64,000 bases of DNA, taken from IMG/VR virus record IMGVR_UViG_3300031998_000001, positions 173,064 to 237,063 of that record; one strand, given 5' to 3'. The notes under the pieces are model-generated. The model was not told the origin of the DNA. It did no database searches and saw only the letters and a program-made list of their open reading frames with translations. Below, piece by piece: positions 1 through 64,000 of the stretch. Every line of letters starts with the position of its first letter. Positions within the stretch are counted from its first letter, which is position 1. The translations under genes were made by a program, and so were the position numbers. This DNA comes from a virus (lineage: Duplodnaviria; Heunggongvirae; Uroviricota; Caudoviricetes).

Positions 1-1003
1 ATAACAGGAATGGCGAATGTTCGGGTGTATCTGGCAAGGATGTTATGGAGTATTTGCTCCGTATGAAGCCGATAGAGAATATGTCGGCGGAGAGAGTGAA
101 CGCTATGGTTTCGACCACTGGGCTTTCACGGGAGCATCTCGTTGCGCAACTTGCACGCACTTGGATTGGCGAGTTCGTGAAAGATATGGTCGGAAAGGGA
201 ATTGATAATACAACGGACAAGGAACGATAGTTATGAAAAAGGGAGACATTTACTATGAAGTTTGAAAGGCTTACAAAGGAGAATGCGGTTGCACTTGCAA
301 GACCGCTTATCGGAGATGAAACATCCGTGCTTGTGAACACGGACGGAAAGGGAAAGTTATTCACGGTGTTCGAGGGCAGGTTCTGGCTTCGTGGCGACAA
401 GGACTTGCTTATGGACAAACTTGAAATAGACGACATCTGGTTCATTATGACAAGTCCGAAGTCCGATATTATAACTCTCGAAGAGATGCTATCACAGTCG
501 GAGATACGCAGATACCCGCTGTTAAAGAATGAATACTACCACTGGGTTCACGATGCGGTGCTTGCAAAAATAAAGGAGGACGAAGATGAACAGAAGTGAA
601 TTAAGGAAGATAAGGCTTAACAGCATACTGATACCTTGCACCAGAGTAATTCTCCGTGTGCTGGTGATACTCGTGTCGCCCGTATGGTTTGTGCTTGAAG
701 TCCTGCTCTACATTCCGCTTATGGCGGTGAAGTGGACGGTGTGGGTGCTCGATGGCAGGGAGTTGAGTTTCTGGGACTGGACTATTTGCGGTGCGCTTGC
801 CAATATCAATGACAAGTTCGGCAACTTGGAGAGAACGAATCTGCGTAAGATTCCGTCCTGCGACTACTGCCGATGGTGCGCGTGGGACGAGGAGACGAAG
901 CACTGGTACTGCGACCACCCGACAACACCGCACAGTGTCTATAACGCATCTATTGAAACGAGGCTATACTGCTTCACGGAGAAGGAAGAAAACGAATGAT
1001 TTT

Positions 1004-1032
1004 CTGAAATTATAATAAATAGCCTATATATT
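1004..1032 (+). promoter_or_regulatory. CTGAAA-N17-TATATT phage promoter (copy 1)
   Basis: ctgaaa ttataataaatagccta tatatt in an intergenic gap upstream of ORF 1084; same geometry at 12 other strict sites. Confidence 0.8.
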
Positions 1033-1083
1033 AGTATCGGAAGGATTAAGCGACAGAACAATGAACAACTAAAAAACAAAGAT

Positions 1084-1623
1084 ATGAAGAAGGACAAGTT
1101 TAATCTCGGAACGATAGAACTCGGAGAGAAAGTTATCGTGAGCGACCCGTGCTACTCGATTGGCACTTGGTGTCAGGGACGCTTGACGGATGTTAAGCCC
1201 GGCAAGTACAATGTGTTTATGAACAAGGCTTCGTTCAATGACTGGGGGCGCAGGGTTACTGAACTGTGGGTGTGCCTCGAAGGGACTTCAAAGAAGTTCC
1301 CGAAGAAACTGGTCGGCGACATAGAGATAGGCGTTGACAGCGGGGCAGCAGGCATATTCGACTGGGCTTACTATGAAGAATATCACCCGATGCACGGGGA
1401 AACCGACCACAAGTGGTATGACCGCCAGTTCGACCTCCGCTACGGCTATGATATGGACGGCAACAAGGTAAAGCCGAACAGCGATACGGAAAGACGCGAC
1501 GGCATTGCGCTTGACGGCAAGGGCTGTGTGAGTTTCAGCGGATACGGGGACGGAAGTTACACATTGTTCGTTGAATTCGACGATGACAAGAAGATTACAT
1601 CACTCGGAATAAAATTCATTTAG
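1084..1623 (+). CDS. DUF4241-like protein
   Basis: Motifs VSDPCY, GVDSGAAGIFD, SGYGDGSY. Confidence 0.6.
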   Translation: MKKDKFNLGTIELGEKVIVSDPCYSIGTWCQGRLTDVKPGKYNVFMNKASFNDWGRRVTELWVCLEGTSKKFPKKLVGDIEIGVDSGAAGIFDWAYYEEYHPMHGETDHKWYDRQFDLRYGYDMDGNKVKPNSDTERRDGIALDGKGCVSFSGYGDGSYTLFVEFDDDKKITSLGIKFI

Positions 1624-1624
1624 T

Positions 1625-2887
1625 ATGACTACGGAAGAATACAGGAAATTGAGGGCTGACCTCACGACAAGAGTCCCATACGGGTTAAGATTTGAATATG
1701 ACCGTATGATATGGGAGATGTATGGAATACAGACGCATTGCGTAAGGCTCACAAGGTTTAGCGCGGACAAGGGAAATATGTTCGTGTCCGTCCCGTTCGA
1801 GGAGGCGTTACCGTACCTCCGTTCGCTCGAAGATATGACCGAAGCGGAGAAGTTGAAACTCAAGAGACAGCACGAGAAGGACGAGAAACTGTTTACCGAT
1901 GCAATTATGCGTTCAAGGAACGGGGATGATTCGCTTCGCGGAAAGGTAATAACCCACTATGCTTCGGACTGGTGCGACAGAAGATTGTTCGACCACAGGG
2001 GCTTGATTGAGATGGGGCTTGCCGTAAGAGCACCGCAAGGCTTTTATGACGACTTGTTCGGTTTCGAGGACATATCAGCGACCGCTTGGCTTGACAAGGT
2101 AATGCCGAGCGAGGAGGCGTTGAAATACCTGAAGGCGCACCACTCCCCTTCGGAAGTAAGCGACTTTCAGGCGGCTATGAACATTGCCGTAATGAAGGCG
2201 TATGACGCTGGCAGGGAGAGCGTGAAAAACTCCAGCGATGTCGCCTGCGCGTGCGCCACGAGCAGTCCCGTCGTAAACGAACGACCGAAATTTGAGGTTG
2301 GCGATGTGATGAGAACTTTGCAGGAGGCTGCCGATAATATTACAAGCGGTCTGCCCGTAGTCGTACACATAGGCAAAAAACATTATCACTGCACCAACGA
2401 ATTGATTGCTATTAAAAATCAAGATGATTACGAATATCCGCCAATGAACAGAAGGCAGAAGTCCGATGCTAATCCTGAACCAAAGTTCAAGGCTGGTGTT
2501 TGGGTGCAAATTGAAAATGGCAATACGATAAAAATTTTAGAGGTAAATGAAAATACTTATAAAATACTAAATTGTTACGGTTCTGAAGATATTAGAAGCA
2601 TATCTGACATAGATTGTATATCTCACCTTTGGACTATCGAAGATGCCAAAGATGGCGATGTGCTGGTTTTTGACGGTATCATAATGATTTTTAAAAGCAT
2701 TAAAACTGCCAGTAGTGCAAATACATATATTCTATATTATAATCGAATATTATTTGACGACTGGTGTGATTTCGGGCATAATGCCCATCCAGCCACCAAA
2801 GAACAGCGTGACTTCTTATTTCAGAAGATGCACGAAGTTGGTTATGGGTGGTGTGCAGAAACCAAACAACTAATTAAATTTGTATAA
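1625..2887 (+). CDS. LPYG/PYLR/HFDYRG family protein with long AT-rich C-terminal extension
   Basis: DLTTRVPYGL...LPYLRSLEDMTEAE...LFDHRGLIEMGLAVRAPQGFY, followed by unrelated modules (PKFEVGD, HLWTIEDAKDGDVL). Confidence 0.75.
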   Translation: MTTEEYRKLRADLTTRVPYGLRFEYDRMIWEMYGIQTHCVRLTRFSADKGNMFVSVPFEEALPYLRSLEDMTEAEKLKLKRQHEKDEKLFTDAIMRSRNGDDSLRGKVITHYASDWCDRRLFDHRGLIEMGLAVRAPQGFYDDLFGFEDISATAWLDKVMPSEEALKYLKAHHSPSEVSDFQAAMNIAVMKAYDAGRESVKNSSDVACACATSSPVVNERPKFEVGDVMRTLQEAADNITSGLPVVVHIGKKHYHCTNELIAIKNQDDYEYPPMNRRQKSDANPEPKFKAGVWVQIENGNTIKILEVNENTYKILNCYGSEDIRSISDIDCISHLWTIEDAKDGDVLVFDGIIMIFKSIKTASSANTYILYYNRILFDDWCDFGHNAHPATKEQRDFLFQKMHEVGYGWCAETKQLIKFV

Positions 2888-3044
2888 TATGGAAAAGTTA
2901 GTAAAGGTAAAATACTGCAAGACAGACGAGGAAGTCTGCCAGTTCCTGTCGGAGCAAGCCAAGGAATACAACTTGAATGTCGTTATGCACTGGTTGGTTC
3001 CTTATGAGGACGGAATAAAGGTTTTCTATCAAACATTTTGAAAT

Positions 3045-3512
3045 ATGACACAAGAAGAAAAACAACTGTTATGGAAAGACCTTTGTGCAAGGCTGCCGTA
3101 TAGAGTTCGGTGCAAATGTGTAAACGGCTTGGACGGCAGTAAAACAGACCACGGTGTCTTGAAATATATTGGAAATTGCAATGGGATTATCAGCAATTAC
3201 TATGAAGATATACCGATTGATTCGGGGCTTGTTAATAATATGTTTTACCCTGTTGAAAACATAAAGCCCCACCTCCGTTCAATGTCAACTATGACGGAAA
3301 GCGAGATGGAGGAACTCCGAGAACTATGCGGAGGCATTGTCTGGAAGAAGGACATACTGCACGATGAGGTGCTCGACATCTATTACAGGCACGATGCGCT
3401 TGACTGGCTGTTGAAGCATCATTTCGATACTCGCGGTCTGATTGGAATGGGGCTTGCGCTTGAAGCCCCAGAGGGAATGTACGATGAAATGTTAAACATA
3501 CAAAAACTATAA
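3045..3512 (+). CDS. LPYG/PYLR/HFDYRG family protein
   Basis: DLCARLPYRV...IKPHLRSMSTMTESE...HHFDTRGLIGMGLALEAPEGMY. Confidence 0.8.
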   Translation: MTQEEKQLLWKDLCARLPYRVRCKCVNGLDGSKTDHGVLKYIGNCNGIISNYYEDIPIDSGLVNNMFYPVENIKPHLRSMSTMTESEMEELRELCGGIVWKKDILHDEVLDIYYRHDALDWLLKHHFDTRGLIGMGLALEAPEGMYDEMLNIQKL

Positions 3513-3515
3513 CTT

Positions 3516-4187
3516 ATGAGCCACGACGAAAAATTTTTATTGTTCGAGGACTTGTGTATGCGCCTCCCGTACGGGGTGATGTGCAGCGTACCGTTCGACA
3601 AGAACATTATGGAACTCCACGCGATAAGGGGGAATGGGATACCGCTGTGCAACACCCTGCTTACATTCGACACTACGAATGTTGTGTGCGAGTGCTACCT
3701 CTCGGAAGTGAAGCCGTACCTCCGCCCGATGGAGAGTATGACCGCAATCGAGGATATGGAGTATTGCGAAATCAAGGGCAAGGACGAGGTTGAGCAGATG
3801 ACGCTTGAAATGAAGTACCTGCTCTCCCATCACTTCGACATAAACGGGCTTATACCGAAGGGTCTTGCGCTGGAAACCCCGAACGGAATGTACCCCGACC
3901 AGTTGAGTTTCGAGGTAAGGGACACGGAGGGCTTTACCGAAGGACTTGTAGGTATTGACAGGTTAGACCGCATAATCGAGTTGCTGCGTAGCGTCAACAA
4001 GGTTACGGAGAAGCAGATTGCGGAACTCGAATATATGTTCAAGCGTGGTCTGGCTGACGAGTTCGGAGTAAAGGGCAAGGAACTTGAGGAGAAGAAGAAG
4101 GCTCTCGAAGACGGCAAGGCTGACCTCGAATATCTGCTCGCAAGGCGGGAGGCGTATGTGCTGCGCAGGCAGAAGCGAAACGAATAG
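3516..4187 (+). CDS. LPYG/PYLR/HFDYRG family protein with C-terminal coiled-coil extension
   Basis: DLCMRLPYGV...VKPYLRPMESMT...HHFDINGLIPKGLALETPNGMY plus about 95 extra residues. Confidence 0.8.
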   Translation: MSHDEKFLLFEDLCMRLPYGVMCSVPFDKNIMELHAIRGNGIPLCNTLLTFDTTNVVCECYLSEVKPYLRPMESMTAIEDMEYCEIKGKDEVEQMTLEMKYLLSHHFDINGLIPKGLALETPNGMYPDQLSFEVRDTEGFTEGLVGIDRLDRIIELLRSVNKVTEKQIAELEYMFKRGLADEFGVKGKELEEKKKALEDGKADLEYLLARREAYVLRRQKRNE

Positions 4188-4192
4188 GAGGA

Positions 4193-4606
4193 ATGGTTAT
4201 GTGCCTTGAACTTTCAAGATTTAGACACCCGACAATGAAGCCGAAGAAGGCTCGGAGGAACATCCCGTGCTACAAGGTGCTGGTAATGTGGGAAGACGGC
4301 AAGTTGATGACACCCTTCACGGACACTCTGGTTGCATTTGATGACATTGACAACGGCTTGCGTGCCGACTTCTTCCAGACCATCCCAGAGGAATGGGGTA
4401 GCGGAGGTATGTACATAGAGAACGCCATACACTCGTACAAGCGTCCTCCAACCAACCACATACGCAACTTCGCCAACTCCATTGTCGTGAAGTGCTACAT
4501 ACCGAAGGGGACATTGTACTGGTGCGGTCGCGATGAGTACGCTTCGGAAATGATAAGGTTCAACTGTCCCGACTGTCCAGTTGAAAGGAAACAATCAGAT
4601 TCATAA
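4193..4606 (+). CDS. hypothetical phage protein
   Basis: Coupled ORF; IPCYKVL...TPF...IHSY...KCYIPKGTLYW pattern recalled from Bacteroidota phages. Confidence 0.5.
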   Translation: MVMCLELSRFRHPTMKPKKARRNIPCYKVLVMWEDGKLMTPFTDTLVAFDDIDNGLRADFFQTIPEEWGSGGMYIENAIHSYKRPPTNHIRNFANSIVVKCYIPKGTLYWCGRDEYASEMIRFNCPDCPVERKQSDS

Positions 4607-4610
4607 CGAT

Positions 4611-4925
4611 ATGAGATTGCAGAGGGATACTAACTTTGATGTGGGTGACCGTGGCTGGTTCGTTTCTGGAGGTGAAATATACGAGGGCGAGGTCATCAGG
4701 ATTTCGCTCGAAGTCGGCAACATTACGGCACAGCCGAATGCGTCGGAACTATATTACTATATGCTCTTCGACAACGGCGCGGTGATACCAGTGCTTGAAT
4801 CGTTCGTGTTCAGGACGAGGGAGATGTGCGAGGAGTGGAAGAAAATCTGGGACGAAATAAGAAAGGAAAGTCTGGCTAACAATGGAAACGAAAATGAAAC
4901 TGACGGGCAGGAAGGGAACAGTTGA
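4611..4925 (+). CDS. small protein of the 'TK(Y/F)(N/D)(I/V)GDxVWF' type
   Basis: TNFDVGDRGWFV resembles the N-termini of 27991 and 28270; start placed at gatATG 4611. Confidence 0.5.
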   Translation: MRLQRDTNFDVGDRGWFVSGGEIYEGEVIRISLEVGNITAQPNASELYYYMLFDNGAVIPVLESFVFRTREMCEEWKKIWDEIRKESLANNGNENETDGQEGNS

Positions 4926-5332
4926 CGAGTTCTTCGGTCTTTACGGGTTTCTCGTAAGGGACAACGGGGAGATAGTCCGCACTCCCGTAACGAACATAAA
5001 GTGCGGGAATATGAACAGCAAGGACAAGTATCTTGGCAACTGGATATTCGTCCACGACTGGTATCTTCCGTTCACCTACCTGACATATACGCCTGCTGGA
5101 ACGCCCGTGTACACCCCGACATCGGAACACTGTGCGGATATGCCAGAGTTCCTGCCGACTGACGAGACGATAAGGGAAGGGAAGTTGATGCCCCTGCTTG
5201 TGTGGGAACTTAATTCGGACATAATCGGCATCGCAGCAAGGCGGGCGGCATTCTGGAGCGAGAAGTTCAACCTCGACGATTGGGCGGGCATAACCGTAGC
5301 GAAGAATGAAAAGATATTGGAGGCATACTGCA

Positions 5333-5854
5333 ATGGCTGATACCGCGCTCACAATAGACGAGATTGAAGTCGCGATAGCGAAGTCGAGGGACTTCAGTTG
5401 CGTTGCGAACACGGTCGTATTCAATGTGTACGGGCTTTCGGAACTCCTGCCGATAGGACACGAGTGCGATGTGCTTGTTATGACGAAGGCGGGCTACTTG
5501 GCTGAAATAGAGATAAAGCGTTCTTGGTCTGACTTCCTTGCCGACTTCAAGAAGTCGCACAAGCACGAAAGCAGACTCATAAAGCGTTTTTACTACTGCG
5601 TGCCCGAAAGCATATTCAGGAGGGTGATGGAGTACATAGAGAACGCGGAGGACGAATACAAATGCGCTGGCGTTGCCTTCTACACGGAGGACGGCAGGGT
5701 GTGGGTGCGCAGGGGCGCGACGGTTCGGGGCGATGCCCTCAAACTTACAGACGAACAGAAACTCGAAGTATTACGGCTCGGCTGTATGAAGGTCATAGCA
5801 GCGAAGGAAAGGCTCATAAGGGAAAGGAAGAAAAACAATAGCAAGGAGGAATAG
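5333..5854 (+). CDS. MmcB-like PD-(D/E)XK nuclease-fold protein
   Basis: ECDVLV...EIEIKRSWSDFLADFKK...RFYYCVPE. Confidence 0.6.
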   Translation: MADTALTIDEIEVAIAKSRDFSCVANTVVFNVYGLSELLPIGHECDVLVMTKAGYLAEIEIKRSWSDFLADFKKSHKHESRLIKRFYYCVPESIFRRVMEYIENAEDEYKCAGVAFYTEDGRVWVRRGATVRGDALKLTDEQKLEVLRLGCMKVIAAKERLIRERKKNNSKEE

Positions 5855-5857
5855 GAA

Positions 5858-6292
5858 ATGCAATACTGGTTATATTATTTGGCAATGGCGTTAAGCGTGG
5901 TCGGAATGGTTGTCGGCTACCTGATTACAAAACGGAAGGTGGCAATGGGCAAGCCCGTCGTCTATCCGCTCGGCGTGTTCGGGTGGCTCTCGTTCTTGTA
6001 CCTGATACTCGCTCTGGCGATGATAAGGCTTGGGGACAACTCGGAAAAGGACTGGCTGCGCGACTATGCTGTGGCGGAGATATGCGCGGAGCAACTCAAC
6101 GACACCGCACGGACGCTTGATGGCTATGTGGTCGAATCGTTCGTTGAGAAGATTGAAAGCGCAAACTACATAGTCTATTTCTCTGGCAGATACATCGACC
6201 ACCCGTATCTCGGAGTGTTCTGCTCGGAAAGGATGGCACGCCTGCCGAAGATAGAGGTTAGGAGAAAAACCGTTATAAATAATGTGGAATAA
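5858..6292 (+). CDS. membrane protein, two TM helices
   Basis: Two hydrophobic stretches in the first 60 aa. Confidence 0.55.
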   Translation: MQYWLYYLAMALSVVGMVVGYLITKRKVAMGKPVVYPLGVFGWLSFLYLILALAMIRLGDNSEKDWLRDYAVAEICAEQLNDTARTLDGYVVESFVEKIESANYIVYFSGRYIDHPYLGVFCSERMARLPKIEVRRKTVINNVE

Positions 6293-6556
6293 CATTCAGG
6301 GACGATGAACAAGAGGATTGCAATGAAGATACTGCGGGGCGACTTCCCGTACCCGAAGCGAAAGATTGACAGGGCGAGGGTGAAGATACACAGGATGTAC
6401 GCAAAAAGGGCGAGGCGGGACTTCGCGGAACTCGAAGCGGAGTTCACCTCACAGCAGAGGGACTTGCCGCAGGACTTCGCGGAGCATATCCGAGAGCATT
6501 TCTGGGAACTCGTCCCGTACAGCGACACCGAACTCAACAACTCATAGGCATATTTG

Positions 6557-6590
6557 AAGGTCGGGGAAGGACAAAAACCCGACCTTTTTT
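6557..6590 (+). terminator. intrinsic terminator abutting the next promoter
   Basis: aaggtcggg / cccgacctt stem followed by a T-run that continues into CTGAAA. Confidence 0.75.
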
Positions 6591-6619
6591 CTGAAATTAT
6601 AATAAATAGCCTATATATT
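6591..6619 (+). promoter_or_regulatory. CTGAAA-N17-TATATT promoter (copy 2)
   Basis: Strict motif upstream of rtcB. Confidence 0.8.
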
Positions 6620-6653
6620 AGGTTTGAATAGACAACCGAAAAACCAAAGCGAT

Positions 6654-7898
6654 ATGGAACTAAAGAACAAGACAGGCAATGTGGCGAAGATATACGCCAA
6701 GACGATAGAGCAGGCGTGCATCGACCAGTTGAAGTCATTGATTGACAACCCAGCATACGAGAACGAAACCGTGCGCGTAATGCCCGACACCCACGCTGGC
6801 AAGGGAAGCGTAATCGGCTTCACATCGACATATTCGGACAAGATGGTGCCTAATACCGTAGGCGTGGACTTGAGTTGTGGAATGCTCTGCGTCAATCTCG
6901 GCAAGGTCGATATTGACCTCGAAGCATTTGATAATCTCGTACGGCTCAAAATCCCTTCGGGGATGGCTGTCCGCGAGGGCAAGGCGGTTGACTTCAAGCA
7001 ACTCGAAAAGTTGAAGTGTTACCGTGAATTGAAGGATACAAGGCGCATACTGCGGAGCATAGGTACGCTCGGCGGGGGCAACCACTTCATTGAACTCGAC
7101 AGGAGCGAGAGCGGGGACATCTATCTCGTAATACATACTGGCTCGCGCAACTTGGGCAAGCAGGTCTGCGACCACTACCAGAAGATTGCGGTTGACCTAT
7201 GCCACGGAAAGGAGAAACTCTATGAGGAACGCGAACGCATAATCCGAGAGTACAAGCGGCAGGGGCGCAAGAATGAAATCCAGAAGGCTCTGCGGGGGCT
7301 GAAGTGCGAGGCTACGGAGTGCAGGATACCAGACGACCAGTGCTACCTCTACGGGCAGTTTATGTCGGACTACCTGCACGATGTTACAATCTGCGCCGAG
7401 TTCGCGCACCTGAACAGGCTTACAATAGCCGACATCATAGTGTCCAAGTATTTCAAGGGCAAGTCGCTGAAGGACTTCGAGTGGTTCGAGACGCTCCACA
7501 ACTATGTGGATACGAAGCACGGGCTTATCCGAAAGGGCGCAATCTCCGCTATGGAGGGGGAGAAGGTCATCATCCCGATGAATATGCGCGACGGAAGCCT
7601 TATCTGCATAGGCAAGGGCAACGAGGACTGGAACTGTTCCGCGCCTCACGGGGCTGGACGGCTTATGTCACGCTCGAAGGCGAAGGACGAGATTGCACTT
7701 GAAGACTTCGAGAAAAGTATGGAAGGCATATACACGACCTCCGTGTGCCGTGGCACGATAGACGAGTCACCTATGGCGTACAAGCCTATGGACGAGATAC
7801 TCTCGGCAATCGGGGACACTGCGGAAGTCGTGGAGATAATCAAGCCGATTTACAACTTCAAGGCTGCGGAGACGCTCCCTTGGCAAAAGGACAAGTAG
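6654..7898 (+). CDS. rtcB: RtcB family RNA ligase
   Basis: MPDTHAGKG, VGVDLSCGM, GTLGGGNHFIE, HTGSRNLG, HNY, SAPHGAGR, DESPMAYK; start moved to gatATG 6654 downstream of the promoter. Confidence 0.95.
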   Translation: MELKNKTGNVAKIYAKTIEQACIDQLKSLIDNPAYENETVRVMPDTHAGKGSVIGFTSTYSDKMVPNTVGVDLSCGMLCVNLGKVDIDLEAFDNLVRLKIPSGMAVREGKAVDFKQLEKLKCYRELKDTRRILRSIGTLGGGNHFIELDRSESGDIYLVIHTGSRNLGKQVCDHYQKIAVDLCHGKEKLYEERERIIREYKRQGRKNEIQKALRGLKCEATECRIPDDQCYLYGQFMSDYLHDVTICAEFAHLNRLTIADIIVSKYFKGKSLKDFEWFETLHNYVDTKHGLIRKGAISAMEGEKVIIPMNMRDGSLICIGKGNEDWNCSAPHGAGRLMSRSKAKDEIALEDFEKSMEGIYTTSVCRGTIDESPMAYKPMDEILSAIGDTAEVVEIIKPIYNFKAAETLPWQKDK

Positions 7899-8481
7899 AA
7901 GTATGGACAGGACTGCATTTACATTCAGGTTCAGGTACACGCCCGAAGGGAGTTCCGAAACGAGGGAAACTGGGCTTGTTGACATACCCACCGCAAGCAC
8001 TGCGGGGATTGCATATTCCAACTATCTCTTCGAGGTGTGCAACATAGACAGGGGCTTCCTCGCGAAAGTCTTTGAGAGGGAACTCGCGCTTTTCAACGGG
8101 AGTGCGGAAGACTACTTCTTCAGCATATTCTACTGCGAGGCGGACAAGTTCCTGAAAGGCAACGGACTGCTTGACAAAGGGGACGCAATCGTTGACTTCG
8201 AGTGCGTGGTCGGGGACAACGCGGAGGAACTCGGCAAGTCGGTGGTGGAGAGGATAGCGAAGTTGAAGAAGGCTTGGAAGAAGGCGGAGGAAACAAATGG
8301 CGAAGAATAGGAAGAAAAAGAACACGATAGACAAGACGACGCTTGACATTATCAAGGCTGCGAGGAAGAAGTCCCGCGACGAGGAGATTGCGATGTACGG
8401 GAAGCAGATTTCTATGTACTACTGGAAGGGGGACAAGAAGCACCACGCACGGGGCGGAAAGCACAAGAGGAGATACTGCTG

Positions 8482-9552
8482 ATGTTTGACACAAGGGAAC
8501 TCAAGAGGGGATTGCAGGACATACTTGCAAGACGCTTCCGAAACGACGGCGCAAGGCGCACGATAAAGGAGTTTTCGGACAGGCTCAACTTCGCCTGCCC
8601 GTACTGCGGTGACAGCACCACGAACAGATACAAGAAAAGAGGGAATGTCTATCTCAACGATATGTCGTTCCACTGCTTCAACTGCGGTGCGCACGAGAGC
8701 CTGTGGAAGTTCTTTTCATATTTCGGAGAGCCTATGCCAGACGGAGTTGCCGACATAATAGCGTCGGCAAGGGAGAAGCGGGCTGGAAAGAGAAGGGACG
8801 GCAGGCGGAACGATGTGGTTGACAACGACACATTCCGAAAACTCGACAGCCTCGCTATAAGCAGGGAACTGTTCGCGGACACCCTGCACCTCGTCGAGAT
8901 AACGGAGGACGCTGGAAGCATATCCGACTACATAAGGGGGAGGCGCATACCAGAGGACAGGTACGCCAACTTCCTGTATTCCAAGCGTATGAACGAACTC
9001 TATGTGCTGAACCTCGCGAACAACGGGCGGGACATAGTTGGCGTTCAGGTACGCTCGTTCAGGGAGAATGTCCCGAAGTACCGCTCATACGCGCTCGAAA
9101 GGTGCTACAATATGTGTATGCTCCATCTCCCAGACATCGACGGGGCGGAGAAGGAGGACATCAACCGATTGAGCCTCATATACAACACGCTCAACTTCGA
9201 CATATACGCAAGCGAGATATATGTGTTCGAGGGCGGGATAGACTCGTTCTTCCTCCCGAACTCTCTCGGTCAGTGCGGAGTGAAGAAGGATGTGCTGTGG
9301 CTCGACAGCCTGTCCAATGTGGTGTACTTCTTCGACAACGACCAGCCGGGCAGGGAGCGGAGTGCCGAGAAACTCAAGGGCGGGCACAAGGTGTTCCTCT
9401 GGGGGAAGTTTCTCTCGGAAAACAACTTCAAGTGCAGGGTGAAGGACTTGAACGATTTTGTGTGCTTCTGCGAGGACAACTCGATAGACTGGTCTGGGAT
9501 TGAGTTCGGCGGGTATGTCGGGGACAGCGAACTCGACATCATATATTTGTGA
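8482..9552 (+). CDS. DNA primase, T4 gp61-like
   Basis: Zn finger CPYCGDS...CFNC; Toprim VFEGGIDS...FFDNDQPG...KDLND. Confidence 0.88.
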   Translation: MFDTRELKRGLQDILARRFRNDGARRTIKEFSDRLNFACPYCGDSTTNRYKKRGNVYLNDMSFHCFNCGAHESLWKFFSYFGEPMPDGVADIIASAREKRAGKRRDGRRNDVVDNDTFRKLDSLAISRELFADTLHLVEITEDAGSISDYIRGRRIPEDRYANFLYSKRMNELYVLNLANNGRDIVGVQVRSFRENVPKYRSYALERCYNMCMLHLPDIDGAEKEDINRLSLIYNTLNFDIYASEIYVFEGGIDSFFLPNSLGQCGVKKDVLWLDSLSNVVYFFDNDQPGRERSAEKLKGGHKVFLWGKFLSENNFKCRVKDLNDFVCFCEDNSIDWSGIEFGGYVGDSELDIIYL

Positions 9553-9559
9553 TAAAAAT

Positions 9560-9588
9560 CTGAAATTCCTATTTATTAACTATATATT
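9560..9588 (+). promoter_or_regulatory. CTGAAA-N17-TATATT promoter (copy 3)
   Basis: Strict motif upstream of 9622 and the clamp loader. Confidence 0.8.
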
Positions 9589-10014
9589 AGGTTTGGAAAG
9601 GAACATTAAAAATTCAAGACTATGGAAGAAAGAAGACTTAAAAGAATCGAGAACAGGAAGCCGAACCTGCGCATCACGCTCCCAGACATCTGCTGGAAGT
9701 CGATAGTGAACGAAACCCGCGACACGATATACCTGTCGATGTCGGAGAAGAACCGCAGGGTGCTCTGCCACTGCTGCGACGAGAACGGGGAGAAAGTCCT
9801 GTTCCGCGAGCCGAAGGTCGCAGTGATAGTCAACGAACGCAACGGCAACGAGAAGGTGTTTTCGGTAAGCGGAATGAGCGTAGTCCGCATCAAGGGCATC
9901 GCCCTCGAAGGCTACGAGTATGACGAGAAGCCAGCCTTTGCAATCAATGTTGCAAAGAGAAGAGGCAGACCGCCGAAGGCTGAATAATATTGACAACATT
10001 ATAATTTGATAAAG

Positions 10015-10977
10015 ATGAAAGAACTACTTACGGAAAAATACAGACCGCAGTCGCTTGACGAGATTGCATTGCCAGCGAGATTGAAGGAGACATTCAAGGA
10101 GGGCATCGTCCAGAATATGCTGTTCTACGGGACGCAAGGGGCGGGCAAGACCTCTCTCGCCAAGTTGCTGTGCAAGCAGTTCGGGAACAACTGCCTCTAT
10201 ATCAACTGCTCTTCGGAGACGGGTGTCGATACCGTCAGAGAGCGTATCTGCAACTACTGCGAGACCGCATCGCTCATAGGCGGTCAGGGGAAACTGAAGG
10301 TCGTCCTGCTCGACGAGTTCGACAATATGTCGGCTGGCTCGTACGCAGCGTTGAGGGGCGTAATCGAGAAGTATGCCTCCAACTCCCGCTTCGTTGCGAC
10401 CTGCAACTTCATCAACAAGATACCAGACCCGATAAAGAGCAGATTCGTGCTCGTGTCGTTCGACTTCGAGGGCGAGGAACTTATGGAGGTCAAGAAGGAT
10501 ATGCTCAACCGCCTCCGCTTCATCACGAAGAACGAGGGCATAGCGATAGACGACAAGGCACTCGCGTACCTCATCAAGAACAACTTTCCAGACTACCGAA
10601 AGATTATCAACAAGATACAGCAGTTGACATTTCTCGTGAAGGACGAGTTCGACCCGATTACGGTGGCTGATGTTGCGACTACCACGCACGAGTTCGTGGA
10701 TGTCTATAACATAGTGCTCTCTGGAAAGCCAGAGCCAGCGGAGAACTACAAGGCACTCGCTGGGGCATACAGGAACAAGGTCGATGATGTCGTGGCTTCG
10801 CTCGGTATGCCGTTCGTGCAATACATAATTGCACAGAAGCCAGAACTCATACCCTTCATACCCCATATCACGATAATCAACGCGAAGTATCAGGCTCAAC
10901 TCGGAAGCGTGATAGACCCGATGGTGTCGTTGCTCGCTCTCGTGTTTGAACTTCAGGAACTTTTAAGCGGAAAGTAA
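10015..10977 (+). CDS. sliding-clamp loader AAA+ subunit (T4 gp44 / RFC small subunit-like)
   Basis: EKYRPQSLDEI, Walker A GTQGAGKTS, Walker B LLDEFD, SRF motif, PDYRKIIN. Confidence 0.92.
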   Translation: MKELLTEKYRPQSLDEIALPARLKETFKEGIVQNMLFYGTQGAGKTSLAKLLCKQFGNNCLYINCSSETGVDTVRERICNYCETASLIGGQGKLKVVLLDEFDNMSAGSYAALRGVIEKYASNSRFVATCNFINKIPDPIKSRFVLVSFDFEGEELMEVKKDMLNRLRFITKNEGIAIDDKALAYLIKNNFPDYRKIINKIQQLTFLVKDEFDPITVADVATTTHEFVDVYNIVLSGKPEPAENYKALAGAYRNKVDDVVASLGMPFVQYIIAQKPELIPFIPHITIINAKYQAQLGSVIDPMVSLLALVFELQELLSGK

Positions 10978-11022
10978 CAATGCGCTTTGTTTTTATTCAT
11001 AATAAATTTTTATTTTATCATT

Positions 11023-11058
11023 CGGGCGGAGGGATTCCCAGTCCCCTGCCTGTTTTTT
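11023..11058 (+). terminator. intrinsic terminator
   Basis: GC-rich hairpin cgggcggaggga...tcccctgcctg plus T6. Confidence 0.65.
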
Positions 11059-13250
11059 AAGGAAAGGGAGCAACTATGCCTACGATATTCGGGATAATAT
11101 TCGTTATGCTTCTCTTCAACCTGATACTCGGCTGGCTCATAGCAAGCGTAATCAGAAAGTTGAGAAGCGGGATTGTACGGCTTCTGCTGTACTGCGGTGC
11201 TATATTCACGCTCATAGTCGGTGACTATGCGCTCATTTCGTTTTTAGTAAATGCTTTGAGATGATAAGGATTGAAGATTTGAGGATTTGCCAGACCGTTA
11301 TGTACAACGGCGTGAAGTGCAGGGTGTACTCCATTATGGGTGCTCGCCCAGACAAGAATGAGAGATATGACGACAAGCCGACCGTCGAACTCTTTGACGG
11401 GGCGGGGCTAATCACCGCGCTCGAAGAGGAAATATTCCCGTGCGAAGTGGCGGAGGAGGCGACGGAGCGCAAGGCTGTGTACTCCAACGAGGACAGGAAC
11501 GACTACTACCAGAAGTGCCTTGACGAGTACGAAAGGGAGAACAGGGTGCTTATGGCACTTGTAAAGCGCGAACATCCCCGTTTGGACGAAGTGTCCAGCG
11601 AGGACTACAAGTGGCGGTATATGAACGGGGTGGACAAGGTGTTCTACGATATGATACAGTGGTTCATAAACAACCGTCAGGTCATAGGCTGTACGGGAAG
11701 GGGCTTCGCCAATTATGCCTACGATAAGGTAATGCGCCCGTACATTATAGTCAATACATATAGTGATGCGGAGATGTGCTGCGCCGACTGCGCCTTTTCC
11801 GAAGTCAACGAGCAGGGCGTGACGCTGTGCAACCCGCTGGTGTATCTCTTTGACGGCGAACATAGATTTACAGTAAGCCCGTCCGCGCATTGCAGGGCGT
11901 TTGAACACAAGTGCAAGGAATAGGAGGAAGCGATATGGCATTTCACGGAGTAACGGGCAACGCGCCGAAAGACCTTAACATAAAGGAGAAGTACGAGAAA
12001 CTCGTGCCGTACAAGTCGGAGCGCGAGATATTCAACAGCCTCGAATCGCTCAACCCGGGCGATACGCTTGAACACTGGCAATGGCAGGACATAATAATGG
12101 CGTGCCGAATAATTGCCGAGAAGAACAAGTGGTTCGGGGACAAAAGCAGGTTTACGGACGGGAAGCATATAAAGGCGGAAGGCGACAAGCCCTACGGTTC
12201 GGTAAGGAAGATACCGAAGGAAAGGAAAGGCGAATGAGCAGGTGCGGACACAGCCGATATGTCTATAACTCTGGCAAGTATCACCTTGTGTGCAAATTGA
12301 AGAAAAGAGTGTGCAAAGACAACGGCTGTTCAGATTATGTTTCAAATAATACAACAGGATATGAGAAAGAGGATAGCAAGGAAAATCGTTAACGGCTGGT
12401 CGAAGCCGAGATACAAAAAGATTAACCCGATATTGAGGGTTTGGAGGGATGTGCTCACCGACAAGATGGGCTTGCAGAAGATATACTACTGCGACATTCC
12501 GATTTACCGCAGGTGGACGGCAAGGCAACTTGCACGGGCGGAACGCAGGCTCGGAATAAAGAACGAACCGCTCCTGCCGTTGAAGTTGGAGAGTATGCCA
12601 GTGGAGATTGATATGAAGTTAAAGACGATAAGCGTTTAGATATGAAGTTCAAGGAAATTATGGAGAAGGCGAACAGGGGCGAGGAAGTCCCCTACAAGTT
12701 CGTGCATATGCTCGGCGGGACTGTCGAAGGAATCGGCAAGGTGTATGGTATTATATGTTCGGGCAACGACTGGAAGTGTGTTGTCCACTACAACGGGAAG
12801 GATTATGCCCCCAGCAAGTTCTCGTTCGACGAGGTGCTGGTGATAACGAACCCGGTGTTCGCGATAGCGATGCTTTTCTACTTCAAGGACTGGGAGGCGT
12901 TCTACGCGAAGAACCCCACGCCGTTCAAGTATTCGACCGACATACCCGAAGGGGCGATAATCGTGGTCACGACCGAAACCAGATGGAACAACGCCACTTT
13001 GGAAATGGACGGGAAGGACATAGACGAAATCTGGAATATGGCATCCGACGACAGGTCAAGGTCGGGGCATCTGATTGAAGTTAAGTGTATGAACGACAAG
13101 AAGCAGGAGGGTTATGTGGCGTACTCGCTCATAAGGGGCGTTGTTGACGGAGACCTCCGCGTCCATATAGAGCATATGCAACACATATTATGAGGGAAAT
13201 TCAAGAGGAATGTAACTTTGTATTTTTATTCATATACTATTTTCTATTTG

Positions 13251-13283
13251 AAGTGCGAGTTCGGCAAGGCTCGCACTTTTTTC
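13251..13283 (+). terminator. intrinsic terminator abutting the next promoter
   Basis: aagtgcgag / ctcgcactt stem, T-run continuing into CTGAAA. Confidence 0.75.
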
Positions 13284-13311
13284 TGAAATTATTATTTATT
13301 AACTATATATT
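13283..13311 (+). promoter_or_regulatory. CTGAAA-N17-TATATT promoter (copy 4)
   Basis: Strict motif upstream of 13345. Confidence 0.8.
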
Positions 13312-13344
13312 AGTATCGGAAAGGAAACATAAAAACTTAAAGAT

Positions 13345-14172
13345 ATGGAAATGAAACGATACTACATCCACACTGCGCTGTACGAAACCGATGTGTTCGA
13401 GTACCCAGACGACAAGACCGCTTGGAACGACTTGCGCAAGGCATTGCCCCACAAGTTCGGAACACTGTTCAGGGAAGAACCTGTTGTCGTAAAGATAAAC
13501 AACGCCGAAGAATACATACGCACATACAACGCGAAGTGCCCCAAGTATGACAACTCGAAGCCTTTCGACTTCACATACTTCCGCCCCGTTATGTTCGGGA
13601 TAACCGACGACGAGTACAACCCGTCAACGAAGGAGGAGTATGACGAAACGATGAAGATGTACGACAACAACGAGGACAACCACGCCCTTGCAATGATGTT
13701 ACGGGACAGCCTCCCGTACGGGCTGAAATGCAAGGTGACGATAGGCGACCTGACCGTCATCGAGACGCTTGATGCCGTCCGCATCGACGAGAAGCACAAC
13801 CCTGCGGTAGGACACAGGTACTTCCACACGACTGGCGAGGACGGTGTTGGCACTTGGAGCGGGTTCGGGATAAGACCGTACCTGCGGGGGATGGACACCC
13901 TCACCGACGAGGAGCGCGAGGAGTTGTATCAAAACAACAACGGCGACGCATCGTGCGAATGGTTTGCGAAAAAGCACATCGACTGGTGCAACCTCATCGG
14001 AAAGGGCTTGGCTCTGCCCGCCCCAGAGGGAATGTACGGCGAGCCAGACACCAAGGACGCGGACTGGAGGTATTATCCAAAGGACAGGTTCTCGTCCTAT
14101 GAGGAATACGCACGCTACCTTAAATGCGAAGGTCTGGCGGCGGATGCACCCGAAGGAAAGTGTAACAATTAA
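13345..14172 (+). CDS. LPYG/PYLR/HFDYRG family protein with N-terminal extension
   Basis: DSLPYGLKCKV...IRPYLRGMDTLTDEE...KHIDWCNLIGKGLALPAPEGMY. Confidence 0.75.
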   Translation: MEMKRYYIHTALYETDVFEYPDDKTAWNDLRKALPHKFGTLFREEPVVVKINNAEEYIRTYNAKCPKYDNSKPFDFTYFRPVMFGITDDEYNPSTKEEYDETMKMYDNNEDNHALAMMLRDSLPYGLKCKVTIGDLTVIETLDAVRIDEKHNPAVGHRYFHTTGEDGVGTWSGFGIRPYLRGMDTLTDEEREELYQNNNGDASCEWFAKKHIDWCNLIGKGLALPAPEGMYGEPDTKDADWRYYPKDRFSSYEEYARYLKCEGLAADAPEGKCNN

Positions 14173-14184
14173 ATCAATAGCGAT

Positions 14185-14397
14185 ATGAGACCAGAAGAAA
14201 AACAACTTTTACTTCAAGACCTATGTGCAAGATTACCCCGTATAGATGCAGGGAACACATTCAATTCCGTGGATAGGCTTACTGCCCGCCACTTCGACTG
14301 CCGTGATTTGATTGGCATTGGAAGCATCGGAAAGCAAGAAGAAAACCAACTTTTGCTCCGAGACCTTTGTGCGAAGTTGCCGTATGGGGTGAAATAA
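14185..14397 (+). pseudogene. collapsed remnant of the LPYG family (blocks A-C-A)
   Basis: DLCARLP...DRLTARHFDCRDLIG...DLCAKLPYGVK-stop; variable regions and block B absent. Confidence 0.65.
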
Positions 14398-14444
14398 TTG
14401 ATTCAAAGAAATATACGATGGACTAACTTTAAATTGCATATTGT

Positions 14445-14879
14445 ATGACCGAAGAAGAAAAACGATTATTATTCCGAGACCTCGTGGCAAGGCTTCCATA
14501 TACGCCTATGGTGAACTTGCGGGGGAAGGCGGGCTATGACAGGAAACTCGTGTCGGTGCATAGGTACACCACGCGGAGTGAGTTCGAGATTGTCGTCAAC
14601 AGCGATGATGACGAGGACTATATGCCCCACAACTTCGAGATTGACATAGTTAAGCCGTACTTGCGGTCAATGTCGAGTATGACGGAGGAAGAAATGCTTG
14701 ACTTCCACGAAAATGGCGGTGCGTTAACTCACTATCTCAAATATGACATTGATTTAGATAGTTTAACAGTTTCTGCGATTGATTGGCTTAACGAACATCA
14801 TTTCGATTATCGTGGACTGATTGGTAAGGGCTTGGCGTTGGAAGCCCCAGACGGAATGTATAACGGCAAAAACGAATAA
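14445..14879 (+). CDS. LPYG/PYLR/HFDYRG family protein
   Basis: DLVARLPY...VKPYLRSMSSMTEEE...DWLNEHHFDYRGLIGKGLALEAPDGMY. Confidence 0.85.
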   Translation: MTEEEKRLLFRDLVARLPYTPMVNLRGKAGYDRKLVSVHRYTTRSEFEIVVNSDDDEDYMPHNFEIDIVKPYLRSMSSMTEEEMLDFHENGGALTHYLKYDIDLDSLTVSAIDWLNEHHFDYRGLIGKGLALEAPDGMYNGKNE

Positions 14880-15224
14880 GATTATGACAAAGGATGAAAT
14901 TGTAAACGAACTACTGTTGCACAGCAAGTCCGACCTGTGCGAGATAATCACAAGGCTTATGGACGACGGTGCAATAGACATAACGGACATAAACGCAAGC
15001 CACATCAAGCACCTCAAAAATATCCTCAAGGAGAAGGAAAGCATCATAGAGGCTGCGGACGAGTGCATATACGAAAGCGTGTTCACCGATTCGATAGGCA
15101 AGCCCGCCGACAATGCTGGGGTGATTAAAAAGATAAGGTGGATGGAGCGCGTGGGCGGTCATAACATTGACGGCATAATGAAGTATTTTAAGGGCAATGT
15201 GGAAACGAAAGGAAAGGGCAAGAA

Positions 15225-15479
15225 ATGAGCGACAAGGACAAGGCTGACCTGCTGGCAAGGGAGGAAACGGGCGTAAGTTTCAGTGTTGCGTATAAGCAGT
15301 TGTATCCGTTTTCGAGCCTGTGTAGCGTGGCGGAGAAAATGGCGGAGTGGAAGCAACAGCAAATGATAGAGAAGGCTGTTAATTGGCTGAAAGAAAATGA
15401 AGCAAGGTATTGGTCTTCGGAATATGACACTCCACGGAGGCTACTTGATGATTTTAAAGAAGCGATGGAGGAGGAATAA
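15225..15479 (+). CDS. small 'KMAEWK' family protein
   Basis: Shares KMAEWK-Q with adjacent 15481. Confidence 0.55.
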   Translation: MSDKDKADLLAREETGVSFSVAYKQLYPFSSLCSVAEKMAEWKQQQMIEKAVNWLKENEARYWSSEYDTPRRLLDDFKEAMEEE

Positions 15480-15480
15480 G

Positions 15481-15735
15481 ATGGACAAGGCGACAAAGGA
15501 AAAGATATTGGAGATGGCGGGTTTGTGCGACGGATGCCTTGAAAAATCTTACGCAGATGACGGATGCTACTCCTGTGAAAATAGAGGAATCTACGATGGT
15601 GCGACGAAAATGGCGGAGTGGAAGGACAAGCAGTTTGAAGAGGAAAGGAAAGAACTTCTCACACTCGTGGAGATGCTCCCAGTTGACGAGAGAAACCAGA
15701 GTATTATTGAGGATTTAATCGGAATGTTACGATGA
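15481..15735 (+). CDS. small 'KMAEWK' family protein
   Basis: Tandem paralog of 15225. Confidence 0.55.
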   Translation: MDKATKEKILEMAGLCDGCLEKSYADDGCYSCENRGIYDGATKMAEWKDKQFEEERKELLTLVEMLPVDERNQSIIEDLIGMLR

Positions 15736-16158
15736 AGAACAAGGGCGAATATCTGCTTGGCAAGACGGACAGCGACTGGCACGCTGGCGGATGGCAGGTC
15801 TATGAAAAGGGAGACGGTGCGTTCCACCACTACGGCGACTTCCTTATCGACAAGGAAAAATTGAAGGTCGAACTGCCGATTGGCGAGGTCGGGCTTGAAT
15901 GGATTGACTTGGAGCAACCGCACAAGCCGACAATGTTCGAGAAGTTCAAGGCGTTGTTCGGTGTCAAGTATCCCGACACGGACTATGTAAGACCAACCCG
16001 AAACGCCATCGTGGTCGTGGACTACGGCGGGCTTATGGAGGTCGCGGATGCAAAGCCGCACACGGACGGCGGCTGCACTTGGGTCACTGAACTCAACACA
16101 TATCTGCGCCCGAAACGCTGGGCGTACATACCGGATGAAATATTTAACAAGTACGGCT

Positions 16159-16563
16159 ATGGACGAGAAAAGAAGAAAGACATTGGTTAGGGAACTTTGC
16201 GCACGGCTTCCGTATGGCGTGCAGGTGCGCACAGCGGTCAAGTACAAGACGCTCGACATCGGACTGCTCGATGCCATAATGGGCGGGCGTGCGACATTCG
16301 ACATACTCCCTCTGCTACGACCTATGGAGAGTATGTCGGATGCGGAGAGGGCGGAATATGACCGCGCCGCCGACAGGGACTTGGACAGGATGGCGGACAA
16401 GGTTGGCAGGAAACTGCAAGGGGATGAAAAACTTGATGAAACGCTCACCCCGTACTATGAGCATATTGACTGGCTTCTTGCCCACCACTTCGATTACAGG
16501 GGCTTGATTGAAATGGGGCTCGCGCTTGAAGCCCCAGAGGGAATGTATAACATTAAAGGATAG
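16159..16563 (+). CDS. LPYG/PYLR/HFDYRG family protein
   Basis: ELCARLPYGV...ILPLLRPMESMSDAE...DWLLAHHFDYRGLIEMGLALEAPEGMY; start at MDEK. Confidence 0.85.
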   Translation: MDEKRRKTLVRELCARLPYGVQVRTAVKYKTLDIGLLDAIMGGRATFDILPLLRPMESMSDAERAEYDRAADRDLDRMADKVGRKLQGDEKLDETLTPYYEHIDWLLAHHFDYRGLIEMGLALEAPEGMYNIKG

Positions 16564-17168
16564 GAATATGGAAAAAGGCTGGATAGGATTTATAGCGGGA
16601 TTTATCGTGGGTGTTATCGCAATGGGGATAACCCTTACAATCATAGAGAGCAAGCAACCGAAACCGATTGATGTGTATCGGGGAAGGACTGCGCTCAAAA
16701 TAACATACGAGGACAGCATACCCGTTGATACGGCTGTGGTGTTCAGACATAATATTTAATTTAAGAATTATGAAAAAGAAAGATATAAGAATAGGAAAGA
16801 AAGTATGGTATTATCCTATTTTAGGATTTGAGGAAAGAGAAGAAGCGGTCATAACAAGTGATATTGTTGAAGGATGCGGTACAACCTGTTGTTTTATAGA
16901 CATCCGTACATCGGTTGTCGCTATCGAAAATCTTAAAGAAAGGAATTAACTATGGCAAAGGAAGTCAGGAAGAACGAACCGAGCATACCCGAACTTATCG
17001 ACAACCTCGGCAACCAGTTCAGGGAGGTCGCAAGGCAGAAGACAAACAAGTATCTGGGCGAGAGAGCCGAATGGAACGAAAAGGAGTGGGACTTGTTCTG
17101 CGCTGGCGTGGTATGCGGGCTTTACGAGGCGGCGGTGTCGCTTGTGCTGAACAATAACGACGGGAAAG

Positions 17169-17774
17169 ATGAATAGGGAGGAACTTGGAATACTGGCGAG
17201 GGACTTGTTCGCCCGCATACCCTTCGGGGTGATGTGCAGGGAAAGTGACGCAGAGCCAGCCGTGTACGGCAGGGTGTACGACTACAGCATATATTCGGCG
17301 ACCATAACATACGGGGACACCGACCATACCAAGCACCTGCCCGTTAACGAGTGGCTTGCTGGAGGCGGAAGGATATGCCTCCGCCCGATTGCCGATATGA
17401 CTTCGGACGAGTTGGAGTTCCTCGTGGACAACTATGTGTTCGAGAGGGGATATGCCATTGGGGACGGCAAGGATATGTTTGATGTCGGGGAGATAGAACT
17501 TCGTGATATGGCGAGGATTATCGACTTCTTTGATTCCCGACACATTGACTACCGAAACCTCATCGGCAGGGGCTTGGCGATACCCGCCCCAGAGGGGATG
17601 TACGAACTCCCTCCGCTGTGGTGCGTGTGCGAGTGTCCGAACCAGCCGAACGGGATGTCGGTAGAACCGCTTGAAGGCTTCTATGCGACGCACGGGGAAG
17701 TCTATACGAAAGGCACGAAGGCGGAGTGCAGGGAGTGGCTTGACAATTACAGGAAAACACATAAAAGAAAATAA
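17169..17774 (+). CDS. LPYG/PYLR/HFDYRG family protein with C-terminal extension
   Basis: DLFARIPFGV...ICLRPIADMTSDE...HIDYRNLIGRGLAIPAPEGMY plus about 55 aa. Confidence 0.8.
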   Translation: MNREELGILARDLFARIPFGVMCRESDAEPAVYGRVYDYSIYSATITYGDTDHTKHLPVNEWLAGGGRICLRPIADMTSDELEFLVDNYVFERGYAIGDGKDMFDVGEIELRDMARIIDFFDSRHIDYRNLIGRGLAIPAPEGMYELPPLWCVCECPNQPNGMSVEPLEGFYATHGEVYTKGTKAECREWLDNYRKTHKRK

Positions 17775-18528
17775 CGATATGGAAAAGACTGATATAGGTT
17801 TCAGAGTGACCGCAGACAAACTCTGCGTGGGCGACATCTGCTATGTCGTGGGCGACGAGGGCATAAGGACGGTTACGGTAAAGAGGATACAGACATACGA
17901 CAACGGCAAGGAATACACAATCACATACAATGACGGGTGTGTGGGAAGCGCAAGACCGAATGACAGGGAAACGGGCTACGGGATGTATGCCGCCCGCGTG
18001 TACTTCAACCTTGACGATGCGGTATGCTCGGCGGAGGACGAAATCGAGAGAAGAAGGAAGATGCTCGACAAGTTCAAGTCGGATATGCGCAAGTACGACT
18101 TCATCAACCTCGAAGCGAGGGCGAAGTACGGGGACGATGCGAAGAACTCCGAGAAGAAGGAGGGCTTCATCGCGGGCGCACTGCGTATGCGCGAAATCCT
18201 TATGAAGCGCACGCACGACTGGATATTCTCCTACATATCCGAGCGTTCTGACGATGATAACAGATGCTTGGCTGAACTTTATAATGATTACGATAGGTTC
18301 ATAAGCGAAAGGGAGAAGGCGGACTACGATATTGCCACAGGTAAAATCAAGTAGCGTATGAGAAAGTTGAATGTCGAGGTACGGCTCGGTGTCAGACCGA
18401 ATATGAAAGGAAAGGACTTCTGGTCGCTCTCGGAGGAGGAGCGCATAAGGCTCATAGCGAACTCGCTTCGGGGGCGGACGATGAGGATAAGCGATTTCGA
18501 GATAATGGACTATTATTAGGAAAGGGAT

Positions 18529-18644
18529 ATGGCAAAAAAAACGATGACTTTATGAAGCAGACATATTCTTGCCGACAGCATTCGCTGTGCGGGGGCAGGC
18601 TTGCAGTCGAGCACTACTGGGGCAAACAAGAGCGAATGATATAA
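18529..18644 (+). pseudogene. frameshifted truncated copy of the 5' end of gene 19045
   Basis: With an A8 run corrected to A9 it reads MAKKNDDFMKQTYSCRQHSLC versus MIKDDEFMKQTYACRQHRLC at 19045. Confidence 0.65.
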
Positions 18645-18647
18645 ATA
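18640..18647 (+). promoter_or_regulatory. T4-type late promoter TATAAATA followed by (TATAA)n
   Basis: Exact octamer 36 nt upstream of ATG 18676. Confidence 0.7.
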
Positions 18648-18675
18648 TAATATAATATAATATAATTTAACTGAT

Positions 18676-19041
18676 ATGACACACATAAAGAAAATAAACG
18701 AAATGATGCACAAGGATTTCAGCGAAGTTCGTTCGCTTCTGGACGGAGATGATTTTTCGGTTATTGTCGTCGAAGCCAAGGGAAACACCACATATAAGGC
18801 TGGCGACATTATTGAAACGGTTTATGAATTTGTTTACGACTGCAAGGAAATGACTGAAACCTGCAACGGCACTGCCGAAATTTCTGGTGATGACGATTTG
18901 GCTTATAATATGTGTATAACCGACGAAAACGATAATGTGTACGCAAGCATTATGTTCAGGCTTGTGTTCTTTGACCCAGAATCCGTAGCAACGATTCAGG
19001 ATTTTTACGATAGCGTGGAGTCGGACGATAATCCGTTTTAG
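18676..19041 (+). CDS. HIKRINE-tagged acidic protein (candidate internal virion protein)
   Basis: Starts MTHIKKINEM; late promoter upstream. Confidence 0.65.
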   Translation: MTHIKKINEMMHKDFSEVRSLLDGDDFSVIVVEAKGNTTYKAGDIIETVYEFVYDCKEMTETCNGTAEISGDDDLAYNMCITDENDNVYASIMFRLVFFDPESVATIQDFYDSVESDDNPF

Positions 19042-19044
19042 GCG

Positions 19045-19275
19045 ATGATAAAGGACGATGAATTTATGAAGCAGACATACGCCTGCCGACAGCACAGGCT
19101 TTGCAAGGGCTGGGTCGTGGTCGAATACTATCTGGACAGGGAGGATGTGAACATACTTCCGAAAGTTGGCTTGGAATACAGGGGGAACAAGTGGCGCAGG
19201 GGCATAGCCCTGACGCTCGACTTCCTCAATGTCGGCGCGAGCGTGTGCATAATGCTACGGAGGAAAGGCAAGTGA
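19045..19275 (+). CDS. hypothetical protein
   Basis: Intact counterpart of remnant 18529. Confidence 0.55.
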   Translation: MIKDDEFMKQTYACRQHRLCKGWVVVEYYLDREDVNILPKVGLEYRGNKWRRGIALTLDFLNVGASVCIMLRRKGK

Positions 19276-19843
19276 ACCCGCTTGTCGAGGACTACCTGAA
19301 GGCAAGGCGCGGGGGCGGTGGGGAAATCCCGCCTTCTCCGCTTGAACGGCTCGGCTATGAACGGGACGCAAGCAAGTTGTGTACAAGCACGACCAGAGCG
19401 GAAGTGTTTGTTAGGTATGATATGCTGGAAAACAAATTTATAAGTTACTTTATATGAAGATAATAGTCAGGCATTTTGACGAGAAGGGCTACGAGAGGGA
19501 CTTGCGCGAGGCGAAATTGAGCCTGTATGGAAAGCGGTTCAACACGGACGGGCGCAAGGTGTTGGAAACATACGGGGAACTCGTATTCCCTATGCTGTCC
19601 CGCCCAGACTGCACGACACCGCCAGACGAGCGGGCGGACGCGGAATGGAGGAAGATAGAGGAGGACGCTATGACGCTTGTGGAGCAGGACAACTACATAA
19701 CGGATGTCGAATATGACTATCTCGGCACGGCTCTCGACAAGGACGGGAGCATAACGCTCATAGGCGTAAGCGAGGATGGAACGCTCGAAAAGATAAGGTA
19801 CGACAAGGACGACAGGAGCGTGCATATACGGATTGTCAAATAA

Positions 19844-19914
19844 TTTTCTGAAATTATAATAAATAGCCTATATATTAGTGTCGGAAGGAAACATTAGGAC
19901 TTAAAGATATGGAC
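19844..19914 (+). repeat. 71-bp perfect direct repeat containing promoter copy 5 (19848-19876) and start codon
   Basis: Identical to 49208-49278. Confidence 0.9.
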
Positions 19915-20658
19915 AAGGTAAAGGTAAGTGAAGATGTAAAGAGACTTGACGACAAGATAGCCGCCAACTCGTTCTACAGTGCCCAAGCACAGGACACATT
20001 TTATATTGACAGCAATATATTTGAAAAGCAAAAGCCAACACTTGAACCCACCGACCTTATGATAGGTGATATGGTGGAGCACGATGGCAAGGTAATGAAA
20101 GTAATCGGCATCACCCCCAGTGGCGAAAGTAAAGGCTGGAAGATAGGGCTGGAATACAAGCACAACGCTTGCATTGCTGACATATCGGAGATACACCCAG
20201 TTGAACTCACAGATGGGATACTCAAGCAAATTGCGCAGTGGGACGACGACAACAACCGCTATCTCATCGGAGGATTGTGGGAGATAAGGATTGTAAACAA
20301 CCGAATAGTTCACGATACAATATTCCTCCCGACGCTCGGCTCGCTCCAGCACCTGATGAGATTGTACGGAGTGGAAATCAACTTTAATGAAAAATAACGG
20401 TTATGGAGAAGTTCATAGAAATCAAGAACACGGTGTTCTACAAGAACGGGGTTGCGGAAAGCAACAGGGAAATTAACTGCTGCATCAACGCGGGGTTCAT
20501 AATGACATACCACCACCTTGCCGACAGGTTCACGGACGAGTGGGTGCTTTATCTTGCGGACGGTCGCACCGCCCACACCAAGACGGATGTGGACAAACTG
20601 TTGAGATGTGAAACCAAGACAGCCTTGAACGAATAGGATTGGCATAACACGAATAACT

Positions 20659-21117
20659 ATGGCACACATCAAGAGAGTAAACGAAATGGCGCACAAGAGC
20701 AGGCGCAGGCTCACATACGAGGCGAACAAGACCGCGAAGTGCGGGGAAACGATATTGTGCCCCGTATGCGGAAAGGAGTTCGTGAAGAGGCAGTATTCGC
20801 AGGCGTTCTGCTGCGGCAAGTGCAAGGACGCTTTCTGGAACGCCCGTGGCGACAGGCATTCCGACCCGAACTACCACGCCAAGTACAATATGGAGCATCC
20901 CGAAAGATATGCGGGGCTTATCGGTCTTGGCGTAACAAGGGACGAAAGGGAATACTACGAGGCTATGCACGCATACGCCACCGACCCAGACTTCCGCGAA
21001 TGGCTGCGGCAGTCGGCGGACAACTTTGATGTTGACTGGGATTCCCACTGCGCAAGGAACACCATCGGGCAGGAATACCAGAACTATCTTGATGACAGAC
21101 TTAAATCGGACTTTTAG
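20659..21117 (+). CDS. HIKRINE-tagged Zn-finger protein
   Basis: Starts MAHIKRVNEMA; CPVC...CCGKC. Confidence 0.6.
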   Translation: MAHIKRVNEMAHKSRRRLTYEANKTAKCGETILCPVCGKEFVKRQYSQAFCCGKCKDAFWNARGDRHSDPNYHAKYNMEHPERYAGLIGLGVTRDEREYYEAMHAYATDPDFREWLRQSADNFDVDWDSHCARNTIGQEYQNYLDDRLKSDF

Positions 21118-21143
21118 GAACAACAACCAAAAAACATATAGCA

Positions 21144-21653
21144 ATGAAAGCAACGACACTGGAACAGGCGAGGGAACTCGTAGAGGCTGGCTTGGATGCC
21201 AAGACCGCCGATATGTCCTATCTCTCGGAGAAGTTCCCCAAGACACCGAACACCGTAGGCTATACGGATATGGTCAAGTTTATGGAGAGAAAAAGAATCA
21301 ACCACTTCAACGAAACTGGCGTTGACGCTGGCGAGATAGCCATAGCACCCTGCTGGACTGCGGAGGCACTGCTCGAAACGATACCACAGAGGATTGCGCA
21401 CGGACGCTGGGGCACTGGTGCTCCGAAGTGGCTCAACTTCACTATGGAGAAGCGCGAGGACGGAAAGTGGAGTATGGAATACCGCAACGAAACGCTCGGC
21501 ACTGTCGCCACCGCTGCGCTCGAAGAACTCGTGGCGCACGGGGACACCCTCACCGAGTGCTGCGTTGGCTTTATAGTTATGTTGTACCGAACAAAAGTAT
21601 TGGGGTGCCAGCAGTTCAATGAAATTCTAACAAAACCTACGAACAACTGCTAA
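21144..21653 (+). CDS. 'TTxEQ...TADM...PCW' family protein
   Basis: Paralog of 31158 and 54130. Confidence 0.65.
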   Translation: MKATTLEQARELVEAGLDAKTADMSYLSEKFPKTPNTVGYTDMVKFMERKRINHFNETGVDAGEIAIAPCWTAEALLETIPQRIAHGRWGTGAPKWLNFTMEKREDGKWSMEYRNETLGTVATAALEELVAHGDTLTECCVGFIVMLYRTKVLGCQQFNEILTKPTNNC

Positions 21654-21719
21654 AACTTGACAACGCATATTGCCGTATGGACAACGCAAAACATAAAAAT
21701 ATAAATAATATGTGGACGC

Positions 21720-21820
21720 AAGTGCAGATGTGTCCGAAAGCAATTATAAAGACATTTGGAGGATTCCATCCGCAAAGGCTCTCTGCACTTTATGCCGAGC
21801 GGACAGTCCTCCGCTTTTTA
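21720..21820 (+). ncRNA. structured 5' leader RNA with terminator-like hairpin (unassigned)
   Basis: 9-bp stem aagtgcaga/tctgcactt, inner gtgtc/gacat stem, agcgga/tccgct hairpin plus U-tract, alternative pairings. Confidence 0.5.
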
Positions 21821-21829
21821 TTGGACGAA

Positions 21830-23077
21830 ATGTTAAGGGCGTTGAAGATACGGCTATATCCGAACAAGGAACAGCAGACCAAGATAAACAAGGTCTTGGG
21901 CTGTTATCGGTTCGTCTATAACCAGTGCCTTGAACGGAAGATGAAAGCATATAAGGATGAATGTACTTCGTTAGGTCTGACCGACCTGTCCAAGTGGTTT
22001 CACGGTGTTTTGATTAAAGACGAGCGATACGCTTGGTTGAAACAGCAGAACACGAAGGTTATGAAGCAGTCTATAAGGCAGATGCTTACGGCATATACCA
22101 ACTTCTTCAAGTTGCATAGGGGCTTCCCGAAGTTCAAGTCAAAGCACGACACTGTTCTTTCTGCTTTATTCCCCATCGAGGCTATATCGTCCCGAAACAC
22201 ATTCGACGATAGAAAGATTACATTAACCAAAGATTTAAAAGACATTCGTTTCAGGTGCTCCAAGTTGTATTACGCACGGCTTAAAGCATATAAGGACAAT
22301 ATACGAAGTGCTACCCTGTCGAGAACCAAGACGGGCAAGTATTTCTTGTCAATCCTTATGGACATTCCAGACGATGAACTAATCAGGTTCAAGCGGACTG
22401 GAAACAGCGTAGGCATAGACTTGGGCGTAAAGGATTTCGTGATTACATCCGATGGCGAGGTGTTCGAGAACAGGCATTTTCTCAAGAAAACCGAGCACAG
22501 GATAAAGGTCTTGCAGAAGCAACTGTACAGGAAGGTCAAGGGTTCTAACAACCGTATGAAGCAAAGGATACGGCTTGCAACCGCCTATGAACGGCTGGCG
22601 AACCAGCGCGAAGCCTACATACACTATGTCGTTAACTCGTTGCTGAAGGATTACGATACGGTGTTTATGGAAGACCTTAATGTGCGCGGTATGTTGAAGA
22701 ACCATAGACTTGCGAAGGCTATCGCCGAGGTCGGCTTGTACAGGTTCAGAAGCATATTGACCGACAAGGCTATGGTTAACGGCAAGCAGGTCGTGTTCGT
22801 TGACAGGTTCTATCCGTCATCGAAGACCTGCTCCGTATGCGAATACATTAAACGGGACTTGACGCTTGCCGATAGGGAGTGGACTTGTCCCGAATGCGGA
22901 ACGCACCACGACCGAGATGTCAACGCATCAATAAACATCCTGAACGAAGGTAAACGGATAATAGGCAGCCGTACTGCCGAATTTAAGCCTGTGGACTGCC
23001 CGACTATGGATGACCGTTCAGCAATGAACCTAAAAAGTAGTGGCAGGGCGAAGCAGGAAAGAGAAACAGATGAATAG
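21830..23077 (+). CDS. tnpB: TnpB RNA-guided endonuclease
   Basis: ALKIRLYP HTH, RuvC-I GIDLGVKD, RuvC-II EDLNV, Zn finger CSVC/CPEC, RuvC-III DRDVNA; start at MLRAL. Confidence 0.92.
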   Translation: MLRALKIRLYPNKEQQTKINKVLGCYRFVYNQCLERKMKAYKDECTSLGLTDLSKWFHGVLIKDERYAWLKQQNTKVMKQSIRQMLTAYTNFFKLHRGFPKFKSKHDTVLSALFPIEAISSRNTFDDRKITLTKDLKDIRFRCSKLYYARLKAYKDNIRSATLSRTKTGKYFLSILMDIPDDELIRFKRTGNSVGIDLGVKDFVITSDGEVFENRHFLKKTEHRIKVLQKQLYRKVKGSNNRMKQRIRLATAYERLANQREAYIHYVVNSLLKDYDTVFMEDLNVRGMLKNHRLAKAIAEVGLYRFRSILTDKAMVNGKQVVFVDRFYPSSKTCSVCEYIKRDLTLADREWTCPECGTHHDRDVNASINILNEGKRIIGSRTAEFKPVDCPTMDDRSAMNLKSSGRAKQERETDE

Positions 23078-24209
23078 CATAGTTTTTATAGGTTTTTTTA
23101 TACGGTGATGATGAGAATTAAGACATTGTGCGTGGGTGACGCGGTTCACTTCGCACGGGAAAAAAGGCACATAGTGTCATTCTGCGACGACACGAAAAGC
23201 GGATGTTCGCTCGTGGTGTACAAGGTCTGGGCGAAGTACAAGAACTGCTACCGATACCACTGCGAGCCTCTTGAATCGTTCCTGTTTGCCGTTGCGCTCA
23301 ACGAAGGGTATGACAAGAAGAAGCGTGCAAGGTTCTTTGCACTGAACGGAGTGAAGGGAGGAATGGTATGCACGGAATAATAAAGGACAGCGAAATCGCC
23401 ACCGACAAGTTGGCGCGTGACATAGACGGCTATGTTTCGGTCTTGCAGGCGATTGCCGAGTACAAGGCTGACGCGGAGGACGACCGCACCCCGTACCAGT
23501 TGGAAACGAGGAGGAAGGATATGCACGACAGGCTCTTCAACGAGGACATACTCCCGACATTGAGTTTAAGGAAGGGCTTTACGGAGAACGACGCATACCT
23601 GCGCTCGAAGGAGATATTCTCCAATCTCGACAAGGTGTGGCGGATATACGATATGACGGAGTTCGACATCACTGACGACAACTGCGCCAAGTGGCTGGTA
23701 ACGCACCTGTACCACTTCTTGCAGACGACCGAGACGAAGTATTTTCTCGAAGGAGTGACGGACAAGATACACGGAATACACATCTTCTGACTATGGAAAT
23801 TAAGAACAGGATAATAGCAACGGAGATTGCTGCTCTTGGCAAGGGCATCCGCTACGGGATTGTCGATACCGAGACTGGCAGGATATTGGAAAACGCAAAC
23901 GGCTACGGCTTCACGACACCGCAGAAGGCGTGGAGTGCATACTGCTTCAAGCGCAAGCACAAGGAGATAAGCGAGGAAGCCAGCCAGAAAAGGGAGGCGG
24001 TCGCGAAGTTCATAAGGGAGAACAGGGAACTCGTAGAGGAGTTGAGGGAAAGGATACGGCTCTCCTGCGAGAACTGCTCGGCTATGACCGACAGGGAGAT
24101 TGGCGAGTTCATATCCGAAAGGGGCGTGGAACTCCCGTTCCCAGTAAGGCACTTGAAGAAGCAACTGTAATTTGACAATATAATGCTTATATATTAGGAG
24201 GAAAAGATT

Positions 24210-25265
24210 ATGTTCAGCAAGGAGATAGAGGACAGGCTGATATACGAGTACATAAGGGGTTCGCACTGCCACGGCACGAACACCCCGACAAGCGATGTGG
24301 ATATGGGCGGGGTGTTCGTCTCGCCCACGGAGAAACTCATATCGCTCAACCCCGAAGCCGACACGGTGGAGGACAGCAGGAACGACTGCGTGGCGTACGA
24401 ACTGGGCAAATACTGCCGACTTCTCCTGAAAGCCAACCCGACTATGCTCGAATCGCTCTTCGTTGACGACAAGTTCATAGTCAGGATGCACCCGTCCTTC
24501 ACACTGATAAGGGACATACGCGACACATTCGTAACGCAGGACTGCTTCAACTCGTTCACGGGCTATGCGTACTCGCAGATTTCAAAGGCTCGCGGGCTGA
24601 ACAAGAAGATTGTCAACCCAGTCGAAAGGAGGCTCGGAGTGCTCGACTTCTGCTACACATTCAGCGGGGGAGGAAGCGTCCCTATGTCCGAGTGGCTCTC
24701 GGCTGCGGGGCTTTCGCGGGAAAGGTGCGGGCTTGTGGCGATAGACCATATGCACGATGCCTATGCCGTGTACTACTGCACGGACGAAGTGAATGTGTTC
24801 AGGGGGATAGCCGACGGGGACAGCGACGAGGTTCGGCTGACTTCGGTCCCGAAGGGGCTTGAGCCGATTTGCTATATGACATACAACAAGTCTGGCTACT
24901 CCTTGCATTGCAAGGAATACAGGGAATATCAGGACTGGGTGAGAAAGCGCAACCAGCAGAGGTATGAGTCGAACTTGGACAAGAACTATGACAGCAAGAA
25001 CATATCGGAGTGCTTCCGCCTGTTGAGGATGGGCGCGGAGATAGCGCGTGGAGAGGGCGTGATAGTCAACCGCGCTGGTCGGGATGCCGAGTTCCTGCTC
25101 GACATAAAGGCTCACAAGTACGAGTACGACGAGATAATGCGTATGCTCGAAGCGGAGTTTGCCGAAATGAAGAAGTATATGGAAACCACCACGCTCCCGA
25201 AGCACGCAGACCAGAAGATTGTCAACGATGTGCTGCTGAAGATAAGGCGCGAACTCGGACAGTGA
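24210..25265 (+). CDS. Pol-beta superfamily nucleotidyltransferase
   Basis: GSHCHGTNTPTSDVDMGGVF, YELGKYCRLLLKANP. Confidence 0.85.
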   Translation: MFSKEIEDRLIYEYIRGSHCHGTNTPTSDVDMGGVFVSPTEKLISLNPEADTVEDSRNDCVAYELGKYCRLLLKANPTMLESLFVDDKFIVRMHPSFTLIRDIRDTFVTQDCFNSFTGYAYSQISKARGLNKKIVNPVERRLGVLDFCYTFSGGGSVPMSEWLSAAGLSRERCGLVAIDHMHDAYAVYYCTDEVNVFRGIADGDSDEVRLTSVPKGLEPICYMTYNKSGYSLHCKEYREYQDWVRKRNQQRYESNLDKNYDSKNISECFRLLRMGAEIARGEGVIVNRAGRDAEFLLDIKAHKYEYDEIMRMLEAEFAEMKKYMETTTLPKHADQKIVNDVLLKIRRELGQ

Positions 25266-25273
25266 TATAAATA
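25266..25273 (+). promoter_or_regulatory. T4-type late promoter TATAAATA
   Basis: 31 nt upstream of ATG 25297. Confidence 0.7.
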
Positions 25274-25296
25274 ATCCATAATAAATCCGAGACACT

Positions 25297-25590
25297 ATGG
25301 TACATATCAGACGAATAAACGAAACCGTAAATATGAACAAGAAATACTTTGTAGGCGCAAGAGTGTTCATCACACAGGAAGTGATAGACTACATCAAAAG
25401 ATACGAGAAGAACTTCCCGCCCGACATATTCGACAGGGTAAAGGTCGGTATGCTGTGGGATGTGAAGGATATGTATATCTCTGGCGGGGAGGTTATGATA
25501 CAGATTAACAACGGTGACGACTGGGTGTTCGTGCCAGCGTACCTGTTCTACAGCGACAGTTATGTCGAATACCTGCGGACTATATGCTGA
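25297..25590 (+). CDS. HIKRINE-tagged small protein
   Basis: Starts MVHIRRINE. Confidence 0.6.
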   Translation: MVHIRRINETVNMNKKYFVGARVFITQEVIDYIKRYEKNFPPDIFDRVKVGMLWDVKDMYISGGEVMIQINNGDDWVFVPAYLFYSDSYVEYLRTIC

Positions 25591-25881
25591 TGGGAAACAC
25601 GAACAAGATAACGGAAGCGTGGCTTGAAGCCAACAACTTCAGGTATGATGCCACATACGGTGTGTGGGAGATGGAAGTTGACGGCTACGACCACGGCTTT
25701 TATGATTATGTCTGCTTCAATCCCAGTTACAACTTCGCCATAGTGGTACACAGGTATCGGAACTCAAATTCAAAGGAGGAAACCAATGAGTTCAAGGGGA
25801 ATATGGATAATATCGAGGCACTCTGCTCCGCAGTCGCCCTGTGCGGTTGCAATGTGAAGTTGAACTTTTAGCGAGGTTTTT

Positions 25882-25910
25882 CTGAAATCACTATCTATTA
25901 ACTATATATT
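25882..25910 (+). promoter_or_regulatory. CTGAAA-N17-TATATT promoter (copy 6)
   Basis: Strict motif upstream of 25945. Confidence 0.8.
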
Positions 25911-26539
25911 AGTGATGAAAGGAACAATCGAAAACTAAAAGGATATGATACCAAAAGGAACAAAAATCAATCTGGAAGTGGTTGCGACAGGTGGCTTCGG
26001 CGTAGCAACCCTTCCGATGGAGGTCGAATACGACGGCGACCCCGTAAAATTTCATAAAGATATAGTGGTCAACGCCGCAGTAAGCGGATACCCCGCTATA
26101 CTTAATTATAAGGGTCATTTCGAGGCTCTTATGAAATGGGTTGACCATATCGGCGTATTCGAGATGGTACTCGAAAAAATATTAAAGACACAATGCTACG
26201 AGCCGTTGCTGGAAGCCGTAAGGCACATAAAGACACTTCCGTCCGAAATGAAGGAGAAGTACATCGCGGAGTGCGAGAAGAAGGGCATAGCCCTGTGGGA
26301 GTACAACGGCAAGTGGCTTGTCGGCTACAATGATGATGAAATGGTATCGGCAAGAAGATGCGGCTGGGAGGAAAACCTGCTCTGCACGGAATGGTGCAAG
26401 GCATACTGGTGGCTCGACGGATTTACACGCGCACTTGATTTCGCAGGCTTGGACGGAAGCGGTGCGGAAAAGACAAGGAACATCTGCCACAATTTAGGCA
26501 TAGACGGATAATGCGAAAAACAACCAGAACACATATACG

Positions 26540-27340
26540 ATGAAAGAAACAAAATTGAAAGTAACATTCAGCCTGTCCGATGCCCAGACCAAAGGCGGGT
26601 GCAAATATGATGTCGCGAGTATGAAGGACGCGCTGGAAAGATACAAGGAGAAACTCGGCGACGGTTGCACGGCGTTAGGCGAACTTGCGGACGCACCGTC
26701 CACGAACCCGATTTACGGAAGCAACCTCTTGTACGAGAACCTTGCCGTAAGTACGGCGAACGCCTCGCATATCGTGGAAAGCGTATCAATGGACGATGAC
26801 GGAAACCTGACTGGCACGATAAGGCTTCTTGACACCATAAATGGAAAACTCGCCTCCGATATGGTCGCCAAGGGCTTCAAGTTATGTATGATACCCCGTG
26901 CGCTCGGCATCCGCGAAGGCGACACATACAAGGTCGATACGATAGTTTCGTTCGACATAATGATAATGCCAGAAACACCGCACCAGAGCAAACGCAACGA
27001 ACCGCATCCGCTGGGCACTTGTTCGGAGTGCGCCTTCGGGCACTGGTTCGGTGACGGACTGTTCTGCGACTTCGGGTATGCAAAGGGCGATACCGCGCAG
27101 GCGCACGGGGCAAACCCGAACGGGCGTTGCGGGATGTTTCAGGGAATAGACGACAACTTCGAGGAGGACAAGATAGTGATTACGCTCCCCGCAACCGACA
27201 CATACGGGAAATATCACATCGACCCGCTGAAACCAGAGGGACGCGGACTTGCGTACCTGAAGGAGGACTTGTCCTACATACTCGGTTGCGGGCGGAACGA
27301 CATCAAGGTCGAGTTCAAGTCGAAAAGGGACAGACATTAA
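26540..27340 (+). CDS. T4 gp21-like prohead protease paralog, probably inactive, with Cys-rich C-terminal extension
   Basis: ALGELADAP (cf. ALGELNHP), ASHIV, IRLLDTINGKL, MIPRALG (cf. VSSRGLG), SFDI. Confidence 0.6.
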   Translation: MKETKLKVTFSLSDAQTKGGCKYDVASMKDALERYKEKLGDGCTALGELADAPSTNPIYGSNLLYENLAVSTANASHIVESVSMDDDGNLTGTIRLLDTINGKLASDMVAKGFKLCMIPRALGIREGDTYKVDTIVSFDIMIMPETPHQSKRNEPHPLGTCSECAFGHWFGDGLFCDFGYAKGDTAQAHGANPNGRCGMFQGIDDNFEEDKIVITLPATDTYGKYHIDPLKPEGRGLAYLKEDLSYILGCGRNDIKVEFKSKRDRH

Positions 27341-27990
27341 ACGGAATACGAATATGATACTTGAAGAAAAACGCAAGAAACTGCTGGACGACGGGTATGC
27401 GGATGTCATACTGTTCGAGATGCAGAGTTACGACAAGTCGCTCATCGGAGTGACGGCTGACGGGCGTGCCGTCTATGACTACGATATGATGGTCGAGGAA
27501 TATATGGCGGACAACGGGTGCGATGTGGAAGACGCAACGGAATGGATAGACTATAACACACTCGGTGCCATAACCGCCGACGGTTCGCTCCCGATAGTGC
27601 TATACCGCAACGAGGACGATGAGGCTGTGAATATCCTGACGGACGAGAAGGTCGAAATTGCATACAAAATTTAAAGGGCGCGGGAAATGAAAGTGGAATT
27701 TATAAAATACGGCAAGCCCCTGACGAGGGAGAATGTTCAGGAACTCGGAAAGTACGGAAACCGCTTCATAGTCAAGACCACCGAGAAGCGCACCAGACCG
27801 GGGGAAGGTCTATGGGACGATGACGAGGTGTACTATGAAACAACCATACAAATTCTTATCCTGCACGAGAACATCACTATGCTCGGAGGGGACTTCCTTT
27901 TCAGTTATGACAAGGACATAACGATAGACGGGTACTGCCCGCTTGAGTTCGACGAGGTTGAGAATGAAAGTTTAACTATAATGGTTTAAG

Positions 27991-28269
27991 ATGGAAATCG
28001 GATTCAACACGAAATACGATGTCGGTGAAATAAAACCGAGTGCAAAACTTGACGAGATTATTGGCGAAATAAAATCAAGTGCAAAACTTGATGACGGGCA
28101 TACCGCGCTGATTGCGTTTGGATACGATGACGAGCCGTTGGGATGGCGCAGTGTGGGGATAACACCAGACGGTTACTCGTACAACGATATGCACGAACTT
28201 GTTATGGAGCATCCGGGTTTGCGTTATTGTCGTTCTATTAAGGACATTTTATCAATTAAAAACATATAA
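27991..28269 (+). CDS. small protein with internal 13-aa tandem duplication
   Basis: GEIKPSAKLDEII / GEIKSSAKLDD, 39-bp period at 28024 and 28063. Confidence 0.55.
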   Translation: MEIGFNTKYDVGEIKPSAKLDEIIGEIKSSAKLDDGHTALIAFGYDDEPLGWRSVGITPDGYSYNDMHELVMEHPGLRYCRSIKDILSIKNI

Positions 28270-28533
28270 ATGGAAATCAGATTTGACACGAAATACAACA
28301 TCGGTCAGGATGTATGGTTTGTGAACAACAACAGGATAGAGTCGGCAACCGTAAGCGACATTGCGTTGGCGGTAACTGCGGACAAGGGCAATGGCGGTGC
28401 GCCAGTTATGAGCGTCAACTATGTGGCTGGCGGGAAACTATTGGGCGAGGACGAGATGTTCGGGAGCGTGGACGGGCTTCTCTGGGCACTTCTCGATGAC
28501 TGCAACAAGAGATATTGTATAATCAAGGAATAA
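28270..28533 (+). CDS. small protein of the 'TKYNIGxxVWF' type
   Basis: MEIRFDTKYNIGQDVWFV. Confidence 0.55.
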   Translation: MEIRFDTKYNIGQDVWFVNNNRIESATVSDIALAVTADKGNGGAPVMSVNYVAGGKLLGEDEMFGSVDGLLWALLDDCNKRYCIIKE

Positions 28534-29028
28534 CGGCTATGACAAAGAGCAAGGTTTTAAGGATACTGGCGGGCTACGCCGACAAGGTGGTCTATCACCC
28601 GTACGACTACTACAAGCGCGAGTACGACAACATCAGGGACTTGGTGGAAGGCACTAACGAGGAGAAGTACGACCCCGACTATGTGACGGGCGAACTTACG
28701 GGCGGAGACCTGATGGATATGCTTTCGGCTGATACGGTGAAGCCGTCGGACAACATACTCCCGAACTCGCTTGTAAGGGACGGGCTGTGTACATTCGAGG
28801 CGACCGCACGCTGGCTTATGCTCGGCACGCTGGAAAGGAACGCGCCGAACCATACTTATATTGCAGTGGAGGTCAAGGAAAGCCTCGACAGATATGCGGA
28901 ATACTACAACGCCCACAAGGAGGTGATAGAGAAGAAAAGAGCCGACGAGCAAAAAAGATGGGGAAGGTTTATGCACCACTTCGTGCCGTATGCGACCATC
29001 TACGACCACTTGAAATAGGAGGCTTGTT

Positions 29029-30036
29029 ATGATATTGGACAAGAAGAAATACTCGAAAAACGCCAAGTTCTATACCGTCACGATAGGCGGCAAGATATAC
29101 ATACAGGGAACGAACTCCCTGCTGGAAGGCGTGGTCGAGATACCGCACGGGGTGTTCTTAATCGCACAGCAGGCGTTTATGAACCGCCACGAGATAACGG
29201 AGGTCATAATACCCGACACTGTTGAGAAGATAGATATCGGTGCATTTATGTACTGCGCCAACCTTCGGAAAGTGACGATACCGAACTCGGTGAAATGTAT
29301 AGAGCGCAACGCATTTTACGGCACTGCGCTTGAAAGCGTGGTATTGCCAGACAGCATAGAGTGCATCGGGGAAAGTGCGTTCGGATACTGTGAGAAACTC
29401 AAGGATGTCAAGTTCACCAGAGGGACGGACAAGATACCAACAAACTGCTTCTACAAATGCTCGTCGCTTGAACATATCGACATACCAGATACGGTCAAGT
29501 ACATAGGCGCAAGCGCATTTGGTCGGTGCTATTCGCTAAACAATGTGGTCGTACCAGAATCCGTCGAGACAATTCAGGGCGGTGCCTTTGAGTTCTGCGA
29601 GAACCTGAACAGCATATCAATTACGGACAAGACGACATACATAGGGGCTTGCGCCTTCGCCAAGCACAAGAGGAAAGAGTCGATTGAAGTCCCGCCAGAA
29701 CCCGTAAGGGCGTACAAGGCGTTTGAGCGGAAGGACGGCAGGCTCGTGTGCAGAAACTTCACATACTGGGAGGACGGGGTGTTTGAGACCGAATATGCCG
29801 AGATGTGCTACAAGGGTTTTCACGCCTGCACAGACCCGCTCGATGTGTTCTCGTACTACAGCGGAATTATCGGTGATACCGTAGAAGTCCACGAGGTACT
29901 GCTCGAAGGCATACCCGACGACATTGACCCCCGCGACTGCGACGACAGCAAACTTGTCGGGACGAAGATAACGGTAGGTCGCAGGCTTTCATTGAACGAA
30001 ATTTCAGAGATACATAACAACTTGGTGTCGAAATAA
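29029..30036 (+). CDS. BspA/LRR_5 leucine-rich repeat protein fused to a phage 'GFHAC' domain
   Basis: About 7 repeats of V.IP..V..I...AF..C..L; C-terminal AYKAF...KGFHACTDPLDVFSYY. Confidence 0.85.
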   Translation: MILDKKKYSKNAKFYTVTIGGKIYIQGTNSLLEGVVEIPHGVFLIAQQAFMNRHEITEVIIPDTVEKIDIGAFMYCANLRKVTIPNSVKCIERNAFYGTALESVVLPDSIECIGESAFGYCEKLKDVKFTRGTDKIPTNCFYKCSSLEHIDIPDTVKYIGASAFGRCYSLNNVVVPESVETIQGGAFEFCENLNSISITDKTTYIGACAFAKHKRKESIEVPPEPVRAYKAFERKDGRLVCRNFTYWEDGVFETEYAEMCYKGFHACTDPLDVFSYYSGIIGDTVEVHEVLLEGIPDDIDPRDCDDSKLVGTKITVGRRLSLNEISEIHNNLVSK

Positions 30037-30045
30037 CCTATTTTT

Positions 30046-30074
30046 CTGAAATCATTATATATTTCCAATATATT
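30046..30074 (+). promoter_or_regulatory. CTGAAA-N17-TATATT promoter (copy 7)
   Basis: Strict motif upstream of 30101. Confidence 0.8.
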
Positions 30075-30472
30075 AGTGTTGGAAGAAACACATTAGGACT
30101 ATGAAATTCTACATTGACAAGGCAAGACTTGAGGAGAACGAAGGCTATATCGTTCTCGGCTACACCAACTTGGAAACGGAAGAAGGCAACACGGGCAGGG
30201 GCGTTCGCCTCTGCGCCCGTACCCCGAAAGGATACCCGTCGAAGAAACTCGTCAGGCTGGAAAAGGCAGTCGTCATCGGCTACGAGATGTTCCGTGGTCG
30301 TATGCACGCGAAGATAGACGGGGAGCAAGGCAAACGCCTCCTTGCCGAATATGACGAGAGCAAGATGAAGCACTGGTTTTCGGACAGTGAGATGCCGAGC
30401 AATACGGCTTTCGGGACTTGGTGCGGTATGCACGGGATGGACGCGGACAGAATATGCTAAAACCAGAACGAT

Positions 30473-30676
30473 ATGAAGATAGGAACGATAGAAGATTTAT
30501 GCAAGGGCATCGCGAAGAAGATAGGCTTGCCGAAAGACCGCCACATCGCAGCCTTGTTCGAGGGCAACGACTCGAATGAAATCATAGGCTGGGCGGTGCT
30601 TGACGAGAACAACACGATAGCCAAGAGGTACGATGAACTTGAAGAACTGCTTAAAGACTACGGAATAGAAGTATGA
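30473..30676 (+). CDS. small protein, paralog of 45400
   Basis: CKGIAKKI...HIA...GWAVLD.NN...KRY....ELLKDYG. Confidence 0.65.
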   Translation: MKIGTIEDLCKGIAKKIGLPKDRHIAALFEGNDSNEIIGWAVLDENNTIAKRYDELEELLKDYGIEV

Positions 30677-31157
30677 AAGGGAAAGACAACGACAAGGAGA
30701 AAATTAACCGCTTCGGTCTTATGATGGCACAGTTGGGAGTTACGCTCCGCAGTGCTTGGCGGATGCTCGGTGCGGTTATGGACAAAACGATAGTCAAGTG
30801 GTGCTTGTGCATCGCCCGCGCAATACAGCACGGCTGGCGTTGGTGGTGGAACAACACATTCCTCTGCACGATGTCGATACTGCTGATTATAGTGGGGATA
30901 TTCGTCGGGGTATGTGTGCTTGGCGCGAAGTGCAACGAATATGACAAAAGGCGCAGGGCGGAACTCTACGAGAGGATAGAGGCGGACTGGACGGTAAACG
31001 ACACTTCGTTCGTCAAGAAGATGGACGGTATGTATATCTACCGCAGGGAGATAGAGGGGCATCCCTACTACCTCTACCGCAAGGCTGACGGGGAGCACCA
31101 CATAAAGAGCGAGGCACTCGTGCCAGTTACAGGTTGCGAACAATAAAAATCTACTAT

Positions 31158-31559
31158 ATGGAAACGAAAGGTTGTACTACGATTGAGCAGTCGAAACGGC
31201 TCGTCGAACTTGGGGCGAACCCAAGAAGCGCAGATATGTCTTGGTATAGGGCTACGGAGTTGTACCCGTATGAACTTCATACCAACTGCCCGGCGACACA
31301 CGGAAGGTCGGATGGCGATGACCTTATCCCGTGCTGGTCTTCGGAAGCCCTGTGCGCACTGCTCCCGAACAAGGTTGAGGTGAACTACCGCGATATGACG
31401 CTCATTACATACAAGCGTCCAGACGGTTACGAAATGTGCTACGAGGATGTGGAGAGCGACAAATGCGTATATGCGTTTGACTTGGACATAAGCCGTCCGA
31501 CAATACTCGAATGCGCATACGAAGCGTTTATCAGGCTTAACAAATGGGGAATTGTATAG
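31158..31559 (+). CDS. 'TTxEQ...ADM...PCW' family protein
   Basis: TTIEQSKRLVELG...SADMSW...PCWSSEAL. Confidence 0.65.
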   Translation: METKGCTTIEQSKRLVELGANPRSADMSWYRATELYPYELHTNCPATHGRSDGDDLIPCWSSEALCALLPNKVEVNYRDMTLITYKRPDGYEMCYEDVESDKCVYAFDLDISRPTILECAYEAFIRLNKWGIV

Positions 31560-31561
31560 TT

Positions 31562-32011
31562 ATGGCGAAGATATTGAAAATTGACGAGATGCGCGGCACT
31601 GGGAAGTTCTGGATAACGGACTACTTCGACCTGAACGCCATACCGAAAGATGTACTTGCTTCAAAGTGCGTTGACTTCTCCTTTATGGCGAAAAACCAAG
31701 GCTACGGCAAGGAGATATTCGTGAACGGCGACGAGATACTCGCGGAGAAGAAATACTTTACCGCCACATACGAAACCGTGAAGGAAACGCTCCGAGCAAA
31801 GTACAAGTTCGATGACTGGCAGTTTGCGGAGGACAGCGTGGCTAACAATGTCAGGATAATAATATTGTTCGTTGACATCAAGCGCAACAAGGACATAATG
31901 CTTGCGGAAATGAAGTCGCTCGGCTGGAGCGAATCGTTCAGCGATGAAACCGTATATCAGGGCTTCCGCGTAGTGGCGATAAGTTTTTCACCTGTATCTG
32001 AAAATAAATAA
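31562..32011 (+). CDS. protein with tag-like N-terminus, paired with PRTase
   Basis: Starts MAKILKIDEM. Confidence 0.55.
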   Translation: MAKILKIDEMRGTGKFWITDYFDLNAIPKDVLASKCVDFSFMAKNQGYGKEIFVNGDEILAEKKYFTATYETVKETLRAKYKFDDWQFAEDSVANNVRIIILFVDIKRNKDIMLAEMKSLGWSESFSDETVYQGFRVVAISFSPVSENK

Positions 32012-32026
32012 GTTTTCCAATATATT
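31998..32026 (+). promoter_or_regulatory. CTGAAA-N17-TATATT promoter (copy 8)
   Basis: Strict motif upstream of 32048; the spacer contains AATAAATAAGTT, one mismatch from the late promoter. Confidence 0.7.
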
Positions 32027-32047
32027 ATTATAAAGCATATATGCCGT

Positions 32048-32938
32048 ATGGGAAATATTAAAAAATTTGATGAATTTGTAGGCAACGAGATGACACCAGA
32101 CGATGTTGTGGGCATTTTGGAGCATTTCTTCCTGAACGAAGGAATAGAAGTAAAATTGGACAGGCGTGTCGTTATGACGGACAAGCACGAAAAACTTGTC
32201 GATACATCCGTGGAAAATAACCCAAGCGTAATAACGGGGCTAATTCCGAATGTTGAGGTGTATTCGGTATTCAAGAGAAAGGAGGGCGATATAGGTGACG
32301 GAAACCCGTTGCTGTACGCTTTGAAGAATGAAAAGGGCTACGAGTTGGTAAACGCTATGAAAACAAAAAGCAGGGTCGAGTACATAGTAAAGCAATTCTT
32401 TTTAAGGCACGGCAAGAAGGACATTACCATAATGGTTCCGTCAACCAACGAATTGAACGATTACTTTGCGAAGGTTGTAGCAAGACATTGCGTACACCCC
32501 ACATACATAGATGACATTCTGGTAAAGATGACAACGGAGGAAGTTGACGACTACATACAGAAGGAAGATTCTCCTTTCAAGCGTCACTACGGCAGGAGGT
32601 TCAACATTGCGTACAAGTATTTCAGAAGATGTTGCAAGGATATGAAAGGCGGAAAGTTCAAGTTCCACGCAATCGACGATATGGAGATGAGAGGTGTCAT
32701 AGAGCATACAATCAAGTTGCAGGACGAATACTGGGGCAACTACATTGATGCCTTCAACGGGAAGGATGTGATAATAGTGGACGACAGCATTACGCTCGGA
32801 AACACAATAGTCGAATCCTGCAAAATCATATCGGAATGCTACACGCCCAAAAGCATAACGGTACTGACATTGCTGTCTCCGTTGTATGCGGAGGACGGGG
32901 TTGCGCTTGCCGATTTAAAGATAAACAAAGACAACTAA
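32048..32938 (+). CDS. type I phosphoribosyltransferase-like protein with tag-like N-terminus
   Basis: PRPP-loop VIIVDDSITLGNT; starts MGNIKKFDEF. Confidence 0.7.
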   Translation: MGNIKKFDEFVGNEMTPDDVVGILEHFFLNEGIEVKLDRRVVMTDKHEKLVDTSVENNPSVITGLIPNVEVYSVFKRKEGDIGDGNPLLYALKNEKGYELVNAMKTKSRVEYIVKQFFLRHGKKDITIMVPSTNELNDYFAKVVARHCVHPTYIDDILVKMTTEEVDDYIQKEDSPFKRHYGRRFNIAYKYFRRCCKDMKGGKFKFHAIDDMEMRGVIEHTIKLQDEYWGNYIDAFNGKDVIIVDDSITLGNTIVESCKIISECYTPKSITVLTLLSPLYAEDGVALADLKINKDN

Positions 32939-33032
32939 AATAAATTATGACCCGAAACAGTATTAAACCGTTTAAAAGCATTGCAAGAATCAAATTTATA
33001 AATAATATGTGGTTGTATATACACAACGGACT

Positions 33033-34424
33033 ATGATAACACTGAAGTTGAAATACGAGGCGAGCGATGAAGCGAAGGCTTTTATCCGTGAGTGCAGACG
33101 GCAATACTCGTCCGCGCTCCGCTTCGCGTACAACCGTGCCATCGACGGCTGGAACGGAAAGCAAATCCGCGATGCGATAAAGTTCGAGTTGAACAATGTC
33201 GGTCTTATGGACAGTTATATGGCTGCCTGCGTCGAGCAGGACGCGACATCCAAATGTAAATCAGTAAAAGAATCCGACAATCCAGACGCAAAATACATAT
33301 TCGGCGGACGCAAGAACTTCATCCGCCGTTGCAAGGGGCTTATAACGAAGGAAGCGTTTGATGACAAGAGATTATCTCCGCTATTGGTCGTAGGCGAGGC
33401 GAACCTAAAGGCGAACCGCAAGTTCGCCATAAACGAGGATTTGAGGTCGATACTGTTTAAAATCAACAAGAACAGCCATTACCAACTAAACCTAATCGGT
33501 GTTTACGGCAAGCGCAAGCAGATTTTATCCAAATTATACGAATTGCAATGCGCCAAAGCAACGCCCATAACATACAAACTTGATAGCGAATATGTCTATC
33601 TTTCGTTTGACGAGACAAAGGTCGAACACTACAAGCGAGACAACGCAATAAAAAACCGCGTGATGGCTATTGATATGAACCCGAACTACATCGGCTGGTC
33701 AATCGTTGACTGGAAAGGCGAGAATGAGTTTAGCATAGTCAAGCAAGGCGTATTCTCGATTAAGCAGATAAACGATATTGCACAGCAACTATCGAAATCA
33801 AAGACCGATTCGTCCGACCCGAAGAAGACATACATAGAGAACAAGCGCGTCCACGAGACATACGAGGTGTCGAAGAAGTTAATCCGCATATGCCTGCACT
33901 ACCGCTGCGAGATGTTCGCAATCGAGGACTTGGACATACGGGGCAAGGATTCTGGTCGAGGACACGGCTACAACCGTCTTGTCAACAACAACTGGTGTCG
34001 GAACAGCCTTGAACTTAATTTGCAGAAGCGTTGCAACATATTCGACATAAAGTTCCTGAAGGTCAAGCCGAACTACAGTTCGTTTGTCGGTAACTTCGTG
34101 TTCAGGCGTTTGAACCTTCCCGATATGGTTCTGGCATCAATCGAAATAGGCAGGCGCGGATACGAGTATAACTTGCAATACATAGAAAAGAAGAAAGATA
34201 TTAAGCGCAACATAATGTTTCCAGACAGTGAAGCCTACAGAGCGTCCATCTCCAAGTCATTGGAAGAATTTGGTCTGGACGACGGTGTTAGTCTTCTGGA
34301 AGCGTATGATGCGTTAAAAAAGTCTGGAACCAGATACAGGCTTTCCTTCGACCAGTGCGGGACAAGGTTTTCGAGGTGCTTTTCAAAGGCGAGCCTAATA
34401 TTAAAGAGTTTAAACGGTTTTTAA
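33033..34424 (+). CDS. divergent TnpB-related RuvC nuclease without Zn finger
   Basis: IFGGRKNF, RuvC-I AIDMNP, RuvC-II IEDL, KPNYSSFVG, RuvC-III candidate PDMVLASIEIGRR. Confidence 0.75.
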   Translation: MITLKLKYEASDEAKAFIRECRRQYSSALRFAYNRAIDGWNGKQIRDAIKFELNNVGLMDSYMAACVEQDATSKCKSVKESDNPDAKYIFGGRKNFIRRCKGLITKEAFDDKRLSPLLVVGEANLKANRKFAINEDLRSILFKINKNSHYQLNLIGVYGKRKQILSKLYELQCAKATPITYKLDSEYVYLSFDETKVEHYKRDNAIKNRVMAIDMNPNYIGWSIVDWKGENEFSIVKQGVFSIKQINDIAQQLSKSKTDSSDPKKTYIENKRVHETYEVSKKLIRICLHYRCEMFAIEDLDIRGKDSGRGHGYNRLVNNNWCRNSLELNLQKRCNIFDIKFLKVKPNYSSFVGNFVFRRLNLPDMVLASIEIGRRGYEYNLQYIEKKKDIKRNIMFPDSEAYRASISKSLEEFGLDDGVSLLEAYDALKKSGTRYRLSFDQCGTRFSRCFSKASLILKSLNGF

Positions 34425-34888
34425 TATGAATGATAGAAAGCAACATTTGAGTTACTCATTGGACATAGTGAAGGCAAGGGACGGGCGAGTGATGTTCGAC
34501 CTTGTGAACGATGCGTGCGACACGCACAACATATTCTACGGGGACAAACTCGTTGAAAGCACGAAGGAGTGGAACATAAGGTACAATGGCGTTGAGAACA
34601 ACAACGACCCTGAATACGAGTTCGTGGATATGACATCCCCAGAAGCACCGAATATGACTACGGAGGAATGGGACATATTGCGCCTACATTACCGCAGGCT
34701 TCTCTGTGGCGATGACTGGACGGACGATGAAATCACGGGTGCAAAGATACGCCTTGCCGTAGGTATGGCAAAACGCTTCAAGATGCCTCTCGACTTCGCC
34801 TTCGGGATACTTACCGACAAGGAGAGGGCTGTGTACGAGGCGAACAAGGAGATGTATGACAAGTGCGAACCGTTAAATGTATAGCAGG

Positions 34889-35314
34889 ATGAGCGAAAAG
34901 GACAGGCAAGAGGTTATCAGGGAACTGCTGTCCCGAATACAATACGGGGTGGTATTCAAGGTGGACGAGAATGTCGAGGGCTGGGAGAAGGGCAATATCC
35001 CAGTCGAAGGCGTGGAGAACGGTGTCGGGAACATCGGCGGACGCAATGTGGAAGCCCTGCTCGGCGCGTTCGAGCGCGGGGACATAGACATAAGGCTGTA
35101 CCTGCGCCCGATGGACGATACGGCGGATGCGTGGATGAACCAGATGCGCCACATAGTTGAATATGACAACGCGCACGGGGGCGGACGCGAAATGACCGAC
35201 CTGTTCCTGCCGAAGTTGACGGAGTTCATTTTCGGCAACCACTACGACACGAACGATATGATTGGGCGCGGGCTTGCGCTGCCCGCCCCAGAGGGAATGT
35301 ATAACGAGCAATAA
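34889..35314 (+). CDS. LPYG family protein, array gene 1
   Basis: ELLSRIQYGV...LYLRPMDD...HYDTNDMIGRGLALPAPEGMY. Confidence 0.8.
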   Translation: MSEKDRQEVIRELLSRIQYGVVFKVDENVEGWEKGNIPVEGVENGVGNIGGRNVEALLGAFERGDIDIRLYLRPMDDTADAWMNQMRHIVEYDNAHGGGREMTDLFLPKLTEFIFGNHYDTNDMIGRGLALPAPEGMYNEQ

Positions 35315-35322
35315 TCAAGGAT

Positions 35323-35763
35323 ATGGCAAGGGAAGAAAAACAACTACTACTGATTGACATTTGTGCAAGGTTGCCGTATGGGGTAATGTGTAATGTGTTC
35401 AATGGCAAATATGATGAAGATATGAAATTATCTCCGTCACTTTTGAGTTGGGATATAAATGATATTAAGCCCTACCTCCGTCCGCTGAATACGATAACAG
35501 ATACAGAGGTCAGTCGCGCAATAGGCATAATCACGGGCGGAGTTTCAAGATGGAGCGAAAGGGATAAACGCTGGTACTACATTGTTCACGACCCAAGCAT
35601 CGGGGAGATAGAGAGCGACTTCGACTTGGACTATTTCGCGCACGGCTACTACGGCATAGACAATATGGATTTCCTTAACTCGCACCACTTCGACTACCGC
35701 GGTCTTATCGAGAAGGGGCTGGCGTTGCCTGCGCCCGAAGGGATGTACGAACCAGAAAAATAA
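35323..35763 (+). CDS. LPYG family protein, array gene 2
   Basis: DICARLPYGV...IKPYLRPL...HHFDYRGLIEKGLALPAPEGMY. Confidence 0.85.
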   Translation: MAREEKQLLLIDICARLPYGVMCNVFNGKYDEDMKLSPSLLSWDINDIKPYLRPLNTITDTEVSRAIGIITGGVSRWSERDKRWYYIVHDPSIGEIESDFDLDYFAHGYYGIDNMDFLNSHHFDYRGLIEKGLALPAPEGMYEPEK

Positions 35764-35770
35764 TATAGCA

Positions 35771-36265
35771 ATGATAGAGGACGAATATAAATTATTGCTG
35801 GCGCAGAGCATACTCGGTCAAATGTGCCACGGCTTGAAAGTGAACTTCAGAATATTCGACCATAGTGAAGAAAAGATGGTCGAACTTGTAGGCGATGTGT
35901 TTTCGTTCGATATATATCACGGATATATTGTCGGTATAAGCAGCGGTGGCATTGACTACCAAGTCGATATGATGAAGGTCAAGCCGTATCTCCGTCCGCT
36001 CGAAAGTATGACGGATGATGAGAAATCCAAATTGAAATCGGCAACAGGTGTAACATTCAAGGAGGAGGACAACGGAAGACACAGCGAATTGTACGGCTAT
36101 GCTATGGTTTACCATAAATCATATTTTGAGGAATGGTTTATTCCGTACGAATGTAACGACTGGTGCGACCGCAACCACTTTGACTATCGCGGCTTAATAG
36201 ATAAATGCTTGGCGTTGCCTGCGCCAGAGGGAATGTATGACAAGTGTGAAACTTCAAATATATAG
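35771..36265 (+). CDS. LPYG family protein, array gene 3
   Basis: MCHGLKV...VKPYLRPLESMTDDE...NHFDYRGLIDKCLALPAPEGMY. Confidence 0.85.
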   Translation: MIEDEYKLLLAQSILGQMCHGLKVNFRIFDHSEEKMVELVGDVFSFDIYHGYIVGISSGGIDYQVDMMKVKPYLRPLESMTDDEKSKLKSATGVTFKEEDNGRHSELYGYAMVYHKSYFEEWFIPYECNDWCDRNHFDYRGLIDKCLALPAPEGMYDKCETSNI

Positions 36266-36269
36266 GGAT

Positions 36270-37424
36270 ATGACAACGGAAGAAAAGACTACGATTATGA
36301 ATATGGAAATCTGCGCAAGGCTTCCATACGGGGTGAGGTGCAAGGTAAATGCAAAGGGCTTTCTCGATTGGGTGCAGGAAGTGTTCGAGAAGAAACTCGT
36401 GGTGTCCACGCCCGAAATATGCGAGATTCTTACCAGAAGGTCGTTCGTGATAGAGGGTATGCCCGCATACGACAGGTTCACCCTCAAGGGCTTCTGCGAC
36501 TACGGCTGCGGCGTACCGTCGCGCTTCATAGAGTTGTGCCTGCGCCCCCTTGACGATATGACTGCGGAGGAGCAGAAGGAGTACAATTCGCTCTATGCGG
36601 AGAACGAGGACGGCAACGAGTATGACGACCTGCTGCAGTACGGGAGGCTTACCGACTGGCTCTATGCCAACCACTTCGACTTCCGACACCTCATCGAAAG
36701 AGGGCTTGCGGTTGACAGCGTGAGCGTGCCGAAGATAAAGCGGGCGTTCCTGCTCTGCTCGAAGCCCCACATCGCCATAAGCGAGATGTACGGAAATAGT
36801 TTCGACAACATAACGAAGAACAGGGAGAAGTACCTCGCCTTCTTGAGAAAGGTCGATGAGGACGGGCGCATTGACGAACTCTGCGCCATTATGAAGAAGC
36901 ACGGGCTTCTCGTCACGAAGACATATATGGGTATGACGGACGAGGAGAAGGATATGCTCCTCAAAGACCTCGCCACAAGGCTTCCCTATGGCGTGAAGGT
37001 GCATTGCGAATGGCACGAGCATCAGGAGGACGAGCCGACAGCCGACACGGGCGAACTTGTGTCGGTGGATATGAAGGACAGGACGATAATGTTCCATCGG
37101 AGCGACGGGCACTACTGGACTTCCGTTCCGTTCAACAGGGACGGCTGTACGGTCAAGCCGTACCTCCGCCCGATTGAAACTATGACGGAGGACGAAAGGA
37201 GGGTGCTGAAGAGCCAGATGCGGAAGGACATCGACGAACTTGACGAGACGGAGGAAAGCAAGGTGTTCACGAAGGGGATATGCCAGAACACGGTGAACCT
37301 CGACTACCTAAATTCCCACCACCTCGACTACCGTGGGCTTACGGGCAGGGACTTGGCGTATGAAGCCCCGGAGGATATGTACGACATAAAGGAAGAAAGG
37401 GACGGGGAAGATGGAAACGATTGA
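36270..37424 (+). CDS. LPYG family protein with two tandem domains, array gene 4
   Basis: EICARLPYGV...HFDFRHLIERGLA, then DLATRLPYGV...VKPYLRP...HLDYRGLTGRDLAYEAPEDMY. Confidence 0.85.
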   Translation: MTTEEKTTIMNMEICARLPYGVRCKVNAKGFLDWVQEVFEKKLVVSTPEICEILTRRSFVIEGMPAYDRFTLKGFCDYGCGVPSRFIELCLRPLDDMTAEEQKEYNSLYAENEDGNEYDDLLQYGRLTDWLYANHFDFRHLIERGLAVDSVSVPKIKRAFLLCSKPHIAISEMYGNSFDNITKNREKYLAFLRKVDEDGRIDELCAIMKKHGLLVTKTYMGMTDEEKDMLLKDLATRLPYGVKVHCEWHEHQEDEPTADTGELVSVDMKDRTIMFHRSDGHYWTSVPFNRDGCTVKPYLRPIETMTEDERRVLKSQMRKDIDELDETEESKVFTKGICQNTVNLDYLNSHHLDYRGLTGRDLAYEAPEDMYDIKEERDGEDGND

Positions 37425-37621
37425 GGTCGATACTATGCTCGGCAAGGTCAAGTGTGGCGAGCGGGACTACAGGAACGCACGGGAGGCATTCGATATGTGC
37501 TGGGCGTTGAAGCGCGACGGATATTCGGAAAAGGAGTTGCAGGGCTACTTCGACAACTTCCTGTACGGCTACCTCGTGGCGATGAAGATTTCAAGAAGTT
37601 CATATCAAAACTGTTAGGGAT

Positions 37622-38035
37622 ATGGCAAGCAAGAAGGGCACAATGACGCAGGAAGAGCAGAACCTTCTCATAGACGATATGCTCCCGCGCATAAGGCGTT
37701 CAAAGTTGCTCGCACGGAACAACAGGGACGGGCATCTTCTCCGTATATGCGGGATAGGTTCGTTCGGCGCGATGGTGTTCGCCCGCGACACGGACTACTA
37801 TTACACCGATGTTACGGTGGATTTGACCGACATAACGGTTTACCTTCGTTCGATGTCAACTATGACGGAAGCGGAAGAAGATGAGTATAACGCGCTCAAC
37901 GGCTATGAAAGGGGAGTGTTTCCATCCACCGTGGATGCGTTCGACTGGCTCTTGGAACACCGCTTCGACTATCGCGGTCTTATCGGCAGGGGCTTGGCGG
38001 AGGAAGAGCCAAGCGGGATTGCGGACGATGTTTAG
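37622..38035 (+). CDS. LPYG family protein (divergent block A), array gene 5
   Basis: VYLRSMSTMTEAE...DWLLEHRFDYRGLIGRGLA. Confidence 0.8.
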   Translation: MASKKGTMTQEEQNLLIDDMLPRIRRSKLLARNNRDGHLLRICGIGSFGAMVFARDTDYYYTDVTVDLTDITVYLRSMSTMTEAEEDEYNALNGYERGVFPSTVDAFDWLLEHRFDYRGLIGRGLAEEEPSGIADDV

Positions 38036-38043
38036 GACATTTT

Positions 38044-38072
38044 CTGAAATCGTTATATATTTCCAATATATT
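38044..38072 (+). promoter_or_regulatory. CTGAAA-N17-TATATT promoter (copy 9), internal to the array
   Basis: Strict motif upstream of ATG 38097. Confidence 0.8.
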
Positions 38073-38096
38073 ATAGTTGGAGAAAACATTGAAACT

Positions 38097-38492
38097 ATGA
38101 CGGAAGAACAGAAGAAAATATTGTTGAAAGACCTGTCGGCAAGAGTGCCGTACCGCCCGAAGTTCATAACATACGCACTAACCTATGACAAGGGGGTTAA
38201 TGTGGCTACCGATATTGTGCGGGGCATAGTCGATGACAGCATAGTCGGGGAGAACGGAAGTTATAGGTTGGACAAGTCTATGCTGTTCCTCCGTCCTATG
38301 TCAACTATGACAGAAGCCGAAAGGAAGGTATATGACAAATTGAGCCGTATGGATGACGAATATTCGCAGCCACACGATTCTTCCCATTTGGTTGACTGGC
38401 TCAACGAGCACCATTTCGACCACAGGGGATTGATAGGGATGGGCTTGGCGACACCCGCGCCCGAAGGGATGTATGACAACAAAAATAATTAA
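38097..38492 (+). CDS. LPYG family protein, array gene 6
   Basis: DLSARVPY...LFLRPMSTMTEAE...DWLNEHHFDHRGLIGMGLATPAPEGMY. Confidence 0.85.
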   Translation: MTEEQKKILLKDLSARVPYRPKFITYALTYDKGVNVATDIVRGIVDDSIVGENGSYRLDKSMLFLRPMSTMTEAERKVYDKLSRMDDEYSQPHDSSHLVDWLNEHHFDHRGLIGMGLATPAPEGMYDNKNN

Positions 38493-38496
38493 GGAT

Positions 38497-38919
38497 ATGA
38501 CAAGTGAAGATAGGCAATTAGTCGCGAAGGCACTCTGCGGATACCTGCCTTACGGGTTGAAGTTCAGGCAGACTGACGAATCGACCATAACATTAAAGGG
38601 GCTATGTATCGAGGGCAATATCATAACGGTCAATCCGAAAATGCAATACGGGTTTAATCTGGTCAACGAATACGGGGACTTGGAGTACAAGCCCTACCTC
38701 CGCCCAATGTCAGATATGACGGAGAAAGAAATGAGCGAATTGAGGCAATGGGGAAGTTTATGTATGTATAATGATAACACCGTACAAGACATTGGTGTAT
38801 ATGGTGCTATTCATAGTATTCCCGTCATTGACTGGCTCAACGCCCATCACTTCGATTACAGGGGCTTGATTGAAATGGGTCTGGCGTTGCCCGCACCCGA
38901 AGGAATGTATAATAATTAA
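38497..38919 (+). CDS. LPYG family protein, array gene 7
   Basis: ALCGYLPYGL...YKPYLRPMSDMTEKE...DWLNAHHFDYRGLIEMGLALPAPEGMY. Confidence 0.85.
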   Translation: MTSEDRQLVAKALCGYLPYGLKFRQTDESTITLKGLCIEGNIITVNPKMQYGFNLVNEYGDLEYKPYLRPMSDMTEKEMSELRQWGSLCMYNDNTVQDIGVYGAIHSIPVIDWLNAHHFDYRGLIEMGLALPAPEGMYNN

Positions 38920-38935
38920 AATTATAATAACGGTT

Positions 38936-39382
38936 ATGATACTAACAAAAGAACAAAAGAAACTCCTATTGGATGACCTCTGTGCGAGGTTGCCCTATGG
39001 TGTAAGGGGGACGGTGAAAACCACCGACGGCAACGGACAGGAAATCACGGATGACGGGATAATCAACAGTGCCTTCATCAATGAGCACGGCAAGGCATAC
39101 ATCTGCATTGAGAGCGCAGAGTATGAACTTGAAGATGTCAAGCCCTACCTCCGAACAATGTCAAGTATGACGGTCGAGGAAGAAGCACAAGTGCATAGGT
39201 TTATGGACATTGTTACGGATGAAAACTATGGCGACGGCTATTCACCATCCGCTTGGGATGCAATGAACGGTTTTGTGCAATATTGTGACTCGCATCATCT
39301 TGACCACAGGGGGCTGATATTCAGAGGGCTTGCTCTTGAAGCACCAGAAGGAATGTATAACGACCAAATGACAGCGATATGA
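38936..39382 (+). CDS. LPYG family protein, array gene 8
   Basis: DLCARLPYGV...VKPYLRTMSSMT...HHLDHRGLIFRGLALEAPEGMY. Confidence 0.85.
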   Translation: MILTKEQKKLLLDDLCARLPYGVRGTVKTTDGNGQEITDDGIINSAFINEHGKAYICIESAEYELEDVKPYLRTMSSMTVEEEAQVHRFMDIVTDENYGDGYSPSAWDAMNGFVQYCDSHHLDHRGLIFRGLALEAPEGMYNDQMTAI

Positions 39383-39753
39383 CAGAAGAAGAAAAAAGAC
39401 TTTTAATCCAAGACCTCGTGGCAAGAGTGCCGTATGGGGTAAGGGGCAAAACGCTCGGTTGCAAAACCTGTACATTGGTGTATATTGGCGTTGCTGGGGA
39501 TTTCACAGCCGACACATATCACGGATGGATAGGGCGCAAGCAGTTCGTGCCTTACCTCCGCCCGATGTCGGATATGACGGAGGACGAGTTCAAGGAATGG
39601 CACGACAGGATTAGACCGATGTATGACGGCAAGCCGTATGAGTCGGAGGGCGCGGACATCGACTTTTTCAACAAGCACCATATAGATTACCGCGACTTGA
39701 TTGGGAAGGGGTTGGCGTTGAAAGCCCCAGACGGAATGTATGACGGGCAATAA
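39379..39753 (+). CDS. LPYG family protein, array gene 9
   Basis: DLVARVPYGV...FVPYLRPMSDMTEDE...HHIDYRDLIGKGLALKAPDGMY. Confidence 0.85.
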   Translation: MTEEEKRLLIQDLVARVPYGVRGKTLGCKTCTLVYIGVAGDFTADTYHGWIGRKQFVPYLRPMSDMTEDEFKEWHDRIRPMYDGKPYESEGADIDFFNKHHIDYRDLIGKGLALKAPDGMYDGQ

Positions 39754-39761
39754 TCAAGGAT

Positions 39762-40247
39762 ATGACAAGGGAGGAAAAACAACTACTGCTTGCCGACTTA
39801 TGCGCAAGGTTGCCATACGGGGTGAAGTGCAAGGTGGAAACCTGCGCACCACCAGCAACTATCGCGAGCATAAACGATGAAGGCGGAGTGACGGTAAGGC
39901 TTGTTGACAAGAACGGAATGACACGAGGGGTAGGCTGGGACTACTTGGCTGACATAAAACCTTACCTCCGCCCAATAGATACAATGACTGGGGATGAGAG
40001 GGGTGAATTGCTGTTTCTTTTGGCAGAAGGAAGAACGAACATAGAACTTAACACCAACGGTCAACTAATAACAAAAGATGATGTTAAACTTGGATTTAAC
40101 TACCCGTTTGTATGTCCGCAAGGTAGTGGTGAATACATTGATTTTCTTAATGCCCACCATTTCGACTACAGAGGTTTGATTGAGAAGGGGCTGGCGTTGA
40201 AAGCCCCAGATGGAATGTACGATGACAAAAAACGATTAGGGTTATGA
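39762..40247 (+). CDS. LPYG family protein, array gene 10
   Basis: DLCARLPYGV...IKPYLRPIDTMT...HHFDYRGLIEKGLALKAPDGMY. Confidence 0.85.
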   Translation: MTREEKQLLLADLCARLPYGVKCKVETCAPPATIASINDEGGVTVRLVDKNGMTRGVGWDYLADIKPYLRPIDTMTGDERGELLFLLAEGRTNIELNTNGQLITKDDVKLGFNYPFVCPQGSGEYIDFLNAHHFDYRGLIEKGLALKAPDGMYDDKKRLGL

Positions 40248-40606
40248 CAACGGAAGAAAGACAGTTACTGCTTGCCGACTTATGCGCAAGGCTACCATAC
40301 GGGGTGAACATAAATTTGGATGAAGAATATAATGCACGCTTGACGGGCATAGACGAAGACGGCAACCTGACCGCCGACATCCCCGCCGATTTTGCTTTCA
40401 GCATTGACGAAATTAAGCCTTACCTCCGTCCTATGGAGAGTATGACGGATGAAGAAGGTAAGGAATATAATATCTTATTGACTACTGGTCAATGCTTTAA
40501 GTTGGTTGATTATCTAAATAGGAAAATGTTCGACTATCGCGGGCTTATACCAATGGGCTTGGCACTGCCCACCCCAGACGGAATGTATAACGGACAAAAC
40601 AATTAA
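40244..40606 (+). CDS. LPYG family protein, array gene 11
   Basis: DLCARLPYGV...IKPYLRPMESMTDEE...MFDYRGLIPMGLALPTPDGMY. Confidence 0.85.
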   Translation: MTTEERQLLLADLCARLPYGVNINLDEEYNARLTGIDEDGNLTADIPADFAFSIDEIKPYLRPMESMTDEEGKEYNILLTTGQCFKLVDYLNRKMFDYRGLIPMGLALPTPDGMYNGQNN

Positions 40607-40610
40607 GATT

Positions 40611-41009
40611 ATGACGAAAAAACAGAAACAACTGCTTGTAAAGGCACTCTGCGGATATTTGCCGTATGGCTTGAAGATATGCAAGGTGAAGCCGTCGTTC
40701 CTGAAGGAAGATGGCTTGCACATACAGGACGCACAGGGGATAGACCTTGTGCTGACGATAGTGCTCACCAACACATTCGCCCGCGTGGAAGATATGAAGC
40801 CGTACTTGCGACCGATGTCAAGTATGACCGAGAAGGAAAGGGCGAAATACCTTAAAGCCTGCGACAAGGAAACGGATGATGCGCTGGCGCAGCCGAGATA
40901 CAGCGGGGTTGACTGGCTTAACGAACACCATTTCGATTACCGTGGATTGATTGGAATGGGGCTTGCGCTGGAGGCGGAAGAAGGAATGTATGACAACAAA
41001 AACGAATAA
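40611..41009 (+). CDS. LPYG family protein, array gene 12
   Basis: ALCGYLPYGL...MKPYLRPMSSMTEKE...DWLNEHHFDYRGLIGMGLALEAEEGMY. Confidence 0.85.
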   Translation: MTKKQKQLLVKALCGYLPYGLKICKVKPSFLKEDGLHIQDAQGIDLVLTIVLTNTFARVEDMKPYLRPMSSMTEKERAKYLKACDKETDDALAQPRYSGVDWLNEHHFDYRGLIGMGLALEAEEGMYDNKNE

Positions 41010-41472
41010 GTATGCCGAGATACTACAAGTATGACATTGACGACCTGAAGGAACTGCACGAGGCTTGCAGGACTGTCGGGGGGCTGAACAAATGGGTTGA
41101 CGGACACTACCGCTACACCTGCTCGTGCTGCGGCAAGGACGAGTTGTACCACCAGTCGCCAGTATTGGGCAACGAGATGTGGAAGGGGGTGTGCAGGACG
41201 CTCGGACTCGAATACCCGAACGGGAAGCACCCGAACAACATAGGCAGGACTTACCGCCTTCCCCGTGACAAGGACGGGCAGGCTGCCGTCAGGTTCTACC
41301 GATTCTTCGACGAGATAGGCAGGGTGTGGGGCGATGACACATACACTATGCTCTGCCGCGGGTGCGTGGAGAAGGCACTTGGCAGACCGCTGGTGAAAGC
41401 CGACCTGCCCGACTGCGGGCTTAACAGGATGCACATTGACGAATATGGAGATTAGGATACCGATAATATTTC

Positions 41473-41501
41473 CTGAAATTCTTATATATTTCCAATATAT
41501 T
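41473..41501 (+). promoter_or_regulatory. CTGAAA-N17-TATATT promoter (copy 10)
   Basis: Strict motif upstream of 41529; a degenerate copy (ATGAAG-N17-TATATT) lies at 42234-42262. Confidence 0.8.
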
Positions 41502-41528
41502 ATAGTTGAAAAGAAAACATAAAAGGTT

Positions 41529-42242
41529 ATGAAGAATTTTTTTATCGCGTTAATGCTGTGCGTAGTTAGCATTTTGGGATTGGTTTCTTGTGACAACACA
41601 TTGAATAAAACCATTGATGAACCATTATCGTTCAAAGAAATTGTGAATGTTGATGACAGTGTTTTTAGCCATATCTATGATATTTACCGCAAAAGGTTTG
41701 ATACACTGCCGACATCGCGTAAAGTTAAATATCACGATATAACATATCGGGAGATACTGGATTATGAGAAAAAAGAAGACGAACTATATAACGATTCTAT
41801 TTTGAAGAAATCTTTTGAAAGCGATTGGCGCAATGAATATTACGATGTTATTCATAAAGGTGATTCACTAATAGAGTATTGGTGGAATAGAGATGATTGT
41901 TTTATAGTAAATTATAAAGGCAAGAGGTGTGTTAAGGATAAGATGATTTGGTATGATACCGATATGCCGTTTAATGTGGAATATTATTTTAAAAGTATTG
42001 AAAAGGCACAAGATGATTATTGGTCGGATAGTATAAGACACGGAAAAGAATACGCCGATAAATCGTTGGAGTGGAAAACCGCATTATATAAAGGTTTTAT
42101 ATATGAAGAATATGATAAAAACTTTGTAACATTTGAAACATATTATTATAGAAAAATTGATTCTATAATGGAAGAATTTAACTCAAAAGTAAATAACTTT
42201 AATGTAGATTACTATAAGACCATTGAAGTTCATATGAAGTAA
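41529..42242 (+). CDS. AT-rich putative lipoprotein
   Basis: MKNFFIALMLCVVSILGLVS-C signal; visibly low GC. Confidence 0.6.
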   Translation: MKNFFIALMLCVVSILGLVSCDNTLNKTIDEPLSFKEIVNVDDSVFSHIYDIYRKRFDTLPTSRKVKYHDITYREILDYEKKEDELYNDSILKKSFESDWRNEYYDVIHKGDSLIEYWWNRDDCFIVNYKGKRCVKDKMIWYDTDMPFNVEYYFKSIEKAQDDYWSDSIRHGKEYADKSLEWKTALYKGFIYEEYDKNFVTFETYYYRKIDSIMEEFNSKVNNFNVDYYKTIEVHMK

Positions 42243-43068
42243 TCACATATTTCCGATATATTATAGTTGAAAAGAAACATAAAGGATATGGAAACGAAAA
42301 CTATCACATTGAAGGAAGCGACAGAAGCGGTCAAGGGGCTGTTCGATGTCAGCACATACGGCAACCGACAGGATGGCAAGTCGTACTTTGTGGAAAACTC
42401 TAACGGCACAACTTTCTACTTTGACAAACGCCAGTATTGGCGCGATGAAGTCATCGGGAAGTTGAGCGAGTATTTCAACGGCAAGCGCATCGATGGCGGG
42501 CAGTGCCGAATAGACGGCATCACGCTTCTGTGGACTACCGTCCATCTGGAGAAACTCCCCGAAGAAAAAGAAGAGAAGTCCCCAGTGCCTTTCACGGATG
42601 TCTGGGAGAAGCACCGCGACCTTACGGTGGTGATGGAGAACGGTGAAGCCGTGAAACTCCGTGACCTGTCGGACGATGACCTGAAGGGCATTGTCAGACG
42701 CAAGGTCAGCGTCAAGGCGGAAGATTCCAATGTGCCTCCGTTGACGGTCATCCGCGTCGTGCAGGGGGAGATTATGTACCGAATGAACAAGAACACATAT
42801 AACCCGTCATTCTAACGGCAACTATGGAAAGGACAACTGGTTGGAAAATAATTAAATTTAATGAATATGGATACGACTACTAAAAAAGAAGCAAAGCATT
42901 ACGACACTTTGGAAGAATTAACGGAAAGGGTCAAGAATTATAATGAAGCAAAACAACAATTTCCTACAACGGGCGATGTACCTGAAATGACTCCAATAAC
43001 GGAAAAATCACCAGAAATGGTAACGGTATTTGTTGATTTTAAATAAGAGTGTATAAAATTTAAGGACT

Positions 43069-43314
43069 ATGAAAAGGATATTTTTGGCAATGATGATGTT
43101 CGCTGCGGTTGTTGTATGTGTTTCGTGCAACAGGCATAACACAAATAGCGATAGCAACAGCAATGTAGTAACTGGCTCGGAAACGATGGAACGCATTGAG
43201 AAAGGAGCACATCACGAGGTATGGAGAGATAAGCAAACTGGGCGAGAGTATTTCGTACGCAACAACGGTGCTGGAGTATGCGGCTTTGAATTAACTGGCA
43301 GGGAAAGCGAGTAA
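43069..43314 (+). CDS. small putative lipoprotein
   Basis: MKRIFLAMMMFAAVVVCVS-C. Confidence 0.55.
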   Translation: MKRIFLAMMMFAAVVVCVSCNRHNTNSDSNSNVVTGSETMERIEKGAHHEVWRDKQTGREYFVRNNGAGVCGFELTGRESE

Positions 43315-44778
43315 AGGCTATGAAGGTAGGCGAATTGAAAGGATTGCTGGACGGATTGCAGGTTGATACATTCATCGGCATTGTTTTCGATGAATATTAT
43401 TATGAAATAGGCGATATTGTCGTGGAGAACGGTCGTCTTACCAAGACGGACTATCTGACACTTATCATCTTTAATCCGTATGACCATAAACGCCTCCTTA
43501 CGGTCAAGGACTTGAAGGGAGCACTTGTGAAATGCCCAGATAATGCTTTTGTGGTTGTAGATGACGATATACCTTGGCAACCGAATAGATTTGAGAACGG
43601 CAACTTTTATGTAAACGGATAGATTATGGCGGAAAAGGGATTTGCATCAATGAGAGGCAGGACATACAAGGGCGAACTACACAAGCGTCTGGCGAAGTTC
43701 GTAGCCGAATATGACAAGGTTTACAGGAACGACTGCCTGACGGTACTTTGCAATCAGCATTGTGACGGGTGCGCCACGCAGAAGAAGATGAGCGAACTTG
43801 CCGTGCAAATCGAACTACTGAAGGAAAGATATACGGACGAAAATAAACATTGAGTATGAATATGACTACTGAAATCAGATGGAATGATGCCCGAAAGGAC
43901 AGACCGAAGCACTTGCAGAGGTGCTTGTGCTATGATTCCTATATGGGCGGAATGTACTGCTATGTCTATGACGACATAAGCAAATACTGGTGTACCCAGA
44001 CAACGGAGGAACACGATGCCAACGGCGGCAACCATATATGCGACTATGCCGACAGCCGAGTTGTCGCTTGGGCTGAACTGCCGAAGGTGTCTGGCGGTAT
44101 AAATGCGTTAAACTCATTAGAGGCTTTTATGTCGGTTGCCAACCAGCACAGACCATACGAGCCTTCCGACTTCGTGAAGGAATATTACCTGCCAAACATC
44201 TAAAAACATTGAATATGAATGTAACTGAAGAGTATATCATAACATACGAAAAGTTGGACGACTTTGCCGAACATATATGCAAGCAGAGTTATACGGACTT
44301 TGACGATGCCAAGGACGCACTGAAAAGAATAAAGGACTACGGGTGCTTCAATATAAAGTTCAAGCACATAACGACAGAGTGTATTGATGTTTCAAAAATA
44401 CTGAATTAAAAAACGATTGAGATATGACAAATAAAGAAAACGGGAATGACTGGTATGAAAGATGGCAAATTGAACCTGTATTGGTAGTACCAAGAATTGT
44501 GAAGCGTGCATCCACAGGACATTTGGAATGGAGTACAAAGAGGTTATTTTAGAGCCAGTAACTTGGGAACAAATGGAAGAAATTAAAAGACAACAAGGTA
44601 AAATTTAGGATATGGAGAAGAAGGAGTTTTACATAGAGTTCCACGACTACGAGGTGATACCAAAAAAAGTATATGGGTGCTCGCCGATTGACACCATAGA
44701 AGGTATGTTCACAAGACGGGTGAGAATACCATACGGCTACCACAAGATTGTAATAAGGGACGGCAAAATGATTGAGAT

Positions 44779-45174
44779 ATGACAGAGGAGGAAAAGACAT
44801 TGCTCATCAAGGTACTGGCGGAGCAGTCGCCATACGGATTGAAGGTAAGGAAAGCCAATACCAACAGGAGAACGGTAAGGGGCGTTGATGCCATTGCGGG
44901 CATCGTCCACTTCGAGAACGACACGATAAGTCCGTTTGGTCTTGACATAGAGCATCCGCTTACATTCAGGCAGCAGGTCAAGCCGTACTTGCGCCCTATG
45001 TCGAGTATGACTGAAAGCGAGGAGGGTGAATACAATTCGCTGAACGGCTACGAAAGGGGAGTGTTTCCGTCCAGTGCGGATGCGTTGGACTGGCTGAACG
45101 CCCACCACTTTGACTGGCGCGGTCTAATTCAGAAAGGCTTGGCTGCCGAGGCGGAAGAAGGGATGTATAACTAA
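44779..45174 (+). CDS. LPYG family protein
   Basis: EQSPYGLKV...VKPYLRPMSSMTESE...DWLNAHHFDWRGLIQKGLAAEAEEGMY. Confidence 0.85.
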   Translation: MTEEEKTLLIKVLAEQSPYGLKVRKANTNRRTVRGVDAIAGIVHFENDTISPFGLDIEHPLTFRQQVKPYLRPMSSMTESEEGEYNSLNGYERGVFPSSADALDWLNAHHFDWRGLIQKGLAAEAEEGMYN

Positions 45175-45399
45175 ATTAAATTTTTAAAGATATGATTAAG
45201 AGTAAGACATTTTCAAGCAAGGACGCTGTGGTCGCCCAACTTAACGAGTGGGAAACCAACGGCTACAATCTGAAAAATAATTTCATCAGGATAACGCAGG
45301 AGGTGACACCTGTGCAAGTGTCGGGAAGCCAGACTGTGTTCAACATATTCTATGACGCTATTCTGGATAATAAGCACTATAACTAAATAATTTAAAGAT

Positions 45400-45591
45400 A
45401 TGAATGTATTGGAAAAAATTTGCAAGCGGATTGCACAAAAGATTAACTTGGCTGAAAACCTGCATATCGCACCCATATTTAAGCCCAGCGAAAGCGAGTG
45501 TATTAGTGGCTGGGAAGTTTTGGATGACAGCAACAATGTACTCAAGCGATACGGTGATGCTGATGAACTTTTTAAGGACTACGGCTTATAA
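45400..45591 (+). CDS. small protein, paralog of 30473
   Basis: CKRIAQKI...HIA...GWEVLDDSNN..KRY....ELFKDYG. Confidence 0.65.
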   Translation: MNVLEKICKRIAQKINLAENLHIAPIFKPSESECISGWEVLDDSNNVLKRYGDADELFKDYGL

Positions 45592-45609
45592 CTAAAAATT
45601 TCACATAAT

Positions 45610-46869
45610 ATGAAACAAGTAAGAATAATTGATTTTTTAAGGAACTGCCCAGTATATACGAGGCTCTACAGTCCGTTGTACGGATACTGCGAGTTTTTGG
45701 AGTGCTCGCGGAACTTTATCTTCGTAAGGGGTTCAAAGCCAGACTCGAAGCACAACAAATGCGGTGACACTGTGTATAAGTTCAACGAAATCGGACAGCC
45801 AGCGGGAACTGTGTACGAGGACAACGAGATTGAATATTCGGAATGTATGCTGTTTCCGTCCCACACATACAAGAGTTGGAAGAACTGGCAGGAGCATTTG
45901 TTCAAGGACGGGGACATAATAGTCGAGAACACGGCGGACGAGGAGAACAGGAATATGTTCAAGTACAAGCACTTTGATGTTTGTTACGGCTACAACGGCA
46001 TTCCGTTTGTAGTCCCGCCAAGCGAATTGAAAAAATACCGCTATGCCACAAAGGAAGAACAGATACGGTTCAGGGAATTGCAGGAAAAGTTCGAGAAGGA
46101 CAATAGTGACACAAAGAAACAACTTGACCTTAAAGAAACCGTTGAGATTACCAATAATATCATAAAGAAGCAGGCGAAAACTTGGGGCAGGCTGCACCCA
46201 GCATACGCGCTTGCCGAAAATATGGGGCTATTGGACGATGACGACATATTGGAAGATATGTACGAGAAGCACAGGACGGATACATTCCGCGTGGTGTGCG
46301 AATTATTCTGCTGTGACCCGAAGGAAGTCCTGCGGAAGATGTTGGAGCATCGCAACGAGGTGATGCCGAAGATTATGGAGGCGGAGAAAAGGAGCATCGC
46401 GGAAGCCAACGCCAAAGTCCCAGACAAGATGTTCCACGCAGACGACATCATAATTGACAGGACGCTTGGAACAGGCTATCTTCATCTGCTCAAGGTGAAA
46501 GGCTATGACAGCGCAGGAAAATACTGGGTTTGCTTTGATTCCGATGGTACTTACTATGCCCTTACACAGGACGAGATAAACAAGTATGAGTACGCCACGG
46601 AACAGGAGATGGCGGACTTCAAGGAGTTGCAGGAAAAATTCGAGAAGGAAAATGAAAAGAAAACAACCGACTACAGCAAGTTCTACTACATAGAGAACAC
46701 GGTGGACGAATCCGACACCGAGATAACAGTGTACTGCAAGACTATGGAAGAAGCATTGGAACGAATCAAGACCTGTCGTGACTGGTACGGCGAGATGGGT
46801 ACTGGACGAATCTATGAGGTGAAGTTCGGCAAAAGCCCAATAGGAAAATTAGTATATAGCAAGGAATAG
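45610..46869 (+). CDS. mosaic protein with an internally duplicated domain
   Basis: FKDGDII...YRYATKEEQIRFRELQEKFEKDN repeated as FHADDII...YEYATEQEMADFKELQEKFEKEN. Confidence 0.7.
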   Translation: MKQVRIIDFLRNCPVYTRLYSPLYGYCEFLECSRNFIFVRGSKPDSKHNKCGDTVYKFNEIGQPAGTVYEDNEIEYSECMLFPSHTYKSWKNWQEHLFKDGDIIVENTADEENRNMFKYKHFDVCYGYNGIPFVVPPSELKKYRYATKEEQIRFRELQEKFEKDNSDTKKQLDLKETVEITNNIIKKQAKTWGRLHPAYALAENMGLLDDDDILEDMYEKHRTDTFRVVCELFCCDPKEVLRKMLEHRNEVMPKIMEAEKRSIAEANAKVPDKMFHADDIIIDRTLGTGYLHLLKVKGYDSAGKYWVCFDSDGTYYALTQDEINKYEYATEQEMADFKELQEKFEKENEKKTTDYSKFYYIENTVDESDTEITVYCKTMEEALERIKTCRDWYGEMGTGRIYEVKFGKSPIGKLVYSKE

Positions 46870-46894
46870 GTTTAACAACAAACATTTTAAGATT

Positions 46895-47449
46895 ATGATA
46901 ACCGAAGAAGAAAGGAAGATGCTTGTCACAGACCTGTGCGCCAAGATACCGTACGGTGTCAAGGCATCGTGCTACCGACAGACCGAGAAAGGCGCGGTGC
47001 GCGAGTACGAGAAGGCGGACATCATATCATACGACGCACGAGTGGGATTGTTCAGTGCCGTCGCCGTCAATGTCAACGGCGACGAGTTCCGCTACGGGGA
47101 GTGCTACTACAGGGCGGACGGCATCATTCCTTACTTGCGCCCGACCAAGAATATGACGGCGAAGGAGAGGAACGAACTCATAAACTATGTCACCGACTGC
47201 CCAGACGGTTGCAAGTATTTCACGGTCAATCCAGACGGAGCGATATGGGGCGACGGCTACGGGGAGAAGCGCGTGGAGATGAACATAAACTCGTTCGAGA
47301 TGTTCACGGTCAACTTCGTGCCGATGGCTGTTATGCGCTATCAGGAGTGGATGGACTCACGCCTCTTCGACTGGCGAGGGCTTATCAAGCGCGGACTTGC
47401 GCTGGAGGCTGATGAAGGTCTGTATAGGAAAACGAAGAAAAGGAAGTGA
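46895..47449 (+). CDS. LPYG family protein
   Basis: DLCAKIPYGV...IIPYLRPTKNMT...LFDWRGLIKRGLALEADEGLY. Confidence 0.85.
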   Translation: MITEEERKMLVTDLCAKIPYGVKASCYRQTEKGAVREYEKADIISYDARVGLFSAVAVNVNGDEFRYGECYYRADGIIPYLRPTKNMTAKERNELINYVTDCPDGCKYFTVNPDGAIWGDGYGEKRVEMNINSFEMFTVNFVPMAVMRYQEWMDSRLFDWRGLIKRGLALEADEGLYRKTKKRK

Positions 47450-47623
47450 TATGCCAATGGACGAAGTTTTAAGGGATGCGAAGAAATGCCCGTACTACGG
47501 GTGCGCAGGGACAAGGGTATGCACATACTACTCTTGGACTACACATTGCCCCTATCCCGACTGCAATAAGGGGGAATGGAACGGCTACACGGCTTATGAG
47601 AACAATGTGAACGGAAAATAGTT

Positions 47624-48091
47624 ATGACCAATACATTAAAAAAGAAGATACTGTTCCTCGACATTGACGGTGTGCTCGCTGGGGAGGACTACCTTCGCGA
47701 CAGGGCGAACGGCGGGGACTTCATCGACCCCGAAAAGGTGAAGTTGCTCAACTCGCTTCATTGTATGGTGGTCATTTCGTCCTCGTGGGGCGATGACAAC
47801 GGACGGACGGAAAAGATGCTCAAGGAAAGGGGGCTTATGCTCCCGATTGTCGGCTACACCGTGCATTACGAGATAGGTCACGACTGGATTGTGCGTGGCA
47901 ACTCCATCGCCAAGTGGCTCACCGACAACCTTCACGGCTGCATAGGCGAGTACCAGTACGCCATAGTGGACGATGACGACGATATGCTTATGCGTCAGGC
48001 TGGGCATTTCGTACAGACCAACCCGTACACGGGCATAACGGAGAGTGATATTGAGAAGTTAAGGAACATACTTGAATCCAATATAATATAG
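47624..48091 (+). CDS. HAD-family phosphatase (RNA-repair associated type)
   Basis: ILFLDIDGVL, VVISSSW, AIVDDDDD. Confidence 0.8.
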   Translation: MTNTLKKKILFLDIDGVLAGEDYLRDRANGGDFIDPEKVKLLNSLHCMVVISSSWGDDNGRTEKMLKERGLMLPIVGYTVHYEIGHDWIVRGNSIAKWLTDNLHGCIGEYQYAIVDDDDDMLMRQAGHFVQTNPYTGITESDIEKLRNILESNII

Positions 48092-48275
48092 TTATGGCAA
48101 GGGAAAAGCAATTTATCGAAACTTGCAGGCACTGCGGACGCATCGCGACGCTCGGTGCAAGGTGGTGCAGGAACGGATACGAGCAGTATCTGTATGAATG
48201 TGGTAAAAAATGTCCGGGCTACGAGCCTGTGGGCGAAGTTGAAATAACGACAACGGAAATAAAGGAGGAAACAAT

Positions 48276-48914
48276 ATGACGGAGTTCAACAGGGGCGACA
48301 TAATTGCAAGTCCGAAAGGTGAGAAATACAGTGTGGAAGGCATTGGCAAGGTCTGCGGGTCAAGGCTGCTTGCGGACGGAAGGGAAGTTCCCGATGTGAA
48401 AGCCAACTGCTACACGGTCAAGACGGACAACGGTTGCGGGTACTGCTTCCTGTCTATGAAGGATGCGGAGAACTACAAGTTCGTAGAAGTCGGTGAGTGG
48501 CGTAGGAAGGAGTTGCTCGGAACGGACTTGACGGGAAGGCTTATGTACGGGGTGAAACTCTATGTCGGCGAAGGCAAGCCAGCCGAACTGCTCGAACACA
48601 TAGATACAAGGTCGTTCATCGTGAACGGGCATATCCCGCTCGATGAGGTCAAGCCGTACCTGCGCACAATGAATATCCATAACTTCACGGAGGAGGAAAC
48701 TATGCAGGTGCAGTCAATTTCGGACAGCATTTGCTTTAACGGCTCTATCGCCGAATACGGGGACAACTTCCATATCTCCATTTCGGACATCGCCCGCTAC
48801 ATCGACTTCCTCAACGCACACCACTTCGACTGGCACGGGCTTATCGAAAGGGGGCTTGCATTGGAGGCGGACAAGGACACATACGCCAATACTACAATGA
48901 AAGGGGCATACTGA
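48276..48914 (+). CDS. LPYG family protein with N-terminal extension
   Basis: DLTGRLMYGV...VKPYLRTM...FLNAHHFDWHGLIERGLALEAD. Confidence 0.8.
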   Translation: MTEFNRGDIIASPKGEKYSVEGIGKVCGSRLLADGREVPDVKANCYTVKTDNGCGYCFLSMKDAENYKFVEVGEWRRKELLGTDLTGRLMYGVKLYVGEGKPAELLEHIDTRSFIVNGHIPLDEVKPYLRTMNIHNFTEEETMQVQSISDSICFNGSIAEYGDNFHISISDIARYIDFLNAHHFDWHGLIERGLALEADKDTYANTTMKGAY

Positions 48915-49207
48915 TATGGAGCGTAATGATGACAACGGATATGCACCGCTGCTCGGTCTGCACAAAGGCAGGGCGTTGGAATACAATGTATGCAAATGGT
49001 GGGACGGGCAATGGAAGTACGGGCTTCTCAAACTCGACTCTTTCTATGATAATGTGGCGATATACCACTGGACTGGAAGGATATTCTACAGTTTCGAGGA
49101 CGCACGGGACACGGCTCTCGTCAAGCACTGTGTTTACTTCGCCATACCGTACAGGCTTGCCGACTATGAGAATGTGGACGGCTTCAATTCGGGGGAGTAG
49201 TCGGATT

Positions 49208-49278
49208 TTTTCTGAAATTATAATAAATAGCCTATATATTAGTGTCGGAAGGAAACATTAGGACTTAAAGATATGGAC
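49208..49278 (+). repeat. 71-bp perfect direct repeat containing promoter copy 11 (49212-49240)
   Basis: Identical to 19844-19914. Confidence 0.9.
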
Positions 49279-49822
49279 GAAAGGATTATAAATGTTGCAA
49301 ATGAACTTTGGCGCATTTGCCGAAATGAAAAATCTGACCTTTATGATGAAGATTATGTAAGCGACTGGACTTACGAAGATGTGGTATGCTCCCTCGAAGA
49401 ATATGCAAGGGACAACGGCTTTAAGGAATTGGAAAGAGGCAAGTTGGTCGAGCGCAGAAAGGTAGTTGATGAGGACTTCATATTTGGTGATATTGATACC
49501 GTTACTGCGAACTTGCAGAAGTTGAAAGCGGAGGGGTGGACGGAAATCTTGCAGAAGTGGTACGGATACGAGGACAACGAATTTGTGGCAATCAGGTATG
49601 AGGCGGAAACGGACGAGGAATACTATGAGAGGATACACAACGGCTTGGACAAGTACCTCATCGACAGGGAAAAGAAAAAGCAGAAGAAGGCGGAGGCGGA
49701 GGCGGAGATAAAGAGGCTGAAGGCTCGGATACGCCAACTCGAAAGCGACAACAAGGTACGCTTGGACGACATAATATAGCGCACCCCCGTATAAATAATT
49801 CGTTAACAGAACTATACGGATT

Positions 49823-50380
49823 ATGGCAGACATTGAAATCTATACGATGGGGCATTACAGGGAGGTCACCCTGTTCGATTGCGTCGGCTTCCCAGAGGAG
49901 TGCCAGCAGAGAATGTGGAAGAGGCTGGAAAAGAAATATCTCCCGTCCCTCCCGATTGAGGACGAAGGCTTGATGGCACTCAAGGAACTCAACCCAGAAG
50001 CGGTGATGTACCGATACAGGAAGGGCGATGCCCTGAAAGAAGTCCGAGACCTCGTGTACTCCGACAAGCCGAGCGACGACGAGGTTACGGTTATGCTCAC
50101 GGCGATGAGGGGGACATTCATAGAGAGGGAACTCTTGCAGGAGGTCGCAGACCTCTACCGCACGCTTGATGTATCGACTGGTCAGATGGCGGAGCAGGGG
50201 GACATACTCGAAGAGATATACAACAGTTGCAACGACATACTTGGGGTGTTCATATCAATACCAGTCATATCGGCTGATGTGCTCGAACACAGGGACGGGA
50301 TGGTATATGTCCCAGAATGGTGCAAGGGCGTGGGCGAACGCTTCAAGGAAATAAGGGGAACTGATGAAACAGACAATTAG
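49823..50380 (+). CDS. hypothetical protein behind a TATAAATA promoter (49790-49797)
   Basis: ORF overlaps the start of the methyltransferase gene, suggesting co-transcription. Confidence 0.55.
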   Translation: MADIEIYTMGHYREVTLFDCVGFPEECQQRMWKRLEKKYLPSLPIEDEGLMALKELNPEAVMYRYRKGDALKEVRDLVYSDKPSDDEVTVMLTAMRGTFIERELLQEVADLYRTLDVSTGQMAEQGDILEEIYNSCNDILGVFISIPVISADVLEHRDGMVYVPEWCKGVGERFKEIRGTDETDN

Positions 50381-51674
50381 GCTCATAGACCTTTTCGCTG
50401 GAATGGGCGGAATAAGGCTCGGAACGGAGCAGGCACTCTCGGAGAGGGGGCTTGCCTCCGAGTGCGTGCTTACATCCGAAATCAAGCCGTATGCGGTCGA
50501 TGTGCTGTTGCAGAACCACCCGAACGAAACGGTGGCAGGCGACATAACCGAGATACCAGCCGAGAGCATACCCGACTTCGACATACTCTGCGCGGGCTTC
50601 CCCTGCCAGCCGTTCTCTTCGGCGGGCAATCGGGACGGGTTCGCCGACACGAGGGGGACTATGTTCTTCCACATAGAAAGGATACTTCGGGAGAAGAAGC
50701 CGAGAGGGTTCGTGCTTGAAAATGTCGAGGGGCTTGCGAACCACGACGGCGGACGGACGCTCTCCATAATACTCGGCAACCTGAAGGCACTCGGCTACGC
50801 GGTGTCGTGGCGGGTGCTGAACGCTTCGGACTTCGGCGTACCGCAGGAAAGGAGGCGCACATACATAGCGGGTGCGAGGGCTGACATATCGAAGGCTGGT
50901 TGCCCCGATATGTTCATATTCCCGAAAAGGCGTTCACGACTCTCCGACATACTCGAAAGCGGGCTTCCCTGCGTTGACACCCCGTTCACGAGGAGGCTTC
51001 TCGAAAAGTACCCGATTGCCGAACTCGCTGGCAAGTCGGTAAAGGACAGGCGGGGCGGAAAGGACAACATACACAGTTGGGACTTGGAGATAAAGGGGAG
51101 CGTGTCAGCAAGGCAGAAGGAACTTCTCGGTGCGATTATGACGCAGAGGAGAAAGGACAAGTGGGCTGACGAGGCTGGTGTAGAACCGATGGACGGTATG
51201 CCCCTGACCGAAAAGCAGATACGGACATTCTTCGACGACGAGAACCTTTCTGAAATGCTCGCCGACCTTACGGAGAAGGGCTATATGAGGTACGAGCATC
51301 CGAAGAGGCTCGTGGCGGAAACAGCGACCGCGCCAGACGGAAGGGAAGTGACCACGACAAGAAGGGAGTATGACACGGAAAAGGAGAAGGGCTACAACAT
51401 AGTGGCTGGCAAACTCTCGTTCGAGGTCAACGAGATACTCAACCCGAACGGGACTGCCCCCACACTCACGGCAACGGACACGCGGAGCATATTCGTCCCA
51501 GACGGGAACGGGATACGGAGACTCACCCTTCGGGAGTGCCTTCGGCTGTTCGGATACCCAGACGACTTCAAGTTCGATGTCGGGGAGAACGACGGCTACG
51601 ACCTGCTCGGCAACACCGTGGCTGTACCAGTAGTGAAGGCTGTTGCACAACGGCTTATTGAAAGAATATTCTAA
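50364..51674 (+). CDS. orphan C5 cytosine DNA methyltransferase
   Basis: DLFAGMGG (I), GFPCQPFS (IV), ENVEGL (VI), QERRRTY (VIII), RECLRLFGYP (IX), LGNTV (X). Confidence 0.95.
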   Translation: MKQTIRLIDLFAGMGGIRLGTEQALSERGLASECVLTSEIKPYAVDVLLQNHPNETVAGDITEIPAESIPDFDILCAGFPCQPFSSAGNRDGFADTRGTMFFHIERILREKKPRGFVLENVEGLANHDGGRTLSIILGNLKALGYAVSWRVLNASDFGVPQERRRTYIAGARADISKAGCPDMFIFPKRRSRLSDILESGLPCVDTPFTRRLLEKYPIAELAGKSVKDRRGGKDNIHSWDLEIKGSVSARQKELLGAIMTQRRKDKWADEAGVEPMDGMPLTEKQIRTFFDDENLSEMLADLTEKGYMRYEHPKRLVAETATAPDGREVTTTRREYDTEKEKGYNIVAGKLSFEVNEILNPNGTAPTLTATDTRSIFVPDGNGIRRLTLRECLRLFGYPDDFKFDVGENDGYDLLGNTVAVPVVKAVAQRLIERIF

Positions 51675-51731
51675 ACTTGATACATTTTTGGTATTGTAGA
51701 TATAAATAAATCAGTATATATTTGAATTATT

Positions 51732-52649
51732 ATGATACGCATTAAAAGGATAGATGACTTCATCAACGAAAACCATAATATCGACAACAAGAGAACATTA
51801 AACGAAAATAAACCCGTTGATGCAAATATACGAATTTTTAACGATATGCCGTCAGATAACACAAATGACTTTCGTCCTGTGCAATTAGGATTGGATGGTG
51901 TACGAAAAATAATGAAAAGACCAAAAGTTAAAAAAATATTAGAAAAATATAAATGTGTTGCTGACTGTTCACCTTCCTGCGGTTGGGTAGAATTAGTATT
52001 ATTGTTTGATAATAAAGAAAATGATATTGAGAAAGTATATGAGTCATTTCAAAATATGTTGCACGAACTTGATTTGAATACAGAACTGTATATTGATACC
52101 GAAATATCCAATAACATAGCATTCAAAGGAAAGAAAGTATATCAGTGCTTTCATCACGAATATAAGGATATGGAATATTATATTAAACACGGATACGAAT
52201 GGTCAAGTTATAAAGGATTGGAAAACATTATAAACGATTTCACAAATATACACGGAAAAGAAAATACAAATTGCTTATATTGCTGTTGGGCAGAAAAATC
52301 ACCTAATAAGAAAGAATATGGATTCAGCGATACGGATATACTTAACTACGCAAAATCCTATATTGAAAAACGATACCCGAAGTTTGAAATTGAATTATTA
52401 AATGGAAAAAGAAGTTATGATACAAAATCCTATAATGCGTTTGTCGTAAGTTATAAAGGATATAAAGACAAATTCGGAGGTCAGGCTGGGAGTTTTGTTG
52501 TCGAATTTATAAAAGGTGGAACGGAAGATGAAATGAATACTTACAGATTAAGTGTGCGTGCGCCGTTGGGTGGTGAATATAAAGATAAAATTAACATTGA
52601 TAACTGGAAAGAAACAATAAACGAAGCAATAGACTGGCTTTGCAATTAG
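51732..52649 (+). CDS. HIKRINE-tagged AT-rich protein
   Basis: Starts MIRIKRIDDFINE; TATAAATA at 51701, 31 nt upstream. Confidence 0.65.
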   Translation: MIRIKRIDDFINENHNIDNKRTLNENKPVDANIRIFNDMPSDNTNDFRPVQLGLDGVRKIMKRPKVKKILEKYKCVADCSPSCGWVELVLLFDNKENDIEKVYESFQNMLHELDLNTELYIDTEISNNIAFKGKKVYQCFHHEYKDMEYYIKHGYEWSSYKGLENIINDFTNIHGKENTNCLYCCWAEKSPNKKEYGFSDTDILNYAKSYIEKRYPKFEIELLNGKRSYDTKSYNAFVVSYKGYKDKFGGQAGSFVVEFIKGGTEDEMNTYRLSVRAPLGGEYKDKINIDNWKETINEAIDWLCN

Positions 52650-52654
52650 TCAAT

Positions 52655-53455
52655 ATGATGGAAAGCGAAATAAGGAAGATACAGTATGTGAGCGACCTGC
52701 ACTTGGAGTTTAAGACGAACTCGGCATACATAAAGGACAACCCGCTCGAAGTTGCGGGCGATGTGCTTCTCATTGCGGGCGACACGGCATACCTCGACAA
52801 CCCGATGTCAAATCAGGACTACTACTCGAAGCACGAGTTCTGGGACTGGGCGAGCGAGAACTACAGGGAGGTGGTGGTGTGCTTCGGCAACCACGACTTC
52901 TACGGCTACTACGACCTCTCGGCGATGAAGGACGGGTATGCGAAGCAGATAAGACCGAATGTAACCGCATACTACAACGGTGTGGCGCATCTCGGAAACG
53001 CCGATGTCATAGTATCTACGCTCTGGGCGCACATAGACGATGACAAGGCGTATATGACGGAGAGGAGCGTAAACGACTTCTACCGCATAATGTACGGCAA
53101 CCACAGGCTTACAGCCGAGAACTTCAATGCCGAGCACGAGAAGTGCGTGAAGTTCATAGAGAATGCCGTCAGGGAAAGCACGGCAAGAACGAAGATAATA
53201 CTCACGCACCACGTCCCTACGCCCCTCTGCACTGCGGAGGAGTTCAAGGGGAGCACGATAAACGGGGCTTTCACGGCAGACCTTACCGATATGATTGCCG
53301 AACTCGGTGCGGACTGGTGGGTGTACGGGCACTCCCACAGGAACATAGATGTAACGGTCGGCAACACGAAGGTCGTGTCCAACCAACTCGGCTATGTCGG
53401 GTACGGGGAGCATATCAAGAACGGATTTTCCAGAAATGCAATCATAGAAATTTAG
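52655..53455 (+). CDS. calcineurin-like metallophosphoesterase
   Basis: SDLHLE, IAGD, GNHD, THH, GHSH. Confidence 0.9.
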   Translation: MMESEIRKIQYVSDLHLEFKTNSAYIKDNPLEVAGDVLLIAGDTAYLDNPMSNQDYYSKHEFWDWASENYREVVVCFGNHDFYGYYDLSAMKDGYAKQIRPNVTAYYNGVAHLGNADVIVSTLWAHIDDDKAYMTERSVNDFYRIMYGNHRLTAENFNAEHEKCVKFIENAVRESTARTKIILTHHVPTPLCTAEEFKGSTINGAFTADLTDMIAELGADWWVYGHSHRNIDVTVGNTKVVSNQLGYVGYGEHIKNGFSRNAIIEI

Positions 53456-53463
53456 GGATTTTT

Positions 53464-53492
53464 CTGAAATTATAATAAATAGCCAATATATT
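53464..53492 (+). promoter_or_regulatory. CTGAAA-N17-TATATT promoter (copy 12)
   Basis: Strict motif upstream of ATG 53518. Confidence 0.8.
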
Positions 53493-54129
53493 AGTGTTGG
53501 AAAGGAAACAACAACTAATGGCTGAAAGGAAAAAATACTACCTGATTGACGAGAAGATGCTCGGTGCTATCGCGGAGGTCTATGACTTCGCGCAGGCATA
53601 CAGCGAGTACCACATATCGGACGAGAAGGTCGAGGAGTATGACGACGAGGGCAACCCGATAATGACGGATGCCGAGATGCTCGCGGAGAAACTCCCAGTC
53701 ATAAGGGAACTGTTCGGCAGGCAGCCGTACACGCCCCCGAAGGTTACAGCGAAGAAGATATACACGGCGGACACGGAAAGCGAAGCCGTAAAATCGTATG
53801 CCGAGACGGTGGCGTACAGGTCTGCGGAGCGCGTCAACCCGAACTACAAGTATTGCGTGGTCGATAGCGAGGTGGGAGAGTGCTGGCTCACGGACGACAT
53901 CGGAAGTGCAATGGAGAAGGCGAAGACGCTTTCGCTGTGCGGGGGCAAGACCTGCAACAGCAGGGACTGGTATGTATTGAACATCTGCAAGGTGAATGAC
54001 GGCACATACAAGACATTCTACGAGTGCCTGTATATGGACGGAGAGTATCGCGACAAGCCGAGATATGACTTCCTGCACTACTTCTACATTGCACGCCGTT
54101 GCGGGGACAGTATATTTAAGATATAGGAT

Positions 54130-54555
54130 ATGAAAGATGAAGCACTATACACGACAAAGGAACAGAGCGACGCTCTCGTGAAGGCTGGCTTGAAGCCGTC
54201 CACTGCGGATATGCACTACAAGGACTATTTCAATGACGGCGGCTGGTGCGCCTCCCTGTGCTATGACGAGGATGACGCGAAGAACGGCGGGGACAGGTAT
54301 GCACCCTGCTGGTCTGGGGCTAACCTGTTCGCCCTCCTGCCAAAGAAGGTCTATGACGACGAGTTCTTCTACCCGATTGCGATGGAAGTTCCAGATGACG
54401 GCAAGGCTGTGCTCATTGAATATGAGTTCCTCGTATCGTTCGACGGCGAATCGCTCACGGAGGCACTGTGCAATGCGATGCTGTGGGTGCTGGAAAACAC
54501 GGAGGCAAAAGAGGATGGCATTTATGTAAAGGATACGATATATGACAAGAAGTGA
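54130..54555 (+). CDS. 'TTxEQ...TADM...PCW' family protein
   Basis: TTKEQSDALVKAG...TADMHY...PCWSGANL. Confidence 0.65.
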   Translation: MKDEALYTTKEQSDALVKAGLKPSTADMHYKDYFNDGGWCASLCYDEDDAKNGGDRYAPCWSGANLFALLPKKVYDDEFFYPIAMEVPDDGKAVLIEYEFLVSFDGESLTEALCNAMLWVLENTEAKEDGIYVKDTIYDKK

Positions 54556-54897
54556 ACTTACGGACTTTTATAGCAACGGCTACATATTCCAAGCGAAGTG
54601 GTGCAACCTCCACAGGATGATAATAAACGGCGAACTTGTGGGTGAGAGCCTTCACCTTGCGGTGTGGATACGCAGGGACTGCATACAGGAGTTTGCCGAA
54701 ATGCTCGGCTTGAATTATCTTGCCGACCACCCGCTTCCCTGCACTATGGTTGGCGGGGGCGCAATCTGCATAACTAATTTTGATGATGTCTGTGAGTGGT
54801 TCGGCATTGACGCGGAGGAGATATTCCCGAAGGACGAATGCACCGACATCGAGACGAACTGACAAGCGTTCCATTTTAATTGATTTATATTCTTTTT

Positions 54898-54933
54898 GCA
54901 AGCCCGTGCCTCCCAAGTGCGGGCTTGCTTTTT
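54898..54933 (+). terminator. intrinsic terminator ending the accessory transcript
   Basis: gcaagcccg / cgggcttgc plus T5. Confidence 0.75.
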
Positions 54934-54957
54934 CCTGTGCCTGTCGGAACACCGACA

Positions 54958-54965
54958 TATAAATA
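54958..54965 (+). promoter_or_regulatory. T4-type late promoter TATAAATA(AGTTATATATA)
   Basis: Directly after the terminator, upstream of probable structural genes. Confidence 0.75.
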
Positions 54966-54997
54966 AGTTATATATAGTATAATTGAACGGACTTTAT

Positions 54998-56359
54998 ATG
55001 GCAATCATAGTGACACCGAATATGATGAGCGGAAGCACGGTCTATACGACGACGACCAATGTCGTCCAGCAGACCGTGCAGAACACCAACCCGTACCTGA
55101 AGTCCTGCAACGGTCAGGCTTGCACTGGCTACACTGCGGTCACAAAGTGCGGGATAGACATCTGGCAGGGCGTAAGGGCGTGCCAGACGATATACCTCAT
55201 CGACAAGGAGGGAAACCTTGTCGATACGGACAGGCTCGACTATGTGAATGTGACCATAGAGAACATATTCGGGTGCAATGTGTACTGGTTCGACAGCCGC
55301 GGGACGGAGGACACCAACCCCATCGAGTTCCTGCAAGGCAAGTTCGACGGGGAGATGCTCCGTATCAATGCGGACAACTTCAACGACATAATGTTCGGCT
55401 CGAACTCCCCGATGTTCGATGTTGACGAGGACAGCATATTCCTTGAGAACGGAAGGATAAGGGTGGTGTCCGAAAACTGCTCCACCCCGTTCATAACCGT
55501 CCCCCTCGAATACTCCGAGCACATAGGGGTAACGCTCAATATCGCTGGCGGAGGCGGAGGCTCGTCAAGCGGAAGTGGAAGCGGGACTGAACCCGTGCCG
55601 ACAACCATACCGAAACTCGTTATGCGTGCGAACGGCTCGCCCAACATAGTCCGCTCTGGCGAAACCACCGAACTCATAATACTCACGGAGAGCGAGGACG
55701 GGTGCGTGCTTGAGTTCGGGCTTGACGGGAAGGGGGACTTCATACTTGATGATATGGTGTTCACCACGAATGCGGGCGTGAGCAACAAGGGCGCGATAAG
55801 GATATGCTTCGAGGACTACGAGACGAGGGAACTCGTGCCTTCGGTGCTTACCGCGACCGTGATGTTCAAGTTCAAGGACGACGATGAGGTCGAGCAAGGC
55901 TCCGTGCAGGTCGTCAAGTGCGTTCCAATCGGGACGGTAAGGAAGAACACTATGCTTGACGACGGGAACGACACGCCCGTCATAAGCCACAAGGTCAGAC
56001 CAGAGCACATAGAGTACGACAACTCGAAGTCGGGGCTTGAATCGACCAATATGGCGGATGCCACTATGGAGATAAAGGGCAAGGTTGACAGGAGCGCGGG
56101 AAAGACAAGATATGAAGGCGAGTATTCCTGCTCGTATGACGGGGAGAGGAAAAGATACTTCTGGGATGTGAAGCACGACCTCAACCTCCACCTCACAACC
56201 CACGCCAACGGTGAAGTCCGTGCGCTCGGAACAAGGGTGTCGATATTCGGGGGAGGAAGCGTCCCAGCGGAAGGCGAGGTCGAGCATATCGACCAGAACA
56301 GGCTTACCGTCTGGTTCACCGAGTGCGTAAACGGAAGGATAATAATAGAAATCTTATAG
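54998..56359 (+). CDS. probable virion structural protein
   Basis: Late promoter, beta-rich acidic composition, Gly/Ser linker GGGGGSSSGSGSG, adjacent to the neck gene. Confidence 0.5.
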   Translation: MAIIVTPNMMSGSTVYTTTTNVVQQTVQNTNPYLKSCNGQACTGYTAVTKCGIDIWQGVRACQTIYLIDKEGNLVDTDRLDYVNVTIENIFGCNVYWFDSRGTEDTNPIEFLQGKFDGEMLRINADNFNDIMFGSNSPMFDVDEDSIFLENGRIRVVSENCSTPFITVPLEYSEHIGVTLNIAGGGGGSSSGSGSGTEPVPTTIPKLVMRANGSPNIVRSGETTELIILTESEDGCVLEFGLDGKGDFILDDMVFTTNAGVSNKGAIRICFEDYETRELVPSVLTATVMFKFKDDDEVEQGSVQVVKCVPIGTVRKNTMLDDGNDTPVISHKVRPEHIEYDNSKSGLESTNMADATMEIKGKVDRSAGKTRYEGEYSCSYDGERKRYFWDVKHDLNLHLTTHANGEVRALGTRVSIFGGGSVPAEGEVEHIDQNRLTVWFTECVNGRIIIEIL

Positions 56360-56360
56360 T

Positions 56361-57221
56361 ATGGCTTTTGATTGCGGAAACATAGAGCAGCAGGAGTGCC
56401 TCAACGAGTTCATCGGGCGGGTGCAGAAGTATATGACGCTTAACTGCCAGATGCCCTTCACCCTGCCAGTGCCGAGCATAGCCCTCATAACGGACGAGAG
56501 CAAAAAGTGGTTCTACAACCACTATGACGACTCGGTGGAGGAGCAGTACATAGCGTGCGACCCGAAGGTGTTGCACAGCGACGAGTTCAGGCTCGGACTC
56601 ACCAACAGGGGCAATATGGACGGGAACGCGATAAGGAAGGATGCGACCAAGACGGACAGGGGCGTGATAGTTATGCCCGACAATGTGTTCAGCGTAATCC
56701 GTGTCTATCAGATTGGCAAGTTCAGCGGTGAGGCTGGCTGGGGCGGTATGTTCAATGTCGATGCCGACAACATAGACTTCGGCGTAAGGCGTATGTTCTC
56801 GTCCCAGATGTACTACTCTGGGGTAGGTCAGTCAGCAGACACCCTGCTGTGGTGGACTTGCAACTTGAGTTACTACGATATGGCTCGTTCAATGCTACAG
56901 GAGATGCACACATTCTCGTACAACCGCCTCACGCACAAGGTTCGCTTCGGGGGCGAACTCCCGACAAGGGCTGTGGTCTTTGAAGTCCTCACCACGATAG
57001 AGGACTGCCAGTTGTTTCAGGACGACCTGTTCTTCCGCTATGTCTGCGCACAATGTATGAGGCAGATAGAGAGGTTGCTCTCGACATTCAGTTTTTCGCT
57101 GCCGGGCAATGTGCAGATTAACACGAGCGTCTATACATCTTGGGGCGAGGCGGAACTTCAGGACATCAAGGAGGAAATCAAGCAGTCGAGAAGCAGTGTA
57201 AGTTACTTCTTCACGACATAG
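56361..57221 (+). CDS. T4 gp13-like neck protein
   Basis: MPDNVFSV; C-terminal LPGNVQIN...EAELQDIKEEIK resembles the gp13 LPGGV...E..L.EEL pattern. Confidence 0.65.
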   Translation: MAFDCGNIEQQECLNEFIGRVQKYMTLNCQMPFTLPVPSIALITDESKKWFYNHYDDSVEEQYIACDPKVLHSDEFRLGLTNRGNMDGNAIRKDATKTDRGVIVMPDNVFSVIRVYQIGKFSGEAGWGGMFNVDADNIDFGVRRMFSSQMYYSGVGQSADTLLWWTCNLSYYDMARSMLQEMHTFSYNRLTHKVRFGGELPTRAVVFEVLTTIEDCQLFQDDLFFRYVCAQCMRQIERLLSTFSFSLPGNVQINTSVYTSWGEAELQDIKEEIKQSRSSVSYFFTT

Positions 57222-57260
57222 GCTATAAATATAAATAAGTTGTATATAATTCGATTTGTT

Positions 57261-57668
57261 ATGGTACACATTAAAAGAATAAACGAAATGGCAAGCGCAA
57301 CCCCGCGCGTAAAGGGGCAAAGGGAAAGCATAGAACCGTATCTTGTGGACGGCGCGGTATTGGTGATTGAAAATGCAACCACCGAACGCAATCGGACAGA
57401 CGAGAGCATTACAACGGTTGACACCCGCAACAGGTTTGGTGTTGCATTTATGTATGACAGAAATACTATGTGCTTTTATAATGATTTTGATGAAAACTTG
57501 GAGTGCAGTGGTATTAGCGAACACAATGAATGGCTTACTGGCTATATAAGAAGAATTACAAGGGTGTATGCACCGCACGAAGATATGAGCAAAGAACAAG
57601 TTGTAAAGACACAAGAACCCGTTTGGGTAAATCCAGACAATTCGCCGCTCGTACCGCCCAAGCCGTAG
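57261..57668 (+). CDS. HIKRINE-tagged protein
   Basis: Starts MVHIKRINEMA; tandem TATAAATA at 57224 and 57230 (31 nt upstream). Confidence 0.7.
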   Translation: MVHIKRINEMASATPRVKGQRESIEPYLVDGAVLVIENATTERNRTDESITTVDTRNRFGVAFMYDRNTMCFYNDFDENLECSGISEHNEWLTGYIRRITRVYAPHEDMSKEQVVKTQEPVWVNPDNSPLVPPKP

Positions 57669-57730
57669 CATAAGGTCAAGATGCATTTGAATTTAACGAT
57701 ATATGTAGGATATATATAATTTGATTGAAT

Positions 57731-58006
57731 ATGGCACACATTAAGAGAGTTGACGAGATGGCAGGCGCGAATATGTCTGCTTCGGACACAAAAAGGCGCG
57801 GTGTTGAACTGGCTAAACGCGCAAAGACATACTACGCTGGCGGGGATATGAAGAACGCTGGTCGGGTATGGAACGAGATATGCGACCTGTACAAAGGCGT
57901 GACGGGCATAGACGCTATGCGGGATATGCACGCGATTATGACTATGTTCACGGAAGACGAGGTATGCGGGATAACAAATTACCTGATGTCAAAGCAGTCG
58001 TACTAA
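57731..58006 (+). CDS. HIKRINE-tagged small helical protein
   Basis: Starts MAHIKRVDEMA; degenerate TATATGTA at 57700 (31 nt upstream). Confidence 0.65.
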   Translation: MAHIKRVDEMAGANMSASDTKRRGVELAKRAKTYYAGGDMKNAGRVWNEICDLYKGVTGIDAMRDMHAIMTMFTEDEVCGITNYLMSKQSY

Positions 58007-58010
58007 CGGT

Positions 58011-58613
58011 ATGAAGAACTACAGCATAAGGGAGAGCGTGGAAAAACTTTTCAAGGAGTACAAGAACCCGCAGATGATAGGGGCTGTGCTCTGGAAGGAC
58101 ATACAAGCCAATTATCCGCCGAATAAGGGCATTTTGCTACCGGGCAAACTCTATGTGCTCGGATACAAGAAAGACAGCAAAAAACTATACGATACGCGCC
58201 CGTACATACTTTGCTTCGGCGCGTGCGATGATGCCGACCCGACAGTCGTGTACGGGCTGGCTTGGCACTACATACCCCAGAAGATAAGGTGGCAGTTGGG
58301 CGAGTACATATTCGAGATGTTCGCTGGGAAGATTTCATCGGAGATAGAGAAGTATCCCGACATCGCGGACGCTCCCAAGCAGGACTTCGTAAAGGACTGC
58401 ATAAAGGAGACGGTGGTCCCCGCCCTCAAGAAAGTGAACCTGACGGGTGCGATACACAAGTACGATATGAAGAATATGATATACTGCTACGCCATAAACT
58501 ACAACAGGTTTCACTGGGTATTGTGCGACGAGAGCAACACATTCACCAACGGGACGATAGCCGATGCCCAGAAGTCGTTTCTCGAAAAGATGGCACGACC
58601 AGCGAAAAAATGA
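58011..58613 (+). CDS. T4 gp2-like DNA end protector protein
   Basis: PGKLYVLGY...YDTRPYI...GLAWHYIP..IR. Confidence 0.7.
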   Translation: MKNYSIRESVEKLFKEYKNPQMIGAVLWKDIQANYPPNKGILLPGKLYVLGYKKDSKKLYDTRPYILCFGACDDADPTVVYGLAWHYIPQKIRWQLGEYIFEMFAGKISSEIEKYPDIADAPKQDFVKDCIKETVVPALKKVNLTGAIHKYDMKNMIYCYAINYNRFHWVLCDESNTFTNGTIADAQKSFLEKMARPAKK

Positions 58614-58628
58614 CAGCACGGGCGATAT

Positions 58629-58761
58629 GAAATATAAATAAGTTATATATAACCAGACTGGATATGACACACATAATGAACTTCAGCGAATATACATCGC
58701 CAGCGGGCGCGATAACCGAATCCCTTACGCAGAGGTCTGCGATGATAAGGTTCAACAAGGC
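58629..58761 (+). repeat. 133-bp inverted repeat, left copy (late promoter plus first about 33 codons)
   Basis: Reverse complement of 60674-60806, with a 41-bp perfect core. Confidence 0.9.
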
Positions 58762-59659
58762 GTTCAGGATGTTCAGGGATTCCCTCGTGAAAGGTGACAA
58801 GGATATGTTCGTCTCGTCTATGGAGGCTCTCTCGAAGTTCCTTGAGGACTTGTACGGAGAGGTGCGTAACGAGAGGGAATGCAAGTGGAGCATTAAAACA
58901 TTTTTCTGGACAAGGGAGTATGAGTTCAACAGCAAAGGAAATATCATCAAGCAACCCGGTACGACCCTTAATTCGTTCAGTGCTTCTCCGATATGCAATT
59001 TCAATTATTATACGACAAACGGCTGGACAGTTTATGATGATAAGAACCATAAAGTTCCGTCCATTACATTTCGCTTTGAGTGGTGCGGGCTGGAAAAAAC
59101 CTCAAGCACTTATATGCTTTCTGGACATACGGTTTCCGTTACAGGGTACATTGACTGCTACAAGCAACAAAAATGTCATCAGGAAGATTTTTTCAAGGAT
59201 GTCGAAAGTCAGTTTATCAAACTGATAAAAACTGAAACCGAGCAAGCAAAGGCGGCTGGTGCGTTCGGGGAGGAAACGCTCAAGAGATACAATATGGTCG
59301 GTGTGACGGACTATGTTGGCTGGGTTGCCAAAAATGCGGTAGCGATATTGAAGTCCAACGGTCTTTATGACACCAGCAATTTCTATTCTGGCATTTCGCT
59401 GAACGATGTCGAATGTTATTTCTGGACTGGCGGACTGAAGGGGCTTAACGCCGACGGCATTACCTATTATGTCGGCGGGGACAGCACCGACGAGGAAGGC
59501 ATAATACCGTACAGCGATTGGAGGTCGGTGTCGAGATACCGCAAGTATTGCCCTCACGCCGAAGTTTACTGCGACATAGACTACGACAAGAAGCAGGAGT
59601 TCAGCAAGAAGATTTATGACTACATACTCAACTTGCTTAAAGAAGGAAAGTTGAAATAA
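58664..59659 (+). CDS. tagged protein, N-terminus shared with 60771(-)
   Basis: MTHIMNFSEYTSPAGAITESLTQRSA; TATAAATA 31 nt upstream. Confidence 0.7.
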   Translation: MTHIMNFSEYTSPAGAITESLTQRSAMIRFNKAFRMFRDSLVKGDKDMFVSSMEALSKFLEDLYGEVRNERECKWSIKTFFWTREYEFNSKGNIIKQPGTTLNSFSASPICNFNYYTTNGWTVYDDKNHKVPSITFRFEWCGLEKTSSTYMLSGHTVSVTGYIDCYKQQKCHQEDFFKDVESQFIKLIKTETEQAKAAGAFGEETLKRYNMVGVTDYVGWVAKNAVAILKSNGLYDTSNFYSGISLNDVECYFWTGGLKGLNADGITYYVGGDSTDEEGIIPYSDWRSVSRYRKYCPHAEVYCDIDYDKKQEFSKKIYDYILNLLKEGKLK

Positions 59660-59671
59660 CCGCAACAGGCA

Positions 59672-59727
59672 TAAAACAAACATCCCCCTTCGCTTATGAA
59701 CAAACGAGGGGGATGTTCTTTTTTTTT
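59672..59727. terminator. bidirectional terminator at the strand switch
   Basis: acatccccc..cg / cga.gggggatgt hairpin with flanking A-rich and T9 tracts between convergent genes. Confidence 0.8.
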
Positions 59728-59739
59728 CTGGTCGGCGGG

Positions 59740-60771
59740 CTAACTGCGTTTCGGAAAACTAACCGTCCACTTTTTTGTCGTGTCGTACTGCATTAACTTG
59801 TGACCGTTCTCGTCAATCTCATACTGGTTGGTGCTTACTGGGTCGCATATAAAATATGTAGGGGTGTCGCCCTTATAGCCATCGCTGGCGTATTCCACCC
59901 AATTTTTAAGGACGAGCCTGCCGTCGGTTAAATCGAGTATGTTGTACTTTCCGTTCTTCTTTACCCAGACGGTGTGCCTTCTGTCAGAAGGTGTCATACC
60001 GCCGTCGAACCACATATCCGTGGCATATTCGTTTTTCTTACAGTTATAATATGTGAGCATATTGTCAACCCTGACGCAAGTAATCCCGTTGCGATTGGGG
60101 TGCTTGTACGCATAGTCGAACACTTCCGTCCAGTAACTCTTGTTAGGAATGCTGTCGAGTCTTGCCAGTATGTCATAGAACTTTTGCGGAAGCCTGTCTT
60201 TCTTTGGCGTTTTGTAATTTTTCGACGGTCTTTGTGCGGGTATGAGTTCTATTTTCGTCCTTTCATATACAATCCTGTCGAACTGCTCCGTTATGCTGTC
60301 AAAAAGAACTTCTGGCTTGTCCTTGTCACATCTGATGTCCGATTTAACCTGAAATAGATATTCGCCACCCCGCCACTCAAACCAGAAATAAATCTTTGGC
60401 GCAACATCATCGCCATTGTAACTTTTTGTCGTGAGGGTATTGAAATCCGTTACTGGATATGTATCAAACACAATAGTGTCGATACGATGAGGTTTGCTGC
60501 CGACATTATATATATGCTCGTCTTCGTGCCAGCCAAAATAAACTTTTATGAAGCAGTCAATCTTCTTGCATTTCGTTTCATAAACATCTTCAAGCAAATC
60601 CGAAAAACTACCGATTGCCTTGTCAAACATATTCGTATCACCCTTCTCAAGAGAATGCTTCAATCCGTCCATTGCCCTGTCGAACCTCATCTTTGCAGAC
60701 CTCTGCGTAAGGGATTCGGTTATCGCGCCCGCTGGTGCTGTGTATTCGCTGAAGTTCATTATGTGTGTCAT
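59740..60771 (-). CDS. tagged protein, N-terminus shared with 58664
   Basis: MTHIMNFSEYTAPAGAITESLTQRSA; TATAAATA at 60795-60802, 31 nt upstream. Confidence 0.7.
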   Translation of the reverse strand: MTHIMNFSEYTAPAGAITESLTQRSAKMRFDRAMDGLKHSLEKGDTNMFDKAIGSFSDLLEDVYETKCKKIDCFIKVYFGWHEDEHIYNVGSKPHRIDTIVFDTYPVTDFNTLTTKSYNGDDVAPKIYFWFEWRGGEYLFQVKSDIRCDKDKPEVLFDSITEQFDRIVYERTKIELIPAQRPSKNYKTPKKDRLPQKFYDILARLDSIPNKSYWTEVFDYAYKHPNRNGITCVRVDNMLTYYNCKKNEYATDMWFDGGMTPSDRRHTVWVKKNGKYNILDLTDGRLVLKNWVEYASDGYKGDTPTYFICDPVSTNQYEIDENGHKLMQYDTTKKWTVSFPKRS

Positions 60772-60806
60772 ATCCAATTCAATTATATATAACTTATTTA
60801 TATTTC
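60674..60806 (-). repeat. 133-bp inverted repeat, right copy
   Basis: See 58629-58761. Confidence 0.9.
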
Positions 60807-60818
60807 CACGGGGCGAAT

Positions 60819-60856
60819 AAAAAAAATCAACCCAACCGCAGGCGCAGTCGGGCTGA
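60819..60856 (-). terminator. intrinsic terminator
   Basis: Minus strand tcagcccga...ttgggttga plus T8. Confidence 0.7.
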
Positions 60857-61257
60857 AGATTATTTAGTAAAAATGCGTCCTTTAATCAATCCTGAATATG
60901 TGGTAGCGCAGCACACAGCCCTGATATTCACTTGGTCATCTTGATTTCCATCCCCTTCAGTTCAGCATTGGATATTGCACGCGCCGATGTTATGTAGATG
61001 TCTTTGAGTTTCTTCACCTTGCTTATGCTGTCAACCAGACCGTCGAAGACTTGTTTGGAAATTTTTATAGGTTTCACCCACGAAGCAAAGATTGCCCTTG
61101 TCTGCTCACCGTTCTGGTCATATCCGACTCCAGTCTTGTTGCACCACCAGCAATCCTGTCCTCCCTGCCTGTCTTTCCGAAAATAGCCCTCAAAGACCAC
61201 CGTTTCAAGACTTCCGACTATGAGATTGTACTTCGTTTTCATTATATTGCGCCTTGT

Positions 61258-61848
61258 TTATTTCCTTCCCTTTGCATCAATCCTGAATATGTGGTAGCAA
61301 AGCACATAGCCCTGCCAGTCGTCTGGAAAGTCCTCATCGTCGAGGTACTCGCACCTCGGTTCGAGAGTGCCGATGTACTCGCCCCACTTGTGCCAACGCC
61401 AGCCACCTCCCTGCCAAGCGTTCTCCTTGTCCTGAAACACAGGCGAGAACCAGATGAAATACTTATGGGTGTCGCTTTCGAGTATGTCGCCCCACTTGTC
61501 GAGAACCTGCTGTACATTATCGCACACGCCCCACTGCTCAAAGTGCTTCGGGTTGGGTATCCACTCCCCGTTCTCGTCCTCAATCATAGACGGGTTGTCC
61601 TCGTGGGTAAGGTAGCCCATATCGGTTATGCTCCTGCCGATTGTCTCGACAAAAGTGTTCGCACTCGGCTGGGAGTTGTACTCGCAGGCGATGTAGCAGC
61701 CCTTGTGCGGGTGGCAGAAAGCCCTTACTTCATCATTATCGCTGATGAACGGGTAGAACTTCTCTGGCGGTATGGTGTCGCCGTACTTCTCATACATTTC
61801 GCGGAGGGACTTTATCTCCTCTGGGTTTACCGTCAAGTCAACTAACAT
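61258..61848 (-). CDS. conserved hypothetical phage protein
   Basis: QWGVCDNVQQV...GGGWRWHKWGEYIG motif. Confidence 0.6.
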   Translation of the reverse strand: MLVDLTVNPEEIKSLREMYEKYGDTIPPEKFYPFISDNDEVRAFCHPHKGCYIACEYNSQPSANTFVETIGRSITDMGYLTHEDNPSMIEDENGEWIPNPKHFEQWGVCDNVQQVLDKWGDILESDTHKYFIWFSPVFQDKENAWQGGGWRWHKWGEYIGTLEPRCEYLDDEDFPDDWQGYVLCYHIFRIDAKGRK

Positions 61849-62342
61849 ACGCCTTCCTCCTTGCCTTTGTTTCCAAGACAGCCACCGAACAGCGAATTGG
61901 TCAGACGATAGTTCGCGTCATCGACCTGCGGTTGCTGTATCCTGTGTCTGCGGTATCTCTCCGTAGCCATATCGAACATCTTTCTCTCCCTCTCGTCAGT
62001 CCGTTCGGCAACGCCCCGTGCAACCTCCTGCAACCTCCTGTACTGCGCATAGAGGTCGGTAAGCGTCTCGCACCCCTCCCCTATGAAGTAGAGGGCATCG
62101 TGCGTCTTGTCGAGGTTGGTGGCGAGGTAGTACCCAGCGTTCTTCCGATAGTAGAACCTGTGCTTCTTGGTGCTGTTCGGTGCATCACCGACGCGGCGGT
62201 ACACGGTGTCTATCATCTTGACATTCGGGTTGCTGTCATTGGCGACCGCGCTTTCGGGCTTCAGTATCTCGCCCCTTGATGTAATGATGATTGGTATTCG
62301 TTCCATATCTTTTAGTTTTTTAATTGTTTCCTTTCCAACACT

Positions 62343-62371
62343 AATATATAGTTAATCTATTGCGATTTCAG
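62343..62371 (-). promoter_or_regulatory. CTGAAA-N17-TATATT promoter (copy 13, minus strand)
   Basis: ctgaaa tcgcaatagattaacta tatatt on the - strand upstream of ATG 62306. Confidence 0.8.
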
Positions 62372-62703
62372 TTTTCTCCCCGTTATCTTTCCGATAGCGC
62401 ATATCCCAAGACTTCTTAATCCTGTCGAGCACGACAAGGTTGCCGAGCCTTGTCCGTTCGTCCGCGACTTCCTTCAGGAAGTTGTCGTACCTCGCGATGA
62501 ACAAAAGCGCATCCTCCCTCGCGCATTTCGGAAGGGTGTCAATCCGTCCCCGCCAGCCGTCGGCGATTTCGGCAAGCACCCTGCCGATGTTCTCGAAGTC
62601 ATCGAACAACCTGTTGAGTTCCGTGAAGCCATCGTACAAGGTCTTGTCCGTGTCAACATAAATGTTTATGAAGCCGTATTCTTTATTCTCCTTGTCCATA
62701 ATC

Positions 62704-63492
62704 CTATCTCGATAAGAACTTGTCAACCATAGAGCGAACCTTCCTTACATAGTTATCGCTCATCTCTATTATGTTCACATCTTCGAGCGTTGACAACTTG
62801 TATATGAGCAGGGGGTTATGGACAACCGCTATTATCTGGGTGTTCTCCTTCCTCTGCGAGAGTATGCCGTACACCTGCTCTGCGTTGCCTATGTCCATAG
62901 AACTGTCTGGCTCGTCCATAAGCACAGTCCAAGACGGCTCGCACTTCACTCGGTGTTCCGCCACATACTTCTGGTAGTCCTCGTTCTTGATTTCGTTCTC
63001 GTAGTCGAACTTCAACTTCGCGTCCTTCGAGAACATAAGGCTGAAGAGCGATGAAAGTGCCGATGCCGTCTGCTCCCCGCTCGAAGCGTGCATAAGGTTC
63101 ACCGTGTCCCCGAAACTCTTGAACGAAGAAAATATGTAATCATCATTCCTCTCGGAACGGGGCGTGAAGGCAAACACATTCCTGCGGTAGTCGGCATAGA
63201 CATCAACGCCGTCAAGAAGTATGTCCTCCGTGTCAAGCGTCTGCCATTTTGACCGAAGCCTGTCAACCGTCCTTGAGAACTCGCCGTCCTTCGCACCGCA
63301 CTCGTCGTGTGCGACCATAAGGTATGCCTTCAGCGTTTTAAAAAATGTTGACTTGCCACAACCGTTCTTCCCGACAATCACATTCACACCGTCCTTGAAC
63401 TTATATTCCTTGCCGTTCGCGAACGCAGGCAAGTCCTTCGCATACTGGTACGGTAGCCTCGTGTTGTCCCTTATCACCACATTCCGTATCAT
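62704..63492 (-). CDS. ABC/AAA-type ATPase
   Basis: Walker A GKNGCGKST, signature-like SSGEQ, Walker B LMDEPD, H-loop VVHN. Confidence 0.85.
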   Translation of the reverse strand: MIRNVVIRDNTRLPYQYAKDLPAFANGKEYKFKDGVNVIVGKNGCGKSTFFKTLKAYLMVAHDECGAKDGEFSRTVDRLRSKWQTLDTEDILLDGVDVYADYRRNVFAFTPRSERNDDYIFSSFKSFGDTVNLMHASSGEQTASALSSLFSLMFSKDAKLKFDYENEIKNEDYQKYVAEHRVKCEPSWTVLMDEPDSSMDIGNAEQVYGILSQRKENTQIIAVVHNPLLIYKLSTLEDVNIIEMSDNYVRKVRSMVDKFLSR

Positions 63493-64000
63493 TGCTCGCC
63501 CTCCTTCGTTTCCATTTTCCTGAACATCTCCAAGTCGCGCCTGCAAATGTCAAGCCCGTCCCTGATATATGGCAGGTACTTGTCCTTGCAGTCCATCTCC
63601 GATATTACGCCTTCGAGTTCCGTAAGGGCTTTGATGCTCTCCTCGCAGTCCTTTGCGCACAAAAGCGCATCTGCCGATATTGTGCTTACTATGACGAAAT
63701 TGAGCATATCGCATTCGATAAGCCTCTCGACCATTTCCTTCGCGAATTTCCTTTCTTCCATATCGTTATCCGTTTATGCCACCAGTATCAAGCACAACCC
63801 TTACCTCGCGGACTTCCGCGCTCATCGGGCGTGCCGTGAACAACCTCTTCTTCGCACCAGCCTCCGTGTCGAACAGGTAGGCTTTTGCAAACTCCTTCTC
63901 GTAGCCGTATGACGAGGATGTGCTCTTGTTCTTCCAGTAGAAGAAGCCGTCCTCCCTGACTATCACATACTTTGTCGTTTCCATATTCCGTGTGTTCCTT

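Follow-up and report, generated by a model that had tools for sequence, protein, structure and literature searches.

A phage-only family of small proteins with three conserved blocks and two exchanged modules in a huge T4-like phage

Introduction

Hundreds of the genes in huge phages still defy interpretation. One family of such genes is concentrated in a 64,000-nucleotide stretch of a Caudoviricetes virus (positions 173,064 to 237,063 of IMG/VR record IMGVR_UViG_3300031998_000001; hereafter the window), where it comprises 23 ORFs that share three short blocks (A, B and C) and differ almost completely between them. The family makes up about one in twenty (~5%) of this phage's genes and reaches 45 copies in a relative with a 413-kb genome. 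What do these proteins have in common, how do they come to differ, and what could a phage gain from so many of them? The preliminary description of the locus proposed a scaffold with two variable loops that is under diversifying pressure and expressed early. Here, we followed up this proposal computationally.

Results

The family and its members

We searched all ORFs of the window with an iterated HMM started from ORF 39762-40247 and recovered 23 members with E-values of 4e-16 to 1e-73, all on the plus strand; the three-block layout originally reported for them held up. The accompanying estimate of about 25 domain copies was slightly high, as the window contains 23 full domains, two of them in a single ORF, and one 70-aa remnant; 22 of the 23 ORFs are intact. 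Four additional family ORFs lie outside the window in the 387,654-bp record of this T4-like phage, giving a genome total of 27 and making this its largest paralog family. The opening MT-x-EE-K, in this form or as a variant, is common to all family genes, and a typical member has ~130 residues (120 aa at minimum). For five listed ORFs the likely start lies downstream of the listed one, on the basis of the usual MT..E start, of where the preceding gene ends or of a promoter; specifically, 38097 was preferred over 37881 because of a promoter-like module at 38044. The family genes of the window are as follows.

1625..2887, plus strand: 420 aa; the domain (residues 1-145) is followed by a 275-aa C-terminal extension bearing KFxVGD-type small-barrel motifs
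3045..3512, plus strand: 155 aa
3516..4187, plus strand: 223 aa; domain at residues 1-131, then a 92-aa charged helical tail
13345..14172, plus strand: 275 aa; 105-aa N-terminal extension before the domain; directly behind the promoter-like module at 13283
14185..14397, plus strand: 70-aa remnant with block A, part of block C and block A again
14445..14879, plus strand: 144 aa
16162..16563, plus strand: likely start 16162, not 16048 where the ORF opens
17169..17774, plus strand: 201 aa; domain and a 55-aa Cys-rich tail
34877..35314, plus strand: 145 aa, divergent; opens the 6-kb array
35323..35763, plus strand: 146 aa
35771..36265, plus strand: 164 aa
36270..37424, plus strand: tandem two-domain gene; likely start 36270, not 36237 where the ORF opens
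37622..38035, plus strand: 137 aa; B-C module 79% identical to that of gene 44779
38097..38492, plus strand: 131 aa; likely start 38097, not 37881 as listed; A-B module replaced in the near-identical contig L042
38497..38919, plus strand: likely start 38497, not 38473 where the ORF opens; missing from contig L042
38936..39382, plus strand: likely start 38936, not the TTG at 38870 where the ORF opens
39379..39753, plus strand: 124 aa; missing from contig L042
39762..40247, plus strand: 161 aa; AlphaFold model 1
40244..40606, plus strand: 120 aa, the smallest; AlphaFold model 2; missing from contig L042
40611..41009, plus strand: 132 aa; query of the homodimer prediction
44779..45174, plus strand: 131 aa
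46895..47449, plus strand: 184 aa; long B-C insert
48276..48914, plus strand: 212 aa; 75-aa N-terminal extension before the domain

Alignment of the genome's 27 domains revealed the constant frame and two variable segments that had been described, with mean pairwise identities of 42%, 49% and 58% in blocks A, B and C, respectively, against 11.5% in the A-B interval (27-65 residues long) and 8.3% in the B-C interval (11-56 residues). Across 136 diverse members, conservation reaches 90% or more at ~37 frame residues, several of which are polar (R16, R67, H107, D109 and R111). The proteins are acidic, with a median pI of 5.1 as compared to 6.3 for the genome's other small proteins (p = 0.005); the median net charge of the domains is -7, and the variable barrel segment is their most negative part (mean -3.2). 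No hydrophobic segment was found in the family proteins. Soluble, acidic proteins of this kind fit binders better than nucleic-acid or membrane proteins.

Distribution and database relatives

The family is confined to phages and comprises 8,591 clusters at 50% identity. Larger genomes have more copies: 1-4 matches are present in complete phages of 100-170 kb, in keeping with the initial expectation of one or a few copies, whereas that expectation does not extend to other huge phages, which have 15, 17 and 45. DUF6794 and a YdcK-type β-solenoid occur as fusion partners, and neither hints at a function. Among catalogued families, members matched only PHROG phrog_10841, which has no annotated function; 12 of the 23 window domains match it at E <= 0.001 (best E 8.9e-12), and the alignments that we inspected cover ~30 residues of block C only (profile positions about 129-158 of 163). 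Pfam searches with eight members and with extension pieces of four gave nothing above noise, the family profile had no match below E 0.2 among PDB sequences, tblastn of two window members against 50,697 GenBank phage records returned nothing credible, and a full-text literature search found no description of the family. A distant homologue, P0179, approached PF25693 (T4 Dda.1, Y01A) at E 5.8e-5 and 24 bits, where the cut-off is 27. However, hhalign of the family against T4 Dda.1 gave a probability of 0.2% and no window member matches PF25693 (E <= 1), and we treat the two as unrelated.

Predicted fold and homodimer

AlphaFold models of ORF 39762-40247 (model 1, pLDDT 84.6) and ORF 40244-40606 (model 2, pLDDT 93.5) share one architecture, despite their unrelated A-B sequences. 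In both models, block A is predicted to form the N-terminal helix and strand 1, the A-B interval strands 2-4 of an SH3-like β-barrel, block B the last barrel strand and the start of helix 2, and block C helix 3 and a C-terminal wrap, with the B-C interval as an insert of variable length. DSSP assigns five strands to model 1; in model 2 it finds four and, in addition, a single bridge residue. The blocks make up the frame of the fold in both models. The A-B interval had been mistaken for a loop, as it supplies three of the predicted barrel strands. Structural alignment places the barrel part on Tudor, KOW, CPH and SAWADEE barrels over 50-58 residues with rmsd values of 1.9-2.6 Å and Z scores of 4.0-4.6, which are below the clear level and in the range where chance arrangements are common. 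A five-stranded barrel, predicted for the A-B region together with the flanks of blocks A and B, superposes to this extent on small barrels of the SH3-like class (Tudor, KOW, CPH, SAWADEE, PWWP and YodC/DUF2158), but these have no sequence similarity to the family and no counterpart of its conserved N-terminal helix, helices 2 and 3, or C-terminal wrap. Full-length structural matches were to uncharacterised viral proteins only (TM 0.81-0.88). Foldseek searches of the PDB, Swiss-Prot models and BFVD, and VIA-align searches with both models against 48,161 chains, yielded nothing beyond generic small barrels and uncharacterised phage proteins. Neither a solved structure nor a named family suggested a function in the Pfam, PDB sequence and fold searches. 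For the C-terminal 271 residues of ORF 1625 (residues 150-420), the ESM Atlas gave nothing reliable (best score 0.80).

Blocks A and C are also predicted to form a symmetric dimer interface. The homodimer prediction for gene 40611-41009 gave an ipSAE of 0.54, as compared to 0.00 for the best of three controls, with a calibration in which the homodimer mark was reached by 20 of 30 one-chain-pair structures and by 1 of 23 single-chain structures. Contacts overlap by at least 52% among the three runs, and the partner pLDDT is at least 69. The predicted interface residues (7-18, 94-103 and 110-111) lie within blocks A and C. Tandem two-domain proteins recur in the family.

Module exchange and selection

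The two intervals vary independently of each other, as 14 domain pairs share the A-B but not the B-C interval, 21 share the B-C but not the A-B interval, and only 6 share both. Contig L042 has another A-B module in one gene, exchanged precisely from block A to block B, and lacks three family genes; for two of these genes, the breakpoints fall in block C / block A junction repeats. The remnant ORF 14185-14397 fits the same block-junction recombination and appears to be a recombination scar. Diversifying pressure, which the preliminary description had inferred, left no sign: in six close ortholog pairs, a sample in which recombination blurs true orthology, dN/dS ranged from 0.08 to 0.30 in the blocks and from 0.15 to 0.45 in the intervals, and the lowest values, in blocks B and C (0.08-0.09), indicate the strongest purifying selection. 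On a tree, the paralogs interleave with those of other phages (25 label changes, as compared to 24.8 with shuffled labels). The paralogs are old subfamilies common to other phages rather than a recent burst in this genome, and their diversity arises at the conserved blocks, where modules are swapped and genes gained or lost, rather than by fast point change. A diversity-generating retroelement was considered and rejected, as the genome has no reverse transcriptase, judged by the lack of any RVT_1 match, and the variable segments differ wholly in sequence and length, not at single sites.

Promoters and neighbouring genes

Promoter-like CTGAAA-N17-TATATT modules are located upstream of the family genes, in the same orientation.

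1004..1032, plus strand: module ahead of genes 1084, 1625, 3045 and 3516
13283..13311, plus strand: module directly ahead of family gene 13345
31998..32026, plus strand: nearest module upstream of the array starting at 34877
38044..38072, plus strand: module within the array, ahead of genes 38097 to 41455

Such modules also stand immediately upstream of RtcB and of the ORF that precedes the clamp loader. The TATAAATA late promoter precedes the capsid and portal genes, and the 78 genes with TATAAATA upstream include no family member. Judged by promoter motifs, a non-late expression class is plausible for the family, because CTGAAA-N17-TATATT modules and not late promoters precede its genes; to that extent, the early timing originally proposed is supported. 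The neighbouring genes are replication and RNA-repair genes (among them RtcB, RlaP and an RNA-repair HAD domain) rather than structural ones. A head-targeting tag of the M-x-H-I-K/R-x-I-N-E type is absent from all family genes, and no toxin domain was present among 30 neighbouring proteins scanned.

Discussion

To account for these findings, we tentatively favor, at somewhat short of even chances for the whole, an explanation in which a shuffled, phage-only family builds a repertoire of protein binders on the block frame. Pairing through blocks A and C would let each particle display a pair of variable barrels and a pair of inserts. At the DNA level, the conserved blocks double as crossover points: homologous recombination there swaps the two modules independently, within and between phages, and also adds or deletes whole genes, while each module stays under purifying selection. 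The binders would be made before the late genes, and their targets may be host proteins or proteins of rival elements, with host take-over or counter-defence as the outcome; binding of diverse host proteins is our best guess at the role.

A precedent for such turnover is found in the internal-protein (ip) loci and hyperplastic regions of T-even phages, where accessory genes of T4-like phages are gained, lost and swapped via short shared sequences. The family resembles these loci in the recombination-driven turnover of accessory genes between close relatives. However, in the family these shared sequences lie within the coding region, as three blocks; it swaps modules within proteins as well as whole genes, and its proteins have neither a head-targeting tag nor a late promoter. 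The clear mode of evolution, in which two modules are exchanged at three fixed blocks, makes this family, which exceeds 8,500 sequence clusters and lacks a Pfam name, a tractable entry point; a confident predicted fold and a testable dimer model are now available for it. If the targets are host defence or take-over proteins, the family would constitute a large natural library of specific binders and a new example of phage tools diversified by cassette exchange.

Polymorphic-toxin immunity arrays (SUKH, Imm) are rows of diverged small paralogs that are presumed to be specific protein binders and turn over rapidly. The family could likewise neutralise toxins or effectors of rival phages, satellites or bacterial competitors in superinfection or inter-element conflict, which we consider unlikely though worth serious thought. 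Its tandem arrays of diverged, small, acidic paralogs, its fast gain and loss between near-identical phages and its module shuffling recall those arrays, and the sole non-family ORF within the array (37411-37617) weakly matches Pfam Imm6. However, that match is below the cut-off (E 0.003), none of the eight members tested against Pfam matched Imm or SUKH, homology to these families was not detected, no toxin gene was seen beside the arrays, and the family is found only in phages. Mechanistically, immunity of this sort would be a special case of specific binding rather than a true alternative to it.

The polar frame residues could instead form a shared site of enzymes or cofactor binders, with the modules choosing substrates. 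Conservation of the frame across the 136 members, charged residues included, is unusually high and exceeds the strict need of a passive scaffold, such that a shared partner or a catalytic site could be responsible; purifying selection is also strongest in blocks B and C. A catalytic role nevertheless seems improbable, as no catalytic family was matched in Pfam, PDB sequences or fold searches, the proteins are of very small size, the predicted dimer interface takes in part of the conserved set, and the T/S-x-x-E motifs resemble helix caps. We regard as decidedly improbable that the proteins are regulators whose barrels bind RNA or DNA in the manner of KOW, Tudor, PWWP, Sm and Hfq domains, with paralogs differing in target. 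The best barrel neighbours do include NusG/Spt5 KOW domains, Hfq and a PWWP domain bound to ssDNA, and RNA-repair genes lie nearby, but the structural scores are those of common chance arrangements and both the domains and, above all, their variable barrel segment are negatively charged.

A largely functionless, selfish repeat family, spread by recombination and tolerated in a very large genome, would explain the gain and loss of whole genes between close relatives, the remnant and the rise of copy number with genome size; we give it very little credence, because almost every ORF is intact, all parts have dN/dS values well below 1, distinct subfamilies are kept across phages and complete 100-kb phages keep single copies. 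A role in the virion or its assembly, for example as adaptors for head-targeted cargo, would have tagged genes of the window (at 18676, 25297, 51732 and 58664) in its favor, but is scarcely credible, as the family genes have neither the tag nor the late promoter and lie apart from structural genes.

Returning to the repertoire of binders, a combinatorial form of it is conceivable, if quite unlikely: the invariant interface would pair the 27 paralogs with each other as well as with themselves, and the two independently shuffled modules of each chain would then provide a huge phage with bivalent specificities in the hundreds, directed at targets in host defence or take-over. If true, the phage would possess its own equivalent of a diversified receptor repertoire, generated by cassette exchange rather than by mutation.

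Among 185,579 prokaryote species genomes, the family matched five MAG contigs, which are probably binned phage DNA; four are labelled as Bacteroidales-lineage, and three are visibly from the rumen. The source of the window is a rumen phage with a 388-kb genome.

Census and distribution of the family

Starting from ORF 39762-40247, iterated HMM searching identified 23 plus-strand ORFs in the window (E values from 4e-16 to 1e-73) and 27 in the whole genome that encode small acidic proteins in which three conserved blocks (A, B and C) are separated by two variable intervals, or modules. An all-against-all BLAST comparison of an approximate set of 511 genes ranks it as the genome's largest paralog family, the next having nine members. 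The window's ORFs contain 23 full domains, two of them in ORF 36270-37424, and one 70-residue remnant (14185-14397) that carries, in order, block A, a partial block C and block A. Five ORF starts should be shifted downstream, to 16162, 36270, 38097, 38497 and 38936, with which the family genes are packed nearly end to end. The three blocks are visible in the alignment of the family domains as the preliminary description gave them, and its picture of a frame with modules is correct: the 27 domains of the genome have a mean pairwise identity of 42%, 49% and 58% in blocks A, B and C, as compared to 11.5% in the A-B interval (27-65 residues) and 8.3% in the B-C interval (11-56 residues).

A profile built from this alignment retrieved 8,591 cluster representatives (50% identity) at E <= 0.001, 528 of them at E <= 1e-30, from a search space of 1.84 billion proteins, and the family's ESM Atlas clusters are 80-100% viral. 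No Pfam family matched the eight members scanned, a tblastn search with two members against 50,697 GenBank phage records gave no credible match, and 12 of the 23 domains matched PHROG 10841 (function unknown) through block C only. Among 30 related IMG/VR records, complete phages of 100-170 kb hold one to four matches each, which agrees with the earlier expectation of one or a few copies per phage; that expectation fails for three huge phages, which hold 15 (361 kb), 17 (353 kb) and 45 (413 kb). An expansion of this kind thus characterizes some huge phages, this one among them.

Variation arises by exchange of stable modules

The paralogs are old subfamilies that this phage shares with others. 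When placed in a tree with domains from 12 other records (143 domains in total), the copies of this genome cluster no more than they do with labels shuffled (25 changes versus 24.8), and several branches with SH-aLRT values of 95-100 unite single copies from different phages. The diversifying pressure proposed earlier is not borne out, as positive selection was not seen in any part of the protein: in a small sample of six close ortholog pairs, all blocks and intervals are under purifying selection, with dN/dS values of 0.30 (A), 0.08 (B), 0.09 (C), 0.45 (A-B interval) and 0.15 (B-C interval). The differences within the pairs are clumped, and dS is lower in the intervals than in blocks A and C, a pattern that mosaic histories would give.

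The variation results from cassette exchange among stable modules. With a module counted as shared at 50% identity or more, a comparison of all domain pairs gives 14 that match in A-B and have unrelated B-C modules, 21 that match in B-C and have unrelated A-B modules, and only 6 that match in both. Exchange can be followed in L042, a 4.3-kb contig whose DNA is 89-99% identical to the matching parts of the window between 38.0 and 42.8 kb. In its copy of gene 38097 (family genes are named by their start coordinates) the A-B module, only 6% identical, has been swapped exactly between blocks A and B, and the B-C module is 95% identical. The contig also lacks genes 38497, 39379 and 40244, the breakpoints for 39379 and 40244 falling in overlapping repeats at the block C/spacer/block A junction, and the position of 41529 is taken by a different gene. 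Across the array, the run of family genes from 34877, the blocks form direct DNA repeats of 41-144 nt with 60-85% identity. A DGR was also considered as the mechanism and was rejected, as reverse transcriptase is absent from the genome.

Predicted fold and dimer

AlphaFold2 models were obtained for paralog 39762 (23 sequences; pLDDT 84.6, pTM 0.76) and for the minimal paralog 40244 (136 sequences; pLDDT 93.5, pTM 0.85), and both have one architecture despite their sequence-unrelated A-B segments. The modelled chain runs from a helix (residues 3-19, block A) through a small beta-barrel to helix 2, then helix 3, with which block C starts, and lastly a C-terminal stretch in extended conformation that bears short beta bridges. 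The LPYGV end of block A forms the first strand of the barrel, KPYLRP of block B its last strand, and the MT-x-EE residues of block B begin helix 2. The preliminary description asked whether blocks A, B and C make up a single core, and in the predicted structures the frame is a folded core, which probably forms dimers as well. The variable A-B segment, previously taken for a loop, instead supplies strands 2-4 of the folded barrel in both models, so that the first module is predicted to be a barrel face. Insert-like behavior is limited to the B-C interval, which is poorly modelled in 39762 and nearly missing in the 120-residue paralog 40244.

The barrel resembles Tudor, KOW, CPH and SAWADEE domains weakly, at the level of the fold (Z 4.0-4.6, rmsd 1.9-2.6 Å over 50-58 residues), and full-length structural matches were to uncharacterised viral proteins only. 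The extensions of family genes 1625 (2060-2887) and 48276 (48276-48500) contain KFxVGD/GDII-type motifs resembling extra small SH3-like barrels; by these motifs, additional barrels may be fused to some members.

When paralog 40611 was modelled as a homodimer (136-row alignment), the ipSAE was 0.54 and the best of three controls scored 0.00, with at least 52% of contacts common to the three runs and a partner pLDDT of at least 69. In calibration, 20 of 30 proteins solved as same-chain pairs and 1 of 23 solved as single chains attained this mark. Memory of a known structure is an unlikely cause of the result, since no solved complex is similar to the predicted dimer. Residues 7-18 in the block A helix and residues 94-103 and 110-111, where block C starts, form the predicted interface together with a few from the barrel, and the interface is symmetric. 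The majority of its positions hardly vary within the family, and pairing between different paralogs is therefore conceivable. Two-domain tandem proteins, which are to be expected if two domains normally pair, are found repeatedly in this phage and in others.

Genome context and promoters

The source record is a 387,654-bp IMG/VR virus, estimated to be 93% complete, of which the window covers bases 173,064-237,063. The phage is T4-like, with a capsid gene of the Gp23 type and a portal gene of the T4 type; it also has genes for a gp44-type clamp loader, RtcB, RlaP, an RNA-repair HAD domain, a C5 DNA methylase and a TnpB element. Rumen metagenomes are the source of its relatives, and most of the few MAG contigs with family members bear a Bacteroidales-lineage label.

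Features of the window (window coordinates)
6654-7898: RtcB ligase, lying among the family genes
24210-25265: RlaP-type nucleotidyltransferase, lying among the family genes
47624-48091: 'Swiss Army Knife' RNA-repair HAD domain, lying among the family genes
21677-23077: TnpB/IS605 OrfB gene (Pfam HTH_OrfB_IS605, OrfB_IS605, Cas12f1-like TNB domain)
1004, 6591, 9560, 13283, 19848, 25882, 30046, 31998, 38044, 41473, 49212, 53464: promoter modules, by motif
18640, 25266, 51701, 57224, 58633: TATAAATA late-type promoters; the following genes open with M-x-H-I-K/R-x-I-N-E

The promoter modules, each about 55 nt, consist of TTTTCTGAAA-N17-TATATTAG followed by a conserved GGAA-rich leader. The window contains 12 of them and the genome 54, of which 47 are on the plus strand and 7 on the minus strand. 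Copies lie directly upstream of RtcB, of the ORF preceding the clamp loader and of two family genes, 13345 and 38097; each of the remaining family genes has such a module further upstream on its own strand. The usual Bacteroidota promoter consensus is TTTG ... TAnnTTTG, of which there are no sites; the module matches neither this consensus nor the phage's own T4-type late motif, TATAAATA. The late motif precedes 78 genes, including those for capsid and portal, and many of these genes start with the head-tag-like M-x-H-I-K/R-x-I-N-E. No family gene is among the 78 and, as the family genes lie downstream of the other modules, they are likely of the non-late class, which upholds part of the proposal that these promoters drive early expression; the motifs do not separate early from middle.

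Possible function

The family proteins have no hydrophobic segment and are more acidic than the genome's other small proteins (median pI 5.1 versus 6.3, p = 0.005), with most of the negative charge in the barrel segment. A repertoire of specific protein binders serving host take-over or counter-defence would be consistent with their acidity, the absence of catalytic and nucleic-acid-binding signatures, their accessory, fast-turnover behavior and their non-late promoters; we give this reading slightly less than even weight. The polar frame residues are strongly conserved, which may instead reflect a shared partner or an enzyme-like site.

Several neighbors of the family genes are also of note. 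ORF 33033-34424 (region 33009-34424) has the same upstream sequence, TATAAATAATATGTGG, as the TnpB gene at 21677-23077; it has no Pfam match and, on the strength of the shared sequence, may be a second, diverged TnpB-like element just upstream of the main array. A gene at 45610-46869 (genome 218673-219932), likewise with no Pfam match, sits between family genes 44779 and 46895 and belongs to the nine-member paralog family, the second largest of the genome. A DUF4241 protein (1084-1623, E 2.6e-8) is encoded directly upstream of family gene 1625, behind promoter module 1004. The region 29029-30036 encodes a fusion of a BspA-type leucine-rich-repeat protein with DUF7666, a surface-protein-like domain that is unusual in a phage early region.

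Follow-up and report, generated by a model that had tools for sequence, protein, structure and literature searches.

Tagged genes in the window

Why ten otherwise dissimilar genes should begin with the same short peptide, several of them behind the same promoter-like motif, is the question raised by a 64,000-nt stretch (hereafter the window) of the 387,654-bp genome of an uncultured rumen phage. The original prediction regarded them as carriers of a portable module of about 60 bp, composed of a late promoter and a capsid-targeting tag, that would recruit proteins for injection. As detailed below, the peptide part of this proposal is extended to the whole genome, and the idea of a fixed DNA module is not supported.

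All ten translations agree with the earlier reading, the common N-terminus being M-x-H-I-[KR]-[RK]-[ILV]-[DN]-E or a near variant. The first tagged unit (18640..19041, + strand) comprises TATAAATA at 18640-18647 and a gene (18676-19041) for a 121-aa protein, MTHIKKINEM, without Pfam or PHROG match; it lies between 81-nt direct repeats (18536-18616 and 19050-19130; 77% identical, 514-nt spacing). The gene at 20659..21117 (+; MAHIKRVNEM) encodes a small Cys-rich protein of 152 aa and is probably read through from a gene run starting at 19909, a second-class promoter-like motif being present at about position 19867. The unit at 25266..25590 (+) combines TATAAATA (25266-25273) with a 97-aa gene (ATG 25297; MVHIRRINET). 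The gene at 31562..32011 (+; 149 aa, MAKILKIDEM) has its ATG 3 nt past the stop codon of the preceding ORF. Over 128 aa (30%, E 7e-13), its product is homologous to the N-terminal half of another tagged protein, encoded at genome position 144184. Next, the unit at 31990..32938 (+) contains a conserved promoter-like motif of the second class, CTGAAA ... CCAATATATTA (core at about 32017-32027), and not TATAAATA, ahead of a gene (32048-32938) for a 296-aa PRTase-fold enzyme, MGNIKKFDE (MGNIKKFDEFVGNE).

The remaining five genes lie further downstream. In the unit at 51701..52649 (+), TATAAATA (51701-51708) precedes a gene (51732-52649) for a 305-aa protein, MIRIKRIDDFINE, that is paralogous (31% identity) to one encoded at genome position 84971. 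Two units are located between a head-tail adaptor gene of the T4 gp13 neck protein type (56361..57221, +; phrog_211, E 1.1e-6; the same-sized protein of a related strain has a Phage_T4_gp13 Pfam match) and a gene for a DNA end protector of the T4 gp2 type (58011..58613, +; phrog_429, E 7e-9; weak Phage_T4_gp2 Pfam match). The first (57224..57668, +) has two overlapping copies of TATAAATA (57224 and 57230) and a 135-aa gene (57261-57668; MVHIKRINEM), and the second (57700..58006, +) a 91-aa gene (57731-58006; MAHIKRVDEM). The unit at 58633..59659 (+) consists of TATAAATA (58633-58640) and a 331-aa gene (58664-59659; MTHIMNFSEY), converging at a strand switch with its paralogue, the 343-aa gene (60771-59740; MTHIMNFSE) of the unit at 59740..60802 (-; TATAAATA 60802-60795). 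In the model of the 331-aa protein, residues 1-21 are disordered (pLDDT <30), residues 22-195 are confident, and structure comparison gave no fold match.

Conservation of the tag as a peptide

The genome (387,654 bp) contains 4,451 ORFs with an ATG start and a length of 50 aa or more, and a tag profile was scored on each of them. Forty-five starts score at least 18.7, the next best reaching 6.8, and those inside the window are exactly the ten described above. The tag is found at the first or second in-frame ATG in every one of the 45. On sequence criteria, the tagged set comprises at least 45 genes genome-wide, and about 55-60 if shifted or T4-like variants are counted. The 45 proteins (10,089 aa in total) fall into 39 BLAST-unrelated groups and include six paralogous pairs; contrary to the earlier description, the ten window proteins are not all unrelated, 58664 and 60771(-) forming a paralogous pair (32% identity over 180 aa, E 4e-17). 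The fuller consensus, of about ten residues, is M-[VIAT]-H-I-[KR]-[RK]-[ILVF]-[DN]-E-[MF], and a longer form reads x-I-K-K-F-D-E-F-[IV]-N-E. Within the first 13 residues, [LIVFMY]-x-E occurs in 42 of the 45 tagged proteins versus 141 of 469 others, the commonest tag form having its sole hydrophobic-x-Glu at residues 7-9. Membrane-like segments are present in none of the 45 (65 of 469 other proteins have one), and the pI is below 6 in 32. The putative cargo is diverse, soluble and mostly acidic.

An element acting on the mRNA, such as a translation-initiation enhancer for late transcripts with short leaders, could in principle produce a conserved gene start in which the peptide has no signalling role. 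The leaders of tagged genes are only about 15-25 nt long, lack a Shine-Dalgarno sequence and share a loose consensus, ATATAA...TTGAAT, and 38 of the 45 tagged genes have A at the third position of codon 2, all of which would fit such an element. However, invariant residues use synonymous codons about equally (ATT/ATC/ATA for Ile4, 16/15/14; GAA/GAG for Glu9, 24/16), His3 is encoded by CAC in 26 genes and by CAT in nine, and C-ending codons (CAC, AAC, GAC) are common. What is conserved is a specific peptide pattern (H3, I4, basic residues at 5-6, a hydrophobic one at 7, D/N 8, E9 and M/F 10), and about 60 other late genes have the same type of promoter and leader without the motif. An mRNA-level role is consequently considered highly improbable. 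Since synonymous sites are randomised and the peptide is constant, selection acts on the tag peptide itself and not on its DNA, and the tag is not recently copied DNA.

A general, presumably late promoter

As had been reported, TATAAATA starts exactly 31 nt ahead of the ATG at five window sites (25266, 51701, 57230, 58633 and 60802(-)) and 36 nt ahead at one (18640, for the ATG at 18676), and the degenerate copy at 57700, TATATGTA, occupies the 31-nt position with two mismatches. The motif is clearly enriched, with 12 copies in the window versus 2.06 expected and none of 100 shuffles reaching 12. Nevertheless, the 31-nt spacing does not distinguish tagged genes: distances are 29-37 nt for tagged and 25-40 nt for untagged late genes. 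Genome-wide, TATAAATA is located 25-40 nt upstream of 93 genes, of which about a third are tagged; it is also found 31 nt ahead of the protease-scaffold gene, 33 nt ahead of a sheath-like gene and 152 nt ahead of the capsid gene. Conversely, an exact copy accompanies only 24 of the 45 tagged genes, and the motif is missing at three of the ten in the window (20659, 31562 and 32048), the first two of which have no promoter-like motif directly upstream. TATAAATA is thus best described as the general, presumably late-acting promoter of the phage and not as part of a dedicated cassette. Together with the randomised synonymous sites of the tag and leaders that are only modestly more alike among tagged late genes, these observations argue against a fixed promoter-and-tag DNA module. 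The name of gp55 promoter given to the motif is an analogy, because a search of the genome for a homologue of this late sigma factor detected none; Sigma70_r2 matches a single, generic ORF.

The tag as an addition to existing proteins

The 296-aa protein encoded at 32048 provides the one fold shown behind the tag so far. It has weak Pfam PRTase matches, its Atlas features link it to PRTase clusters (0.96), and its AlphaFold model (pLDDT 87.8, with a poorly ordered tag region of pLDDT 51-66) matches HGPRT, ComF, PurF and ShosT by Foldseek. Its 98 homologues differ in their N-termini and share a common core from E-G-I-D onwards. This boundary was considered as a protease site and rejected, because bacterial homologues keep it too. 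One untagged homologue is encoded on a bacterial chromosome, with ribosomal protein genes on one side and dnaB on the other, and others are found in other huge phages; for this reason, the tag on the PRTase-fold protein is an addition to a family of proteins that already existed. On the other hand, a tag-like N-terminus, MIYIEKFEEFIEE, is present on a PRTase gene adjoining an IS1595 transposase in a bacterial contig, which counts against a capsid role.

These data also bear on the possibility that the tag is not portable but a relic of common descent, the tagged genes being one fast-evolving multigene family that has kept just its first ten codons. The six paralogous pairs, the recombination of tandem paralogues at common 5' ends (see below) and the somewhat greater leader identity among tagged late genes (43% versus 34-36% for other late genes, permutation p<0.001) would agree with such an origin. 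It is hard to reconcile with the 39 unrelated groups, with constancy of the peptide over randomised synonymous sites, or with untagged bacterial and phage homologues of the PRTase-fold cargo, which show that the tag was there added to an existing protein. Likewise, phrog_8162 (E 1.6e-15) and related families align to the 152-aa protein at 20659 only from residue 10, after the tag. Common descent is accordingly judged improbable, and we propose instead that the tag is a peptide address attached by evolution to pre-existing proteins.

Tagged genes come and go between strains. The 305-aa gene at 51732 is absent from a closely related strain, in whose ENA contig the Metallophos gene comes immediately after that for the methylase. 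A related strain carries an additional 317-aa paralogue just upstream of the 331-aa gene, with a junction inside the common 5' coding region; this junction, the one that is readable, corresponds to an unequal crossover between tandem paralogues with about 80 nt in common. The range of the tag is phage-specific: a strict tag pattern, searched in 596 Gb of bacterial genomes and in viral contigs, gave three matches in the former, two being rumen Bacteroidales MAG contigs (one also with TATAAATA upstream), and eight stretches on seven rumen viral contigs. The phage probably has its host among the rumen Bacteroidales. In a relative with 55% capsid identity, tags of the form MxHI[KM]RIDEM again stand behind TATAAATA.

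Head machinery and the probable destination of the cargo

In the genome, a 686-aa ORF with a Peptidase_S77 match represents a prohead protease of the T4 gp21 type. Fused to it, as the C-terminal part of the ORF, is a scaffold-like domain of some 18 repeats, each 14 aa long and with L-A-E. Its catalytic motifs are intact, LGELDHP and ISSRAAG aligning with LGELNHP and VSSRGLG of T4 gp21. The capsid protein belongs to the gp23 family, with a weak match to T4 gp23 (E 8e-9), 27-30% identity to the capsids of Lak, PTm1 and PAU phages, and L-N-E at residues 47-49. In addition, an untagged paralogue of the protease domain is encoded at 26540..27340 (+; BLASTP 38% over 78 aa, E 2e-11). In a three-way alignment with T4 gp21, its His-motif region lacks the His and IPR replaces the SSR Ser motif; speculatively, it might bind tags or scaffold.

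The peptide could also be an address or handle with a use outside the head interior, for instance at a tail, baseplate or neck assembly site, with a chaperone, or in timed degradation by a phage or host protease, its likeness to the T4 capsid-targeting sequence (CTS) then being convergent. Some tagged genes stand behind a non-late promoter-like motif, and the mostly acidic cargo contrasts with the basic internal proteins of T4. Furthermore, the catalytically dead protease paralogue could bind such tags for another purpose, and the genes of a related huge phage include one for a ClpP-family protease. Nonetheless, the tag resembles the T4 CTS and contains the site type of the protease, tagged genes occur among those for head and neck proteins, and an S77 protease of the T4 type accompanies the tag both here and in four of the five tested tag-carrying contigs, the fifth being a 33% fragment. 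A different destination is therefore regarded as rather unlikely.

Altogether, the tag looks and is placed like a T4 head-loading tag, which this phage appears to carry on at least 45 proteins. Its conservation as a peptide on unrelated and strain-variable proteins, its add-on character, its hydrophobic-x-Glu site and the presence of gp21-type protease and gp23-type capsid genes favor the predicted capsid-targeting propeptide. The best explanation, which we consider likely, is that the tagged products are loaded as cargo, trimmed and delivered. According to this model, most tagged genes would be transcribed late from TATAAATA, with which they are associated, on short leaders without Shine-Dalgarno sequence. 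The tag would then dock the pre-protein on the scaffold core while a prohead of the T4 type is being assembled. Judging from the motifs, the gp21-family protease would cut after hydrophobic-x-Glu, removing the tag, trimming the capsid protein and chopping the scaffold repeats. Finally, on the analogy of IPI-III and Alt in T4, the mature cargo would be kept in the head with the DNA and enter the host at infection.

Comparison with known systems

In T4, cleavage falls after the second hydrophobic-x-Glu site, whereas the commonest tag here has a single one. The CTS of T4 internal proteins IPI, IPII and IPIII and its processing by gp21 have been reviewed (PMC3012670, PMC9026906; functions of Ip proteins in PMC12373910), and foreign proteins can be targeted by transfer of the T4 tag to them (PMC3012670). 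As in T4, a peptide of about ten residues containing hydrophobic-x-Glu precedes otherwise unrelated, non-essential-looking proteins in a genome that also has genes for a protease of the gp21 family and a capsid protein of the gp23 family. T4 ipII and ipIII start with MKTYQEFIAE (T4 record), and the long form KKFDEFINE is identical to it at five of the last nine residues, with an additional Y/F replacement. The differences are that T4 has three Ip proteins, with about ten reported among the T-even phages (PMC12373910), versus 45-60 here; that the present phage belongs to a distant clade, with mostly acidic putative cargo including enzyme folds; that its protease carries a fused scaffold-like repeat domain; and that its genome yielded no gp55 homologue.

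The T-even ip loci are polymorphic, according to work cited in PMC12373910, and the PeSL cassettes of RB49/phi1 combine early sigma70-like promoters with stem-loops in about 100 bp (PMC2839356). In both, as here, close relatives differ by the gain, loss or exchange of accessory genes at short conserved sequences on the 5' side; the junction in the common coding start of the sister-strain paralogue, the sister strain without one tagged gene and the 81-nt repeat around 18640-19041 are comparable features. Unlike in PeSLs, the common DNA is short and degenerate, conservation lies on the peptide, and the junction read joins tandem paralogues and not generic cassettes.

Propeptides in phiKZ-like phages are long and protein-specific, in contrast to the uniform decapeptide seen here. 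Giant phages of this type, e.g., SPN3US, also pack dozens of proteins with their DNA, and many of these ejection or inner-body proteins are trimmed at x-x-Glu by a T4-related prohead protease (PMC5694885, PMC7411985, PMC10052503). The rumen phage probably fills its head with an unusually varied set of proteins for injection. If this reading is true, it would represent a system of the T4 CTS and internal-protein kind operating at a much larger scale.

The N-terminal tag and its extent in the genome

The short peptide that begins many otherwise dissimilar proteins of this phage (the tag, of the type M-x-H-I-[KR]-[RK]-[ILV]-[DN]-E) is probably a capsid-targeting propeptide like that of T4, employed far more widely than in T4 itself. 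The ten tagged starts reported from the window (18676, 20659, 25297, 31562, 32048, 51732, 57261, 57731, 58664 and 60771 on the minus strand) all read as described, and exactly the same ten are returned there by a position-specific score matrix built from strict tag matches and scored on the genome's 4,451 ATG-initiated ORFs of 50 aa or more. Over the whole genome this matrix gives 45 starts with scores of 18.7 or more, the next best being 6.8, and all 45 correspond to the first or second in-frame ATG. When the first 14 residues are left out, the 45 proteins form 39 BLAST-unrelated groups, six paralogous pairs included. The description of the window's ten proteins as unrelated was slightly overstated, as the convergent genes 58664 and 60771(-) are a paralogous pair; otherwise it holds. 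Allowing shifts of one or two residues brings in extra starts, such as MATHIKRLNEM, MDTHIKKVNEM and MYIKRLDEM, and late genes supply additional T4-like starts (MIKTYREFNE, MVKRYSEFITE and MYIKHFEEFVNE). Since these shifted and T4-like variants add to the 45, the true number of tagged genes is therefore about 55-60, around one-tenth of the approximately 506 genes.

The conserved pattern comprises His3, Ile4, basic residues at 5 and 6, a hydrophobic residue at 7, Asp or Asn at 8, Glu9, and Met or Phe at 10. Such conservation might reflect an RNA or DNA element, or the recent copying of a DNA cassette. Synonymous codons are nevertheless mixed inside the tag: the invariant Ile4 is encoded by ATT, ATC and ATA (16, 15 and 14 times, respectively), Glu9 by GAA and GAG (24 and 16), and His3 by CAC and CAT (26 and 9). 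This mixing places selection on a specific peptide and argues against both nucleic acid-based explanations.

Nearly all tags hold the hydrophobic-x-Glu site type of the T4 prohead protease. The motif [LIVFMY]-x-E lies within the first 13 residues of 42 of the 45 tagged proteins versus 141 of 469 other proteins (30%), and the narrower [LI]-x-E in 32 of 45 versus 59 of 469. In the T4 record, ipII and ipIII start with MKTYQEFIAE and ipI with MKTFKEF. The long form of the tag, IKKFDEFINE, appears to be a close look-alike of these starts: KKFDEFINE and KTYQEFIAE are identical at five of nine positions, with an additional Y/F pair, in peptides too short for statistics. The commonest form, HIKRIDEM, resembles MKTYQEFIAE less than the long form does.

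Capsid, protease and scaffold

The source is a single virus record of 387,654 bp, with 49% G+C and a completeness of 93% (CheckV); the window takes up its bases 173,064-237,063. Its major capsid protein belongs to the gp23 family (PF07068, E 9e-24; T4 gp23 by BLASTP, E 8e-9), and even the nearest named relatives are distant: an uncultured 462-kb phage (40% capsid identity), the Prevotella Lak megaphages (30%), Tenacibaculum PTm1 (29%) and Sphingomonas PAU (27%). The genome contains one match to Peptidase_S77, the family of T4 gp21 (PF03420, 34.8 bits, above the family cut-off), whose motifs LGELDHP and ISSRAAG align to LGELNHP and VSSRGLG of gp21, the bearers of the catalytic His and Ser. This match lies in a 686-aa ORF outside the window, at genome positions 380818-382875 (the protease-scaffold locus, L100). 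Downstream of the protease domain, the C-terminal part of the ORF consists of about 18 tandem 14-aa repeats with the consensus HSDYLAEQLEKTxN, each with L-A-E, and looks like a fused scaffold made for chopping at T4-type sites. The capsid protein carries L-N-E at residues 47-49; in T4 gp23, the established cleavage follows L-T-E at residue 65, a sequence present in the T4 record. In the proposed mechanism, the tagged pre-protein would dock to the scaffold core, the prohead protease would cleave the tag, and the cargo would be ejected with the DNA.

An untagged paralogue of the protease domain is present in the window at 26540-27340 (+), with 38% identity over 78 aa (E 2e-11) and a Cys-rich tail. 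Its His-motif region is devoid of the His, and IPR replaces the conserved SSR Ser motif, features of a dead protease, which might bind tags or scaffold.

The tag as an add-on to existing proteins

The product of the tagged gene at 32048 is an enzyme of phosphoribosyltransferase (PRTase) fold, with weak Pfam matches to PRTases and an AlphaFold model (pLDDT 87.8) that matches HGPRT, ComF, PurF and ShosT. Its 98 homologues share a core from E-G-I-D onwards and differ in their N-termini. In some, the tag of this phage stands directly against the core (MEYIKKFDEFINE-GID); in the window protein, the tag and a native helix precede it; and many others have a helix of 17-27 residues and no tag. A homologue that lacks the tag and begins with a helix of 27 residues (MAKQIIKLTESELKE...) is encoded in a bacterial chromosome, between rpmB/rpmG and dnaB (scaffold L074, 10001-10861). 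Because a helix of this type is present on a chromosomal bacterial protein, it is not by itself a phage packaging tag. Further untagged homologues were found in other huge phages. The family also shares a boundary, [LI]-N-E-G-I-D, whose reading as a protease site was rejected, as the chromosomal homologue has the same boundary.

Two other observations bear on portability. The PHROG families that match the 152-aa cargo (20659) align only from residue 10 on, i.e., after the tag, and the tag region is poorly ordered in both structure models, those of the 331-aa cargo (58664) and of the 32048 PRTase. Because PRTase cores occur with different tags or none, PHROG alignments start past the tag, and the tag is disordered in the models, it is separable from its cargo, an add-on to existing proteins. 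As a caution, a PRTase gene with the tag-like start MIYIEKFEEFIEE follows directly after an IS1595-family transposase gene on a 188-kb bacterial contig (L076, 9017-10813), an arrangement that may reflect phage-host traffic of tagged genes by IS elements.

Promoters of tagged and untagged genes

The window holds 12 copies of TATAAATA versus 2.06 expected, and none of 100 shuffles gave as many as 12. In five cases the copy starts exactly 31 nt upstream of the ATG and in one case 36 nt upstream, and a copy with two mismatches (57700) occupies the 31-nt position. Genome-wide there are 127 copies, 89 of which stand 25-40 nt upstream of an ORF that is 40 aa or longer. After removal of duplicates, 93 late-type genes can be listed: 24 with the strict tag, at least eight with T4-like variants and about 60 untagged. 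In the untagged set, TATAAATA stands at 31 nt for the protease-scaffold gene and at 33 nt for a sheath-like gene with a weak Pfam match; ahead of the capsid gene, a copy is found at 152 nt. In the window, TATAAATA also lies upstream of a TnpB/IS605 OrfB gene (21677-23077; Pfam HTH_OrfB_IS605, OrfB_IS605 and Cas12f1-like_TNB) and of a 463-aa ORF (33033-34424) with no Pfam match and two copies in the genome. Because the 93 late-type genes are mostly untagged, the protease-scaffold and sheath-like genes among them, TATAAATA is the general late-type promoter of this phage, with 31 nt simply as the mode of a 25-40-nt range.

The naming of this element as the T4 gp55 late promoter stands as regards its type, a -10-type element without a -35 element, and its position upstream of virion genes. 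It does not stand as regards gp55, no homologue of which was found: tblastn with T4 gp55 gave nothing below E 4, and the profiles phrog_234 and phrog_12791 had no match in the genome at E<=1. One generic Sigma70_r2 ORF is located at about 269.2 kb of the genome.

No promoter motif stands directly upstream of 20659 and 31562, and 32048 is preceded by a second conserved motif of about 45 nt (TTTTCTGAAAT, a gap of 10-12 nt, and AGCCWATATATTAGTG). This motif has about 20 full-length copies within 28 core-pattern matches in the genome, with cores in the window at about 1023, 6610, 19867, 30065, 32017, 38063, 41492, 49231 and 53483. It stands 25-60 nt upstream of genes, chiefly small ORFs and members of a big paralogue family, and may be described as promoter-like; we take it to be unlike the Bacteroidota sigma-A consensus. 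A large untagged paralogue family with many tandem copies, whose members start with M-T-x-E-E-K-x-L-L-x-x-D-L-C-A-R-L-P-Y-G-V, is spread over 1625-48914 of the window (e.g., 3045, 3516, 14445, 35323, 39379-41009, 44779 and 46895).

The leaders of tagged late genes are 43% identical to one another versus 34-36% for other late genes (p<0.001), with the consensus ATATAA...TTGAAT. A fixed promoter-and-tag cassette of about 60 bp is thus not borne out: TATAAATA is general, three of the ten tagged window genes are without it, and the leaders of tagged late genes are only modestly more alike than those of other late genes.

Properties and neighbours of the cargo

The cargo is hydrophilic, and most of it is acidic (pI below 6 in 32 of 45 tagged proteins); none of the 45 has a membrane-like segment, versus 65 of 469 other proteins. 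Pfam and PHROG searches with the ten window cargos, and Pfam searches with ten more tagged proteins, matched almost nothing, the exceptions being the weak PRTase matches and zinc-ribbon/HNH-related PHROGs. For the 331-aa cargo, the model (mean pLDDT 59.6) had no credible fold match in the PDB or among AlphaFold clusters, and an Atlas search with the 305-aa cargo (51732) gave no usable match. An ADP-ribosyltransferase reading of a 292-aa tagged protein (genome 144184) is not relied on, as phmmer against the PDB found only a weak Tpt1 match (E 0.12).

Two tagged genes, 57261 and 57731, sit between genes for a gp13-type neck adaptor and a gp2-type DNA end protector (PHROGs). The window also encodes an RlaP-family nucleotidyltransferase (24210-25265), a BspA-type leucine-rich-repeat protein with DUF7666 (29029-30036), a C5 cytosine DNA methylase (50364-51674) and a calcineurin-like phosphoesterase (52640-53455).

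Turnover of tagged genes

Over 47.6-61 kb, the window is nearly identical to a sister strain, whose gene table comes from an ENA contig and whose DNA is in L071 and L072. This strain is devoid of the 305-aa tagged gene, and ahead of the 331-aa gene it carries an extra tagged paralogue of 317 aa. In the alignment, the promoter and leader in the window are those of the extra 317-aa gene, and the coding sequence from the ATG is that of the second gene; the crossover maps to the tag and N-terminal coding region common to the paralogues. Elsewhere, an 81-nt direct repeat stands on either side of the promoter-gene unit at 18640-19041, its copies being 77% identical and 514 nt apart; the repeat duplicates the 5′ end of the gene that follows. 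This arrangement is consistent with the insertion of a whole promoter-tag-cargo gene; among the strain variants searched, no empty site was found at the 18676 cassette. The gain and loss in the sister strain, the crossover in the tag region and the repeat-flanked unit support a fast-changing cargo set, and a fixed 60-bp module receiving new cargo is unsupported. For comparison, a PeSL-like mobile cassette would be conserved intergenic DNA, a promoter and stem-loop, that flanks accessory genes and serves as the recombination site. Here leader similarity among tagged late genes is modestly raised, and the one crossover mapped lies in the 5′ coding region shared by paralogues. A 2.4-kb sister-strain contig (ENA sample ERZ27257203, gene table) is rearranged with respect to the present genome: there, the genes after window gene 19454 adjoin a gp2-like gene of the opposite strand.

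Relatives and probable host

The strict tag was also searched for as a 30-nt degenerate pattern, for which we estimate about 0.15 chance matches per 596 Gb of bacterial genomes. Matches were obtained on three contigs of bacterial genomes and on seven contigs of rumen viruses, the latter with eight matching stretches in all. Four of five strict-tag viral contigs tested have an S77 match, the fifth being a 33% fragment. A relative at 55% capsid identity has MxHI[KM]RIDEM tags preceded by TATAAATA, and a second relative at the same identity has looser variants. The tag sequence drifts along with the phage lineage. No match to cultured phages was obtained by megablast with 50-62 kb of the window, and a related-locus search with a 453-aa late protein found no relatives. 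The host is probably a rumen Bacteroidales bacterium, because the genes of this phage are without Shine-Dalgarno sequences and the phage-like bacterial-genome contigs with the strict tag come only from rumen Bacteroidales MAGs.

Implications

Overall, the original prediction holds for the tag and fails for the promoter-tag cassette. Evidence added by the present analysis comes from the bacterial PRTase homologue that has no tag, from codon usage within the tag, from the promoter counts and from the junction between strains in the window. A broader proposal, which we put forward with some doubt, is that in this phage and its relatives a T4-like decapeptide loads some 50-60 soluble proteins, about one-tenth of the genes, including host-captured enzymes (of ComF/ShosT-like PRTase fold, and possibly ADP-ribosyltransferase-like), and that the dead paralogue at 26540-27340 may help to recognise or regulate tags. 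In the jumbo- and huge-phage literature open to search, no mention of capsid-targeting tags was found.

Injected proteins are the first phage proteins met by the host, and in T4 all three internal proteins are anti-restriction factors (PMC12373910). Should the broader proposal be true, the tag would reveal, from sequence alone, an injected proteome with about ten times the variety of that of T4. Provided that the tag works as in T4, the proteins injected by an uncultured 388-kb phage could be listed by a simple sequence rule, about 50 ORFans per genome would become a defined candidate set for counter-defence and host takeover in phages of rumen Bacteroidales, and the T4 loading mechanism would prove to be old, widespread and scalable.

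Follow-up and report, generated by a model that had tools for sequence, protein, structure and literature searches.

The tandem gene array at positions 34889-41009 of the window (the whole stretch of 64,000 nt of phage DNA analysed here) is probably shuffled by homology-directed exchange at three conserved coding blocks, A, B and C, which would reassort both whole genes and two variable modules within genes, V1 and V2, with modules coming also from other phages. The idea of a gene-cassette array, put forward in the original prediction, was thus largely borne out, and has to be corrected in that two modules are shuffled at three coding blocks rather than whole cassettes at a junction repeat.

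Both the ORF listing and the block PSSMs gave 12 head-to-tail family genes with 13 domains in 6.1 kb, all on the + strand, in agreement with the count initially reported. Domains of 120-165 aa follow the plan A-V1-B-V2-C, where the variable V1 and V2 are set between conserved blocks with the motifs LCARLPYGV (A), KPYLRPM..MT.EE (B), and DWLN.HHFDYRGLI..GLAL.APEGMY (C). The array was interrupted, again as first described, solely by a non-family ORF (37411-37617, + strand, 68 aa, of which runs X3 and X5 carry a divergent allele) and by one promoter-like repeat (38039-38086, + strand; about 33 copies genome-wide, with a putative promoter role), and no terminator-like site was found on the + strand between 34000 and 42500. 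The phage genome holds 28 family domains in total, one of them a fragment. Members outside the array were dispersed on the + strand within 1625-17774 (at 1625, 3045, 3516, about 13660, 14185, which is the fragment, 14445, 16159, and 17169) and at 44779-45174, with further ones at 46895 and about 48490 and four more outside the window.

The window is enclosed by a virus record of 387,654 bp, from a phage of the cattle rumen, with a completeness estimate of 93%, and the runs carrying most of the stretch were bovine gut metagenomes. The putative major capsid protein showed 40% identity to that of an uncultured 462-kb phage and around 30% to those of Prevotella Lak megaphages. Pfam matches in the genome included RecA, SMC/Mre11-type, gp32, and UvsW genes; the capsid match and the joint presence of gp32, UvsW, gp46/47-type, and RecA/UvsX genes indicated a T4-like jumbo phage. 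Of the five family matches in bacterial genome bins, four were to Bacteroidales bins, a weak hint that the host may belong to this order.

Loci from related strains were fetched and aligned to the window (ten loci, about 92-99.9% identical, all of them metagenomic contigs). The number of domains per locus ranged from 9 to 13, and the strains spanning the full array had 13, 12, 12, and 9 domains with different modules, so that copy number and content differed between close strains, as had been anticipated. Variation in order had also been expected; content varied, but shared modules were mostly collinear and their order was mostly kept. Similarly, of the proposed duplication, deletion, and swapping of payloads, we found swaps and the presence or absence of whole genes, but no recent tandem duplication: near-identical tandem duplicates did not appear in these assemblies, which can collapse duplicates, and the only module pair within one locus was about 80% identical and lay 7 kb apart.

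Differences between strains were unevenly distributed along the array. Gene 1 (34889-35314, 141 aa) kept both modules in every strain spanning it, gene 12 (40611-41009) was present in every strain spanning it, and gene 4 (36270-37424), made of two linker-joined domains with the second starting at 36933, kept its modules in the relatives. Genes 2 (35323-35763) and 3 (35771-36265) were replaced together by one different family gene in strains L001, L010, and L011 and were missing in L019. Gene 5 (37622-38035, block A from 37643) has a V2 that recurs in the dispersed gene 44779 at 76-80%. In gene 6 (38097-38492), V1 alone or V1 plus V2 was replaced in L007, L010, L011, and L018, with a crossover in block A, whereas gene 7 (38497-38919) combined one V1 with three different V2 across strains, swapped at about 38724-38833 between blocks B and C; one of these three V2 was found on the neighbouring gene in other strains. 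The V1 of gene 8 (38936-39382) occurred at 76-83% DNA identity in distant phages, together with other V2s. Gene 9 (39379-39753) was missing in L007 through an A-to-A junction (39432-39435 / 39815-39818), gene 10 (39762-40247), whose V2 is joined to many different V1s in homologs, was missing in L017 through a C-to-C junction, and gene 11 (40244-40606, 120 aa, one of those modelled) was missing in L007 through another C-to-C junction.

In cassette maps of the strains, modules were either at least 87% identical (80% in one pair) or unrelated. The V1 at 38563 was associated with the three V2s mentioned above, and the V2s at 38322, 39999, and other positions with two or three V1s. The payloads had been described as unrelated, but they were not wholly so, since all domains share block B, which splits the payload into V1 and V2, and the V2 of gene 5 recurs in gene 44779. 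From the run contigs, only the joints at 38724-38833 and 45011-45088 were used; in most of the others one side was shorter than 30-45 nt at 85% likeness, and these were discarded, as they may derive from paralogs in other phages. Joints that appeared to go back along the stretch were short and ambiguous. Contigs carrying the alternative V2 at 38724-38833 were found in four runs, each belonging to a different study, and in X3 and X5 (with 61 nt on its shorter side) its depth was 7-15 in contrast with about 20-23 in the upstream contigs, which suggests that these two samples are mixed populations.

The same behaviour was apparent outside this phage. In a set of 199 distinct family proteins, a module was shared at 60% identity or more by 242 pairs, of which 237 had one module only in common and 5 had both; relatives of one query are over-represented in this set, and the pairs are not independent. 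V1 and V2 reassort independently; protein P0004, for instance, joins the V1 of gene 39762 to the V2 of gene 40244 at the protein level. Modules of the array recurred at 73-94% DNA identity with different partners in other rumen phage contigs. Another rumen phage carried 18 family domains in 12 kb, most loci having one to three. A family profile search retrieved 8,193 clusters at 50% identity. Strain-variable modules had considerably lower GC (0.39) and GC3 (0.41) than fixed modules, which were genome-like (0.545 and 0.74, respectively; P about 1e-5). These AT-rich variable modules are probably recent imports from other phages, and most new payloads look imported in this way instead of duplicated within the array. 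Values of pN/pS within modules (0.22-0.25) were like those of neighbouring genes and gave no sign of positive selection within modules, indicating that module diversity arises from replacement and not from rapid point substitution.

A total of 27 distinct breakpoints was mapped, 9 in block C, 6 in block A, 4 in block B, and 8 in spacers, gene tails or the non-family ORF. Blocks A, B, and C thus held 19 of the 27 (P = 0.002) in 41% of the array length, whereas V1 and V2, with 46% of the length, held none (P = 5.7e-8); the expectation that breaks would fall in conserved blocks or junctions and spare the payload modules was confirmed. The 27 breakpoints are not fully independent, and BLAST ends run on into conserved blocks. 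The statistic moreover overstates the mechanism, since selection alone would also purge chimeras broken inside V1 or V2. As to the junction being the crossover point, 22 of 27 breakpoints lay in C, J or A, but block B, inside the gene (for example 38689-38730, + strand), was used as a third crossover site, and the unit of exchange is therefore a module smaller than the gene. An example was provided by the dispersed gene 44779, which differed between L009 and the window over one tract (44979-45135) that begins with B, includes V2, and ends midway through C, with flanks about 99% identical. A single break inside V1 was observed, outside the array, in gene 46895 of L015, and the only clear hybrid module likewise lay outside the array.

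Six junctions could be read against both parent paralogs, and all of them showed a sharp switch, in codon register, from one paralog of the window to another. They corresponded to A-A in L007, spacer/A in L019, and C-C in L007, L011, L017, and L019; the C-to-C junction of L019 skips 12 kb and is present in one contig. These junctions are unpolarised: at each of them, either the relative may have lost sequence or the window may have acquired it. Selection against broken folds does not easily explain so exact a register. Perfect homology at the mapped crossovers, as measured on present-day paralogs, was 0-8 nt at five sites, reaching 26 nt in the closest pair, and present-day paralog blocks were only about 55-66% identical. 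The clearest cases were two near-clonal ones, the L009 tract described above and L018. In L018, no mismatch to the window was found over 36200-38153, followed by a switch inside block A of gene 6 (38117-38153, + strand) to a sequence resembling a strain of L011 type (94%), a pattern suggestive of allelic exchange.

The non-family right flank was as rich in breakpoints as the array (1.5 vs. 1.4 per kb), and the left flank was quieter (0.37 ends per kb). The right flank consists mostly of unrelated small genes, and many of its breakpoints coincide with the start of a gene or with the promoter-like repeat. The array is therefore not a uniquely hot spot but part of a hyperplastic region, and its special feature is exchange inside genes.

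These data were set against three other explanations. According to the one closest to the original prediction, the junction of about 100 bp (end of C, stop, spacer, A) is a dedicated DNA repeat at which whole-gene cassettes expand and contract by unequal crossover within the array. The pair on which it was based (35285-35385 and 39724-39824, both on the + strand; estimated at about 80%) was indeed similar, 84% identical without gaps in contrast with 18-34% at neighbouring offsets, the top junction pairs reached 80-84%, several junctions lay in late C, spacer or early A (L007, L011, L017, and L019), and the share of breakpoints in C, J or A given above points in the same direction. Over 36 junction pairs, however, the identity of blocks C plus A had a median of 59% (range 52-82%), the quoted pair being at the top of the range, and the longest perfect run had a median of around 10 nt. 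The spacer caataatcaaggatatg was present at two of nine junctions, and its core AAGGATATG, with 31 copies on the + strand of the genome and one on the - strand, looks like a general start motif. Codons were identical at 0.42-0.47 of the synonymous sites of the blocks, a small excess over the 0.36-0.38 expected from codon usage. The apparent repeat is thus largely a by-product of protein conservation, apart from a few junction pairs homogenised more recently, and the claim of a special conserved DNA repeat at the junction had to be abandoned. Swaps anchored in B and the reassortment of V1 and V2 contradict this explanation, and fresh duplicates were lacking and the new payloads were AT-rich and matched other phages, all of which makes it unlikely.

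Illegitimate rearrangement, independent of homology and occurring anywhere, with selection keeping the intact proteins and the blocks being merely the boundaries of the survivors, would agree with the very short perfect matches at the mapped crossovers, with the equal plasticity of a flank of unrelated genes and with purifying selection on the modules. At six junctions, nevertheless, two paralogs are connected at identical codon positions without any indel. Random joins would be in this register about once in several hundred bases, and many other in-frame joins, in spacers or gene tails, would have passed selection; we consider this explanation improbable. Least credible of all, and very improbable indeed, is a dedicated system acting on the array, either a site-specific recombinase of integron or shufflon type or a DGR. 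The phage record searched was about 93% complete and host enzymes lie outside such a search, which leaves this explanation some room; within that record, in line with the claim that no dedicated recombinase takes part, no match to PF00589, PF00239 or PF00078 was obtained, and thus no integrase, resolvase or reverse transcriptase. Crossovers were scattered over many positions of three blocks instead of at one site, and notable inverted repeats were absent.

Homology-directed exchange at the three blocks would operate as follows. Blocks A, B, and C form the conserved scaffold of the protein and, being present in all paralogs as well as in other rumen phages, serve as short patches of partial homology. 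Exchange between two A or two C blocks would remove or insert whole genes, exchange from A to B would replace V1, and exchange from B to C would replace V2, or both modules could be replaced. The same patches would bring in modules from other phages, and the variants would then spread between strains through ordinary allelic recombination. The rearrangements, their positions in the blocks, the exact register, and the reassortment of V1 and V2 are observed directly; as the agent of exchange we infer the T4-type machinery of the phage (UvsX, gp32, gp46/47, and UvsW) or template switching during replication. Perfect runs of 0-8 nt in blocks 55-66% identical are short for a RecA/UvsX-type enzyme, so the donors may be better-matching copies outside the present sample, or template switching may be involved. 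A Rad52 match was below the cut-off and sits on a P-loop protein, and it was rejected.

Sequence searches matched the family to phrog_10841 alone (function unknown), at a weak-to-moderate level (best E 9e-12). Among the family members scanned, no genuine match was obtained with Pfam, NCBIfam, or PADLOC, tblastn against INPHARED gave no match for one member and weak matches only for another, and single-protein scans of viral contigs with two orthologs retrieved nothing. The best INPHARED match (E 4e-5), a structural gene of an Aeromonas phage located between the portal and capsid genes, is probably due to chance. No description of the family was found in the literature searched, the coverage of which was incomplete.

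Two AlphaFold2 models (mean pLDDT 93) displayed an N-terminal helix from A, followed by a small beta-barrel, which V1 builds and a strand of B closes, and then by helices from B, V2, and C. According to these models, V1 would make up most of a small SH3/Tudor-like barrel and V2 would be a helical or loop insert. The A-V1-B part weakly resembled Tudor, chromo, and KOW domains (best Z 5.5, rmsd 1.4 over 47 residues, VIA), and barrel-type matches included many Tudor, chromo, and Hfq entries, all with Z of 5.5 or lower. Foldseek against PDB gave no hit with E < 0.001 and no solved structure matching the whole domain; the whole fold matched only unnamed viral proteins in ESM Atlas/BFVD clusters (TM 0.81-0.86). 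A two-copy model scored 0.84, a mark reached by 20 of 30 solved pairs and 1 of 23 single chains, in contrast with 0.52 for the best control, with pLDDT of at least 90 and runs agreeing in at least 97% of contacts. In the modelled interface, strands of V1 take part along with block A and the start of C, and these last two form much of it. The modelling supports the predicted homodimerisation of the family proteins, and natural two-domain fusions (gene 36270, P0023, P0032, and P0183) are compatible with such pairing of domains.

As for their function, the proteins could tentatively be regarded as non-essential cytoplasmic binders, probably early, whose variable surfaces would face targets of the host or of rival phages in an arms race. 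It is rather more speculative that this huge family of gut and rumen phages, with hosts probably among the Bacteroidales, might act as a community-wide combinatorial library of putative binders, in which a constant dimerising scaffold with two exchanged modules, varied without a dedicated enzyme, would meet changing host defences, and heterodimers of paralogs would add combinations. Since the modules come ready sorted, each of them could be assayed for its function directly. The family, of which a single genome carries about 28 domains, comprises over 8,000 clusters at 50% identity and has neither a Pfam or NCBIfam model nor a solved structure; it points to a large class of phage accessory proteins, and the mapped crossovers offer a natural test system for a lytic phage of UvsX type recombining at 55-80% identity. 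Shuffling by short homology was known already in T4-like phages and in hsdS genes; in this phage it operates on two sub-gene modules of an unnamed family, the outcome being a mix-and-match protein library.

Several known systems resemble the array in part. PeSL shuffling in the T4-type phages RB49 and phi1 (Arbiol et al., 2010, PMC2839356) likewise takes place in a hyperplastic region of a T4-like genome, where small non-essential genes are inserted, deleted, and replaced via dispersed short repeats and chimeric repeats are left behind. PeSLs, however, are non-coding cassettes of promoter and stem-loop that move whole unrelated ORFs (PMC2839356), whereas the array uses coding homology to move sub-gene modules within one family; ORFs flanked by non-coding repeats of promoter plus terminator were not found here, the crossover blocks being coding and the promoter-like repeat occurring once in the array. 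The shuffling of TRDs in hsdS (DoMo; Furuta et al., 2011, PMC3077401) also involves two variable domains with conserved flanks, reassortment between alleles and loci, and gain and loss of units, and two variable domains reassorting independently at conserved flanks is what the array displayed. It differs from hsdS in that no relation of sequence or fold was found, V1 and V2 differ in fold and no exchange of position between them was observed, and the paralogs number 12, in tandem, where hsdS has one or a few loci (PMC3077401); members scanned against Pfam, NCBIfam, and PADLOC had no match to TRD/Methylase_S, hsdM or hsdR. The gp38 adhesins of T-even phages (Trojet et al., 2011, PMC3157838) carry hypervariable segments between conserved core motifs that allow interchange, in a single-copy receptor-binding protein of the virion with glycine-rich motifs (PMC3157838), whereas the present family is multicopy, lacks glycine-rich motifs, and is surrounded by small accessory genes. 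Relaxed homologous recombination (De Paepe et al., 2014, PMC3945230) similarly leaves mosaic borders in short divergent homologies, but was shown for Rad52-like recombinases of temperate phages (PMC3945230), and the phage studied here is of RecA/UvsX type with a sub-threshold Rad52 match. Integrons and shufflons combine a tyrosine or serine recombinase with a fixed site, in contrast with the scattered crossovers and the lack of an enzyme match in the 93%-complete record here, and DGRs combine a reverse transcriptase with a TR/VR pair, in contrast with whole-module replacement and no PF00078 match in that record. The array is thus a member of none of these systems, be it integron, shufflon, DGR or the others; it works like the shuffling of PeSLs, hsdS, and gp38, and fits relaxed recombination.

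The family of small proteins also occurred in an unrelated 413-kb rumen phage, which carried 18 family domains within 12 kb (L055:621-11568), 13 of them forming one run, and which had one V1 variable module in common with window gene 3045. Family domains were present in larger proteins as well: a fusion to DUF6794 (PF20594) was seen in a cluster of 62 ESM Atlas members (P0103, P0113), and window gene 1625 (1625-2887) joined a family domain to long C-terminal extensions.

Window positions 14185-14397 corresponded to a collapsed family remnant (block A, a short block C, and block A repeated), which is probably a recombination scar; short remnants akin to it were found in two related-strain loci (L007:496-663 and L017:878-1021). 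In another such locus, the array contained a 168-bp insert (L010:8693-8860) displaying 93% identity to window 2900-3067, a segment that lies upstream of family gene 3045 and runs into the gene. This match suggests that the dispersed cluster and the array exchange DNA. An in-register junction between two C blocks (L019:11300-11317, window 36710 / 48860), present in one contig only, left out 12.15 kb including many non-family genes, and a 2.4-kb block of non-family genes was gone at L014:825-932 (window 41459 / 43845), in a locus that was elsewhere 97-99.5% identical.

To the left of the array, an ORF of 463 aa (window 33009-34424) looks like an IS605-type TnpB. Related copies appeared at other genome sites, e.g. 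340965-342383 of the virus record; at this position the ORF was missing from L001, L011, and L019 and present in L018. Beyond the window, uvsX/recA was found in pieces (G000:C1:32869-35476, corresponding to L105:270-2877). The N-part (323 aa) terminates in an intein N-half (GG|CLV), and the downstream ORF looks like an intein C-half (HN|S) plus the remaining RecA; the free-standing 336-aa ORF amid the pieces, with no match in a Pfam search, is possibly a homing endonuclease. Judged from sequence, the arrangement is similar to that of fractured genes that carry split inteins.

A promoter-like repeat was present in around 33 copies across the genome, 30 of them on the + strand; window copies were located at 1001, 6588, 13280, 19845, 25879, 30043, 38041, 41470, 49209, and 53461. 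The L009 copy that matches the one at window ~49209 had 71 identical bases in common with window 19844-19914. Gene 41529 (237 aa) was bracketed by this repeat (window 41469-41531) and a partial copy of it (42229-42283). Most of the loci L001, L007, L010, L011, L015, and L017 carried an extra family gene after 41455, not found in the window, and gene 41529 was missing from all six, the join falling in the promoter-like repeat. Such an insertion or deletion of gene 41529, joined at the promoter-like repeat, is similar to those of the PeSL promoter/stem-loop cassettes that shuffle genes in T4-type phages.
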